NCBI GenBank assembly: GCA_964035545.1
Contig: OZ037773.1
Coordinates: 10,073,751-10,137,750 of the forward strand
Source: Bugula neritina
Taxonomy: Eukaryota; Animalia; Bryozoa
Length of the DNA: 64,000 nt
Reading direction: 5' to 3'
Under the pieces are notes generated by a model. The model did not search any database, was not told the origin of the DNA, and worked only from the letters and a program-made list of their open reading frames with translations. Both the position numbers and the translations under genes were made by a program. The stretch's first letter is position 1, and each line of letters starts with the position of its first letter. Of the stretch, positions 1 through 64,000 are shown piece by piece.

Positions 1-1585
1 GATATTCACTGCAAGTCATCTATTGCTTATCTTTGATGATATATGGTAAATGCCCTCATAAAGCATCATTAAAGTAACACAGTAGTGTGAGGCAATGTAC
101 GCAAAGCTTTTTAATTTTATATTATATTCCAGTCATCCTAGCTTCCAACTCTATAGCATATGTCAAAATAATGTCAATCTTATATTGCTAGATGGAAATG
201 GAAAACTGTGTAATAATATGGGCATGTTATATAAGATGAACAATGATCTTATAGGAAACATGATGACGAATGTGCAGCTGTGTGAAGTACTTTGACTATC
301 ACAGAGATGTCTTTATAATTTAAACAACCCACTGTGAGGGGTCAAGGAGGGTTTCATTACTATATATCTAAGTCATCTCTGTCAATGAATTTGTAATTGG
401 AATCATTTCAATATATTGTTAATGTAATTCAAGCTAAATTCATGAATAATGTTTTGCTTACCAGATTCATGCTATATATGTGGGTGAATGTTATATATTC
501 TTTAGCGGTTAGAAAAACATTAAAAAGCTGGTTTTATATATTATCAAAATGAAGATAGCCAAATTCAAAAGCAATTGATGTATAAGTGTGTTTTCTTTTT
601 GCAGCCAAATTAAAGCATGATTTACTGTATAGTTTAATGTAGATCTAAATTTTCATTACATATTAGACTGCTCTAATATTAATTTGATTACTACTTCTTG
701 AAATCTCTATTTGTTTTAGTTCAGCATTTGTCAAAGCTGTGTGCGTATTTTAAAAGCAATACATTGAAGGTAATAGCTTTCTATTGATTTCCTTGGAATG
801 AATTCAAAATTCAATCAAATAAAAAGTCAACTTTCTAGATATTTGTAGGTATAAAGTAGAAAAGCAGTCGCAGGGTGTATGTTAGAGATGAGATAAAGAT
901 ATTATCCAGTGCAGAAATGATTAGTTGCTGAGAGAAGTAAAATCTGCTCAAAACATGGATTATATAAATATATGAGCTGAGTATTGGGAAAAATGAAGTA
1001 CATATAACAGGAGTTTCGAAATGATAGCATCAAAGCTGATGGTTACTTTAATTGTAATTTGCAATAATTAAGTTGAAGATAACTAATTAATATTCTCAAT
1101 GTGAAAAACCTTCTGATCCTTATAATAACGTGAAGAGACACGCAGAAATATAATAAACCCAAAGAGATGCCAACTTTGCAATAGCATGGAAATAGAGTTT
1201 AGTTTAAATTAAAAATAACAATAAAAATATAATATTGGTAGCTTTTACGACTAAATTTTATTGAATTAAGAACCTCAACTCCATAACAAGTATTTCAGGT
1301 TAAAAGCAGTTTGAAAGTTTATCAAAATTCTTCACATCATACCAGAGCCAGTGGTTGGCCGACTTAAAGCTAAAGAGAGGTATAGTAGATAATTCTAATC
1401 ACTCATTAAGCATTGCAGTGAGTATGTCTAAAGTGACTATATAGTATGTTGAAGTACGAAGCATGCTGAGCCCAGGCATACTTTCTCTATGTAATTTATA
1501 AAGCTCAAAGAAGTTGACAACTCCACAAATGTCTAGCTGGCTGTATATTACATTATATATTATGAAACTTTACATAGAAACTACT

Positions 1586-1765
1586 AACTAGCAACTTTCA
1601 ACTAGCAACTATAGCAATTATAGCAACTAGCAACTGTCATATATGTAGCAACTATAGCATCTGTAAGCTATAATAGCAACTTGTATAACTATATATAGAA
1701 ACTGTCAAATAGCAACTGTCAACTATAGCAACTATCAATTTAATAGCAACTGTCAAATAGCAAAC
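1586..1765. repeat. Degenerate minisatellite of TAGCAACT(A)-type units
   Basis: More than 10 imperfect TAGCAAC(T) units. Confidence 0.8.
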
Positions 1766-2313
1766 ATATGTATAGTCAATTGCTTTCTTATATATAATAG
1801 TATAGCTACAGTGTCAACAGTTTGTAGCAAAAGTTGCTCAAATATTTCACTAGATCATCAAAAAAGGGAAAATAAAATAATACATTTTAGCGAACATTAT
1901 TAGGCAAGAATTTTTAACTAAAGTATATCATGGCCACTGCAGATAAGCACCGTCATAAGTTTCAAGCAGTAAGTAAGTTAGAGCTCCTAAAGCACTCAGT
2001 GAGATGGTGTTTGTTGCTCACACACTAAATTCTCACTAGACTAAAGTAGTGTTTACTCTTACAGCTATAATTATCAGTTGCTAGCTGCATGCATCACTTT
2101 CTACTCTGAGGAGGTGGGCTGATAGTTATATCACATATATATAATTATAGAACTGTTACCTTGAATCTCTCTTATACTGTAGTTATAGGTATGAATTGAA
2201 GCTCAATATATGCTTTTTTTTTACTTTAGCCATTAACCTTACTTTAACAATTTATATAGTAGACATTTATTCAGTAAAATATATATAAAATATTTATGTA
2301 ATAAACTATAATA

Positions 2314-2525
2314 ACTCACGCAAGTTTATAGTCACTATCCCTGTGAGAAACCCTGATAGAAAGGGTTTTTGTTAAAGCGGGCAAAGGACTTATTTAAATG
2401 AGGCACAGGAGCAATTATGACTGAATGCTCTTCCTAACAACACCAATGGCCTATGTCAGGGCTCGAACCCATGACCTTCGGGTTTACTAGGCAAACGCTC
2501 TAACCCCTAGACCACGGCTGTTCCC
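2314..2525 (-). mobile_element. tRNA-derived SINE, full length, with 19-bp target-site duplication
   Basis: Head GGGAACAGCCGTGGTCTAGGGGTTAGAGCG..CTAGTAA..GGTTCGAGCCC carries Pol III A and B boxes. TSD TATGTAATAAACTATAATA at 2295-2313 and 2526-2544. Confidence 0.9.
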
Positions 2526-2815
2526 TATGTAATAAACTATAATACGCCATAAAAATTCTCTGATATTAATTTATATTAAACATAAATTAGACAAAATCCA
2601 ATTTTAATATTAATAAAAAATTACATCAGTTATTAAAAAAGTTATATACCCAAAAAATATAAAAAAGTCTGTGGTTAAATTTGGATCAGTATCAAGCAAT
2701 ATTTCAGTTATTGATAGATTAGGTGAAGTAAAATGTTTGGCCAGTTGCGTATAACCATATTGATAGTTATTATATTAACTGAAACTATTTCAACAAATAT
2801 GCTTGCATAAAAATT

Positions 2816-4190
2816 TTATAAAGTCTCACAAGCAAAATAATATTGGCTGCTACAGCTAACATCATGCCAATGGTGATCCGTAAAACTCGAGACACATAGT
2901 TCAGTTGGCCCATCATCTGGTTGAGTCTTTTCCCAATTTCCATACACAATCTTAGACCTGATTCTTCCATCCCACATCCAGTCTTCACCAATTTTACGAG
3001 CTGCAAGATGAACTTGTTCACCTTTGAAACTTCTCCACGCTAAAACAAGTCTTTTCTCAGTGTAGCATACATATCCAATATGTTATCAACTAAAAGATGC
3101 TTAAACTTTTCAACATACATGTAGTTTGACTGACATACCTATATAATATATAGTTGCATTAAAATTTCTTTCATTTTTAGTCACCAATAATGTGCGTAAA
3201 CTATCTGATTTTGTAACTTTTACTTGATCACTACTACAACCAAGAAAAATTTATTTGCACCATTCTTTTGCAAAAACACCTTTCCAGCAATGACATAAAT
3301 AATCATACACAGAATGTTTGGATGTTCTGTGAGAATCGATAAGCTCTTACCAGAATCAGATCTCCTGGCAGAACTGAACCAGTTTACAGACTCCAAAGTG
3401 TCCAAAACCAACAGATCTTCTCCAGCTGTTCTGCAGATCTCTCTAGCTATTGTCCAGTTAACATACGTATCAACAATTCTAACACAGTTATCAGCTCCAG
3501 GGTTATAAAGATAACCACTGAAACATAGCGTTTTGCCTTCTACAATCATAAATATAATTAAATCAAATGCAACTTAACATTTATAAGAATTTTGTAATTT
3601 ATAATCAACTAAAAGTCAACGGCTAAACTAGTTTTGATCATACAAAAGGAATTAGTACAATCATTCATGTTATTTAGTTCATGCAATTTCACTCTTTGCA
3701 ATTATTAAAGAGTAATTGGTCAGTCTACATATTATGTACAGTTCACGATTTTATTGTTTATGACATGTAAGTTTTGGGCATCAAAACTCATATATTGACA
3801 AATTTTACAAGAAATTCTAGAGAAATTAAAAATGAATATAGTAAAGAAAAGTTCTATTTATACAGCTCTATAAGTTCTGGGTTAAGCTGGAAAAGTGGGG
3901 TCTCTTTTTAATACCCAATATTTGCTACTACAATTAAATACCTTGACAAAAAGATTATAAAAAATAATATTTCTGATTACTATTTTGTTGAAGACATTTA
4001 TGAAATTCTTGAGGATGGTTGTTTTTTACTAAAGATTTTGTAAATTAAATCATCCCATCAAACCTTGACTTTGGTTAGATGGTTAACTTTCATATAAGAT
4101 TTTTTGGTACTTACGGCATAATTGATCTGCTCCAAATATACTTGTAAAGACGAGCAAAACTGCTAAACACAGATTCAGTTTGTTTATCAT
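2816..4190 (-). CDS. Secreted single-domain C-type lectin, copy CTL1 (QPD...WHD), about 162 aa, most divergent paralog
   Basis: Exons 4190-4115 (signal peptide MINKLNLCLAVLLVFTSIFGADQLC), 3539-3351 (GKTLCFSGYLYNPGADNCVRIV..W..AREIC..LLVLDT..E), 3039-2816 (..WEKTQPDDGPTELCVSSFTDHHWHDVSCSSQYYFACETL*). Both introns are GT-AG, phase 1. TATAAAA lies at about 4252-4258. Confidence 0.9.
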
Positions 4191-5989
4191 TTTGATGTTC
4201 ACTGAAGTTTCTAGCAAATAGAAATGCATTGCAGATTGGTCGCATTTGATGTTTTATATCTAAAGGCAAGAAGCTACCACTTCTTATTGGTTGGCATAGA
4301 CTTTTTTGAATATTTAGTATATTGTGTAGCGTAAAAGTCTGGTTTTCATTTACTAAATGAATGTCTAAAAAAAGAGGTAGAACAGTTATAATGTTTGCTG
4401 TATAATGTATGCTGTACACATGCATTGGCTTAATTTAACAAAAAAACATTTTAATTTTTTTGAGTTGTTGTGCATATTATGCAGTGCAAAATTTGGAAAA
4501 ACTTTTTTTGACAGTTGCCAAGTCTCCATGTTTTGCATTATGTAATTGCATTTTTCATTTGATGCATGGACACAGTTTCAATTTAATGAAATCACGACCC
4601 ATATGGCAGAAGATCTTCATTGAATGATTGATTTAGAGAAAAATAGCCATTAATTAAATTAATTAAATTTGCATGAATGCTTTATTTTGTCGCATTGCAG
4701 AGATAAAAGTTGCGGCACTGATATAGTTACGTAGCTACAAAATGTAAACAATAACTATAAGCATCTTCTATTTAAAAACTGCATTTTAGTTTATAAGAAA
4801 ATCAATAAAATTGCTTTACTTACTTTGGCTGCTATTATTTCAAATAATTATTAGTCATTTTTATTCTATATACTTTGTATAATATCGCAAAGCGTTACAA
4901 GACTTAAAAGAATTCACTTCTGAATTACTATACGTGTATAAATACATAATGAGTAATTTTTTTACAAATGCATTTAGCATTATAGATTATAGATATATGA
5001 GGTCTTCTTTCCTTTTTTATGTTTAACTCTTACTGATCTCTATTTCACAAATTATACCTTTAAAATATCCCACCAACTTGCTGAAACATGGTGCTGAGGT
5101 TTGCCTGCTTCCTTGAGACTTTCAGTGAGATGACTGCTGTGACAGGTTGATGTAACTATAAATTATTATATCTGCATGCTCCGTCACGGTATATGTAGAC
5201 TACACCGTATCTACAAAATTCAAGAAAGAATGTGGAATACACATTCTAAAAGCAATGAACTTGTTACTTGAGTACAGCTGAAATTGAAATATGCAAATGA
5301 TACTATATGGAAATTGCTTTAAACAATATATTAAACGTATGATTTACAGCTCTTTGAATAATGCAAATAAAATATGCTTATTGTGGTATAGGGGTAATCC
5401 TACGTAAATGTTTTTGTTCAGGTTTCCGGATTTGTAATTTTAACCTCTTCTTACATGAACATTAATTGGTAAACAATCATGAATGAAGCTGGGACGTATT
5501 TCTTTATTTAGTCATACTAACATATAGATGACATTTAACGTTAATCATATACTTGGTGAATTATACAGATTTAATATAACCTGGCGTTTAATTCACCTAT
5601 AAAACCTAATATCTACAAAGTCAACACGTGAACAACAACTAATACATGTTATTATATATTATATAATCTTGTTATAAAAACATATATTCCAAAATATGGG
5701 ACATATGGTAGCAATGACGCTGGTATAACTTATAATCCTTAAAGATCCTTATGTGGTCAAAGTCAAGAAGTTCTCATCAACAACTCCTTTCCTATAGTAC
5801 ATCATTTAACCTGAAGCTGTGGGCCAACCAGCAACTTGCTTAGTTGATCAAAGCCAACAAATTCTTTCACTCTTTTCAAAACTAAAAGCTGCGGGTCAAC
5901 TAGCAACTTACTTGATTCATCAATCAAATTAGAATTATTGCTAATACCTTGGAAATCCAAAACACCTTGACTATGAAATTAAGGCAGCA

Positions 5990-6110
5990 CAGAGTCAGCA
6001 ATAGTGAGTGTCAGTCAGCGTCAGTGTGTGTGTCAGTCAGTGTGTCAGTCAGCCTCAGTGTGAGTGTCAGGCAGAGTGAGTGTGAGTGTCAGTCAGCGTC
6101 AGTTAGCGTG
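5990..6110. repeat. Low-complexity (GTGTCA/GTCA/GTGA) repeat
   Basis: Repeated GTGAGTGTCAGTCAG variants. Confidence 0.7.
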
Positions 6111-7353
6111 GTCAGAGTAGGCTAGCGAGAGTTATGGAAGGTGAGTGTAGGTTAGCGGCTAGAGGAGTTGGCGAATGTCAACGATCAGAGGAGTTGCATT
6201 GTGTTAAATTTTTGTGTGACGTAATTTAGAATATTATATTAAGTTTAATCAACTTCAGACTCAGGAGTTTTATTGTAAGTAATTTGATCTATTTTTTTGT
6301 GATGTACTAATATTTTTTATCATTATTTGTCTTGTTATTGTATAATTTGTACTTGGAGAAACTGTCATTCAATTGAAAATTTATTTTGAAGTTACATAAA
6401 TTACACTTGAAGGAATATTGTTAAAATTGGGAATTTATTTGAGTTGCATAAGTTGTGTTTGAGGAAACTATCTTGGAATTGTTTGATCTTTAAAGTTACA
6501 CTAAATTTATGTTTAACAGGCTTATCAATTTTAGTTGCCAGTATATTATACGCAGCGGGATTTCAAAGGGTCGCTAGGATATAAGATATATTTATTTTAT
6601 TTCTTTTGGGTTTGGTTATTATAATAATTTCACTTGTCTTATAATTTTGTTTTCATATTATTATCAAATAGATATTATAAAACGTATACAAAATGCATAG
6701 TTTCATTTATTTCCGGAGAGGCAGGTCCTAAATTTGTCTCATGGAATTTATAACCTGAGTCCTACCATTACACAATGCACATAGAACCACGCATATTGTT
6801 TATACATGAATAATATTGTCAAACCAAATCATAAATAAAAATTTGTCGAGCGAAGATAACTCCTCTTTTTATTCTACAATTTCTGAATTGCACACATTAG
6901 TGTTGAAAACAAAATTAGCAAGTGATAGCTAAATTGTTAATTGTCTCCCTTTGATCAATTATTAGGTGACAATTTATTTTAATAAATAGTTTAATATAAA
7001 TATATATATAAAGTTTTAAGATTTTAATTTATTTTATTTTTTGTTCAACAGAAGCAAAATCATACCAGTTACAAAATTAACGCTGTGAGTTTAAACCTGC
7101 TGTGGTTTATAGCAAAAACTTGAGACCGTTGAAACTCGTAAATTAAGCTCTTTCAAATGTAAAAATAAAACATGTATTATATACTACAATATATTGGTAT
7201 AAGCATAACTATAGTCCATTATTGCATAGTGTTGTTAAGATTCTAATAATAGAAAGATAAACAATGTAAAGTAGTAATAAAGTGTACAAATACATAGCTG
7301 GCTTACTAAACGGCGACTTTCTTTCTCAGCACTTGGTATGATATATGCGGTTA

Positions 7354-7686
7354 GCCTAGGGCCACACGGCGCGTATTTTCGCATGCGGAAATTGAAATCA
7401 CAAATTATAGCAAAGGTGTTCACTGTGCGCGTTGAGAAAACATTCGCACTTGTCGCTCTGCATTTTCAACGCAAGTGCGAATCGTCTCTGTCGTCGTCAC
7501 CTAATTGGCTGGTAGTTATTCAGCGAGCCCAATTTCGTTATTTTAGTGCTACATTCCAGTAAACTGCGTGTGCGATTTAAAAATGAAAGCTTTGTTTATC
7601 ACGCATCACTGACGCTACAGTGGACACCTTTGCTACTTGTGGTTTCAATTTTCGCATGCGAAAATACGCACAGTGTGGCCCTAGGC
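7354..7686. mobile_element. MITE, PIF/Harbinger-like
   Basis: About 70-bp imperfect TIRs (GCCTAGGGCCACAC...GTGTGGCCCTAGGC), TTA TSD at 7351-7353 and 7687-7689, no coding capacity. Confidence 0.88.
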
Positions 7687-8459
7687 TTACTGAAGACAAG
7701 TGCGTATAATTCTCTATAAATAACTCATTGAGATATGCTATGCTATGCAGCGTAAAACTTGTAGAGATCTTTAAGACAGTCGTCCTTAGTAGCTGCTGAT
7801 ATTAATCTCTTTATACTCTGCATTCCTTACCATGAAGAAGTTGAATAAAGTGAATATAGATAGATTGAAAGATATGGGAGGAATCTTACGTCAATAGATT
7901 GATAACAATAACACGATTACACAATATAGTTTAACTCTGAATCAAGCATTACTTTTAGGTATTTTATTTCAATCACTAGACTTATTTTACAAAGTATAAA
8001 ACATTATATAATGTTAATAGATAGGCTGCAGGAGCACATAGTATAAGTTTCCCTACTGCTCAGAAAATATACCCAGAGATACAAAAGTTAAGAAGATCTG
8101 TTAAATAAAAGGAAATTAGAAAACTGGCCAGAAACTATAACCTTATGAAAATGGCAAGGTTTACTATTGAAATGATGACCAGGTAGTATTTCATGAGAAT
8201 AAAAAAAATTTAAGATGAACACTGTGAGTGTAAACCTGCAGTATAAACTCCACCATAGCAAAGGCCATTAGTTGACTGAGAGCTAAAGAAATTGTATAAA
8301 TACCTCCAATTTCACAAGGTACTGCAGTCAGCATGTCTGTCAAGTCTCTGGGTATGTTAGAGTTGACTATTTGTTTATTCAATTTGAGACTCTTCCAGTT
8401 GGCAATAACACACTGCTTCATTGTTTAGTATACCAATACTGTATTCATTACTGGATAGG

Positions 8460-8464
<5 letters not shown>

Positions 8465-8525
<61 letters not shown>

Positions 8526-8532
8526 TGTATGT

Positions 8533-8622
<90 letters not shown>
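8465..8622. repeat. (TA)n microsatellite
   Basis: Direct observation. Confidence 0.97.
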
Positions 8623-8628
<6 letters not shown>

Positions 8629-9655
8629 TAAAAGATTGTAATTAATTTGGCAATCCGCCTCTTATAGTTGCATACGAGAAGTTTTTTGAGAATTTTCAAA
8701 CTGATGCATCTGTAGTACATAAAACTATGCTATAAATTGAATCAGGTTATACATGTGCATAATACATTCTTTGTTGCATTTCTATGTTTAAATATTATTT
8801 AAAATTTTATCGCCAGATCATAGATGGGTTATCGCAATTATATTTGTCTATTATACTAGATGTCTATGTCACAGCATTACATAACTGGTTGTTAGAAAAA
8901 CTTGGCAATATAATAGCATACTATGTGACGTCTCTGTGAGTTTTCAGACATGCGCATGCATGTACTTAACTTAGTTGTGTTAAATTACAAGTTAATGCAA
9001 ACTTGGTCTTCGTTCACATGTCAATTTGTAATATAAAATTGCAAATTTAAATTTGTTAACTTCTTATTCTGATAATGTTATTTTAGAACATCATGTAGTA
9101 TGACAATATGCTGGTTATAGCATGTATGCTGTATTATATATAGACAGCTTGGAATTTTATATAGCATGTATGCTGTATTATATATAGACAGCTTGGAGTT
9201 TTAAGCTAGAAATGCTGCAGTGGGAACATATACATATTACAGTATATAAAGTGCACATTAGTGTTATATAATATTATACCACTTCTAATATCGAATTCTA
9301 ATGAAATTTATTTTAAACATATAGATAAGCCAAGACTATAATTTTCTATATTTTATGGTTTAGGCTCTTCAATGGTCATATATAGTGAGCTGTAACTTTA
9401 AACTCTGCTGATGAAAATCATTCCTACTATTGCGTAACCTTTGATAATTAAAAGATACTTGAGAAGTTCTATTTTAATAACTGAGTATATTATAATTCCT
9501 AAGATTTCATGTATAAGTAATAGGCAATAGCCTTTAAGAGCAAAATAGAGTTTTATGTTATCAAAATAATCATATAAAATTAGTTGGTTACAGTTTCATA
9601 TAATAGATTAGAGAGAAAGCTCAAAGTTAGAAAAATGTTTGTAACAATTTCATAT

Positions 9656-11498
9656 TTATGCTGAATACTCGCAAGCAGTAAGAATGATATGAGTGTGAGA
9701 ACAGATGATGTCATGCCACTTATGGTCTGTCCAGTGTGCCAAACAGTTTTCATGAGCGTGTCTTGGCTCTCCTCGCTGCCAATCACCAACCACAATAGGA
9801 TCTTTAATTCTGCCAACCCATTTCCAAACACCAGTTACTTCCACACCACCAAGATGAACAGCAACCCCTCTAAAGCCATTCCATGCTAAAAGCAATTAAA
9901 TAGACCAAGTAAAGGGTTGAAAATGCTAACTCATACTGCTTTAATAAATATGAATGTGTTGAAGCAAACTTCTATGTAAATCTCTTAATATATTCGAAAT
10001 AATTATTCTATCAGAAAGCTTCAATCAGAACCAATTCCTTACTCTACTGGCTTAATATAGTATAGGCCCCATGTGCTTCTTGTCTGCACACTAGCTCATT
10101 AAAGTAGCATAATAATTTTTAGGTGTATAAATCAATCTATTACATAAGGCTATATTTTAGTGGACATCAGCAACGTATTTCTTCTTTATATTAAGCTGGT
10201 TTACAAAGCCATACAGCATACCCATATAAAATTTTTTTTCTTTTAGTCAACAAATCTTCTATATGATTTTTAAATAATATATTAAAAATATTTTGTGTAT
10301 TTTAGAATAAAAAAGTTACTGTTAACAAGAATGTACTTTAAAATAATTGTAAATACTTAAAGACTAATGAAGTTACTATTATAAGTTAGTATTAACTTCT
10401 TTTTCTCTTTTTCATTATTTATACCCATTTTGTTTTTATATCATGAATCAAAATATTTTCACATACCAAAATTTGTGATGAGCAAATTTTGCATACTTTC
10501 CAACAGTATTGAAGCACTATATAGTAAATAAATGTTAAAACTAAAACTTTCTTTATAGTTACTCATAATATACCTTAAATCGGTGTCCGATAAAAATGGC
10601 GCCAGTAACAATGGCACAGGTAATAATAGCACAATAGTGGCGAGGTTGGTAAAAAAGGCACATTTTCAACATTAGGGGTTGAGGGTTTGGAATGGGGGGT
10701 TAGGTTTGGGGATTTAAGTTTGGGGTTTAAGGGTTGGAGGTTTGGGTTTGGGGTTTGGGGAAATTTAACATCAGTGTGCCATTTTTACCGACTTTTTCAT
10801 TTGTGCTATTTTCACCTAAAATCCCTTAAATCCGGTCAAGAAGAAGGCTTGAGAGATTCCCTTACAAAATTTCAACAGTGAATATTATCAAAGAACTGCT
10901 GCACTCTACACATTAAACCACAGGATGCAGTCTACTGTCCTATTTAGCATAACTTGATAAGTGAAAATACTGAGCAGGAATTTCATTGCAATGCTCAGCT
11001 ATAGAATATTCCTTACCTGCATGAGTCTCTCTCATATTGTTGAACCAGAATAATTCCTCTACTTTTTCCAAGACTAGCATGGTCTCTCCAGCTTTTTCAC
11101 ACCACTGTTTAGCTTGGTTCCACGTTTGCTTTCTGTTTACAATTCTCACACAAGTAGTAGAGAAGGGGTTGTAAAGGTACCCAGGTTTGCATTCAACTCT
11201 CGGTGCTAATAAATAAACAAAACAAAATTTTAAATTTCAGCTTTTTGAGAAAAAAAATGGAATTGAAGCTAATTTTTTTCAAGGTTGTTACAGAGATAAT
11301 AGATATTATTCTGAGGATAAAATCATTCACACTAAACTTGTTAGGTTTTTATGAATAGTCAACAAAAAAATACACTTCTAAGAATATGCACAGTTATGTG
11401 AGGCATATTGCTGCAGGATACTTACAGCACTGCTGACTAGCTAAACAATAGTCAGCAAACACGACAAGCAGCAGAGAGATAAGATGAGCAGACTTCAT
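9656..11498 (-). CDS. Secreted C-type lectin CTL2 (EPR...WHD), about 163 aa
   Basis: Exons 11498-11426 ([24 protein letters not shown]), 11205-11017, 9885-9656 (..[41 protein letters not shown]). Canonical splice sites and a CTLD cysteine pattern. Confidence 0.92.
10582..10823. mobile_element. Non-autonomous DNA element with 9-bp TSD and G-rich telomere-like core, in CTL2 intron 2
   Basis: CCTTAAATC duplicated at 10573-10581 and 10824-10832. Sub-terminal inverted repeats GGTAAAAAAGGCACA / TGTGCCATTTTTACC. Core of GGG(G)TT(T/A) repeats. Confidence 0.75.
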
Positions 11499-13919
11499 GT
11501 CACAACCGAGTTATTGAGAGACCAAAACTAAACTAACAATTCCTGATGTTCATGAGACAAGCGATTAATATGCACCTCTTTAGCTGGTCACCGAACGTCC
11601 TTGATTACTTGTATTGATAAAACTTATTTCATATGGATTTGATCTCATTAAAAAAGCAACAATACAAATTTGCCTATGACTTCATTCTAGGTATTTCTAT
11701 GGTTATTTCAAAACTATGTTGTTTTTAATTAGGAAGGGAACTGATATTTTCAGTTTTTTCTATAAAAATAATATGATAAATTGAAACCATTGAAATGCCT
11801 CTACTAGCTAGATTGTTTTCTGTAGCACCACTAGTTGCAAAGTTTCTAAATTAGCTCAGTTGGATTATAATTATAATACTTGGACCTCCAGTTTGCAGAA
11901 ATATTGAGATGATATGGAAATTACAGCATGTATCTCGGTTACAGTTATTGCTCTGTCATTTGCCGTTCTGTTAATATTCTGAGCAGTTCATAGCAGACTG
12001 GTTTTGCTCTATTCTCCTTCATTCAGGTATTGTGATTTATTTACCACCTTTAAATTATTCAGTAAGATTGATGTTATATAATTTGGATTCATTTAAAGCA
12101 CTTTTGATTTGATGCATCAATTATAATTTAATCGGGTATTAAGAAAACTATGTGAATTACACCTTGTATCACAGACTGCTTTGAATTGTTTGTAAAGATT
12201 TTATTGACTTATATAAGCCTCTCTTAAGTTTAAAGCTTATTCAATAGACAAAGATTTGTTCAAGTATCTTTGCCCATGATTCCAATTTAGTTTGTATTAA
12301 TGCAACTCTAATAATTATATTATTTTCAATGGAGATATTGAAAGGATAAAATGGTATTATGTTATGCTGTGTGATTAAGTGCCTGCACAATGTGAGAATT
12401 ATAATACCTAGAGCATCTTCAAGTTTAAAACTTGAAAGAAACAAATTTTATGCATGAAATTACTTAAATAATAGCTTCATCAAATTACATTACGAACATT
12501 TTGAAATGAATTGGTTGAAGGCACCTTTTGCCATAAACACATTTTCAAATGAGAAATTGCCATAAGTTTCAGTAATATTATATGTCAATTACATGATAAA
12601 CCCTTTGCAAGCATACACTTGTGTAAATGTTACCATGGAATGTCATTGGTAGACTGAGAGCTGGATATATAAAACATTGTATGTATCTCGGACTACATAA
12701 AGTGCTGCAGTGAGCACGTCTATTGTGATTTTCAACTGAACATTCAAGTTTCTTGGTATATTTAAATTTGACTATCTGTTTATTCAACTTGAGTTTCTCT
12801 CAGCTGCAAATAGCACACTGCTTCAGTGTTTTGAGTATACTATTGCAGTGTGTCTCTCTTAACTTGTTCTAGAATGAAATTATCACAGAGTTTTAACTTC
12901 TGCTAAATAGAGCTCAAATTGCAGCATTAGGTACATTATTTACTGGTGTTTTTGCAAAATGATTTTTATTTTATCACAACATCATAAATAGGTTAGCACA
13001 AATAACTTTATGTACTACACGTTGATGTCACAGCATTACGTAACTGGTTGCTTGAAAAACTTGGCAATTAAGTTGTTGATAGCATACTATGTGACGTCTC
13101 TGTGAGTTTTCAGACATGCGCATGCATGTACCTAACTTCATTGTGTTAAATTACAAAGTGGCTAATTCAAACTTGGTCTCTTTCACATGTCAGTTTGTAA
13201 TATAAAATTGCAGATTTTAATTTTGTAAACTTATTATTCTGATAATGTTATTTTAGATGCATCATGTACTATGACAATATACTGATTTTATAGCATGTAT
13301 GTTGTATTATATATAGACAGCTTGGAAGTTTACGCAAGAAATGCTGCAATAGACACATGAATATTACCGGTTATTATAAGTTTGAGATTTATGTAGGAGT
13401 TTTATGTTACAGTTTGTTGTAACAGATAACTTATTTACTCTGTGGTGTTAACTATAATGTATTTACTGTAGTAACTATAATATATGGAAAGTGTACATTA
13501 GTGTTATATATTATATCACTTCTAACTTTGAATAGTAAGGAAATTTATTTTAACTAGGTGAACCAAGATTATGATTTTCTATATATTATATGTTTTAAGC
13601 TCTTCAATGGTGGTATAGTGAGCTGTAACTAATCTAAACTCTGTTGATGAAAAATCATTCCTACTATTGTGTAACCTTCAATACTTAGAAGATATTCAAT
13701 TACTTTGATAATAGTTCATATTTATTTATTATTTATTATTAATATTTATTATTTCATTTATAAGTAATAAAACCTATATTATTATAACCAATAGCCTTTA
13801 AGAGCAAAATAAAGTTTTATGTTATCAAAATATTTATATAAAATTGGTTGGTTACAGTTTCATATAATAGGTTATAGAGAAAGCTCAAAATTAGAAAAAT
13901 GTTTCTAACAATGTTATAT

Positions 13920-15419
13920 TTATGTTGAATACTCGCAAGCAGTGAGATAGTTTTCAAAACAGTAGATGTCATGCCACTTATGGTCCTCCCAGTGTGCCAA
14001 GCAGTCTTCACCATGAGATCCAACGGGCTGCCCACGCTTCCAATCACCAACCACAATAGGATCTTTAACTCTGCCAACCCATTTCCAAATTCCATCTACC
14101 TTTGAGCCACCTATATGAACGGCGATCCCTCTAAAGCCATTCCAAGCTTAAAGCAATCAAATAAACAAAGTACAAACAGAAGCTGCTTACACAAGCTGCA
14201 TGTAATATTGTCATATCTATGGAATAAATGTGGTGACAGCAGATTTCTGATGAAATCATGCGGAAACAATTTCATCAGCATGACTGCTTCAATCAGAGAC
14301 ATTGTTAATGATATGCATATGAACTTTATTCAGCTAAGAAAAACATTTTTTTTCTGTTCAAATTACTTTAACTGTATGCAATTAAATAAACCTGTAAGTT
14401 TTAGGTAAATGCAAAAATATTTGTAAATAATAATTGTGCTTTTCACAAACCCATCTTTGTTTATTGTCTACAATTGCAAATTTTCTTTTATGACTTTAAA
14501 CTTTTCTCTAGAAGTAATTTGCAATCTTTAAAATTTGGCTATAGAACCATAGTTTCTATAATTGATACTCAATTGGTGCCTAGCATATTTAGTTGAAAAA
14601 GTCACTGGAAAAGTTACTAATATAAGTATAAACATTAAATATCACCTGTTTAGCATTACATTGTAGCAATTAAATATTTGCGTTTTTTGTTACAACTCGC
14701 AATGTATTTTCATACACCAATTTAATGCTATATATAAGTTGTTTTATTATTTACATTATACATTGTAAAACGCTAAGATAATTGAAAGAAGTAAAAACTA
14801 ATGAGGGTATTATATTTAGCTATATCACCTTTTACCATGTTGACAATATATGTTTATATAGATCTATATTATTAGGAAAAATATTATCATTGTATTATTG
14901 TAATTAGGGAGCTATGAAATATTCCTTACCTGCATGAGTCTCTCTCATACTATTGAACCAGAATATCTCGTCCCCTGTCTCAAAGACTAGCATGGTCTCC
15001 CCAGCTGCCTCACACCACTGTTTGGCTCGGTTCCATGTTTGCTTTATGTTTACTATTCTTACGCAAGTAGTAGAGAAGGGGTTGTAAAGGTACCCAGGCT
15101 TGCACTCAACTCTAGGTGCTAATAAATAAACAAAACAAATACTTAAATTCTTATTTTTTGAAAGAAAAACATAGAATTTAAGCTCCACTTTGTCAATTTT
15201 GTTACAGAGATAATAGATATTATTCTGAGAATAGAATCATTCACACTGAAATTGCTAGTTTTGTATAAATAGTCAACACAAATAACACAATTGATCTAAA
15301 AGTATGCACAATTTATATGTGAGACATATTACTGTAGGATACTTACAACACTGCTGACTAGCTAAACAATAGTCAGCCAACAGGACAAGCAGCAGTGAGA
15401 TGAGATGAGCAGATTTTAT
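13920..15419 (-). pseudogene. C-type lectin CTL3 (QPV...WHD); frame intact but start codon ATG changed to ATA
   Basis: Exons 15419-15347, 15118-14930, 14146-13920 (..WKRGQPVGSHGEDCLAHWEDHKWHDIYCFENYLTACEYST*). The position of the paralog ATG reads ATA (15419-15417). The upstream in-frame ATG at 15473 is closed by TAG at 15455-15453. Confidence 0.75.
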
Positions 15420-18360
15420 ATCACAACCAGTTATTGAGAAGCAAAAACTAAACTAGCAATTCCTGATGTTCATGAGACAAGCTATTAATATGCACCTCTT
15501 TAGCTGGCCACGATTTGCGCTGATTGAGGTGCATATAATGTGAGACTAACTTACTTTGTGTGAATGCAGCTTTAGAACTTATAATTGTGTGAAATGCCAT
15601 TATGATTATTTCAATTGATAAATCTAAATGATGCCATGCATTATGTAATGTAATACTTATACAATTCAAACATCACAACTTGAAACAGAGCAATTCTATG
15701 CATGGTCCATTATTTGAATTAACAAATTAAAACTGATGAGTTGGTCAGATGCACTGAGAAATGCTGATATAATGTGTAATAATAGAATTGCCATAAACAC
15801 ATTACTAGATTGACATAAGAGTATTTATAGAGAAATAAAAGGTAGATAGTCACAAGATAAGTAAAAGATGAACACTGTAAGCATAAACCTTCTGTAGAAA
15901 TCCCATCACAGCTTGCTGTCAGTTGACTGGCAGCTAGATATAGGCATGTAAATATCTTCCACTACATGAAGTGCTATTATTTATATTATGTAGACAGCTA
16001 AGATTATAATATGTAACAACTGTGTGGAAGTTTACAAAAGAAATGCTGCAGTAGAAAATCAAATACCATCATTCTTTTATTAGTTTTTGTTACTATCTCC
16101 TATAATATAAGAGAGCATGTTTATTGTGGATTGTCCCTTATATATATTCACTGTGTTTATTAATGAATCTTTATTGTGCATTAGTGTTATATATGATACC
16201 GACTGTAACCTTGAATGCTACTATAAACAGTTAGTGTATTCAGTATAATATTCAATATATTCAATATATCTAGTATATTTATTAATTCATTATACATTCA
16301 ATATATTCAGTAGAAACTATAGCTAGATGACATGTCACCTTTACCATTGAATTCCAATTAAACTTGTTTTTGATTTAGCATAAATCACAGTTTTTTATTT
16401 TAAGTAATCTAAGATCCAAGGATTGTGTAACTTAAGCTCTAGCTTTACAAATTTTGAGAAAAGAGCTTTACTTACTATTAGAGAGCCTCCAACATAAATT
16501 GATAAACAATATTTGAGAATCAATTATAATAACCTGCTTGATGTTGTTAATTAGTAAAAACAAGACGTTGTGTTTTTACATTTTTGAGTTTATTAGAATA
16601 ACTGAATATTCTTCGTTAAATTGCAATTGCTGAAGTTACACCATAAAACTTATACTTGGGAGCAACTACAGTAATAAGTCATAAAAGGCCAGTTTGATTT
16701 ACAGTTTCTGAAATATTATAGTCTTATATAGAGTAACTTCAGTTGATATAGGATACTTTGAATTCTGTCAGTTTACACTGAATACTCGCAAGCAGTGAGT
16801 AAGCTATCAGTACAGTAGATGTCATGCCACTTATGGTCTGTAAAGTGTGCCAAGCAGTCTTCACCACGAGATCCATGGGGCTCCCCGAGCTTCCAATCAC
16901 CAACCACAATAGGATCTCCAACTCTGCCAACCCATTTCCAAACTCCATTTACCTTTGAACCACCTAGATGAACGGCGACCCTTCTAAAGCCATTCCATGC
17001 TGAAAAAAATCAAATAAACAGAGTATCTACAAACAGAAGCTCCCTACACAAGTTGCATATAATATTGTTAGAGATAAAATAAATGCGATTAAAGCATATT
17101 TCTGATGAAATTGTGCAGAAACAATTTTATCAGCATGACTGGTTCAATCAGAGATATCTTTTAGCTTTAATGATATAATATATTAACTTTATATAACTAA
17201 GAAAAACATACTTTTCTCTGTTTAAATTACTTTAACTGTATGCAATCAAATAAACCTGTAAGTTTTAATTAAATGCAAAAATATTTGTAAATAATAATTG
17301 TGCTTTTTACAAACCAATCTTTTTTATTGTCTAATTGCAATTGTTTTATGACTTTAAACTCCTCTCTAGAAGTATTTAGTAAAGTTTAGCTGTAGGACCA
17401 TAGTTTCTAGTTAATACTCAACTGGTGTCTAGCATATTTAGTTGAAAAAGTCACTGGAAAAGTTACTAATATAAGCATAAACATTAAATATCACCTGTTT
17501 AGCATTACACTGTAGCAATTAAATATTTGTGTTTTTTGTTACAACTCGCAATGTATTTTCATACACCAATTTCATGCTATATATAAGTTGTTTTATTATT
17601 TACATACATTTTAAAACTATAAGATAATTGAAAGAAGTAAAAACTCATGAGGGTATTATATTTAGCTATATATCACCTTTTACCATGTTGACAATATATG
17701 CTTATATAGATCTATATTATTAGAAAAAAATATTATCATTGTATTACTGTAATTAGGGAGCTATGAAATATTCCTCACCAGCATGAGTCTCTCTCATACT
17801 ATTGAACCAGAATATCTCGTCCCCTGTCTCAAAGACTAGCATGGTCTCCCCAGCTGCCTCACACCACTGTTTGGCTCGGTTCCATGTTTGCTTTATGTTT
17901 ACTATTCTTACGCAAGTAGTAGAGAAGTGGTTGTAAAGGTACCCAGGCTTGCATTCAACTCTTGGTGCTAAAATAGAACAAGAACAAATACTTAAATTCT
18001 AATTTTTTGAAAGAAAAACATAGAATTTAAGCTTCACTTTGTCAATTTTGTTACAGAGATAATAGATATTATTCTGAGAATAGAATCATTCACACTGGAA
18101 TTGCTAGTTTTGTATAAATAGTCAACACAAATAACACAATTGGTCTAAAAGTATGCACAATTATGTGAGACATATTGCTGTAGGATACTTACAACACTGC
18201 TGACTAGCTAAACAATAGTCAGCAAACAGGACAAGCAGCAGAGAGATAAGATGAGCAGACTTCATGTCACAACCGAGTTATTGAGAGACCAAAACTAAAC
18301 TAACAATTCCTGATGTTCATGAGACAAGCTATTAATATGCACCTCTTTATAGATGGTCAC
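14160..18360 (+). repeat. Tandem duplication units of CTL3 and CTL4 (about 14160-15510 vs 17010-18360)
   Basis: Intron 2, exon 2, intron 1 and exon 1 are colinear and near-identical. Confidence 0.88.
16773..18265 (-). CDS. Secreted C-type lectin CTL4 (EPH...WHD), about 162 aa
   Basis: Exons 18265-18193, 17967-17779, 16999-16773 (..WKLGEPHGSRGEDCLAHFTDHKWHDIYCTDSLLTACEYSV*). Confidence 0.92.
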
Positions 18361-19790
18361 GGAACTTCCTTGATTACTTGTATTGATAAAACTTACTTGA
18401 CATCGATTTGATTTCATAGAAGTTGCAACAATAAATTTGCTTAACTTTTTTTCGGCAACTCTCCAGTTAACTTTAAGGTATACTTTGATACAAAAAATTT
18501 GACATGAAAAAACATAGTTAAATTAAATTTATATAATACATATAATATACATGTATGTATATATAATTTTTCTATTGAGAAGGTGTAGACTGTGGAACCT
18601 TGTCAGTTGATGAGGAGGGGAGAGACCCTAAAACAGCAGCTTTGCACTGATTGAGATGCATGTAATGTGAGACTAACATACATTTGTATGAATGCAACTT
18701 TAGGACTTGTGATTGTTTGGAATGCCATTATATGATTCTTATATTAACTTCAATAGAGAAATCTAAATGTAAATGTAATGTGATACTTATACAATTCGAA
18801 GATCACAATTTAAAAGAGATAAATTATATGCATGGCAATTTTTATTATTTGAATTAACAAGTTAAAGCTTTAAAGTATTTATCAGATGCACTAAGAAAGG
18901 TTGAAAGAAGATGTAATAATATAATTGCCATTTAAACAGATTACCAGATTGAATAATGAGTATCAAGCAAAACTATGCCAATTACAAAATAAGTTTAGTG
19001 AGTGTAAACCTGCTGTGTTAAATCTCATCACAGCTTGCTGTTTGTGGACTGGCAGCTAGATAATATAGGCATTGCAAATATTATCTTCAACTACATGACG
19101 TACTGCAGTGAGCATGTCTATTTTGATAACACCACTACACATTTGAGTTCGTGGTGAAGCTATAAACTTGATTATCTTTCTATAAAATATGAGGCTATTT
19201 TAGTTACAAATAGCCCATGCAAAGCTATATTGTTTTGTATACCATATTATTAGGCTGTACATCACTCAACTCCTTCAAGTTTCCAAACTGAACTCTTTAA
19301 CTTCATGAATGTAATTTTCGATTAACTTCAGACTATAATATGAATATGAATAATGCAAACTTTTCTGCTTTCAAATCTTAATTTATGGTGTACAACTGTT
19401 TATTTCCAAACTCATTTACTTTAATTATTATAGAGCCTATAATTTCATGCTAAAGTATCATGTAGTATAAGTATGACATTATTCATGTGTATTGTAGTGT
19501 GTAGGCAACAACAAATAACAGCTACATGACACAAAAAATATATTGCAAGTAAAAATAAAAGAATATGATTTATTTATATTAGTTAGAGTTTTAGAAGTCT
19601 TTTGTTACAATGTGCCAAAAGAGAAATTGTTTACTGTAGGTATTCACTATGCATTATGTAATTGTATTCATTATATATATGTTATAGTGGGCATTAGTGT
19701 ATCTGGTATCACATTCCAAATGTCTTTCAAATTTGTTTTTTATAAAACATAAAATTATATGTTAAGCATTCTATAGATATTTAATAGTTG

Positions 19791-20019
<229 letters not shown>

Positions 20020-20160
20020 ACAAGCTGTAGCTTTAAACTTGGCTGATAAAAATAGTCCGTGCTAATGTAGCTTACAATACATAAACATGCTATATTTAAG
20101 AAAACATGAATCAACAAAACTTTCAGGTGTAATAAGATATTTCTATGGAAGAATTCTAAC

Positions 20161-21008
20161 TTAAGTTAAATACTCGCAAGCAGTAAGTAAATTATACTTT
20201 GTGTCATCACAATGAACGTCATGCCACTTATGGTCTGTCCAGTGAGCCAAACAGTCTTGATGACTAAAATCTGGCTGCCCGCGCTGCCAGTCAGCTACCA
20301 CAAGAGGATCTTTATTTCTGCCAAACCATCTCCAAACCCCAGCTATTTCCAAGCCACCAAGATGAACGGCGATCCCTTTATAACCTTTCCATGCTGAATG
20401 CAATTAAATGAGTATTTAAAAACTAGAGATTACGATCATTGAATAATTAATTAGGAAAAATACTACACAGGGGTATTATTGTAATTAGGAAGTTATGAAA
20501 TATTCCTCACCAGCATGACTCTCTCTCATATTATTAAACCAGAATATCTCATCCCCTGTCTCAAAGACTAGCATGGTCTCCCCAGCTGCCTCACACCACT
20601 GTTTAGCTTTGGTCCATGTTTGTTTTATGTTTACTATTCTCACACAAGTAGTAGAGAAGGGGTTGTAAAGGTACCCAGACTTGCATCCAACTCTTGGTGC
20701 TAAAATAGAACAAGAACAAACAACTTCAAATCAAGCTTTTTGAAAGAAAAACATGGAATTAAAGCTCAGTTTTGTCAAGGTTAAGTTACATATAAATATA
20801 GGTACAATTTTGAAGATATAGAATAATTCACACTAAAATTGTTAGTTTCTATAATGAATAGTTGACACAAATAACAGAATTGATCTAAAAATATGCACAA
20901 TTTATATGTAAGACATATTGCTGCAGGATACTTACAACACTGCTGACTAGCTAAACAATAGTCAGCAAACACGACAAGCAGCAGAGAGATAAGATGAGCA
21001 GACTTCAT
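20161..21008 (-). CDS. Secreted C-type lectin CTL5 (QPD...WHD), about 164 aa
   Basis: Exons 21008-20936, 20699-20511, 20393-20161 (..[42 protein letters not shown]). Intron 2 is only 117 bp. Confidence 0.92.
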
Positions 21009-21683
21009 GTCACAACCAAGTTATTGAGAGACCAAAACTAAACTAACAATTCCTGATGTTCATAAGACAAGCTATTAATATGCACCTCTTTAGCTGGTCA
21101 CGGAACTTCCTTGATTACTTGTATGGATAAAACTTATTCGGACATCTCCTTGAGTTTATGTGATATTCAATAACATATTTGCTTAACTTCTATTTAGGCA
21201 ATTCTATGATTATTTCAATTTTACATTTCAATATAAAAGAATTGACACTGGAGAAGAATTATAGAGTTAAATGTTGAGTTATTCTCCATGAGACAGGTTA
21301 CTTATATAACGTCTATTTAGTAAGGGAGACAACTTCATTTATAATCTGCTGTGCAGTTTTATACTGATAAATTGATGAACTTACCTGATGCATCCAATAA
21401 TATTATGCATTATATTATTTTCTAGATTGATGAAGCAATGTGAAAGTTGCCTCAAATCAAAAAAGAACTTTTTCTTTAAACAACTCATTATGACATATAT
21501 TATCTTGAGCATAAAATAGGTTGCAAGTAGAAAATATTATCAGTTTGTAAAGTATTACAAATTCTAGTCAACAATTTGATGTAAACGTTTATTTGCACCT
21601 CTCTGCTTATAAAGCATCTCAGATATAGTATTTGACCTACAAATAATGCAGCAGAAATAATATTATATATATATAAGTAGTAA

Positions 21684-21885
21684 GGGTCTAGGGGTTGAAG
21701 GTTTGCCTAGTAAGCACGGAGTCATGGGTTCGAGCCCGGACAAAGGCCATTGGTGATGTTAGAAAGAGCATCCAGTCACAATTGCTCCTGTGTCTCATTT
21801 AAATAATTACCTAGCTTTAACAAAAGCTCTTTTTATCAGGGGTTTCTCACATGAATGATGACTATATATAAACTTGCGTGAGTTT
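21684..21885 (+). mobile_element. tRNA-derived SINE, same family, slightly 5'-truncated
   Basis: Reverse-complement match to 2314-2525, with B box GGTTCGAGCCC at about 21727-21737. Confidence 0.88.
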
Positions 21886-22741
21886 TATAAGTATAGTAAT
21901 TTTTTATTATAACTGCATTGGGTATAGACAAAACATAATTAACAGTTATTACCATGTAAGAAAATGTTGTCTTTAATTTGTGATTACAGTGAAGTAAACT
22001 ATATCTTTTTGCTAACTATAATTGAAAGTTATTAGAAAACTTATGCTTGCTTGTTTTTAATTACCATGTCTATAAAGACATAGCCTTATAAGTTTGTTAT
22101 TAGCTAAATTTTCTTTCAACTTGGTTTGGAGAATTTTGAAACAACAATGAAGAAATTCTGGCTAAATGCTACTGTTATATGTACATGTACATTGCAAGTA
22201 AGAAATTTTTTAGACAAAATATCATGGTAAGCAAATGTGGTGTTTTATGTTTGCATTAGCTATAATAGAGCTCTTACTAAACAATAACAGCCTGCAGCTT
22301 TTTATGATACAAAGAGGTTTTTTCACTATCCTTTTGTTACACGCAGAATAAGAATCAATGCTTCACACATCAACTAAGGTCTTGCAAGTTTTCATACTAT
22401 CATATAGGGGCATGATGTAATTATTATTCTTTGGCAAATAATTAAGTTGACAGTTTTATAATGAATGATCCATATTGAGAGAAATTAAATGCTTGCACTT
22501 GCACGGTTGTTATTTTTATTAATTAGACAACGACAACTTTAATATATGTTTGCACGATGAGGGTTTTTATTTACTGAAAATTCAAATAACTTGAAGACTA
22601 TTTATATTTATATCTCAGAAGAAAGTATCAATAAAATTAATAAAAATTTAGAACTGACAAGATGAAAACTATATTTTAATTATTCAAAAAAATAATGTAT
22701 TCAAAATAAGGAGAGCTTAACGTAAAAGATGAATAGCTGCT

Positions 22742-24855
22742 TTAATAGTAATGAACTCTAGGGTAATAACATTTGTGTGTGTTACATCTTCGTTTTCTGT
22801 AGCTGCTGCCAGTGCAGTGGTTTACTGTGCCGCTGTGATGACCATAAATATTCTTAGTCATGCAGGTTCTGTATCTTCTCTGTCCTCCACCACCACATGG
22901 CGCACTACATGCTCCCCACTCTCCCCACGGAGTCCATACTTTCTTTACTGCAAGTACACATAGTTACTGTACAAAGTACACTCTTCAAAAATCAATTGTT
23001 TGTGGTTTTATTGTCTTAGGTTTTAGTCGCCATATAATTGAACCGCATATTGATTCTCTTAAAGCCAGTTTTAACCAAATATTTGCAAATTAGGTCACCT
23101 TTTTTTATCAATTTAACAATGCATCTAATATTATGAGAACTATGTCTCTTAAATATAACTAATCAGAAGTTGAGCTTTTTGTAGAAATGATCATCTTTAC
23201 TTATTCAAGTGCAGCAATGAAGAAAGTGCTATGCTATACAATTCTATACTACTGTATTATTTACGTACGAATGCAATCATTTCTTAATTTTAATTCAACT
23301 ATTATATTCTGTGCATGAATGACTTTAAAGCTTGCGACAAAAATATTTTAAAGCGTAATAATGTTATTGAAAGCCGAAAATGTTTTCTCATATAGAAAAC
23401 AAGTTTTAAGCTTAACTATTATATTGCCATATGTTCTGTACTTTGACTATTGGCAAAAAAAGAATTCCTGATGTTAAAAAGGAATTTGAAATGAAAGAGT
23501 TTGTGAAACTCACCGATTCGATGATGCAATCCCTGACCTGGCTGCCAGGGTGTGTAGCTGGTAGCTGGCACACCTGAAATAAGACAGAATAATAAATTAA
23601 TCACACTGTATCCACATTTTCCATTACTATTGAAATACCAACTAAGGATATATATTAGACAGAAAATGCAATTAATGGAATAAGAAAAAAGAACAAGTTT
23701 TGTTTTATTTAGTTAAAAATATAAAATCATGCTACCACAAACTAAAATTTTGAAAAATATATATATGAAGTTCAATGAGACTCAAATACTTTGTCTGTAG
23801 CGGATATAGAACTTGAAAAAGTGATAAAAAATTAAGAAAATCACCACCTAATATATATATAAATAATAATAATATATATATAATAATAAACTGCAAGAAA
23901 TGGTATTTTAAACATCTTAATATTTTCATAAAATCTTAACTTACATAAAATAGCTGCCAGTCCAAGAAAGATCAACAGTCTGCAATCTGAAACAAAAGAG
24001 ATAAAAATTGCGAAAACATATAAAAGTTTATGTGACAAAATAGAAAGGTGTTGTGGTTTCCCAGTAAAGAGGAACACAGAAATTATCAGATTTTTAATGA
24101 TTAGCTGATTTAAAATTTGACTTTACTCAAACAATTATGATGCCTGAAGACTCATATTAAAAACATTTCAATTCTGAATTTTTTTTATTGAATAACAAAT
24201 AAAACCTACTCAATATTATACATTATAATTATAGTAAAGTATAGCTTGTAATATTTTCAGAGCAAAAAATATCGGCCAGTGCAAAAAAGTAGTATATTAT
24301 TGTTAAAATGATAAAATCCTCATAAGTATAAATTATTTAGTATTAATTTAAAATGAGAATGACTATTATGATGCTATAATTTTTATTTGATACTCATGTG
24401 TGTTTAAAATACAACATTCAAGATGTGTATTTAAGATTATATCCAAATTTCGGTCATATGTTTCTATTTCATCAAGTTTTTTGATCAAAATTAGGAAATA
24501 AAATCTGTAACGAACTTTAAGTTATAAAACTGTTTGGTGCAAATTAAATTTAGCTTTATTCTTGCTTTAACTCAAACTTATGCACTAGTTATTTCTAACT
24601 TATTGTATTTCAAATTAGAAAACTGGAAAATTTTTGAGACAAAATATATAAAATGTGAATGTAGTTTAAAAATAACGAGTGAAATAAAATAATAATACTA
24701 TATTTTCAAAAGACATCTTACATTAAATGAGCTGAGCAATGCAATGGTTTGTTGCTGAAATATGTTGCTGGGTTGATAAGCCTATAGAGGTGTTTATAAT
24801 TAGATAAGCTTTTGTAAAAGTTTATGATAATAATGTGAAAGATAGACTCACCCAT
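22742..24855 (-). CDS. Small secreted single-TSR (thrombospondin type-1 repeat) protein, subfamily A copy A0, about 103 aa
   Basis: Exons 24855-24852 (ATG+G), 23986-23945 (DCRLLIFLGLAAIL), 23573-23514 (CVPATSYTPWQPGQGLHHRI), 22947-22742 (VKKVWTPWGEWGACSAPCGGGGQRRYRTC..HC..RRCNTHKCYYPRVHYY*). TATA at about 24910-24920. Confidence 0.85.
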
Positions 24856-27784
24856 GTTTTTGCTTCAGTAAAGAGTTATTCAGTTTGATAAATCAATGTT
24901 TTCTCTCACTTATATATATAGCCAAGTCTTTTAAAAAACAGGACATTTCTAACTTGTCATCAATCACTGTGTTTAGATCAGTAGCAGAATATGCTAATAA
25001 CTTTCAGTTAAAATAACTTATTAATATGTCTGCAGGAATACAGTAACAGCTAAATGCAGACTCAACTACCCATATCAATTTTAGAAACATGCATATATTT
25101 CATTTATCATATTTCGTTCCAGGTGTCAATTCTTGTTGGCACTCTATACAACCCAGTTCAAAGTATGTGATCGCATAGTTTGGATTCCACATCACACTGT
25201 TTTATAGTCTGCAATCAAATGAATGTCACAAATCTAAATTTTAAAAGTATTTATGTTTTAAACAAAATATTATGGTAATAAAACAATTAATTACTCTCAG
25301 TTTACTGCAGTAATGTTATTCAACACTAAATATCGTGAATTATAATAACGAAGCTTTTCTCTTTGCAAATAATTTACTCAAAAGCTGATTGTTTGATGAA
25401 AGTAATTTAGATTAAGAATGTAATGGGCAACTTATAACTGACGTTGCATGGATATCAAGTACCAAATCATTTGTAAAGCAAACAATAGAATATAGGGAAA
25501 TGTAAGTATATATAACATATTTTATGTCACTTTTTTCACAGATGAATTATCTATTCTTATCCCCTTCCTTTCAATAGCAAGTAATTTTAAAGTTTCATTA
25601 AGTTTTTCAGCCTTTATATAAACATATAATGCTATATTGCTTATTATTCTTTCCTCTAGTGAAAAATAGGATAAACAATTGACTATAAGATTAGTGCGAC
25701 TCCAAAATAACATTGCTTTGAAATAAAGAGTCATGTTGATAAATAATAGCATAATTATGTTAGTAAGAATTATTGGCATAAACGGCTTTTCTCTGTTGAT
25801 CATTTCACACTTCAAAGTAAACATCAGCTCGTATTAATTACTGCTACTCAGAAACGCTTTAATCAAATTTCGGATGATGCCTTTGCTATAAACGAGCAAC
25901 GGTTCAAAACATCTTGACAAGCCCATTCATGCTTATAACAAAACTGATTGATTTCAATGAATGGAAGGAACATTTCCTAATTAGTATATTTTTTATGTTT
26001 TAAAGGGAAGGCAACCTTGAGGTTAATTATTCTAACACTGAATTCCGGTCAATATATACTAATATGTGAAATTCAGGAGATTATTGAGTTCCAGTCAATC
26101 AGGTGATGAGGAAACTAGTTCAAGTGTACAATAGCCTAGAAATGTCACGTGTGTCAAAATACAATAAAAACCGGCACAATTAACTTTGATTCATTACAAA
26201 TGTTTCCATGTGTCAATTCCTTTTGTCATTTTACTGACCTATTTAGGGCAAGCTCTTTCACTCTTCAAATTTATCACAAAACTACTTGAATATGGATATA
26301 GCAAGAAGTATAGCCACTAAACTATATATTATGATCAAAAAGTGACTATAGAAATGGCACTTCCTCATGGTATATGTATGTATACTAAAATAAAACCACA
26401 CGAAATATTTACATATTAAAACCTATAGTAAGATGTGCAATGTACAACTAAGACCATATGCCTATAATCTTTATATATTTAATATTCAGTAGAAATTTGT
26501 GAATCACAGTTCCATGTCTGTTGCAGTGTGATTCACTTTCAAGCGCACAACACTATGAAAATTTATTTAATTCAAATTATAACCACCGTGCTGTCATGGA
26601 GCTGTTCAGACGGGATGTTTTATATGATTATCTGTTCATTTTGACTACTTCATGCAATGAAAGGTATTGATTAAAGAAACAATATCTTGGTACAATTATT
26701 AAGTATAATATTTTAATTACAGACAAAACAAATCAAGTTTTGTAGTTTGCACTCTATTAATTAATTTTTGTGTCAACCAGGAATATTCAATAACTTCCAT
26801 GATCAAGTTAATTACCATTGCTATATCAGGTTAGTTTCTTGTTCCAGTTTGGCATGGATATAAACTTCTCAAGGCATAATATTATGAAAATGTACCCATA
26901 ATTCCAGTGTCCATATACAAATTCTTACTTTAAATCTGCCAATAATATCACACAAATTATATGACTTGCAACTTTTGTTTTAATTATGTGGCCACTACAA
27001 CATGAAATCGTATGTTGCTAGGTGTATATGCAGTAACTACGAAAATAAACCCAATAGCACAAGTTACAGTAATACCTGCCAAGTTTCAACAGAAATCTAT
27101 ATGTACTAGCATAATTCTGTAAATTCTTAATATTTAAAAGAAGAAAGACTTACTATAACCAATAGACTACTTGAAAAAAAATTATAAGCTCCACAAAGCA
27201 TACCTAACTTTAAATTTGAAAGTTAAACCATAAAATGATATAAAATGCACATTATTGAGTTTTCATGCACGTAGATAAACGTAGATAAATTGAATGCCTG
27301 ATTACGAGTTGCATGGGCGTTACAAAAATAAATGAGAAAGCAAAAACTTCACCAGAGTATAAGTAAATTACTAGCGAATGTTGTCTTTTTTCTCCTTTTC
27401 TCAATTGTGGTATATTGATCATTAAGATGCTCTAGCTAGAAACTAGTGGAATCAATCACTTGTGGTTAGGAAAAGTATCTATATGTCAAATGCAATTTGA
27501 ATTTTTGAAAACTCATGTGCTGCTATTTTGATAAACATTTTCTACGGTTGGGTAGGTGTTTTATAAGTCTAAGTCAATCTTTTTTGTCTATAGATTTCAC
27601 TCATATTAAATAATATTTATGTTCCAAAGTTGGCAATTGCTAACATTCTATTACTCAGCACATTTTCTAAATGTTGGCATAGACTTTTATTGTCTTATAA
27701 TTGTGAATATCCATGAGAAAATTTGTACACTTCTATGACCTAAATTAACTTCAGATAAACCTCAAACTTTCAAATCAGCAGCGT

Positions 27785-28061
<277 letters not shown>

Positions 28062-28664
28062 ACTGTATATAACTGCATATTATTTAATAGAAACTAAAAT
28101 TGGGAGTTAAAAACACGCAGTAGTATTACCATGCAGAGACTACTAGTTATCGCCAAGAATTTGCATGTTAGGTAAAATCAAATAGCTTTCATGATTTCAA
28201 AAGAAACCTTTGATTTTCAGAAAGATTATAAATATTTGTATAGCTTAGAAGAAACTTTACAAGTTGTTTTCTGTGCTGCTATATGTATATTACTGTATGA
28301 TATTGTTATAATATTATGTTAGTTATGTTACCAAAAGAAACATTTAATATGTTTTATTATATATGCTATTTATTTGAAAAACAAGTAAATTATACCTTCT
28401 AAAAAATAATTAAACAGCAAGACATGTTTTTGAAAGAATTAAACAAGCATAAATTATAAAAAAATCCACTATGGTATTGTTGAATTGCTAAACATACTCT
28501 AGTTAAAATTAAGGAAAGCTGATATTCATTGTGTTATCTTAATTATAATGCAATAATATATTCATTTCAGTTGCATCAAGATCACAAGGCAAATGGTAGA
28601 CCACAGTTTCATAGTTGGTTTTGTGACAACTAAATGGCAGCTATATACTAAATTGAACTTCCAA

Positions 28665-30827
28665 CTAGCCGCCATAACTTATACCCCAGGGAATTGTGTT
28701 GTCAGAAACAACTCTAGACTCTTTGCTCCTGCCATAGCAGTTTCTCCCTCCACAACTTGGGTGAGGGTAGCTGCAAGACCTGGTTCTGGTTTGTTTCTCA
28801 TTTCTGTGGCTAACAGCATACACCCTTGTCCAGTGAGACCACTGTCCCCACATACCATCAACTAGTAAAATTGTTCAGATTATATAATGGAACAGAACCT
28901 TGATGTTCTTTCTAACTAGAACTTATTTCTATTTAGTGAACTTAGAGTATGCTTTAAGCTGTATAAAACTAATAGCTGAAATGAATCAAATATATAAACG
29001 CATAATTTTTTTAACAATAAAAATCTTTCAAGTTTTCAAAGTGTTTTTGGTATTTAGGACTATATAGTAGAAAATTAACAACAAAACTATCATATTGATA
29101 GATAAATCTACTTCTAGTTTACTCAGTTTCATTAGCCAATTATATAATGCAATTCTCATTATAACTATATTAATGATAATATCATAAGAATATGTTTAAA
29201 ACTGGTCTGTAAAGTAGGCTATCTGAAAGAGGTATAGAGGTATAGAGAGCTTACCAGGACAGCATTGTGTGTTGCATCTTCTTTTCCTGTAGCTGCTGCC
29301 AGTGCAGTGGTTTACTGTTCCACTGTGATGGCCATAAATAGTCTTAGTCATGCAGGTTCTGTATCTTCTCTGTCCTCCACCACCACATGTCACACTACAT
29401 GCTCCCCACTCTCCCCACGGAGACCATACCTTCTTCACTACAAGATGATATACAGCTACTGTGCAAAATACACTTTCTAGAAAGCAATAGCCCCTTTTCA
29501 AAGGTCCCAATATTCCCTTTGGAAGTGGAAATTGTGTCCTCCCAAAGTGAGTAGTTGAACCTTTGTAATATAAAGAGCTATAACTCATTAAAAATTTAAA
29601 GTTTTGCCGTTACTTAAAATTCTAATCATGCTATAGAATTGTTCTTTTAGGAGAAATTTCTTTTGGTATATTTAGCACACATTGGCAGTTCAAAAAATTT
29701 TTTAAAAGTATTTCTTTATGGAAAAATTTAAAGTTAATAAGCCTGAAAACATTTTTGTGGCTTTGGTTGCTGAGCAAAGCTAAAATGGCACTTCAGCATT
29801 GCTCAGCAAGCAAATTGAGTTCTGGTTTGTTTTGTTCAACAATTTTCATTTTAGGAGGACACAACTCTTAATTGTCAGGGAACATTGGGACCTCTGAAAA
29901 TGCTAATAAATCCGCATTGTTACAGATGTACTATATTCTGTGAATTGCAGCACAATTTGTTTAAAATAAAAGAATATGTTTCGAGGCCAAAGATATTTTT
30001 ACTACAGAAAAATATATTTTCACAAGTTATATGCATTGATTATTTAGAAAATGAGAAGAATAGTCTTGACGTAAAAAGAAATAAAAATAAAAAAATCTGG
30101 GAGACCTACCGATGCGATGATGCAATCCATGACCTGGTTGCCAGGGTGTGTAACTGGCAACTGGAACACCTTAAATAAGACGCAATAACTGAGCAATCAC
30201 ACAGTATATACATTTTCCAATATTATTGATTATACAATATGCCAGACAAAAATAACAATAAAAACGAGCAAATTTTTATTTTATATGGGTAAAAATTGAA
30301 AATCATGCTACCTCAAACTAGAACTTTAAAAAAAATAAAAATTTTATTGAGAATAAAATACTATAGGTCTGTGGCAGATATATAGAAATTGAAAAAAGTG
30401 ACAAAAAGTTAGGAAAATCAAAGCGTTGATCGAAGATAATAATAATAAACTGCAAAAAATGATATTTTAAACATGTTAATATTTACATAAAATCTTAACT
30501 TACATAAAATAGCTGTCAGTCCAAGAAAGATCAACAGTCTGCAATCTGAAACAAAAGATACAAAATTTGTTGTGCATGAAAACATACAAAAATTTATAAT
30601 GAGACATTATATTGAAGTAGTATAGAAAATTAATGCACCAAAAAACTTAAATGATAGTGCTATAAATTAAAATGTTTTGTATTAAATAATCCGGTCAATG
30701 CGTAATGGTTTATCGCTGAAACTCTTTGCTGAGTTTACTGATAACATGAACTTAATAATTTATATTATTTGGATTGACAACTGTAAGAGTTTATGTAGGA
30801 TTTTATCCAAAAGATAGACTCACCCAT
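28665..30827 (-). CDS. Small secreted two-TSR protein, subfamily A copy A1, about 161 aa
   Basis: Exons 30827-30824, 30545-30504, 30169-30110, 29437-29255 (WSPWGEWGACSVTCGGG..CNTQCCP), 28861-28665 (VDGMWGQWSHW..RTRSCSYPHPSCGGRNCYG..SYGG*). All introns are phase 1 GT-AG. TATA at about 30881-30890. Confidence 0.9.
29488..29905. mobile_element. MITE-like insertion in A1 intron 3
   Basis: Long imperfect TIRs TTTTCAAAGGTCCCAATATTCCC..TGTGTCCTCC / GGAGGACACA..GGGAACATTGGGACCTCTGAAAA. Absent from the equivalent A0 intron. TSD is ambiguous. Confidence 0.7.
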
Positions 30828-31577
30828 GTTGTTGTTTGAACAGAGAGTTATCCAGTTTGATAAATCAATGTTTTCTTTCATTTATATATAGCCAGGTCTT
30901 TTAAAAAACAGGACATTTCTAACTTGTCATTAATCACTGTGTTTGGAACAGTTTTAGCTGAATATGCTATTAAAATTTATTTAAAATAAATCATTACCAT
31001 TTCCACAGGTTAATACAGTATTAGCCAAATGCAAACTCAACTATAGCCATATCAATTTTTTGAGTCAACCAAGAATATTCAATAGCTTCCATGCAGGATC
31101 AAGTTAATACCGTTGCGATCAGCTTAAACTTGTTTCCAATTTGACATGTGAACTCTGCAAGGCATAATATTATGAAAATTTATACCTGCATACCTCCAGT
31201 CTATACAAATGCTTACTTTAAATCTACCAATAATCTCAAAAAAAATATATACGACTTGCAACTTTTGCTTTAATCACGTGGCCACTACAATGTGAAATCA
31301 TTACATATTGTTTACTGTATATGTTCTTATATATAGCTGTCTATACAGTAACTACAAAACTAAACATAATAACTCAAGCTACCCTAACACTTACAAATTG
31401 CTGCATCCCATGTTAGAAACATTCAGTCTATTATTGTTGAACATGAATATTATATACTGGTATGTTTTTCAGTAAACTCTCAACATTTAAAGAGATAGGA
31501 AAACTTAATATAACAAAAAGACTACTTAGGAACGCATTCTAAGCTCCAAAAAGACATATACCCAACTTTAAATAAAA

Positions 31578-31800
31578 AAACTCAAGCAAGTTTATAGTCT
31601 CCATCCCTGTGAGAAACTCCTGATGAAAAGGGTTTTTGTTAAATCAGGCTGAGGATTATTTAAATAAAGCACAGGAGCAATTATGACTGGATGCTCTTCC
31701 TAACATCACCAATGGCCTTTGTCCCAAACCCCAAATCCCAAACACTCGTGCTTCGTGTTTACTAGGCAAATGCTCTAACTCCTAGATCGCAGCTGCTCCC
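31578..31800 (-). mobile_element. tRNA-derived SINE, same family, B box replaced
   Basis: Colinear with 2314-2525 and flanked by TACC(C/T)AACTTTAAATA duplicates. The paralogous site at about 27200 is empty. Confidence 0.88.
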
Positions 31801-34800
31801 TTTACCTAACTTTAAATATGAGAGTAAAACTTTCAAATGATATGAAAATGCAAAATATAAAAATTTTATATAAGACAATATACGTAGATAAATCGAATCT
31901 CTGATGATCACTTGTATGAATGTTACACAAACAAATGAGAAAAACAAAAACTGAATCACAGTATAAGTAAATGTTATCAGTTTCTCTCACATTAATACAG
32001 TTAAGATCACAAGATATATACTCAAGATGGTAGCGTAGTTTATATATAGGACTCACTTGTGATTAGAAAAGGTATTTATGTCAAACCAAACTGCTTTTCT
32101 TTTCAAAAACCATGTGATAATTTTGATAAATACATTTTACAGTTGTGTAGGTTACATTTGATAGGTCTATGCCAATTCTTTTTATAAGTTTATCTAAATT
32201 CAACTCCTAATAAATATTATTTATGCTCTAAACCTGGCAATTCTTAACATTTCATGACTTGGCACATTTTTTAAATGCTGGCATCAACCTTTGTGGTTGT
32301 ATAATTGCAAATAATATAATTTATAACCTCTATGACCTAAATTAACTTATGATAGACTTTAAAGTGTTAAAGTGACATTCTCATCCGCACAGATAAGTAA
32401 AGCAATTAAACATTATATCAGTTTACTTTAATACTATAATGGTAAATCAGTCACTTTCACAATTTAAAATTTAGACTGGGTCATTCTGCTAAATTAGCTA
32501 TGGCAACTCCTAAATTTCTGTAACTGAAATTCAAATATTATATTGCTACTATTGTAGTAACTTGGTGGGTTGAATGAAACTTATAAAGTGCTGAACATAT
32601 CTCTTTGTAAGAGAGAACAAGATGGAGGGTATTCTTCAGTAGTAGCAATCTTATTTATAGCATAAAGTAGTGGTCTTCAACAGGCGAGTTTCAGTGGTAG
32701 ACTGAACTACACTGGAACTTGCTTGCTTTTATATACACAAGATGAAAGAATACGTAAACAAAAGGATCTTTTTGTTGCCCGAAATTGGAGTTCCGAAATG
32801 CTGAATTCAAGCAACAACATTTAGTATAAGAAAATTATTAAATAACTTCAAATGCGTATTCAGTGCAATTACATTATGGCTGAAAGCTTTAACAACAATC
32901 ACAATACTTAGGCATTAGAAAGCTACCTTACTTAGTTAAAGTATTCAAAACGATAAACAACAATTAATAATTATAATACTGACCCAAGCAGTTACTAGAA
33001 CTTTCCAGAACAATAGGGGGTGAAAATCCATTACGCTATTTTGCTCGCAGAATAGTTTTCTTTGAAACTTTATAGAAAAGCTTATTTCATGCATACTGTG
33101 AATCAAAAGAAAATGCAACAATAAATTTTCCTAATTTCACTTTAGGCATTTCTATGATTACTTTGATAATATGTTTTAACACCAAAAACTGAATAATAAT
33201 TATTTGTTTTATAAGATCTGATGACTGTTAGGTTTTACTGTAGAGTTTCACTCTACTCTAGAGTAAGGTGAGGTTTCACTATTGAGTATATTGTGTGTCA
33301 CTGTGTTGCATGGAGTGGTTCACTGGTTCTCTGTTTACTTATCTTATATATACGGTGAAACCTAAATTAACATGAATTATACTAATACAGAAACAAAATA
33401 CAAACAAAGCAATAAAATTAGGTGGTGTAAAACAACTATGGTGGAATACAAAAATGAAATAAGCTTGTTAGGCAACTTTACTTTCTTCAGTTTATATTAA
33501 ACATCTTACTGCTAAAGAAAATTTTGTAATGTTGTTACAGTAAGGTATGTTTATGATTCTTAAAAAGTCTATATATATATGAAGAAAAAAATCAAAATAA
33601 GTCTTAAGTAGACACAAAACAGCATATAGATATTATCAGCAACCATCACAAATGTAAACTGGAGGTTGAATGCAAATGAAACGACCTGATAATTTTTTGT
33701 TAGCAACTTTTGTTTGTGAATCAGTATTGAGTTAGTTTATAGCCAATTTTTCGATATAATTTTTTTTCAAGTTTCTGGCTTAAGCTATCAATTGATTATT
33801 GGAATATTTTTATGACCAGGTGATTTAGATTCACGTTTTTAAAAAGCATTGTCAATTGAAATTGTGACACAGTAGGATTTTGATTCTGTAATCTAAAAAT
33901 AGGCTCTATATAGACTTGCATTAGAAATATTATTAATTTTTACTAATAAAAATCCATAAATTTGTTGCAGAGAAAGTATATTATAACTATTGTTTATTTA
34001 ACTATTGTCAGAGTTTTTGCTGACTTTTCCATATATGCACAGTTTATATCTGAGTCATTTCATTTACCATTAGAAAATTTTTCTTTGTCATTTATCATAC
34101 CTTGCTTTATTAAGGAAAAATCTGATAATTTCGATATGTATTCTCAGTTTAAATTTGCCGTTTTAGATAGTAATATTTCAAGAAACTTAAATTAATTCTT
34201 TTACAAGCTTGTCTAGATTTAAAATATACATGATCAATATCAATTGGGTCACTTTACATTATTTATACTACACACTGCATGGTAAGTTATGGCAAAAAAG
34301 TAAAATTGCTTTAAAATTATTTAATGTCTGATATTTGTGGTATTTTCAAGTGCTGGTTCCAAATATGTATCAAAGGAAAGGCTAAGGAAAAGGTCGGCCT
34401 TTATTTTTGCCAGAAACTCTGCTGTATCGAATGCCCTTAAACTGAACAAAACTGGATATGCTTAAACTCTATACTCATAGAATTGATCAGCACATTCTTT
34501 AAATGCTGGCATACATTTTTTGCAGTTGTATAATTTCAAATATCCAATAAATCATTTATATGATTTTGTGACCTAAAAATTTTTTTAATAAAGTTCAAAT
34601 TGTCAAAGCTTTACCGGTTATAGTGAAACAGAGCAGATAATTTCGCAAAGATGTGACTTGTTAATCACTCTAACAACATATTGTAACAGATACAGACTTT
34701 TGGCTACTGCTTTATTTAAATTAATTTCATGCTTTGGATTAAAAATAAAGATATTTCAAATTAGATTTATAGGTTCATATTTGATAGCAATCATATTAGT

Positions 34801-36040
34801 TAAAAACTGTTTTTTCTTTTATTTGCATTCAAAATGCTCTGTAAAAAAACAATCACTACTAAAAAGTTATGTGCCTCCTTATAGCATAAAGAAAACATAA
34901 TTCAACAAATCATGTAATTTCACTGTTGACCTCTATGTAACCCATTCACAGTAATGATAAAATTATTATTTTAATAGTTTTCTATTATCATTGATGCCTA
35001 ATGATAAAAGAGCAATGAGTGAACAATGAGAACTTTACTATTTATAGCTATAATAGTGATATAATATTTCCCGTGTGTTTATAATATTATTTGTTACCAA
35101 ACTAAACCGACCAAAAGATCTATGTGTAGCTCAGGGCCATCGTTTCAGTAGCTGTCATAATGTACATTACAGCCCACTAAAATTAATTATGAGATCACAG
35201 AAACTGGAGTTGTCTTACATTTGTTGATAATTTGCAGCTGTGAACATTACGTGATATATCCACAGTGTTTAGCTTCAACCTCTCCAGGTATTAAACTATT
35301 TGTATATGATATTCTCAAAGTGATTTTTAACATAATTATTGGCAAGTTCACTCTGAATTTTTAGCAATGTTTATCGATATTCCTTAAAATTATGTCAAAA
35401 ATATTGAAAAATTATTTATATCTATTTGGTTTATATATAATGTCTCCATTATAGCCACAGTCTAGCTGCAGCAATGTACAAATTTTCAAAACTTACTATT
35501 TCAAGGTTGTAAACCTGTTCAAGTACAAAATCTTGAAAACATGACCCTTAGAGGACTGGCTGTAAGTGAATACGCATGTAAAATATACTCTTCAAGACAG
35601 TTTCAAATTGTTATAACTTATATTTATATGAAATGTGCAAAATTGAAAATAAGTTTGAGTTTCTTTATTCCTGTTTTTCAGAAAACAACTCAGTTATGCT
35701 AAGAACTTTAGGTTCTAGATGATTCGACACTGATGATGCCAGAATTCTGTAAATGCATGCTGCCAAGAAAACATGTTGTTATTTGAAACTCATTTCGATA
35801 TTTTTGAAAAAAATTAGATAAGCATAAATAAAGTCAACTATGGTATTGTTGAGTTACTTAACGTACTTTAGTTAAAATTAAGGAAAACTGATATTCATGG
35901 TGTTATCTTATAATTATAATTGCAATATATCCATTTCAGTCACATCAAGATCATAAGGCAAATGGCAGACCACAGTTGACTATTTGGTTTTGTGACAACT
36001 AAATGGCAGTCATACTAAATTGAATTCCCAACTAGCCGTC

Positions 36041-38344
36041 CTAACTATCCCAAGGGGTTGTGCCGTGAGGAACAACTCTGGACTCTTTGCTCTTGCCATA
36101 GCAGTTCCTCCCTCCACAACTTGGGTGAGGGTAACTGCAAGACCTGGTTCTGGTTTGTTTCTCAAGCCTTTTGTTGACAGCATACACCCTTGTCCAGTGA
36201 GACCACTGTTCCCACATACCATCAACTAGAAAAATTGTTTAGATCATATAATGGCACCTAACACTGATGTTCTTTCTAATTAGATATTATTTCTATTTAG
36301 TGAACTTACCCCCTGTTCACACATTGCCGTATTGTAAACCGTAACAGAACAAACAAAATGACGCCGCTGTTACGTTTTGTCAACAGGCGTTCACACATTG
36401 ACGAAAAGTACAGTGCATGACGTTGAGCTGTGACCAATCATAATGAGGCTAATTTTTGTCTGTAGTGATTTGTACGGCTTTGAATATTATTCACAAATTT
36501 GTCACATCATTTTTGTGAAAAGATGTTATATGAATGCTATTGACTAGATAAAAGCAATTAATTTAAATATATTTGTTTTTAAAATAACTGTGCAAAATAA
36601 TTTGAATAATAAATATTTAAGCCATTTAAATAATGTTTAAGTTTTTGGTTTGTGTACTTTTGTGATTCGGAAAAGATGAATTTTAAGCTGAGTTTAATTT
36701 GAACATTTTTTTAATCCTTTAAAACTCTTGAATTGGTTAAATTAAATCAAAAATAAGCGATTAAACTAAACTAGCAAAAATGTTCTTTAAATTTTAGTAC
36801 CAAATCAACTCTACCCAATGGAAGCCTGCTGTAATTTTTTGAATTAAGCACTATTTGACCAACGCCGTAGCGTATACCGGGGTACAATTCAGCCGGATGT
36901 TACCAAATATGGCGGACATTTGCTGTTACTGCGTACTGTACAGCAATGTGTGAAAGAGGGTTATAGACTAAGTTTTGCTGTATAAAACTACAAGTTAAAA
37001 TGATGCAAATTAATTGCATACATTTTTTAACAATTAAAATCGTTCCAGTTTTTAAAGTGTTTTTGGTACTTAGGGCAAGTAGAAAATTAACAACAAAACT
37101 GTCATTTTGATAAGTAAATCTACTTCTAGTATACTCAGTTTCATTAGCCAATTATATAATGCCTAATGTCATTATAACTATGATAATATTAATATTATAA
37201 GAATATGTTCAAAACAGGTCTATAAAGTGGGCTATCTGGAAGAGGTATAGAGGTATAGAGAGCTTACCAGGACAGCATTGTGTGTTACATCTTCTTTTTC
37301 CGTAGCTGCTGCCAGTGCAGTGGTTTACTGTGCCACTGTGATGACCATAAATATTCTTAGTCATGCAGGTTCTGTATCTTCTCTGTCCTCCACCACCACA
37401 TGTCACACTACATGCTCCCCACTCTCCCCACTCTCCCCAAAGGGACCAATTTTCATCAGCTAAAAATATTGATAAATTTTGTAGCTTTTCTTTTAAAATA
37501 TAGACGTTTCTTTATAAAATGAATGATTTGAAGTATACATGTACTATTTATAAATCACTTTGAATAAAAGCAATATTTGTTGTTGATGTTGTTTTTAAAC
37601 TCTAACTGTGTTGATCAAATCATATAGATAACTGTTGTAGGACTTACTTGCTCGATACACAGGTAGGTTATAGGCACCTGAAAGTAGCAATAATATAGAA
37701 TATTAGAATCATATTGGTTCAAATCACTCTTAATATAGTCAAAAGTGGAATTCTCTACTTTTTCTATCAATGCACAGACACGCGTAAAACAAGTCATTTT
37801 GCTTTGTCATGTGGGAATTGATATATACTGATTGTTAAAAGTATTGTATTTTATGAAAAATAGTCACAACGGTGTAAACTTTCTACTAGAAAAATTACCA
37901 ATTCTCATATTTATGTATATATTATTAGTAATCAAAAATCAAAATTTTTTTTTTATTAGCAACTTTATATCAACTTGTAGACAATTTTATTTTAAACATA
38001 ATTTGTAATCGAAGCGGAATAATTTAAGTAAAAAGATTAAATGTAAGTTACTCACTGCAGAATACGACTGCAAGTCCAAACAAGATTATTAGTCTGCAAT
38101 CTGAAATCAGAAACATTAGTTTATGTAATCATTTAGAAATAAAACTAGCTTTAGCCAACAAATTAATAAATTCATATGTATTGTTTAGTAGCTGACAATT
38201 TCATTTTTATTCAAGAGAGTGGAAATTATATAAGTATTAAAACATTTGTTATCTGTTTTAGAAAAAAAATAATAAATCTTAAATTGAAAATATTTAAATA
38301 AAGCATACATTTTATTTGTAATATATGTAAAAAAACTCACCAAT
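36041..38344 (-). pseudogene. Chimeric two-TSR gene A2; reading frame open but start codon reads ATT
   Basis: Exons 38344-38341 (ATT+G), 38100-38056 (DCRLIILFGLAVVFC), 37677-37648 (SAYNLPVYRA), 37459-37268 (TDENWSLWGEWGEWGACSVTC..CCP), 36225-36041 (..PHGTTPWDS*). TATAAAA at about 38396-38402, and no ATG in exon 1. Confidence 0.7.
36309..36960. mobile_element. Harbinger-like non-autonomous element in A2 intron 4
   Basis: TIRs CCCCCTGTTCACACATTGC / GCAATGTGTGAAAGAGGG, TTA TSD at 36306-36308 and 36961-36963. The paralogous A1 intron (about 28940) has a single TTA empty site. Confidence 0.88.
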
Positions 38345-38817
38345 GATGCTCAGGTTTCTGGTGTGGAATGACTACTTGTCAGAGAGTTATCCCACTTTTA
38401 TAGTTTTTATTAGCCGTTTTGCATGCATTACAAATAATGCAATATAGTTAGGGTTAATAACCTTTCATGTTGAGTAATTCTTGTCCGGAATAACAAGCTC
38501 CCAAAATAGAAACCCGTAGACACATTAGGTTGTCGTATAAATATAGGATTTAAGAACATATGCACCATAGCAAGCTGGGCAAGATGAAACATGCCACGTA
38601 CTGATTTATTGAACAAAATTTATATGATTATGCAAAATCCATATATGTACCTAAAATATATTTAGCAAACATTGGTAATCAACACGAATTTGTAATTAAC
38701 ACACTAACAATTATATCTTTGTAATCAAACTTCACCTTTATCTTATATAGTTTGAAGTTTTCACAAAGAAAAGACTAGCAACTTAAATGCACACAGTCAC
38801 TTCAACAGATGTATGGT

Positions 38818-41340
38818 AACGCAGCCTGAGGGATGTGTACAACCTGCATGGATAAAGACAGAGAGCTCTGGGATATGAATAGCATCTGGCCAAAAATTAT
38901 GCCACAAACTATTATAGTTTATGGCAAGCTGCATATTTAAGAAGATATAAGACACACAATGTTCTAGTCAAAGGGCTATAATGTCCTAAGAAAGTGACCT
39001 TCAAAATTATATAGGTCGTTTTCCCAAAGTGTTTGCCTCAACTTGTTAAGTCATTTGTAAATCAATCATGCCAAAATTTATATCAAATCATTATATATGT
39101 ATTAATTTGCATGGCTAAGCAACTTAAATGTAAAAATTGACTTATTGGCATATGTGTTCATAGACTCTCTATCTCCTATAATTTATGAATTATTAAGAAC
39201 TTTTTTGATTTTTCGATGTGATATAGTTAGCATGAGTAAGCAGAAATTTTACAAAAACATTGTGAAATTGGGAAACCATTTATTTTAATAATAGCTTCAT
39301 GAAAAAATGTGATTTTTGATGTTATCTATTGACCTCTAATTACCCTAGACTCTAGAGCCTAAAATTGCACTATTCATAAAACTATTACATGATTATAGAG
39401 AATTAAAAAAATTAAATACTTTTATATATAAATACTTTATTTTTAAAATTTAATTTTAATCATTGAGCTTAAAAACATATATTAAATGTAACTTGAGAAT
39501 ATAGTTTGAATATGTTAACTTCTTTGTACTTAGCAGCACACAGCACACACAGTACACTTGCATGTCTGTTGTATTTAATAATCTAATCACAAGTGGTTCT
39601 TTAGATCAATATTATATTGCATTAACTTTATTCATTGTGAGAGCTGTTTGTGTTGAGTTTTGTCTCATTAACTTGACTATCTCCCAGTTTGTTTGAGTTC
39701 AGTTGCATGTTTCTTTTTTATTTTTTTTTAAATGACTGATACATATTTGCATGTTTTTTTGTGTATTTTTTCTCAATATGAAATTAATGTAGAGGTATGA
39801 ATTGCTCATGTTTTATTACAGAAAAAAATTTAAACAAGTTTTAACAAAAAGTGAAATGAAAACATCATATCAAGTAAGTTAGGCAATTAAAAAGCAACAA
39901 TTTGTAAAATTACACCATGTAACTAGCAGTAACTGAACATTACATCAAGCATCAAACTAAATTGTTTAGCACTTATAATTGCAAACAAATGAACAGGGTA
40001 TAGCAGGTGGCTTAGTATCCCCATGATTTTGGAGCAAGGGTTGGAGGTGGAGAGTAGGCGGCCCGTGTTTGATGCCCGGATCCATAGCAGGATCTACCGC
40101 CACAACTAGGTGCTGGATGGTTGCAGTATCTGGTGCGGCTTTGTTGACGGTAACCATAGTGACTGCCATGAGAGTTTGACCAATGAGTCCATTGCCCCCA
40201 GTTCCCATTCACTACAGAAATATATATAAATAGTTTCTGCAAAGTTGTGTCCACATAGTTTAGGGGAAATGTCATCTGGATATTAATTAGCTTCAGTGCA
40301 TTCCTGTTGGTAACTAAGCAACCAGCTGCACAACAAATAATTTCCTGCTGTACTCTCTACCAGGCAATTAAATAGTCATATATCAACACATTATGCTAAG
40401 TATATGCAGATTTCATATACAAATGGAATTAGTGTGTCTTTATTTTTGCATTGGTTACCTGGACAGCAATGTGTGTTGCATCTCCTCTTGCGGGAAGTTC
40501 TACCTCCTCGACAAGAGTCTACGTCATGACTATATCCGTAGACAGTCCTACTACTGCACGTTCTGTAGATTCTCTGCTCACCCCCTCCACATGCCCTACT
40601 GCAGCTGCTCCAGCTGCTCCAGGCACTCCAACTTCTTTCAACTGCAATAAAACCAATTGTTTTGTTAATCGATAAGTGTATTTGTTTACTATAGTTTAAT
40701 GCATGGGGGTAAACATTGGTTAGCTTATGAATAGTATTCGGAAAACTGTGTTAAAGCAGTTGCTTTTTATTAGACCAGCTTTATTTTGTATATTAAGTAT
40801 ATTATTCCTATTTAGTTATCGTCATCATGTCGACATTAGAAATGCCTTTGCTTACAAAGCAGTGCTACCATAATTATTTTAGTAATCCTAACAACTCATG
40901 TTTGGAATTCAATTTAGCACAATATGGATGTACACAAATCATGTTATCTGTCCACTAACTTCTATTACACGAACATGTTTTCATAATATAAACTGTGTTC
41001 TGTACAAACTTACCATAAGAATGGTGAGGGGGTGGTGCGGTTGGTTGGGGATAGTGAGGACGCCATGGTGCATAACCTGAGGCTAAACCTAAAATAGTAA
41101 ATATACTAGCATGGCACAGTGTTCATAATGCAAATATATAATGATTCTTAAACTAAAATAAAAGAAAAACAGTCTTTAATTAAACAGCATGTGTTTTTAG
41201 CTTTCCTAATATGTGTAATAGAAGCCAAGAATAGTGCTTTGCAATTACTTAAAGTTAATATTTTTTTCTAATACATTAAAACATGGCAAACGGCCTAAAT
41301 AATACTTCATAATATTATTTTAGGGAGCAAAACGCTGCTT
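38818..41340 (+). repeat. Segmental duplication, direct copy of about 54196-56710 (subfamily B block)
   Basis: Colinear, high identity from AACGCAGCCTGAGGGA to GGGAGCAAAACGCTGCTT. Confidence 0.9.
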
Positions 41341-44300
41341 AGTGCTTACACAGGTATCAAAGAACTTAACAAAGGACAAGGTCACATGACAAAAATAAAA
41401 CTAAATAATGCCAAAAGCACCAAGTCATCTCAGACAGAATATAAATTGATGATGTGTCATAACGTTGCATTCTAAGAAATATTGCTGCAATATTCAAGAA
41501 ATAAGCAAGTCATGCCACTTTGAAGAATTGATAGTAAGTAAAATATTTTTAGCAAAAAAGTTTTAATATTATAAATAATAAATTTTGAAGGTAAATGAAA
41601 TATTGTAATTGATGAAACAAATGTCGTGTGACAGTATATCAAAACAGTAATTTACAGATTATATAAAGCAGACTTCAAATCTCTTCTTTATTACTACCTG
41701 TTTGTATTTCACAGTAGAATAAATATAAGAAAGAGTATGAGTAAGTCAATTTTATGTATGAAAACTTATTTCACTTTGAAAAATTTTACACTTAGATGTT
41801 GTTAAACCTGTTATTATAGTGATTACTCATTACAGTGTTTGGTTTTGAAGATAAATTTAATGCCTTATAATTTATCTCATCATTTTAATTTAACATTTTA
41901 GATTCCAAAGTTGTTTTTGTTTTGACGCTGGCCCTATGCATCATATGTAAGTACTGATATCAAAGTTTTGCAAACAAATAGAATTATAAATTATAGTCAA
42001 TCATGATTTTTAAATGAAGGTAATATGAATTTAATTAATTTTGAAAAAGGATTGTAGTTACAGTTATCCAACCTAGTACTTTCTATGTATATGTATACAT
42101 TTGTTCAAATACTGGTAACTGTTTATTTAAATAGCATGAAGCCTAGATTGTTTTAGTTTGCATTTTATCCGTAAGTTGAGTTTTCTACAATATTCATTAG
42201 GATAAGCAAAATAGTAGAGATTGTTTTCTATAGTTCACGTCTTTTTTGATGTTAATATATGGATATATTGACATTATATACTTTAACTTTTATAGGCTCT
42301 TTGACAGAAGGGTACCGCACATACAGCAGAAGTAAGTTGTCATACTTTTAACTTGAATAACTAAAATCTATGATTGTTGTATTTACACTAGTCAATTAGC
42401 ATAGTTTAAACCTATTGTCTTATAATGTATATATAAAATAATATTATTCATGTTACTTTTAAAAAAAATGTATTATTTCAATTATTATTTGTTTGAACAA
42501 AAAAAATATTTCAATTAAATTGAAAAATTTTATGTTTATATTCATTAAAATTCAATACCTAAATATGCAGATGTAAGGATTAAAGGTTATGATGGAGAAG
42601 ATTACAACCGATCACATGGCAACTATCGTCATAGAGGTTAGTTTCTAACATATTATACACAATTATGGTGTATTTTGTTACTCTTAACTTTTATATATAG
42701 CAGTTACATCCATGTTTACTGATCGCGAATTGTGGTTATATTTCTAATCTCCAGTAATACGTGAATGGGGCCAATGGGGAGAATATGGAGCATGTAGTGT
42801 GACATGTGGTGGTGGAGAACAGAGAAGATACAGATCCTGTGAGACTAAACCTTATGGTAGATATGGAAGAGACATCAACAGATGTGTTGGAAGTAAGTAT
42901 AGCAGACGCATGTGTAACACTCAGTGCTGTGCAGGTAAACTGTTACCTCATTATTTCTACATGTATAATATGTTTATTTTATTGATTATAGGTATAATTA
43001 TACAACACATAAATCCTATTCTCTGTTACAGTCAGCAGGCAAATTTAACCAAATGAGAATGTCACCGTATTAACTTATGGTAACCTCATAAATGTAGCTT
43101 ACAATTTTTATTCATGATCACATTGAGTAAAACGAATATAATAAAAATGATATCTTTAAAACATAATATAAAATACAAAGTGCGTGACATATAGTATGGA
43201 AGATATAAAACATGCAATAAAAGATGCATGACATGTACATAATATATAATAATATGTAACAATATATTGCTGTAGTTGATGGAGTGTGGAGTGACTGGTC
43301 TAGCTGGGTGAGTAGGAAAGATGAATCTTACAAACAGATGAGGGCAAGATACTGTAGATATGAGAATCCTCACTGCCGAGGGAAACCGTGTGTTGGTGCT
43401 GACAAACAAACCCAGAGTGCTAATGGCAAAATTGAACATTATCATGGAAGACCAGGCAAAAAGTAATCTCCCATGCTATGGTGGTGCTGACAAACAAACC
43501 CAGAGTGCTTCTGGCAACACTGGAGGCAAGAAATAACCCTTCCTTCTGTGATGGTGGACAGCTGACTTCTCCTGGATTATTTTATTTTAAAATATCGCCA
43601 TGATTATATAAGGATAAAAAGTAATTTCTTCAAATGACCAATTTTCTTTAAAATGAGGATATTTTGTGTTTTGGCTGTTTTTAAATCTAAGTTTATTTCT
43701 TAAAATAAATGTTCAAAAACATACAAAGTTTAACTTACTTGTTATACTAGATTGCTTCCTCCTACATTCCAACATTAAAAAAAAATTATGTTTTATCAGT
43801 TAGCTTTTCTAGATCTTAGACAAGGATAACATACAATATAGTATCTGGATTATGTTATCAATTTTATAACTCGAGAAAAAAAAATAAAAATCATACAGCT
43901 GAGGCAGGATTATTGAGCGTAAAAACTATAATAATATGTTGTTGCTCTACAGTAGGTGAAAACAAAGCTAAATTTTTCTAATATGAGCAATTACTAAAAA
44001 AATTGTTGACAGCTTTAATTAGGCAAGTCTACTATTTTGAGTTCTTGTTTATTTTTATTTCAAACAAATTTAGACGATTAATGCCAATGACTTAGCTGTA
44101 TATAAACTGCACATGTTATTTTTGTTGTATGTTCATTATTAGTAAAAGTAATTGTAATTGCAAATCAATTCATGAAATCTCATGCAATGTAATTAGATGT
44201 CACATTTTGCAAAAAATAATATTTCTATTACTTGTTGTTTAATAAAATTACCTGTGTTGTGTAAGCTAGTATAGAGAGAGCTATTTGAATAAGCTTATTT

Positions 44301-44757
44301 ATTATATAGTATTACCTATAACTGCCTAGAACTGAAAATAGTAGTAGTGTAAACAAAGTAACTTTTTTATTTCTATGAATTAATCACCTCATTCATGTAC
44401 TTGATAACACTCACAACTAAACATAAGTTATAATTCATTGTGAAAATAAGATAAGACAGTAATAAATATAATATTGTACTGCTTGTTTAAGTTTTAAACT
44501 GATTTTGTATAAAGTACAAACCTATACAAAATCTGCATAACTTTTACAATTAATACATATGCATATATTTACAATCTATTGCACTTCTATATAGGTGTTC
44601 AATTATTCTAAAATATTAAAACAGCTTTCAAAGTAGTTTTGTAAAAAAACTATAAAATCACGCTAGCTGTAAAAACATACCAATTGTAGTTGATTGCCTA
44701 TATTTTCAGAAGCTTTGTATTTTGATGTAACTATAGTATAATATATAACTTACCCAT
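40012..44757 (-). pseudogene. Two-TSR gene B1: exons 3-5 intact, signal-peptide exon missing, interrupted by opposite-strand gene C1
   Basis: Exons 41088-41014, 40641-40459 and 40211-40012 are near-identical to B2. Homology to B2 stops at about 41340 and resumes at about 44340-44790, which includes the ATG-G exon at 44757-44754. No counterpart of B2 exon 2 was found. Confidence 0.7.
41737..43466 (+). CDS. Small secreted two-TSR protein, subfamily C copy C1, about 173 aa
   Basis: Exons 41737-41740, 41902-41946 (NSKVVFVLTLALCII), 42296-42331 (CSLTEGYRTYSR), 42571-42636 (NVRIKGYDGEDYNRSHGNYRHR), 42755-42934 (TSR1 ..CNTQCCA), 43276-43466 (TSR2 ..HGRPGKK*). TATATAAA at about 41660, AATAAA at about 43705. 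Confidence 0.88.
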
Positions 44758-45483
44758 GCTGTGCTCGTTCTGTGGTATAGTTTGACTAAGTACCATATCA
44801 GTAAAACTCACACACATATAACATGTTTCTTTGACAATTATTATTTTAGCTTTGACCATTGAGCTACCATCATCATTGCTAAGAAATACGTATTTATATC
44901 TAAACAAAAATACTATAACATATTACGAGTACAATATTACATTACACTGATGTAATGGTGTAGTATATTGACCAGTAATTGGCATATATATCACCTGAAC
45001 ACTCAAAATAAATATTCAACAAAGAAGAAAATATTGAAAAGTAGTTAAATAATTAATTTATTGTTATTAGTATTTTTCATTTTAATTTGCCACATATAGG
45101 CAGTCACCAAACAAAATGCAGATACATGCGTGTATTTAAAACATACAGCCTATAAAGAGCTTCACAAATATAGTTGTTTTTAAGCATTCAATATAAGTTG
45201 CAGTGTAATAAGTTTATTTTATTTACTGTGCAATTAAATCATCATAGTAATACTATCCATCAGGAAATTTGGCATTTAAATTATTATACTCAAAATTACT
45301 GGAAAAACAAATAAATCGCTGAGAATAACGTAAACATATTTGTATAGGACGTTTTATTTGAAGCTAAATAGATAGGGTGATGTAATTTTATTTGAGTGCG
45401 TCTAGCTTATTGACCAGAGCTCAAATAAATTGTTTATATTATTTAGATTATTTAAATTTTACCTACTAACCCATTGATGTTGC

Positions 45484-45621
<138 letters not shown>

Positions 45622-46059
45622 TCAGTTTACTTCATTTAGTACACACCAGCAACTTATGACCTAACATTAAAGTTTGCTCAAAATCAATTGAAATTTACTA
45701 TACATGCTATTTTTATGTGCTGGTTGTAACTAGGCATAACAGAAAAGGCTGGAAGGGGATTCCCCAACATTGAAGCACAGGTCATTGTCATATGCACTTA
45801 ATATTCTATATGTGCTACCATTACGAAAAAACCGTAACGGTCCGTAACCAAAACTAGCTGAATAATTAGGGAAAAACATAGGAGATGAAGCAAAATTAAA
45901 AAGAACTTTGATTATATAGGTGTATTTATTGGTGTTTTACTAGTTTTTGGCCAAAATACCATGTTCATTACCAGCTAAATTGTGAAAAATAGCCAAAAAC
46001 TGAAGGTATTCAGTGTGTACTAAATTAAGTAAAATGACCCATATATATATATATTTAAA

Positions 46060-46635
46060 TATATCTTTACGAGCTAGCAATTTAATTATAAATAGGTATA
46101 CGAGAAACATTGTTGATTTATTACTTTATTATAGGTAAAATAATTTTACTAATATTTCGGGTACCACTGTACCCATCTTCAGAGTAGCAATGAATGAAAT
46201 TCAAAAATTATTATGTTACGTTAGACGTTATGCATGACACAAAGAATAGAGAGTGGCAGTTATTGTAAATTATTGAAACTTAGGGAGATAATCTTATTTT
46301 ATATATTACGCAGGTCAAAAATTAATTATACTGATTGTTTTGCATAAAGAATAAATTAGAGTTGACAAAAAAAAATATAGATATCCAAGTATAAATAGCA
46401 AGAATTAGTGAAACTATGCGAGAGTTGAGTAGTGTGGAGCTATTGATATAGTTTTAGTGGTATGGAGTAATTTTGTTTATTAAGTTGCGGTTTTATTTGT
46501 TTAATGTAGAGAGCTTCGGCTACTTTTCGATGGTGGATTCCTTTAAATGAATGATTTAAAACTGTTACATTGTCTATTGATATGTTTCCATGATTAGTGG
46601 TGGAAGAGTGTTGATAAATTTTGGAATTGATGTCA
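46060..46635 (-). mobile_element. 5'-truncated Penelope-like element (GIY-YIG endonuclease C-terminus plus 3' terminal region)
   Basis: The peptide SKIYQH..NH..DNVTVL..RKVAEALYIKQIKPQLN (about 46625-46440) resembles the GIY-YIG C-terminus of PLE polyproteins. It is followed by a hammerhead motif and AATAAA, and the fragment is bounded by (TA)n. Confidence 0.8.
46147..46186 (-). ncRNA. Minimal type I hammerhead ribozyme motif
   Basis: UACU-CUGAAGA-U-GGGUAC-AGUG-GUACCC-GAAA-UA-UU-AGUA: conserved core, 6-bp stem II, palindromic mini stem III, AUU cleavage triplet, 4-bp stem I. Confidence 0.75.
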
Positions 46636-47444
46636 TATATATATATATATATATCAACCAAACTGTCAGCACCATGTATAAAATGCAGCCAGGAATATGA
46701 ATTTGCTAGACTTCAATTGACTCAGACTGCAATAAATGTATCACTTATAGCAACTTTGTTTTTATATTTTTCATATTATTCAGAAGACTTTGAAAAAAAT
46801 TGTTTCTGCAATATTGTCAGGGTATTGATTATAAATGGTGTTAAGTTTACAAATAAAACTAGACATATGCAGAAGTGATTTTGATTGGTCAGTATAAAAT
46901 AAATTATAATCCTTACAGATAACTAATGATATGGTTTGTTTGTTTAATAACTTTGAGAATTTCAGACTTTTAATTTAATTATAACACTTTAGAAGTTTAT
47001 TGGAGAAAATGTAATAAAACACAGCATAAAACAGTACTCAAAAACATTAAAAGTTCCAATACAATAACATCTTAGTTCTACATTACACGAATAAAACCTG
47101 TTATGTTTTATACAGTCTCTCCTTTTTTTTCTTTCTGATTATTGTGCTAGGAGAGTTATAGAGGCCATATTTATGACACTCTATGACTTTGCTAATTAGT
47201 TTTCTGTTGAGTTGAGGTGTAAACTCTTTACAGATACATCTTATTCTTGTTTATGATTATGAGGAGCTGAAATATAAATAGAACCCTGTATAGTGAAATG
47301 TATTTTATAATTAGCAAATATTGATGAAGTGTCGTATATATATGAATCATACAGACTGGTGTCTGCTTTATATAATTTCTGATTTTAAGACTTACTTTGT
47401 AAATATTATATAACACAATCATTTCTCACAGTAATTGTACTGGG

Positions 47445-48633
47445 TTACCATGTTTCTATACCTGGGCAGTATTGCTGGTTACACCTGCGTTTGCTATAGT
47501 TACTTCCAACACATCTGTTGATGTCTCTTCCATGTCCACCAGAAGATTTAGTCTCACAGGATCTGTATCTTCTCTGTTCTCCACCACCACATGTCACACT
47601 ACATGCTCCATACTTTCCCCATTGACCCCATTCACGTATTACTGTAGATTAGAAACATCAGCACAACTCAAACAGAGTAAATATAATATGAATAAATTAC
47701 CACCATGAAAGTGAAGAGTAACAATATACACAATTATTAGGTAAAAGCACAGAAACTCATGTCTGTGATGATACTTACCATGTGGTCTACGGTGATGTTT
47801 CTTGCCATGAACTTTAGCCGTCATATCTGAACATTTAAATATTAAATTTATATAAACTTAAACATATCTTTGTTATTTAATTAGAAAACATTTTTGTTGA
47901 AACGAATAACGATTGAAAAAAATACTTTTTTTAATACCAAGATTGATATTTATATATGCATAAGACAACAGGTGTAAACTTGGCTACTTGGCAAGTGTGA
48001 ATATGACACTTCTAGAGCAATATTTAGGAGGAAGACAACTTACCACAATTCATTCTACGGCTACAATACCCTTCTGCCAAAGAGCCTGAAAGTTTAAATA
48101 AATTATGTGTGAATATATTTATATATAGATATAATAAAAAACAACTAGAAAATGTTTGTAGTACTTTGTTCATTTCAAAAGATATAACTCAAATATACAA
48201 TATGCAGTGGTATTTGAGATAACATAGGCTTCACTTATTTAAATAAACAAAGTAGTGTTTAAAAACAGCATATACAGAAAGTATTCGGTTGGATAACTGT
48301 AGCCAAAATACTGTTTTTAAAATAAACAATATATCACTTTGTATAAATATTAGTGTCATTTAAAATATATTCTATCTGTTTGCAAAACTTTAATATGTCA
48401 GTATACTTACATATGCATAAAGCCAGCGCCAAAAATAAAACAACTCTGGTATCTAAAAAATTAATAGAAAATTAGGGAAAACAATATAAATGATTGAGTT
48501 TATTTACAAAACAACACACTGTAATGAGTAATTACTTTTACAGTTGTTATAACAACAACATTTAACAAAAACAGGTTCCTAACTTTTAGTGTAAAATGAG
48601 CTTTCATGCAAGCTATAAAACTGACTTACCCAT
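47445..48633 (-). CDS. Small secreted single-TSR protein, subfamily C copy C2, about 110 aa
   Basis: Exons 48633-48630, 48452-48411 (DTRVVLFLALALCI), 48085-48044 (CSLAEGYCSRRMNC), 47826-47779 (DMTAKVHGKKHHRRPH), 47641-47445 (..RRCNQQYCPGIETW*). No TSR2 exon is visible downstream. Confidence 0.8.
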
Positions 48634-51600
48634 TCTTCTCGTCAAAATATATATTCTACTGTGAAATACTAACAGGTAATAATAAAGAAGAGATTTGAAG
48701 CCAGCTTTATATACCCTGTAAATTACTGTTTTGATATACTGGCACACGACATTTGTTTCATCAATTACAATATTTCATTTACCTTCAGAATTTATTATTT
48801 ATGTTTATTGCCAATAAATGGGAAGTGATTCAGCTATTTGAATCATTTTTATAAGATTTAATCAACTTGGATGCTTGATTTATTTATATGCCAAAAAATC
48901 AAAGCAATTAATTAATTATAATTTATAAGAAGTACAGAAATGGGGTTGTTTACCTAATAAAAGCTTTAGACATTATTCTATATCACATCTTCAGAAAATT
49001 TATATGTAACTACTCAAATTTAGGTTTATCCAAATTGCTTTATTGCTTTTACTGCAAGACTCATGTAATCAGCTTGACTCAACGTGCTGAATGTAATCGC
49101 AGTATTTGATTTATAAATATGGGATCGTTGTACCGGAAAAATTTTGTCAAATGGTGTGCCTTTGCATAAACTGTGAGTTTTTGCTCTAATATATTTTGCT
49201 GTTTATATAATGTTTTACAGTTTATAACTAAAAAGATATTGAGCACACAAAATTAACCTAAATAGAAAGATATGTTTTGGTTCAGCAACTTATAGACAGA
49301 ATTATTTTATTAGCAGTTAATTAAAACTACAAAACAATTGATTTGATTATATTTTTATGTGGAATATTAAACTTATTTGTTGATGTCATATGCTAGAATA
49401 TACATCATGTAACCAACCTGTTCAATACAGTTTATCTTAAAAAACAACTGACAATATAATCAAGTATTTATCTGATTATTTTCACTATTTGTGATATCTG
49501 GATCAAACCAGTTATTTACTAAGTCATTGACCTTTGAATTGACATTTGAAGTGTGGTTATATTAAAACTTTTTTGCTAAAAATATTTTACTTACTATCAA
49601 TTCTTCAAAGTGGCATGACTTGCTTATTTCTTGAATATTGCAGCAATATTTCTTATAATGCAACGTTATGACACATCATCAATCTATATTCTGTCTGAGA
49701 TGACTTGGTGCTTTTAGCATTATTTAGTTTTATTATTGTCATGTGACCTTGTCCTTTGTTAAGTTCTTTGATACCAATAAACTATGCTTATTAATACGTT
49801 AATTCAAAGCTTGGACCGAATAATTTTATCAACAGTTACTTAAAACTGCAAAACAACTGACTATTATCCTTGTATGGGGAACATATTAAACTCATTTGTT
49901 GATGTATTATGCTAGAATATACATCACGTATTAGAAATTTGTTTATTACACTTTAACGTAAAGAACAATTTTCTTAGTAGCTTGGTATAGTCAAAATTAG
50001 TCCTAGAACAATTGTTATCCAACGGTCACATGTTATAGTGCTATTCAGCTAATGTGCATATATACCAAGTGAAATGACATCTTAGATCATTGTGATATGG
50101 TGATTTTAAGTGACTATAATATAATAAAGTATATATCTGATTATTTTCACCATTTATGATATCTATAGATCAAACCAGTTTTAATTGACATTTGAAATGT
50201 GAAAGGCTGATGGCTCAGTAATAAAATATTTCAAATTCTTCAGCAAACTAAAACAGGTAAATGTAGCCTTAAATAAAGCTGTGAGTGACAAACAACCTAA
50301 TTTTGAGGCATAAAATAGTACATTCAGAGCAAAAATAACTCTCATCTGTACTTTTCCGATTATATTTTGATTGATATTCCTCTATAATCGCTTTATTGCT
50401 TTGAAATTCTGACATATAAATAAATCAATGGTTCAACTTATTTTCGTACAAAAATGGTTCAAATTGCTGAATCACTTGTCATTTATTGGCAATAAATTTA
50501 AATAATAAATTGTGAAATGAGATCTCGTAATTTATGAGAAAATAGTTGTGTGACAGCATATCAAAACAGCAATTTACAGAGTATATAAAGCTGACTTCAA
50601 ATATCTTCTTTATTATCTATCAGTATACTTCACAGTAGAATAACTAAAATAAGAAGAAGAATGGGTAAGTCAATTTTATGCATGGAGACTTATTTTGCTT
50701 TGAAAATCTTTTACATTTATATGTTGGTAAACCTTTTATAGTTATTATATACCCATTCTAGTGGTTTGTTCTTAAAATAAATTAATTGTCTTATGTTATT
50801 GTTTCTCCTAATTTTACTTCAATATTTTAGATACCAGAGTTGTTTTATTTTTGGCGCTGGCTTTATGCATATGTAAGTACTGACATATTAAAGTTTTGTA
50901 AGGAAATAGAATAGTTTTTATATAGCCAGTAGGTAATCAATTTAAAGAGAAAATTATATTTTTATTGGGTTTAAAAAGTCTTGTTGCTACAGTTGTCCAA
51001 CCTGATGCTTTCTATATAATTTATGTTTGTTGAAACACTACTTTGTTTATTTAAATAAGTGAAGCCTATGTTATCTCAAATACCACTGCATTGTATATTT
51101 GAGTTATATCTTTTGAAATGAACAAAATACTACAAACATTTTCTAGTTGTTTTTTATTATATCTATATATAAATATATTCACACATAATTTATTTAAACT
51201 TTCAGGCTCTTTGGCAGAAGGGTATTGTAGCCGTAGAATGAATTGTGGTAAGTTGTCTTCCTCCTAAATATTGTTCTAGAAGTGTCATATTCACACTTGC
51301 CAAGTAGCCAAGTTTACACCTTTGTCTTATGCATATATAAATATCAATCCTGGTATTTAAAAAAGTATTTTTTTCAATCGTCATTCGTTTCAACAAAAAT
51401 GTTTTCTAATTAAATAACAAAGATATGTTTAGGTTTATATAAATTTATTATTTAAATGTTCAGATATGACGGCTAAAGTTCATGGCAAGGAACATCACCG
51501 TAGACCACATGGTAAGTATCATCACAGACATGAGTTTCTGTGCTTTTACTTAATAATTGTGTATATTGTTACTCTTCACTTTCATGGTAGTAATTTATTC

Positions 51601-51770
51601 ATATTATATTTACTCTGTTTGAGTTGTGCTGATATTTCTAATCTACAGTAATACGTGAATGGGGTCAATGGGGAAAGTATGGAGCATGCAGTGTGACATG
51701 TGGTGGTGGAGAACAGAGAAGATACAGATCCTGTGAGACTAAACCTTATGGTAGATATGGAAGAGACATT
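47530..51770. repeat. Large inverted duplication (arms about 47530-48900 and 50420-51770) placing C2 and C3 head-to-head
   Basis: Exons 2-5 and introns 2-4 are near-identical reverse complements, with a spacer of about 1.5 kb. Confidence 0.9.
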
Positions 51771-52428
51771 AACAGATGTGTTGGAAGTAGCTATAGCAAA
51801 CGCATGTGTAACACTCAGTGCTGTGCAGGTAAAATCTTAAACCTCATTATGTAATATATATTTGTAAAAACGTTTTTGTAAAAAATATACTTATTTAAGA
51901 ATGTATTATTATAGAGCTGTATGGGAGGCTATTTAGCACCTATAATATATAAAAAATAAAATAATGCTAAATGCAGGTAATAATAAACTCATAGCTTTAG
52001 TTAATTACAACTTTTATTGTCAACATATACGTTATAAATTTTTAATACTTCAAGTTCTTATAAAAATAGTTTTCAAATGAGAATTTAAACTTAAATAGTG
52101 CCTATATAGCAATATAATATATTATAACAGTAAATATAATACATAATACACTGTTATGTTGGAAGATTTACAATTTAAAAAGTTACAAGTTGTACTTGAA
52201 CGTATCTGCTACTATGTAAACAAAGTAAGTTTGTTGTGAAATGCTGTAGTTGATGGAGTGTGGAGCCACTGGGAGATAGGAAGGGGTTAGTCGAACAGAC
52301 AAGTGCTACAAGCAGATGAGGACAATATACTGTAGATATGAGAATCATCACTGCCGAGGGAAACTGACAAACAAACCCAGAGTTATAATGGTAGCGTTAG
52401 AGATTACAATTTTCCTGGCAAAGATTAG
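50661..52428 (+). pseudogene. Subfamily C copy C3: exons 1-5 intact, TSR2 exon disabled
   Basis: Exons 50661-50664, 50831-50872, 51206-51247, 51464-51511, 51649-51828. The last exon, from 52250, has an in-frame TAG at 52288-52290, a frameshift, and a deletion of the codons for PCVG at about 52364. Confidence 0.75.
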
Positions 52429-53767
52429 TATAATGTCTTCATTTGTGATGCTGTAGACGACCGAAAACATTTTGCATAAACAAGAGTGACTTTTGCTGAA
52501 ATATTTTGTTCTAAATTGCACCAGTTCTATAAAAACTAAATAATTGCTGGTCTCATTTAAATAGGAGTTGTTTTTGTGTTTTGCTGTTTTTAAATGTAAA
52601 TTTATTTTACAAAATAAATGCTCAGGAACATAAAGTTTGACTCACTTGTTATTCTAGATTGTCGAGGAGGGAGGGGGGGGGCTGACCCCTCTCCTGTATC
52701 TCAACACTAATAAAATGTACATTTTCTCAATTAGTTTTGCTACAATTAGTGTGTGTATTTTTTTCATATTTAAAATTTTTAAGTTATTTGTTGATGTCAT
52801 ATGCTAGAATATACATCCTGTAACCAACCTGTTCAATACAGTTTATTGTAAAAAAACAACTGACAATATAATCAAGTATTTATCTGATTATTTCAAACTA
52901 TTTGCTATAAAAAATAATTACTCTTCAAATTTCAGATAATATAAAATAAAATATCTAAGAGAAAGTAATTATACATATTATGCATATAATTTGCTGTTTC
53001 AGTTTTGCAGACATAATTGTTAAAGTGTATTTGCATAAAATACCTGTGTAAAAATTACCAATTTCTAATTCTAAAGCTTCTCAGTTAAACTTTGAAGTTT
53101 TATTATATACTTAGCTCACAGTAAAAGTGTTATGTGCAATTAAATTAATTAATCATATTATACAGTATACTTATGTTCATGAATGATGATGCAGTAATAA
53201 AATTTCAAATTCTTTAGCAACCTAAAACAGGTAAATGTAGCTTTTAATGAAGCTGTGCATGACAGACAACCTCATTTTGAGAAGTAGAACAATACATATT
53301 CTTAGCAAAATTAATAATTTGATATTTTGAAATAAAGTTGCAATGCAAAATTATTGAAGAGCTTTTATATACAACTTGGGCAGTTAGATGTAATTCTCTT
53401 ATAGATGTGATGTAGCCCAGTGTCCAGCTATAACGAGGTGAAGGACCCTTTTTAATCCTTTGATTTCATGCACTTAGATGGACATTTCTCATCACTTTAT
53501 TGCTTTAAAATTATGACATATAAATAAATCAAACCTTCAACTTGTTTTCATATCAACATGGTTCAAAGAGCTTAATTACTTCCCATTTATTGGCAATAAA
53601 TATAAATAATAAATTCTGAAGGTAAATGAAATATTGTAATTGATGATACAAAGGTTGTGTGACAGCATATAAAAACAGTGATTAACAGAGTATACTAAGA
53701 CTACTTCAAATCTCTTCTTCATTATTACCTGTTTGTACTTCACAGTAAAATAAATATAGGAAGGAGA

Positions 53768-54001
53768 ATGGGTAAGTCAATTTTATGCATGGAAACTTAC
53801 TTTATTTTGAAAATCTTTTGATATGTTAACAAACTTGTTTTTATTAAATGTTTGCTATAAAAACTATATAAAACCTTTTGTTTATTATAGTGTTTTGTTT
53901 ATAAATGAATTGAATGCCTTATAAATATTGTATCTCCTAATTTTAATTTAACTTTTTAGATTCCAGGGTTGTTTTGTTTTTGACACTGGCTTTATACATA
54001 T
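53768..54001 (+). pseudogene. Truncated subfamily C copy (promoter, ATG exon and signal-peptide exon only)
   Basis: ATG-G|GTAAGT at 53768-53771; exon 53960-54001 (DSRVVLFLTLALYI). Homology to C1 ends at about 54155, just before the duplicated B block. Confidence 0.75.
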
Positions 54002-55386
54002 GTAAGTACTAATATCAAAGTTTTGCAAACAAATAGAATATACTTTTTTGTCAAGAATGATTTTTAAATTAAGGTAATATAAATTTAATTGATTTTTAAA
54101 AAATACAGTTTCTAAATTTATCTAATCTAATGCTTTCAATATATACATTAAATTCAAATTATAATACTGCTAATTGTGTATTTAAATTGTATGTTAACGC
54201 AGCCTGAGGGACGTTTACAACCTGCATGAATGAAGACAGAGAGCTCTGGGATATGAATAGCATCTGGCCGAGAAATATGCCACAAACTATTATATCATAG
54301 TTTATGGCAAGCTGCATATTATTTAAGAAGATATGAGACACAGAATGTTCTAGTCAAAGAGCCATAATGTCCTAAGAAAGTGACCTTCAAAATTATATAG
54401 GTCGTTTTCCCAAAGTGTTTGCCTCAACTTGTTAAGTCATTTGTCAATCAATGAAGCCAAAATTCATATCAAATCACTATATAAGTATTAATTTGCATGG
54501 CTAAGCAACTTAAATGTAAAAATTGACTTATTGGCATATGTGTTCATATAATCTCTATCTCCTTATATAATTTATTAATTACTAAGAACTTTTTTAATTT
54601 TTTGATGTGATAGAGTTAGCATGAGTAAGCAGAAATTTTACAAAAACACTGTGAAATTGGGAAACCATTTATTCTGATAATAGCTTCATGACTAAATGCT
54701 ATTTTTGATGTTATCTATTGACCTTTAATTACCCTAGACTCCAAAACCTAAACTTTTACTATTCATAAAACTATTACATGATTATAGAGAATTAAAAAAA
54801 GTAAATACTTTTATATAATTACTCTATTTTTTAAATTCAATTTTAATTATTGAGCTTAAAAACATACATTAAATGTTACTTGAGAATATAGTTTGAATAT
54901 GTTAACTTCTTTGTACTTAGCAGCACACAGCTTGGTAAGCTCATCTGTTGTATTTAATAATCTAATCATAGGTGGTTCTTTAGATCAATATATTGCATTA
55001 CCTTTATTCATTGTGAGAGCTGTTTGTGTTGAGTTTTGTCTCATTAGCTTGACTGTTTCTTATTTAGTTTGAGTACAGTTATCATCAGAATCAGAATGTT
55101 TAGAGCTACTTGACTAATCTGATTGTTGCATGTTAGTTTTTGTATTTTTTTATATAAAATTAATTTATATATTAATTGCTCATGTTTTATTAAAGAAAAA
55201 AAAATTAAACAAATTTTAACAAAAAGTGAAACGAAAACATCATATTATGTAAGTTAGGCAATTGAAAAACAACAATTTGTATACTTACAACATGTAACTA
55301 GCAGTAACTGAACAATATATCAGGCATCCAACTAAATTGTTTAGCACTTATAATTGCAAACAAATGAACAGGGTATAGCAGGTGGC

Positions 55387-57623
55387 TTAGTATCCCCATG
55401 ATTTTGGAGCAAGGGTTGGAAGTGGAGAGTAGGCGGCCCGTGTTTGATGCCCGGATCCATAGCAGGATCCACCACCACAACTAGGTGCTGGATGGTTACA
55501 GTATCTGGTGCGGCTTTGTTGACGGTAACCATGGTGACTGCCATGAGAGTTTGACCAGTGAGTCCATTGCCCCCAGTTCCCATTCACTACAGAAATATAT
55601 ATATAAATAGTTTCTGCAAAGTTGTGTCCACATAGTTTAGGAGAAATGTCATTTGAAGATTAATTAGCTTCAATGCATTCCTGTTGGTAACTAAGCAACC
55701 GGCTGCACAACAAATAATTTCCTGCTGTACTCTCTACCAGGCAATTAAATAGTCATATATCAACACATTATGCTAAGTATATGCAGATTTCATACACAAA
55801 TAGAATTAGTGTGTCTTTATTTTTGCATTGGTTACCTGGACAGCAATGTGTGTTGCATCTCCTCTTGCGGGAAGTCCTACCTCCTCGACAAGAGTCTACA
55901 TCGTGACCATATCCGTAGACAGTCCTACTACTGCACGTTCTGTAGATTCTCTGCTCACCTCCTCCACATGCCCTGCTGCAGCTGCTCCAGCTGCTCCAGG
56001 CACTCCAACTTCTTTCAACTGCAAAAAAACCAAGTGTTTTATTAATCGATAAGTGTATTTGTTTACTATAGTTTAATGCATGGGGGGGGGGTAAACATTG
56101 GTTAGCCTATGAATAGTACTCTGAAAGTTGTGTTAAAGCAGTTACTTCTTATTAGACCAGCTTTATTTTATATATTTGTCATATTCCTACTTAGTTATCG
56201 TCATCATGGCTAAGTTTCAAATACATTCTTACAAAGCAGTGCTACCATAATTATTTTAGTAATCTTAACAAATCATGTTTGGAACTCAATTTAGCACAAT
56301 GGATGTACACACACTGCTATCTGTACACTAACTTCTATTACACGAACATGTTTTCATAATATAAACTGTGTTCTGTACAAACTTACCATAAGAATGGTGA
56401 AGGGGTGGTGCGGTTGGTTGGGGATAGTGAGGACGCCATGGTGCATAACTTGAGGCTAAACCTGAAAGTGTAAATATACTAGCATGGCACAGCATCTATA
56501 ATGCAAATATAGAATGATTCCTAAACTAAATTAAATCATACGCAAGAAAAACATTCTTTAATTAAACAGCATGTGTGTTTTAGCTTTCCATATATGTGTG
56601 ATAGTGCTTTGCAATTGCTTAAAGTAAATAATTTTTTGTAATACAATAAAACATGGCAAACGTCCTAAATAATACTTCATAATATTATTTTAGGGAGCAA
56701 AACGCTGCTTTCCATTGGTCATTGAGCTTTTATAACCCAGAATAAAATAATGTTACATTTTCAACTTACATATATATAATTCACTTTTATAGGAAGCTGA
56801 AATAAAGTTATTTTTATATATGCTAGGCGCAATCTATTAGTTTGGTGAAAATACAAGAAGATCTTTTACGCTGACCAATATTCAAACGCAATAATAAGCA
56901 ATTAAAAGTGCAGTTGAAAAGTTCGAAACCTAAAAAGTGTAAACAGCCCCTACCAAAATTATTTGAAACGTTAGCTGAATATTATATCTTTTAGAACAAA
57001 TACTCATGAAGGAACTGCATAGATATTAATAGACAAGCATATTGACTTTAGATGATTAGGCTCTTATATTGGAAAATACATATATTGTGTATGATTACAT
57101 TGTATGCATGGAGGTATATTTACCTAATTAATTTACCAATACAATACAATACATGCATATACAACTGAATATTACTTACAAAAGATGGTAGTAAGTCCAA
57201 GCAACACCAATATTTTCTGATCTAAAACAAAATACAATAGTATTAGTGTGAACAAAGTAACTTTTTTATTTCTATGAATTAATCACCTCATTCATGTACT
57301 TGATAACACTCACAACTTAGCATAAGTTATAATTCACTGTGAAAATAAGATAAGACAGTGATAAATATTGTATATTGTACTGCTTGTTTAAGTTTTAAAC
57401 TCATTTTGTATAAATTACAGACCTATGCATGTAATTACAATCTATTGCACTTCTATATAAGTGTTCAATTATTCTAAAGTATTAAAACAGCTTTTAAAGT
57501 AGTTTTGTATTAAAACTATGAAACTGTGCTAGCTGTAAAAACATACCAATTGCAGTTGATTGCCTATATTTTTAGAAGCTTTGTATTTTGTTGTAACTAT
57601 AGTATATAATATAACTTACCCAT
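55387..57623 (-). CDS. Small secreted two-TSR protein, subfamily B copy B2, about 167 aa
   Basis: Exons 57623-57620, 57221-57180 (DQKILVLLGLTTIF), 56461-56387 (CLASSYAPWRPHYPQPTAPPLHHSY), 56018-55836 (WSAWSSWSSCSRACGGG..CNTHCCP), 55586-55387 (VNGNWGQWTHW..CNHPAPSCGGGSC..KSWGY*). TATAAATA at about 57674-57681. Confidence 0.9.
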
Positions 57624-59394
57624 GCTGCACTTATTCTATGGTATAGTTTGACTGCTATACCGAGGACCTGCAGTATTTATACCATTATAGCTGCTCATTA
57701 AATATTAATAGATGCAAGCAACTTTGGCAGCAACTTGATGCCCAAAAATGTGGACACACCCAGTTGACTTCCTCTAAATGCAAATTTACCTCACTGATTA
57801 TCATATTATCCTTCATGAATAAGTTAATTAAAATTAGCAAAATACTAGCTGACCTAAGTGTACATACCTCCACGTTTTGTGAAATATATGTCCAGGCTCA
57901 GCAGTAGTAAATTAAGTGTGTTGCAATATGCAAATGTTAACATATTATGTAAATATGGCTCGTGCCTGTTTCCAAATAGCACGGGAATCATGTCATGTTA
58001 TTTATCACAAGAGGAAATGGACTATAAGTTATATAATATTGTGGCCAGTTTAGAAAAATATAGAAAATTAATTAAGTATTTGGCTGAATAAACTTTATTT
58101 TTTATTTATTATTGTAATTTTCCTACAAAAATATTGTGTACTATGTAATGTGTGTGTGTGTGTTTGTGCGCGTGTGTCACAGTGCTTGCAGCAAAGGATG
58201 TTATAAACTAACTGCAAGGTAAATTGAAACTTCCCAGTAACAGGGAAGAAAAATCTGGCAACTTAACTTTGTTTTCAAAAGAAATGTAGCGTCAGTGACT
58301 TACAGTGATGTTACTCTAATCTCTACTCTGGAGACGTCAGAATAACTTGCTAGCATGAAGTACAACTACATTTCGTTCTGACGGTAGCATATTTTTAGTA
58401 CAGCAGTAGTACTAGCCTTCCTTATTAACAGAAATAGTTTACTCAAATATATAGTTACATACATATATAATCCAAGAAGTTCGTTGAGAGGAACCCTGAA
58501 AAGGAAATTCTCCAAGTTAAAGCTACAGCTTTGTAAATTCAATAGATAATTGAATAAAATATGTTGCACAAATTATACTCAATGATTAATTTTCCCATGG
58601 TAGCTGCATGTGCTGTCAAATTTACAGAGCTATTTAAATCAGACCCCAACCAAATTTGTAATAGTAAATAATTTCGGAATGACTGATTATGGACCTAAAA
58701 ATCAGTGTCATGCAGACTACGTATAATAATTTAACACATTTTGGTCAATTTAAATGACACAAGTTCAATAATTCCAAAATGAAAATCAACTGTATACGTA
58801 GGTAGGTATTTGCATGAGCTAGCAAACATACTGATCAGAATCTAATAGGTTGGTAATATCAATAACGAGTGTAATATTTGTGCTTGAAGAGTTAGCAAGC
58901 TTTAAAAAATATATATTCTCAATTTATACATGCAGATAAATGTGTGGTGTCTAGATTTATCACCTCTATCTCTATCTTCTATACCGTCTATGTGAAGTTG
59001 AGTGAATCACGTATGCTGTTTATAGTAGTCTAAGTATTCTATTGCAATATAATAAAAACAAATTATTTGAATAATTTGCTAATATTACCTTAATTGTATA
59101 GAAATTAGGTTTTTTTAAATTGCTAACTAGCAAGTATTGTTTTGAAAATAAGTTTTTAGTTGAGTGTATAAAAGGCAACGGCTGAGCATCAGTATTGCCT
59201 TAAAATTATTGTTATGCTTGTCAAGTAATAGACGGTGAGTCATTCTTTATGTCAAACAAGATAAGAAAATATGCACTCATTCGGTTCAGAGATAAAATAT
59301 AGTGACATTATTATTTAATCTATTTTAATACACTGTGAGGTTACTGACTCTGTTATTATTACTTTTTCCACATGAATGGCTATTAAATGATTAC

Positions 59395-59428
<34 letters not shown>

Positions 59429-59479
59429 ACAAAAATACACGAACTAGAAAAAGCGTTTCACCATTTTGCTTATCTATAA

Positions 59480-59850
59480 AATGAATATATAGAAAACTCA
59501 ACTCATGGATACACTGACAACTGAAATGATATAGGCCTTACATTATTTAAATAGACAATTAGCAGTATTTGAACAAATGTATATATAAAGTAATAAGTTG
59601 GATAATTGTAACAACAATCCTTTTTTAAAATTAATTAAATTTATATTACCTTCATTTGGAAATTATACCTGACTAAAAGCTATTCTATTTCCTTGCAAAA
59701 CTTTGATAGCAATACTTACATATGGTGCATAAAGCTACCGTAAAAACAAAACAACTCTGGAATCTAAAATTTTAAATAAAAATTAAGAGATAATATAAAT
59801 ATAAAGCATTTAGTATATTTTTAAAACAAAACACCACAATAATTAAAATA
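59480..59850 (-). pseudogene. Orphan, frameshifted subfamily C signal-peptide exon with flanking intron remnants
   Basis: Exon-like stretch 59763-59720 (44 bp, against 42 or 45 bp in paralogs; in-frame TAG). The flanks match C1 introns 1 and 2 in reverse orientation. Confidence 0.65.
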
Positions 59851-61086
59851 AAAAAAATTATAATTTTATTTAGCTATGAGTGTGTGTCAGATATACAAAA
59901 ATATGTATTAGTTATAGCAGCAATACAAAACAATATTTTTTCAAATTTGCAATAACTTTATTTTTATATTTTGAGAAACTATAAAATTTATTTTTTAGAA
60001 ACATAAACATCAAAACTGTATGCAAGTTTTAAAATAATAATAACCTAATCTTTTTTATAACTTGGTTCTGAAAAAATATTTGCAACTCAAACCAATCTGC
60101 AGTGATTAAAGGTCTATTTATGTTTATATTCAAACATTAGTACATGCACTTATATTATTATATATATGCTTAAACTATAACCAGTTTAAAAAAAAACATG
60201 CTCATGGTATTTCAAACTTTATGGTATATTTAACAAACGCAAGATAAACTGGTCTTCTTGAATAGCAAAATATTTTGATTGACCAGTATGGTTCCAATGG
60301 TTATGCTTTCAACCATGCAATAATTATTTAAAATAACTGGTTTGAGCTACAAAATAATTTAGTATGTGGTACATCTGAATCAATTTATTAAAATAAGCAG
60401 ACATACATAATCCAATGCTAAACAGAGTTCTTTGTATTGCAAGAGAAGCTGCCAAATCATGAAAATGCAACTCACTCTTTTGGCAAGGCTAACATATCAT
60501 TCTTAGCTTGTTCTGTTGTTGCAACCTAAATTTGCATGTAAATACATAAACAAAATGCAATCATCAGATATAACTAGTGCAAAGTACACACTGAGGACAT
60601 TTTATATAAAAATAGTGCACATCTACTCATTGGGTTCAGAGGTAAAATATTGTGAAACTATTAAAATATATTTTCAAAAAGCTGTAAGGTGAATGACTCC
60701 TTTATTATTACTTGTTCCACATTAAAGGCAGGATTGCATGACCTAATAAATAAATTTTGGTAAAAGAGACTTCTTGTCACTTCATTTTTTATGTTCTCTT
60801 CATTATTTTTGTTGCAATGAGTGTCATGTCTGTTGAAATTGGCTCTGAATCTTAAAAAAATAACGTAAAGACAAACTATATGTGCCAACTTTGAACCTAT
60901 AACTTTTTAAAGTTATCCAAATATATTTTCAAATAATGCATTTTGCAATGTGTCAGACAATTAATATATTTTTAATTGACTCTTTCAAAGTGTATAAAAG
61001 TAAAATAAAAAAACTGTGTTTCATCACATCTACCACATTTCAGCGGCATCCACTTGATTAGTGAAGCAGGGAAAACGTAACGCACC

Positions 61087-62693
61087 ATGGGTGAGATATT
61101 TGTCGGATATATTTTTACATATAGTTATATTGTTTATTATTACCATGCTTGGTGTTGCTATAAAAACATGCTAAATGTAAAAACTGTCTGTTGCTTAATT
61201 TATAATTTTTATCTTTGTTCCAGCGACGTTTTATACTTCACCATAGTGTTTGTTTATATAAAACACCATAAGTAAGATATTAGATATTTGATAAATGGCC
61301 GTTGAATTTTTGCATAACATAAATGATACTAATTATTCACTGCTATTATATATAATACAAGTCATACATTAATATACATGAAGTTCTATTTTGATATAAT
61401 TACACCATTTGACTATATCTATTTATGTATTAATTTTGATTAAATTTTTAGTCATGAAATTTTTGGTTGTTCTCTCCTTCGCATCAGTTCTATGTAAGTA
61501 TTTGCTAACTTACTTATGTTTAGGGTAACATCTTAATCTAAATATTATGAAGATGATGTATTATTTAAATTTGAAGAAAAGGCTTTTAAAACTATGATTT
61601 GGAAAAACACTATTAAGTATGATATATAATACCATTCTCAAAGTATGATATATAATATAAAACCATTATATTTAAATGTTTAGGTTTGTTGACAGACGGC
61701 TATGGCCTAATTGGCAGAAGATACTATACTCGACCAAATAGCAACTACCATCGCAGTGGTATGTTTATATGCTCTTGATTATTACATGTTACATCATTTT
61801 TCACACAAGTCAAATAACCAAGTTTAAACTATTTTTAGTTTCTATGCTCATAATCATGGTGCTTATCTATACTCTTAACAGTCATATTAACATTCAATCA
61901 TCTTGAGTTGTGGTAATATTATTTCTAATCTACAGTAATACGTGAATGGGGCCAATGGGGAGAATATGGAGCATGTAGTGTGACATGTGGTGGTGGAGAA
62001 CAGAGAAGATACAGATCCTGTGAGACTAAACCTTCTGGCGGATATGGAAAAGACATCAACAGATGTGTTGGAAGTAACTATAGTAGACGAATGTGTAACA
62101 TTCAATGCTGCCAAGGTGAGCTCTTGAAACTTTTTGTGCAATTCACTTATAAAAGTCTGTAGTAGAGAGAATGTTTATTAAAAGTTTTATCATTTTATAT
62201 TTGGGAGCCTATTTAATACCAAGTTGTTCATTAAAGTAATGTTATATCATAGGTTGCACTAAACTCTTGACTTAAAGGTAAATAAATTTTTGGTCAAGTA
62301 TCATTTTAAAATTTTGACGACTGTAAAATTTATCTAAAAATAGTTATCAACCGGCAATTGAAAGATGAATACGATTTAACAATATAATAAATAACAATAA
62401 ACATAATATATAACGTAATGCAATGTGATAAGTCTCATGATAATAATATACTTGAACATCCTTGTCGCTGTGTGAAGAGAATAAAAATTATTTGAACTGC
62501 TGTAGTTGATGGAGTGTGGAGTGACTGGTCTAACTGGGTGAGTAGGAAGGAAGTAGTTTATAAGCGGATGAGGACAAGATACTGTAGATATGAAAGTCCT
62601 CACTGCCGAGGGAAACCCTGTGTTGGTGCTGACCAACAGACTCAAAGTGGCACTGGCCGTATTGAAGATTATCGAGGACCAGGCAAGAAGTAA
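61087..62693 (+). CDS. Small secreted two-TSR protein, subfamily C copy C6, about 162 aa
   Basis: Exons 61087-61090, 61452-61493 (VMKFLVVLSFASVL), 61684-61758 (CLLTDGYGLIGRRYYTRPNSNYHRS), 61936-62115 (TSR1 ..CNIQCCQ), 62506-62693 (TSR2 ..YRGPGKK*). TATAAAA at about 60993. Confidence 0.88.
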
Positions 62694-63407
62694 TCTTCCA
62701 TGCTATGGTGGCAAGCAACTGAACGAAGAGAAATTCTATAGAATTAAAATTAGTTTGTTTTGATAACAAGCCCTTTCTATGTCACTATATGAAACTTTAT
62801 TGCATAATTTGTTTACTTTTTATGTTATGCTAGACATTTCTCATCAATAAAAAAAATGGCTTATACTGCTAGTGAATTCGTCTATGACCTATTTGTTAAA
62901 GGTCAGCTAAGTATAAACTCACATCCTATTCACCAACAGTTATAATAGCTGTCTCCACATGCTGACATATTGTCTAGGAACATTATATAGTCTGCACTTT
63001 GAAATACATGCAAATGCACTCAGAAAATCATAACTGCACTGCAAGTCAGTAAGAACTTGTTCTCTTTCCAAACTGTGAAAGTTTTCATATCTCAAACACA
63101 TAAAAGTCCAGCTCGACCATCAGTTTCCTTGTCCTCCAAACGTCATGATTAGTTATTTGTACAGTAATCAAGCAGCAAATATCCTCCAAAGATGTGCCAA
63201 CTTTCTAAATCACCATATGAACATAAATTACTTACAAGAGTGAGAAATATTACACTTTGTTGAAAAAGTTTCTGCAAGTTCTACAAATTTGATTTTGTTT
63301 ATTATAGGTGTGTGAGTGTATGTAAAGGCAAAAGCAAGCAGTTTACTATACTATTCAGTACGGCTACCCAAGTTGATAATGCTTTTAGCTAAAAAGTGTT
63401 TAACAAA

Positions 63408-63588
<181 letters not shown>

Positions 63589-64000
63589 TATTTCAGAGGT
63601 TTCTAAAAATGAACTTTGTGGCATATCATTGCATTGCTGACTACAGTCTTTAAAATATTAGCTGATAACTCTTTGATGTTTTAAAAATTGTTTATATAAC
63701 AACCAAACTATCAACATCACGTATAAAACAGCCAGGCCGATGAACTTGTGAGATTAAGATCCAATCAGATTTTGATAAATTTATAGCCAGCAAACTTGTT
63801 TGAATCTTCGATTTATTTATATGTCAAAATTTCAAAGCAATAAAGTGATGAGAAATTTCTATCTAAATATAATCTGAAAAGTACAAAGGTAGTTTAGCTA
63901 AGAATGTATTATTCTACTCCTCAAAATGAGGTTGTTTGTCACGAACAGCTTCATTTAAAGCTACATTTGTTGTAATATTTACACAGTTTATGCAAAATTT

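Follow-up and report, generated by a model that had tools for sequence, protein, structure and literature searches.

Organization of the gene array

The window analyzed here is a 64,000-nucleotide stretch of the Bugula neritina genome, and all positions given below refer to it. Between positions 22742 and 62693, a six-frame motif scan located nine exons encoding canonical thrombospondin type 1 repeats (TSRs) and six encoding a second, cysteine-poor TSR-like repeat. They are arranged in nine TSR-bearing gene units which, together with two leader-only remnants, are found in mixed orientations; the units fall into three subfamilies, A (g1-g3), B (g4 and g8) and C (g5, g6, g7 and g9). The initial annotation had reported about 11 copies or fragments in three subfamilies, a number that nine units and two remnants reproduce, and its limits coincide exactly with the stop codons of g1 (22742) and g9 (62693). 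The copies therefore exist as described, but only six of the nine units look intact. Chromosome 9 carries at least 24 such exons in total, those of the array included. The features of the array are the following:

22742..24855, minus strand: g1 (A), intact, single TSR, 103 aa; exons 24855-24852, 23986-23945, 23573-23514, 22947-22742
28665..30827, minus strand: g2 (A), intact, two TSRs, 158 aa; exons 30827-30824, 30545-30504, 30160-30110, 29437-29255 (TSR1), 28861-28665 (TSR2)
36041..38095, minus strand: g3 (A), two TSRs, first exon not detected; exons 38095-38056 (signal), 37459-37268 (TSR1), 36225-36041 (TSR2)
40012..44757, minus strand: g4 (B), two TSRs, signal-peptide exon missing; exons 44757-44754 (exon 1), 41088-41014 (leader), 40641-40459 (TSR1), 40211-40012 (TSR2)
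41737..43466, plus strand: g5 (C), intact, two TSRs, 173 aa; exons 41737-41740, 41902-41946, 42296-42331, 42571-42636, 42755-42934 (TSR1), 43276-43466 (TSR2)
47445..48633, minus strand: g6 (C), intact, single TSR, 110 aa; exons 48633-48630, 48452-48411, 48085-48044, 47826-47779, 47641-47445
50661..52453, plus strand: g7 (C), second TSR decayed; exons 50661-50664, 50831-50872, 51206-51247, 51464-51511, 51649-51854
53768..54002, plus strand: leader-only remnant, C-type, exon 1 and signal exon with nothing downstream
55387..57623, minus strand: g8 (B), intact, two TSRs, 167 aa; exons 57623-57620, 57221-57180, 56461-56387, 56018-55836 (TSR1), 55586-55387 (TSR2)
59688..59782, minus strand: signal-exon remnant, C-type, frameshifted
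61087..62693, plus strand: g9 (C), intact, two TSRs, 162 aa; exons 61087-61090, 61452-61493, 61684-61758, 61936-62115 (TSR1), 62506-62693 (TSR2)

The units share a common gene plan, with a TATA box (in g1, 65 nt before the ATG; conserved with its promoter in g5), a first exon of only 4 coding nucleotides (ATGG|GT), GT-AG introns and every intron in phase 1. The coding order runs from a signal peptide through a short His/Tyr/Arg/Pro-rich leader to a canonical TSR, which most units follow with a second, pared-down one. Splice-aware models give proteins of 103, 110, 113, 158, 162, 167 and 173 aa, plus two 5'-incomplete models, so that both the architecture and the size range (103-173 aa) proposed initially are recovered. 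The TSR1 donors of g5 (at 42934) and g9 (at 62115) were placed by homology. For exon 3 of g2, an alternative in-frame acceptor is possible at 30169.

Paralogous units are 73-97% identical and their exon boundaries are conserved, which places the array far beyond chance. Every unit comes with a TATA box, an ATG exon, a signal-peptide exon and an in-frame stop of its own, and the strands alternate; the sequence thus supports separate small genes rather than exons of one long multi-TSR gene. When the leader and promoter cassettes were compared with neighbouring non-TSR genes, the DNA similarity was subfamily-specific only.

The three damaged units point to a high turnover. In g3, which has no His/Tyr leader exon, an ATGN|GT exon was sought within 1.6 kb upstream and was not found, and the gene is therefore either 5'-truncated or has a divergent first exon. 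In g4, homology to g8 breaks at 44337, just ahead of the signal exon, and g5 sits on the opposite strand within the g4 gap; a search for an alternative signal exon gave none, and g4 is probably a recently disabled copy. The second-TSR exon of g7 is broken, leaving a frameshifted remnant at about 52254-52453, while its TSR1 retains an adjacent cysteine (CC) pair, resulting in an odd mature Cys total of 9. Homology between g6 and g7 stops directly after the g6 TSR exon, and that of the remnant at 53768-54002 ends at 54193, the start of the g8 duplication unit.

Protein features and domain assignment

The mature proteins are rich in Arg, Gly, Tyr, His, Trp and Cys, with a pI of 9.2-9.9 and a net charge of +9 to +15, in agreement with the cationic, His/Tyr/Arg/Gly-rich character first attributed to them. 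Signal peptides were predicted by hydropathy from a charged N-terminal region, a hydrophobic core of 10-13 residues and small residues ahead of the cleavage site. The proteins start with Met-Asp/Asn/Val, after which comes a core whose Kyte-Doolittle mean is 2.7-3.4 in the seven full-length models; the g3 core reaches 3.25, and g4, whose signal exon is missing, has no such core. Leader and tail are variable around a conserved TSR core, and the C-class tails end in Gly-Lys-Lys, which we take to be a possible amidation signal.

A comparison with the Pfam TSP_1 family (PF00090, gathering cut-off 21.6 bits) matched all nine first TSR exons. Seven of them score 32.7-41.1 bits (E=1.5e-9 for g1, 2e-10 for g2, 4e-9 for g5 and 1.3e-9 for g9), and the two B-class exons, g8 among them, stand slightly under the cut-off at 20.5 bits. 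TSR1 carries the WxxWxxW/Y ladder, the CSxTCG motif, the RxR strand and six canonical cysteines, and the invariant alignment positions are W4, W7, C13, S14, C17, G18-20, R23, R26, C28, C44, C54 and C59.

The second repeat is more divergent. Against Pfam, it gives TSR-family hits that are sub-threshold only (E 0.05-0.3), as seen in g2, and its profile-profile similarity to TSR1 is weak (hhalign probability 30%). MAFFT placed TSR1 and TSR2 fragments on a single domain, which points to their homology, and the TSR2 exons line up column for column with canonical second TSRs. Among the matches listed, a profile built from the six TSR2 exons recovers, over positions 1-55 of 60, TSR-array proteins with E-values reaching 1e-164; large TSR arrays dominate, and the best 150 matches include no small relatives. 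Only three cysteines are kept in TSR2 (C3, C4 and an extra loop Cys), other residues occupy the C1, C2, C5 and C6 positions, and the three-disulfide set (C1-C5, C2-C6, C3-C4) is absent. An AF2 model with a mean pLDDT of 70.5, which leans on its input alignment of canonical TSR pairs (a shallow alignment gave pLDDT 44), contains two strand pairs of the TSR type; among PDB structures, thrombospondin-1 TSR2-3 and properdin match it best. The family very probably encodes real secreted TSR proteins.

A probable disulfide lock between the two repeats

The two-TSR forms show CC...PxCGG, the signature of the interdomain disulfide between TSR1 and TSR2 of properdin. Both the CC pair and the TSR2 loop Cys are kept in 13 of 13 two-TSR units, while each of the two intact single-TSR genes has lost one of the adjacent cysteines. 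In g1 (mature protein with 6 Cys), the TSR terminus is CNTHKC, followed by a Tyr-rich tail and the stop, all within one exon; in g6 (Cys 6+2), it is CNQQYC, where one Cys of the pair is substituted, and the stop lies within the same exon. The mature Cys count is even in all six intact genes, for example 7+3 in g2. Across 754 TSR pairs, the CC pair and the extra Cys covary with an odds ratio of 203, and the same lock is present in unrelated TSR arrays. In human properdin, the interdomain disulfide joins Cys132 and Cys170 (PMC6713926), and these partners fall at positions aligned with the Bugula CC and loop Cys. Most likely, the extra Cys after the last TSR1 Cys bonds to the extra Cys of the TSR2 PxCGG loop, as in properdin.

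Selection and splice-junction support

Paralogue dN/dS values lie mostly between 0.2 and 0.4 within an overall range of 0.2-0.5 (0.23 for g4 against g8), with g6 against g7 at 0.71. They are below 1 in all comparisons, with no signal of diversifying selection at the whole-exon level, and sequence identity is 81-95% in exons compared with 68-87% in introns.

The TSR1|TSR2 junction of the models is the same as in public AUGUSTUS models named "HMCN1" or "C9", and two intron-less paralogues (L002:2504-2860 and L002:7394-7801) encode it contiguously. Contigs of DNA-like reads from one study show, over the locus, diverged introns and not splice joints. One apparent joint among them, 42937->43268, was rejected; it stems from a contig of 444 nt in which 330 letters separating the two sides stay unaligned, and it lies off the exon borders. 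In the length-limited protein database searches, no transcript-derived full-length ORF was found. We infer the expression and function of these genes from sequence.

Public annotation and comparison with known proteins

The genes had been described as invisible to ORF calling, which is only partly correct, since the public 2020 annotation already contains partial or full spliced models. Protein matches from B. neritina are 90-98% identical. The GenBank entries named HMCN1 (such as KAF6026036.1) and C9 (such as KAF6021493.1) represent these genes or close paralogues of them, at 96-98% identity; over the g4 TSR2 exon, KAF6026036.1 shows 98% identity, and its junctions are those of the g4 and g8 models. 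The C9 models include the Met-Asp start and signal peptide, while the B-class public models have wrong N-termini, their signal exons having been missed.

Neither name describes the proteins. Hemicentin-1 is characterized by a vWA domain, a long immunoglobulin array, and EGF and fibulin-type modules, and this identity was rejected, as the proteins have 103-173 aa and Pfam finds only TSP_1 in the public HMCN1-named model (P0157). Complement C9 combines TSR, LDL-receptor class A and MACPF domains, and was likewise rejected, the C9-named public model (P0158) having 147 aa and only the Pfam families PF00090 and PF19028. The names derive from automatic eggNOG transfer (PMC7576161). Both labels are misleading and should stay out of comparative complement or matrisome work.

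Length-limited protein searches, in collections without other bryozoan genomes, returned models from B. neritina, fragments from metagenomes and a handful of generic TSR fragments, with no orthologue in other named species and no full-length orthologue of a characterized family. The ESM Atlas look-up gave generic TSR clusters only, and literature on Bugula together with thrombospondin or hemicentin contained no description of the family.

Three known systems are nevertheless similar in part. The type 1 repeat of thrombospondin-1 is the best sequence match to TSR1 (7yyk, E=3.5e-22) and the best fold match (3r6b). The Bugula TSR stands nearly alone in a tiny secreted protein, whereas thrombospondin-1 TSRs belong to a large modular matrix protein; unlike its repeats, the second Bugula repeat is a cysteine-poor derivative below the Pfam threshold. 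Properdin is among the best fold matches and aligns with a Bugula B-class protein over both domains (E=2e-16), sharing a TSR1 that ends in adjacent cysteines (CC-P) and a TSR2 with an extra Cys in an N-x-P-x-P-x-C-G-G loop. However, Pfam finds only TSR-type families in the models and not the layout of an N-terminal TB domain and six TSRs; the TB domain and TSR3-6 are absent, and with them the oligomerization and convertase-binding architecture. The Bugula TSR2 has further lost the O-fucosylation motif together with disulfides C1-C5 and C2-C6, and the chains of 103-173 aa contrast with the 469 aa of properdin. The resemblance is that of a common structural device and not orthology.

The third comparison, by description only, is with small or modular secreted Cys-rich TSR proteins of marine attachment materials. 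The adhesive TSRL of the sea anemone Diadumene lineata has three TSRs and 25 kDa, and the recombinant protein self-assembles into gels and adsorbs to surfaces; bivalve byssus also contains TSR proteins, with TSP1-domain byssal proteins in Pinctada (PMC12817120). The Bugula proteins differ in having one or two TSRs and His/Tyr/Arg-rich ends, and TSRL was not among their database matches. By this analogy, an adhesive role in Bugula is a conjecture.

The array had been put forward as the best candidate for an undescribed system in the window, which overstates the case: the domain is a very common one that has undergone a lineage-specific expansion, GenBank already has members under the names HMCN1 and C9, and a small TSR-only adhesive protein, TSRL, is known (PMC12817120). 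The family is real and represents a variant, specific to this lineage, of a domain class already known.

Proposed function and alternatives

The roles suggested at first, in adhesive, cuticle or mucus or as antimicrobial or opsonic proteins, are conjecture. The best explanation overall, held with slightly less than even confidence, is a lineage-specific, duplicating family of small secreted TSR proteins that bind and cross-link matrix in the cuticle or an adhesive. Each gene of this rapidly duplicating chromosome 9 family would be read from its own TATA-box promoter, and each transcript would be spliced from 4-6 tiny exons across phase-1 introns. The strongly basic product would begin with a signal peptide and a variable His/Tyr/Arg/Pro-rich leader of 15-35 residues, continue with a canonical TSR and usually another one, and finish in a short tail that is Tyr-rich or ends in Gly-Lys-Lys. 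The reduced TSR2, retaining the Trp ladder, the Arg-x-Arg strand and a single internal disulfide, would be locked onto TSR1 by the CC-PxCGG disulfide. Binding to anionic glycans or matrix would fall to the cationic Trp/Arg face, and cross-linking or metal coordination to sites in the variable Tyr/His-rich ends; the proteins would thus serve as small matrix-binding and cross-linking parts of cuticle or adhesive.

More tentatively, the family may represent a miniature TSR class of the bryozoans' own, in which a canonical TSR and a disulfide-borne, one-disulfide TSR form a minimal scaffold, and a materials or immune protein family, described in no animal; exchangeable Tyr/His/Arg-rich ends would tune it for cross-linking or surface binding, be it in cuticle, in larval glue or at host-microbe interfaces.

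Unlikely, but the most serious alternative, is that these are humoral immune or symbiosis effectors (opsonins, pattern recognizers or antimicrobial peptides acting on microbial surfaces) whose leaders and tails diversify under host-microbe pressure. Small size, high net positive charge, birth-and-death dynamics with three damaged copies, leaders and tails that vary around a conserved core, the possible amidation signal of the C-class tails and the properdin-type TSR pair are all consistent with such a role. The whole-exon dN/dS values, below 1 throughout, show no diversifying selection, and the properdin likeness extends no further than the two-domain lock, with neither a TB domain nor TSR3-6 present. 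The sequence itself is compatible with a structural and an immune role alike; of the two, the role in cuticle or adhesive matrix is given a slight preference.

CCN proteins and R-spondins are short TSR-containing regulators that modulate extracellular signaling, and the Bugula proteins, small and secreted, could similarly be soluble modulators that bind growth factors or glycosaminoglycans in budding or metamorphosis. Thrombospondin-1 TSRs bind glycosaminoglycans and activate TGF-beta (PMC2173040). This reading is nevertheless improbable: two dozen fast-turning paralogues with low-complexity ends are unusual for conserved signaling regulators, and no orthologue outside Bugula was found among the similar-length proteins searched.

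Slightly less probable still is that the array is mostly decaying duplicated DNA, made of pseudogenes without current function. The missing first exon of g3 and signal exon of g4, the frameshifted TSR2 of g7, the two leader-only remnants and the g6-g7 dN/dS of 0.71 would fit decay, but six units have complete reading frames, consensus splice sites, promoters and even Cys counts, most pairs show dN/dS of 0.2-0.4, and exons are more conserved than introns.

The idea that the exons belong to one or a few long, for instance hemicentin-like, multi-TSR genes, suggested by the HMCN1-named public fragments and by multi-TSR arrays elsewhere in the genome, is hardly credible and already contradicted by the sequence, given the alternating strands, the TATA box, ATG exon and signal exon of each unit, the in-frame stop inside each unit's TSR1 or TSR2 exon, and public models in which Pfam finds TSP_1 only.

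Significance

If expressed as predicted, these proteins would be among the smallest natural TSR proteins, and would constitute a natural experiment in TSR stripping, in which three disulfides shrink to one and the adjoining domain lends the missing stability. B. neritina is a major fouling organism, and it hosts a bryostatin-producing symbiont (draft-genome paper PMC7576161). Given such a host, and a family that is large, fast-evolving and predicted to be secreted and cationic, these genes are concrete candidates for studies of cuticle or attachment chemistry in bryozoans, or of host-microbe recognition.

Array organization and gene structure

Between 22.7 and 62.7 kb of the window, which is AT-rich (27-32% GC) and holds no long ORFs, a six-frame motif scan located nine canonical thrombospondin repeat (TSR) exons with the pattern WxxWxx[W/Y]...CSxTCGGG...RxYRxC..., and six exons of a second type with a Trp ladder, an RxRxC strand and few cysteines. 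Self-comparison of the window sorted the duplicated units into three groups of 73-97% identity, and splice-aware models, anchored on in-frame peptides and with scored GT/AG sites, gave nine gene units (g1-g9, in subfamilies A, B and C) and two leader-only remnants.

Gene units and remnants, with the lengths of the modelled proteins
g1 (103 aa), g2 (158 aa), g3: minus strand, subfamily A
g4, g8 (167 aa): minus strand, subfamily B
g5 (173 aa), g7 (113 aa), g9 (162 aa): plus strand, subfamily C
g6 (110 aa): minus strand, subfamily C
53768-54002: leader-only remnant
59782-59688: leader-only remnant

The estimate of the initial annotation, about 11 copies or fragments in three subfamilies, is thereby borne out; the span it proposed, 22742-62693, coincides exactly with the outermost model coordinates, and its size range of 103-173 aa recurs in the full-length models. 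The mature proteins are cationic, as it had stated, with pI values of 9.2-9.9 and net charges of +9 to +15.

All placed introns, in all models, are GT-AG and phase 1. The first coding exon, where found, reads ATGG (ATGA in g5) followed by GTAAG or GTGAG, and a TATA box lies 58-94 nt 5' of the ATG exon in eight of nine first exons, that of g4 having none within 110 nt. Within subfamily C a promoter stretch of about 180 bp is kept. The second exon encodes a hydrophobic, predicted signal-peptide core (mean Kyte-Doolittle value 2.7-3.4) and is followed by one or two short His/Tyr/Arg/Pro-rich leader exons, the canonical repeat (TSR1) and, usually, a cysteine-poor second repeat (TSR2) exon carrying the stop, an order that agrees with the signal peptide, leader and one or two TSRs first read from the DNA. 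A single long multi-TSR gene, which the initial annotation had named as an outcome that would speak against its reading, is ruled out by the alternating orientations and by the promoter, ATG, signal exon and in-frame stop that each unit has of its own.

Three units are damaged. No first exon was detectable in g3, the TSR2 exon of g7 is frameshifted, and g4 is without a signal exon, its homology to g8 breaking at 44337. Within 39900-44800, exon 1 of g4 (44757) is separated from the remainder of that gene (41088 downward) by g5, which lies on the opposite (plus) strand. The matching interval of the paralogue g8 is just about 0.5 kb long and contains the signal exon, so that g4 seems to have lost its own through an insertion or rearrangement.

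Two duplication units are edged by a 217-bp segment whose two copies, in inverted orientation, are 98% identical. Its conservation far exceeds that of the flanking DNA, and it may be a piece of a mobile element or mark a recent conversion tract. Most self-matches of the window arise from long (TA)n microsatellites, and 9243-21218 holds a separate set of repeats, 0.6-1.6 kb long and 73-90% identical.

Repeats in the window
41353-41569 and 49775-49559: inverted 217-bp segment
8460-8627, 19790-20020, 27788-28080, 45488-45618, 63410-63590: (TA)n microsatellites
10997-11711, 14910-15511, 17759-18443, 20491-21218: examples of the separate repeat set

Nature of the two repeats

In the comparison with Pfam TSP_1 suggested at the outset, TSR1 of subfamilies A and C matches with E values of about 1e-8 to 1e-10, and that of B falls just short (20.5 bits, against a cut-off of 21.6 bits). 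The Pfam matches of TSR2 are to the TSR family and all sub-threshold, and its hhalign match to TSR1 is weak. A profile built from the six TSR2 exons nevertheless finds TSR-array proteins over nearly its full length (three sampled matches were confirmed as TSP_1 proteins), MAFFT repeatedly superposes TSR1 and TSR2 at Trp, Arg and Cys columns, and a 33-row alignment with two-TSR segments taken from other proteins sets TSR2 in register with canonical second repeats, column by column. Together these results support TSR2 as a probable TSR derivative, in which the C3-C4 pair is kept and the C1, C2, C5 and C6 positions are lost. With the 33-row alignment, which is made of canonical TSR pairs, as input, AF2 modelled one public two-domain protein at a mean pLDDT of 70.5. 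Each half of the fold, read without coordinates, shows the long B and C strands, and the PDB entries that match it best, over 115-120 columns, are thrombospondin-1 TSR2-3 and properdin.

A putative interdomain disulfide

In the two-TSR forms, TSR1 has seven cysteines and ends in C-x-x-x-C-C, and TSR2 has three, one of them an extra cysteine within a P-x-C-G-G loop. At aligned positions, human properdin likewise has the CC end and the extra loop cysteine, and in its crystal structure a Cys132-Cys170 disulfide joins TSR1 and TSR2, Cys133 taking part in a canonical intradomain bond (PMC6713926). The CC pair is kept in all 13 two-TSR units in the 240 kb around the window, and one of its cysteines is replaced in the intact single-TSR genes g1 (CNTHKC) and g6 (CNQQYC), where the stop lies in the same exon. 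Among 754 neighbouring TSR pairs, drawn from 150 unrelated listed matches, both features occur in 33, CC alone in 4, the extra cysteine alone in 28 and neither in 689, an odds ratio of 203, although the 33 pairs come from only 7 proteins and are not independent. From these observations we infer that a properdin-type disulfide ties the reduced TSR2 to TSR1 in the Bugula proteins. Seven public multi-TSR proteins (P0013, P0028, P0041, P0055, P0056, P0081, P0104) are made up of runs of such "locked" repeats, with CC ending each TSR and an extra cysteine in the next PxCGG loop; this bond may therefore mark a widespread, little-noticed type of TSR array.

Coding status

Paralogue dN/dS is 0.2-0.5 whether whole genes or the individual TSR exons are compared, and in subfamily C identity is 81-95% in exons and 68-87% in introns. 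GenBank/UniProt proteins of B. neritina match the window TSR exons at 90-98% identity. The 2020 public annotation of this species was made by AUGUSTUS with hints from the transcriptome, and its names come from eggNOG (PMC7576161). KAF6026036.1 and its relatives ("HMCN1") are spliced models with leader|TSR1 and TSR1|TSR2 junctions exactly as modelled here, and KAF6021493.1 and KAF6034802.1 ("C9") are full-length models of a sister subfamily, starting with Met-Asp and a signal peptide. About 100 kb upstream, two paralogues have TSR1 and TSR2 contiguous in one exon.

Intron-less TSR1-TSR2 paralogues on chromosome 9 (G000:C9; L002 is the upstream stretch)
about 9970504-9970860 (L002:2504-2860): minus strand
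about 9975394-9975801 (L002:7394-7801): minus strand

Their junction, ...CCP-VDG-W..., is the one that splicing creates in the window models; they keep the upstream leader introns and have a fourth cysteine in TSR2. Recombination with a spliced copy would most simply explain the loss of this single intron. Every intact model has an even number of mature cysteines (6, 8 or 10); the one odd count, 9, belongs to g7, whose second TSR exon is broken. The dN/dS values, public models, intron-less junction and even cysteine counts give good, if indirect, support for these being real genes. Contigs over 38000-43900 from three sequencing runs (one study, none recorded as RNA) behave as genomic DNA, since they cover intron sequence and their "joints" lie off exon borders. 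In runs X2 and X3 the TSR exons of this interval are covered at 90-95% identity and little else, with diverged introns of equal length; these contigs resemble DNA from paralogues, or from a divergent genotype whose exons, unlike its introns, are conserved.

Family extent

The window array is one segment of a larger cluster on chromosome 9. The TSR2 profile matches 116 places in the assembly, 24 of them at 9.81-10.18 Mb of that chromosome, each with an E value no higher than 6e-10; only three comparably strong matches lie outside this interval. Directly downstream of the window (10139395-10156900 and 10166375-10174714) lie three members of a fourth subfamily, whose tails read ...VRVH(L/R)PHY, and about six further C-type copies; some of the latter are truncated or have a decayed TSR2.

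Possible function and novelty

The predicted proteins are small, secreted and basic. A conserved TSR, by domain class of the glycan- or matrix-binding type, is joined in them to variable low-complexity ends of Tyr, His, Arg and Pro, and their C-termini are Tyr-rich or of the Gly-Lys-Lys type. Subfamily C proteins end in ...Pro/Gly-Gly-Lys-Lys-stop (43449-43466 and 62676-62693); with the ends at 10141115, 10149367 and 10152546 of chromosome 9, at least five copies keep this ending, which has the form of a C-terminal amidation signal. TSRs bind glycosaminoglycans (PMC2173040), and TSR-containing proteins recur in marine attachment materials, among them a self-assembling 25-kDa sea-anemone adhesive with three TSRs (PMC12817120). 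The favoured, still tentative, reading is that the Bugula proteins would bind matrix and form cross-links as components of cuticle or adhesive. A role in immunity or microbe recognition, to which the positive charge, the gene turnover and the properdin-like TSR pair would point, follows closely as the somewhat less likely reading.

No paper describing this B. neritina family was found in the literature searched, and members are already deposited under misleading automatic names. TSRs are a very familiar domain class, and small secreted proteins made of TSRs alone occur elsewhere; what appears to be new is the miniature architecture, with a one-disulfide TSR2 putatively locked to TSR1, and the size and turnover of this bryozoan-specific cluster.
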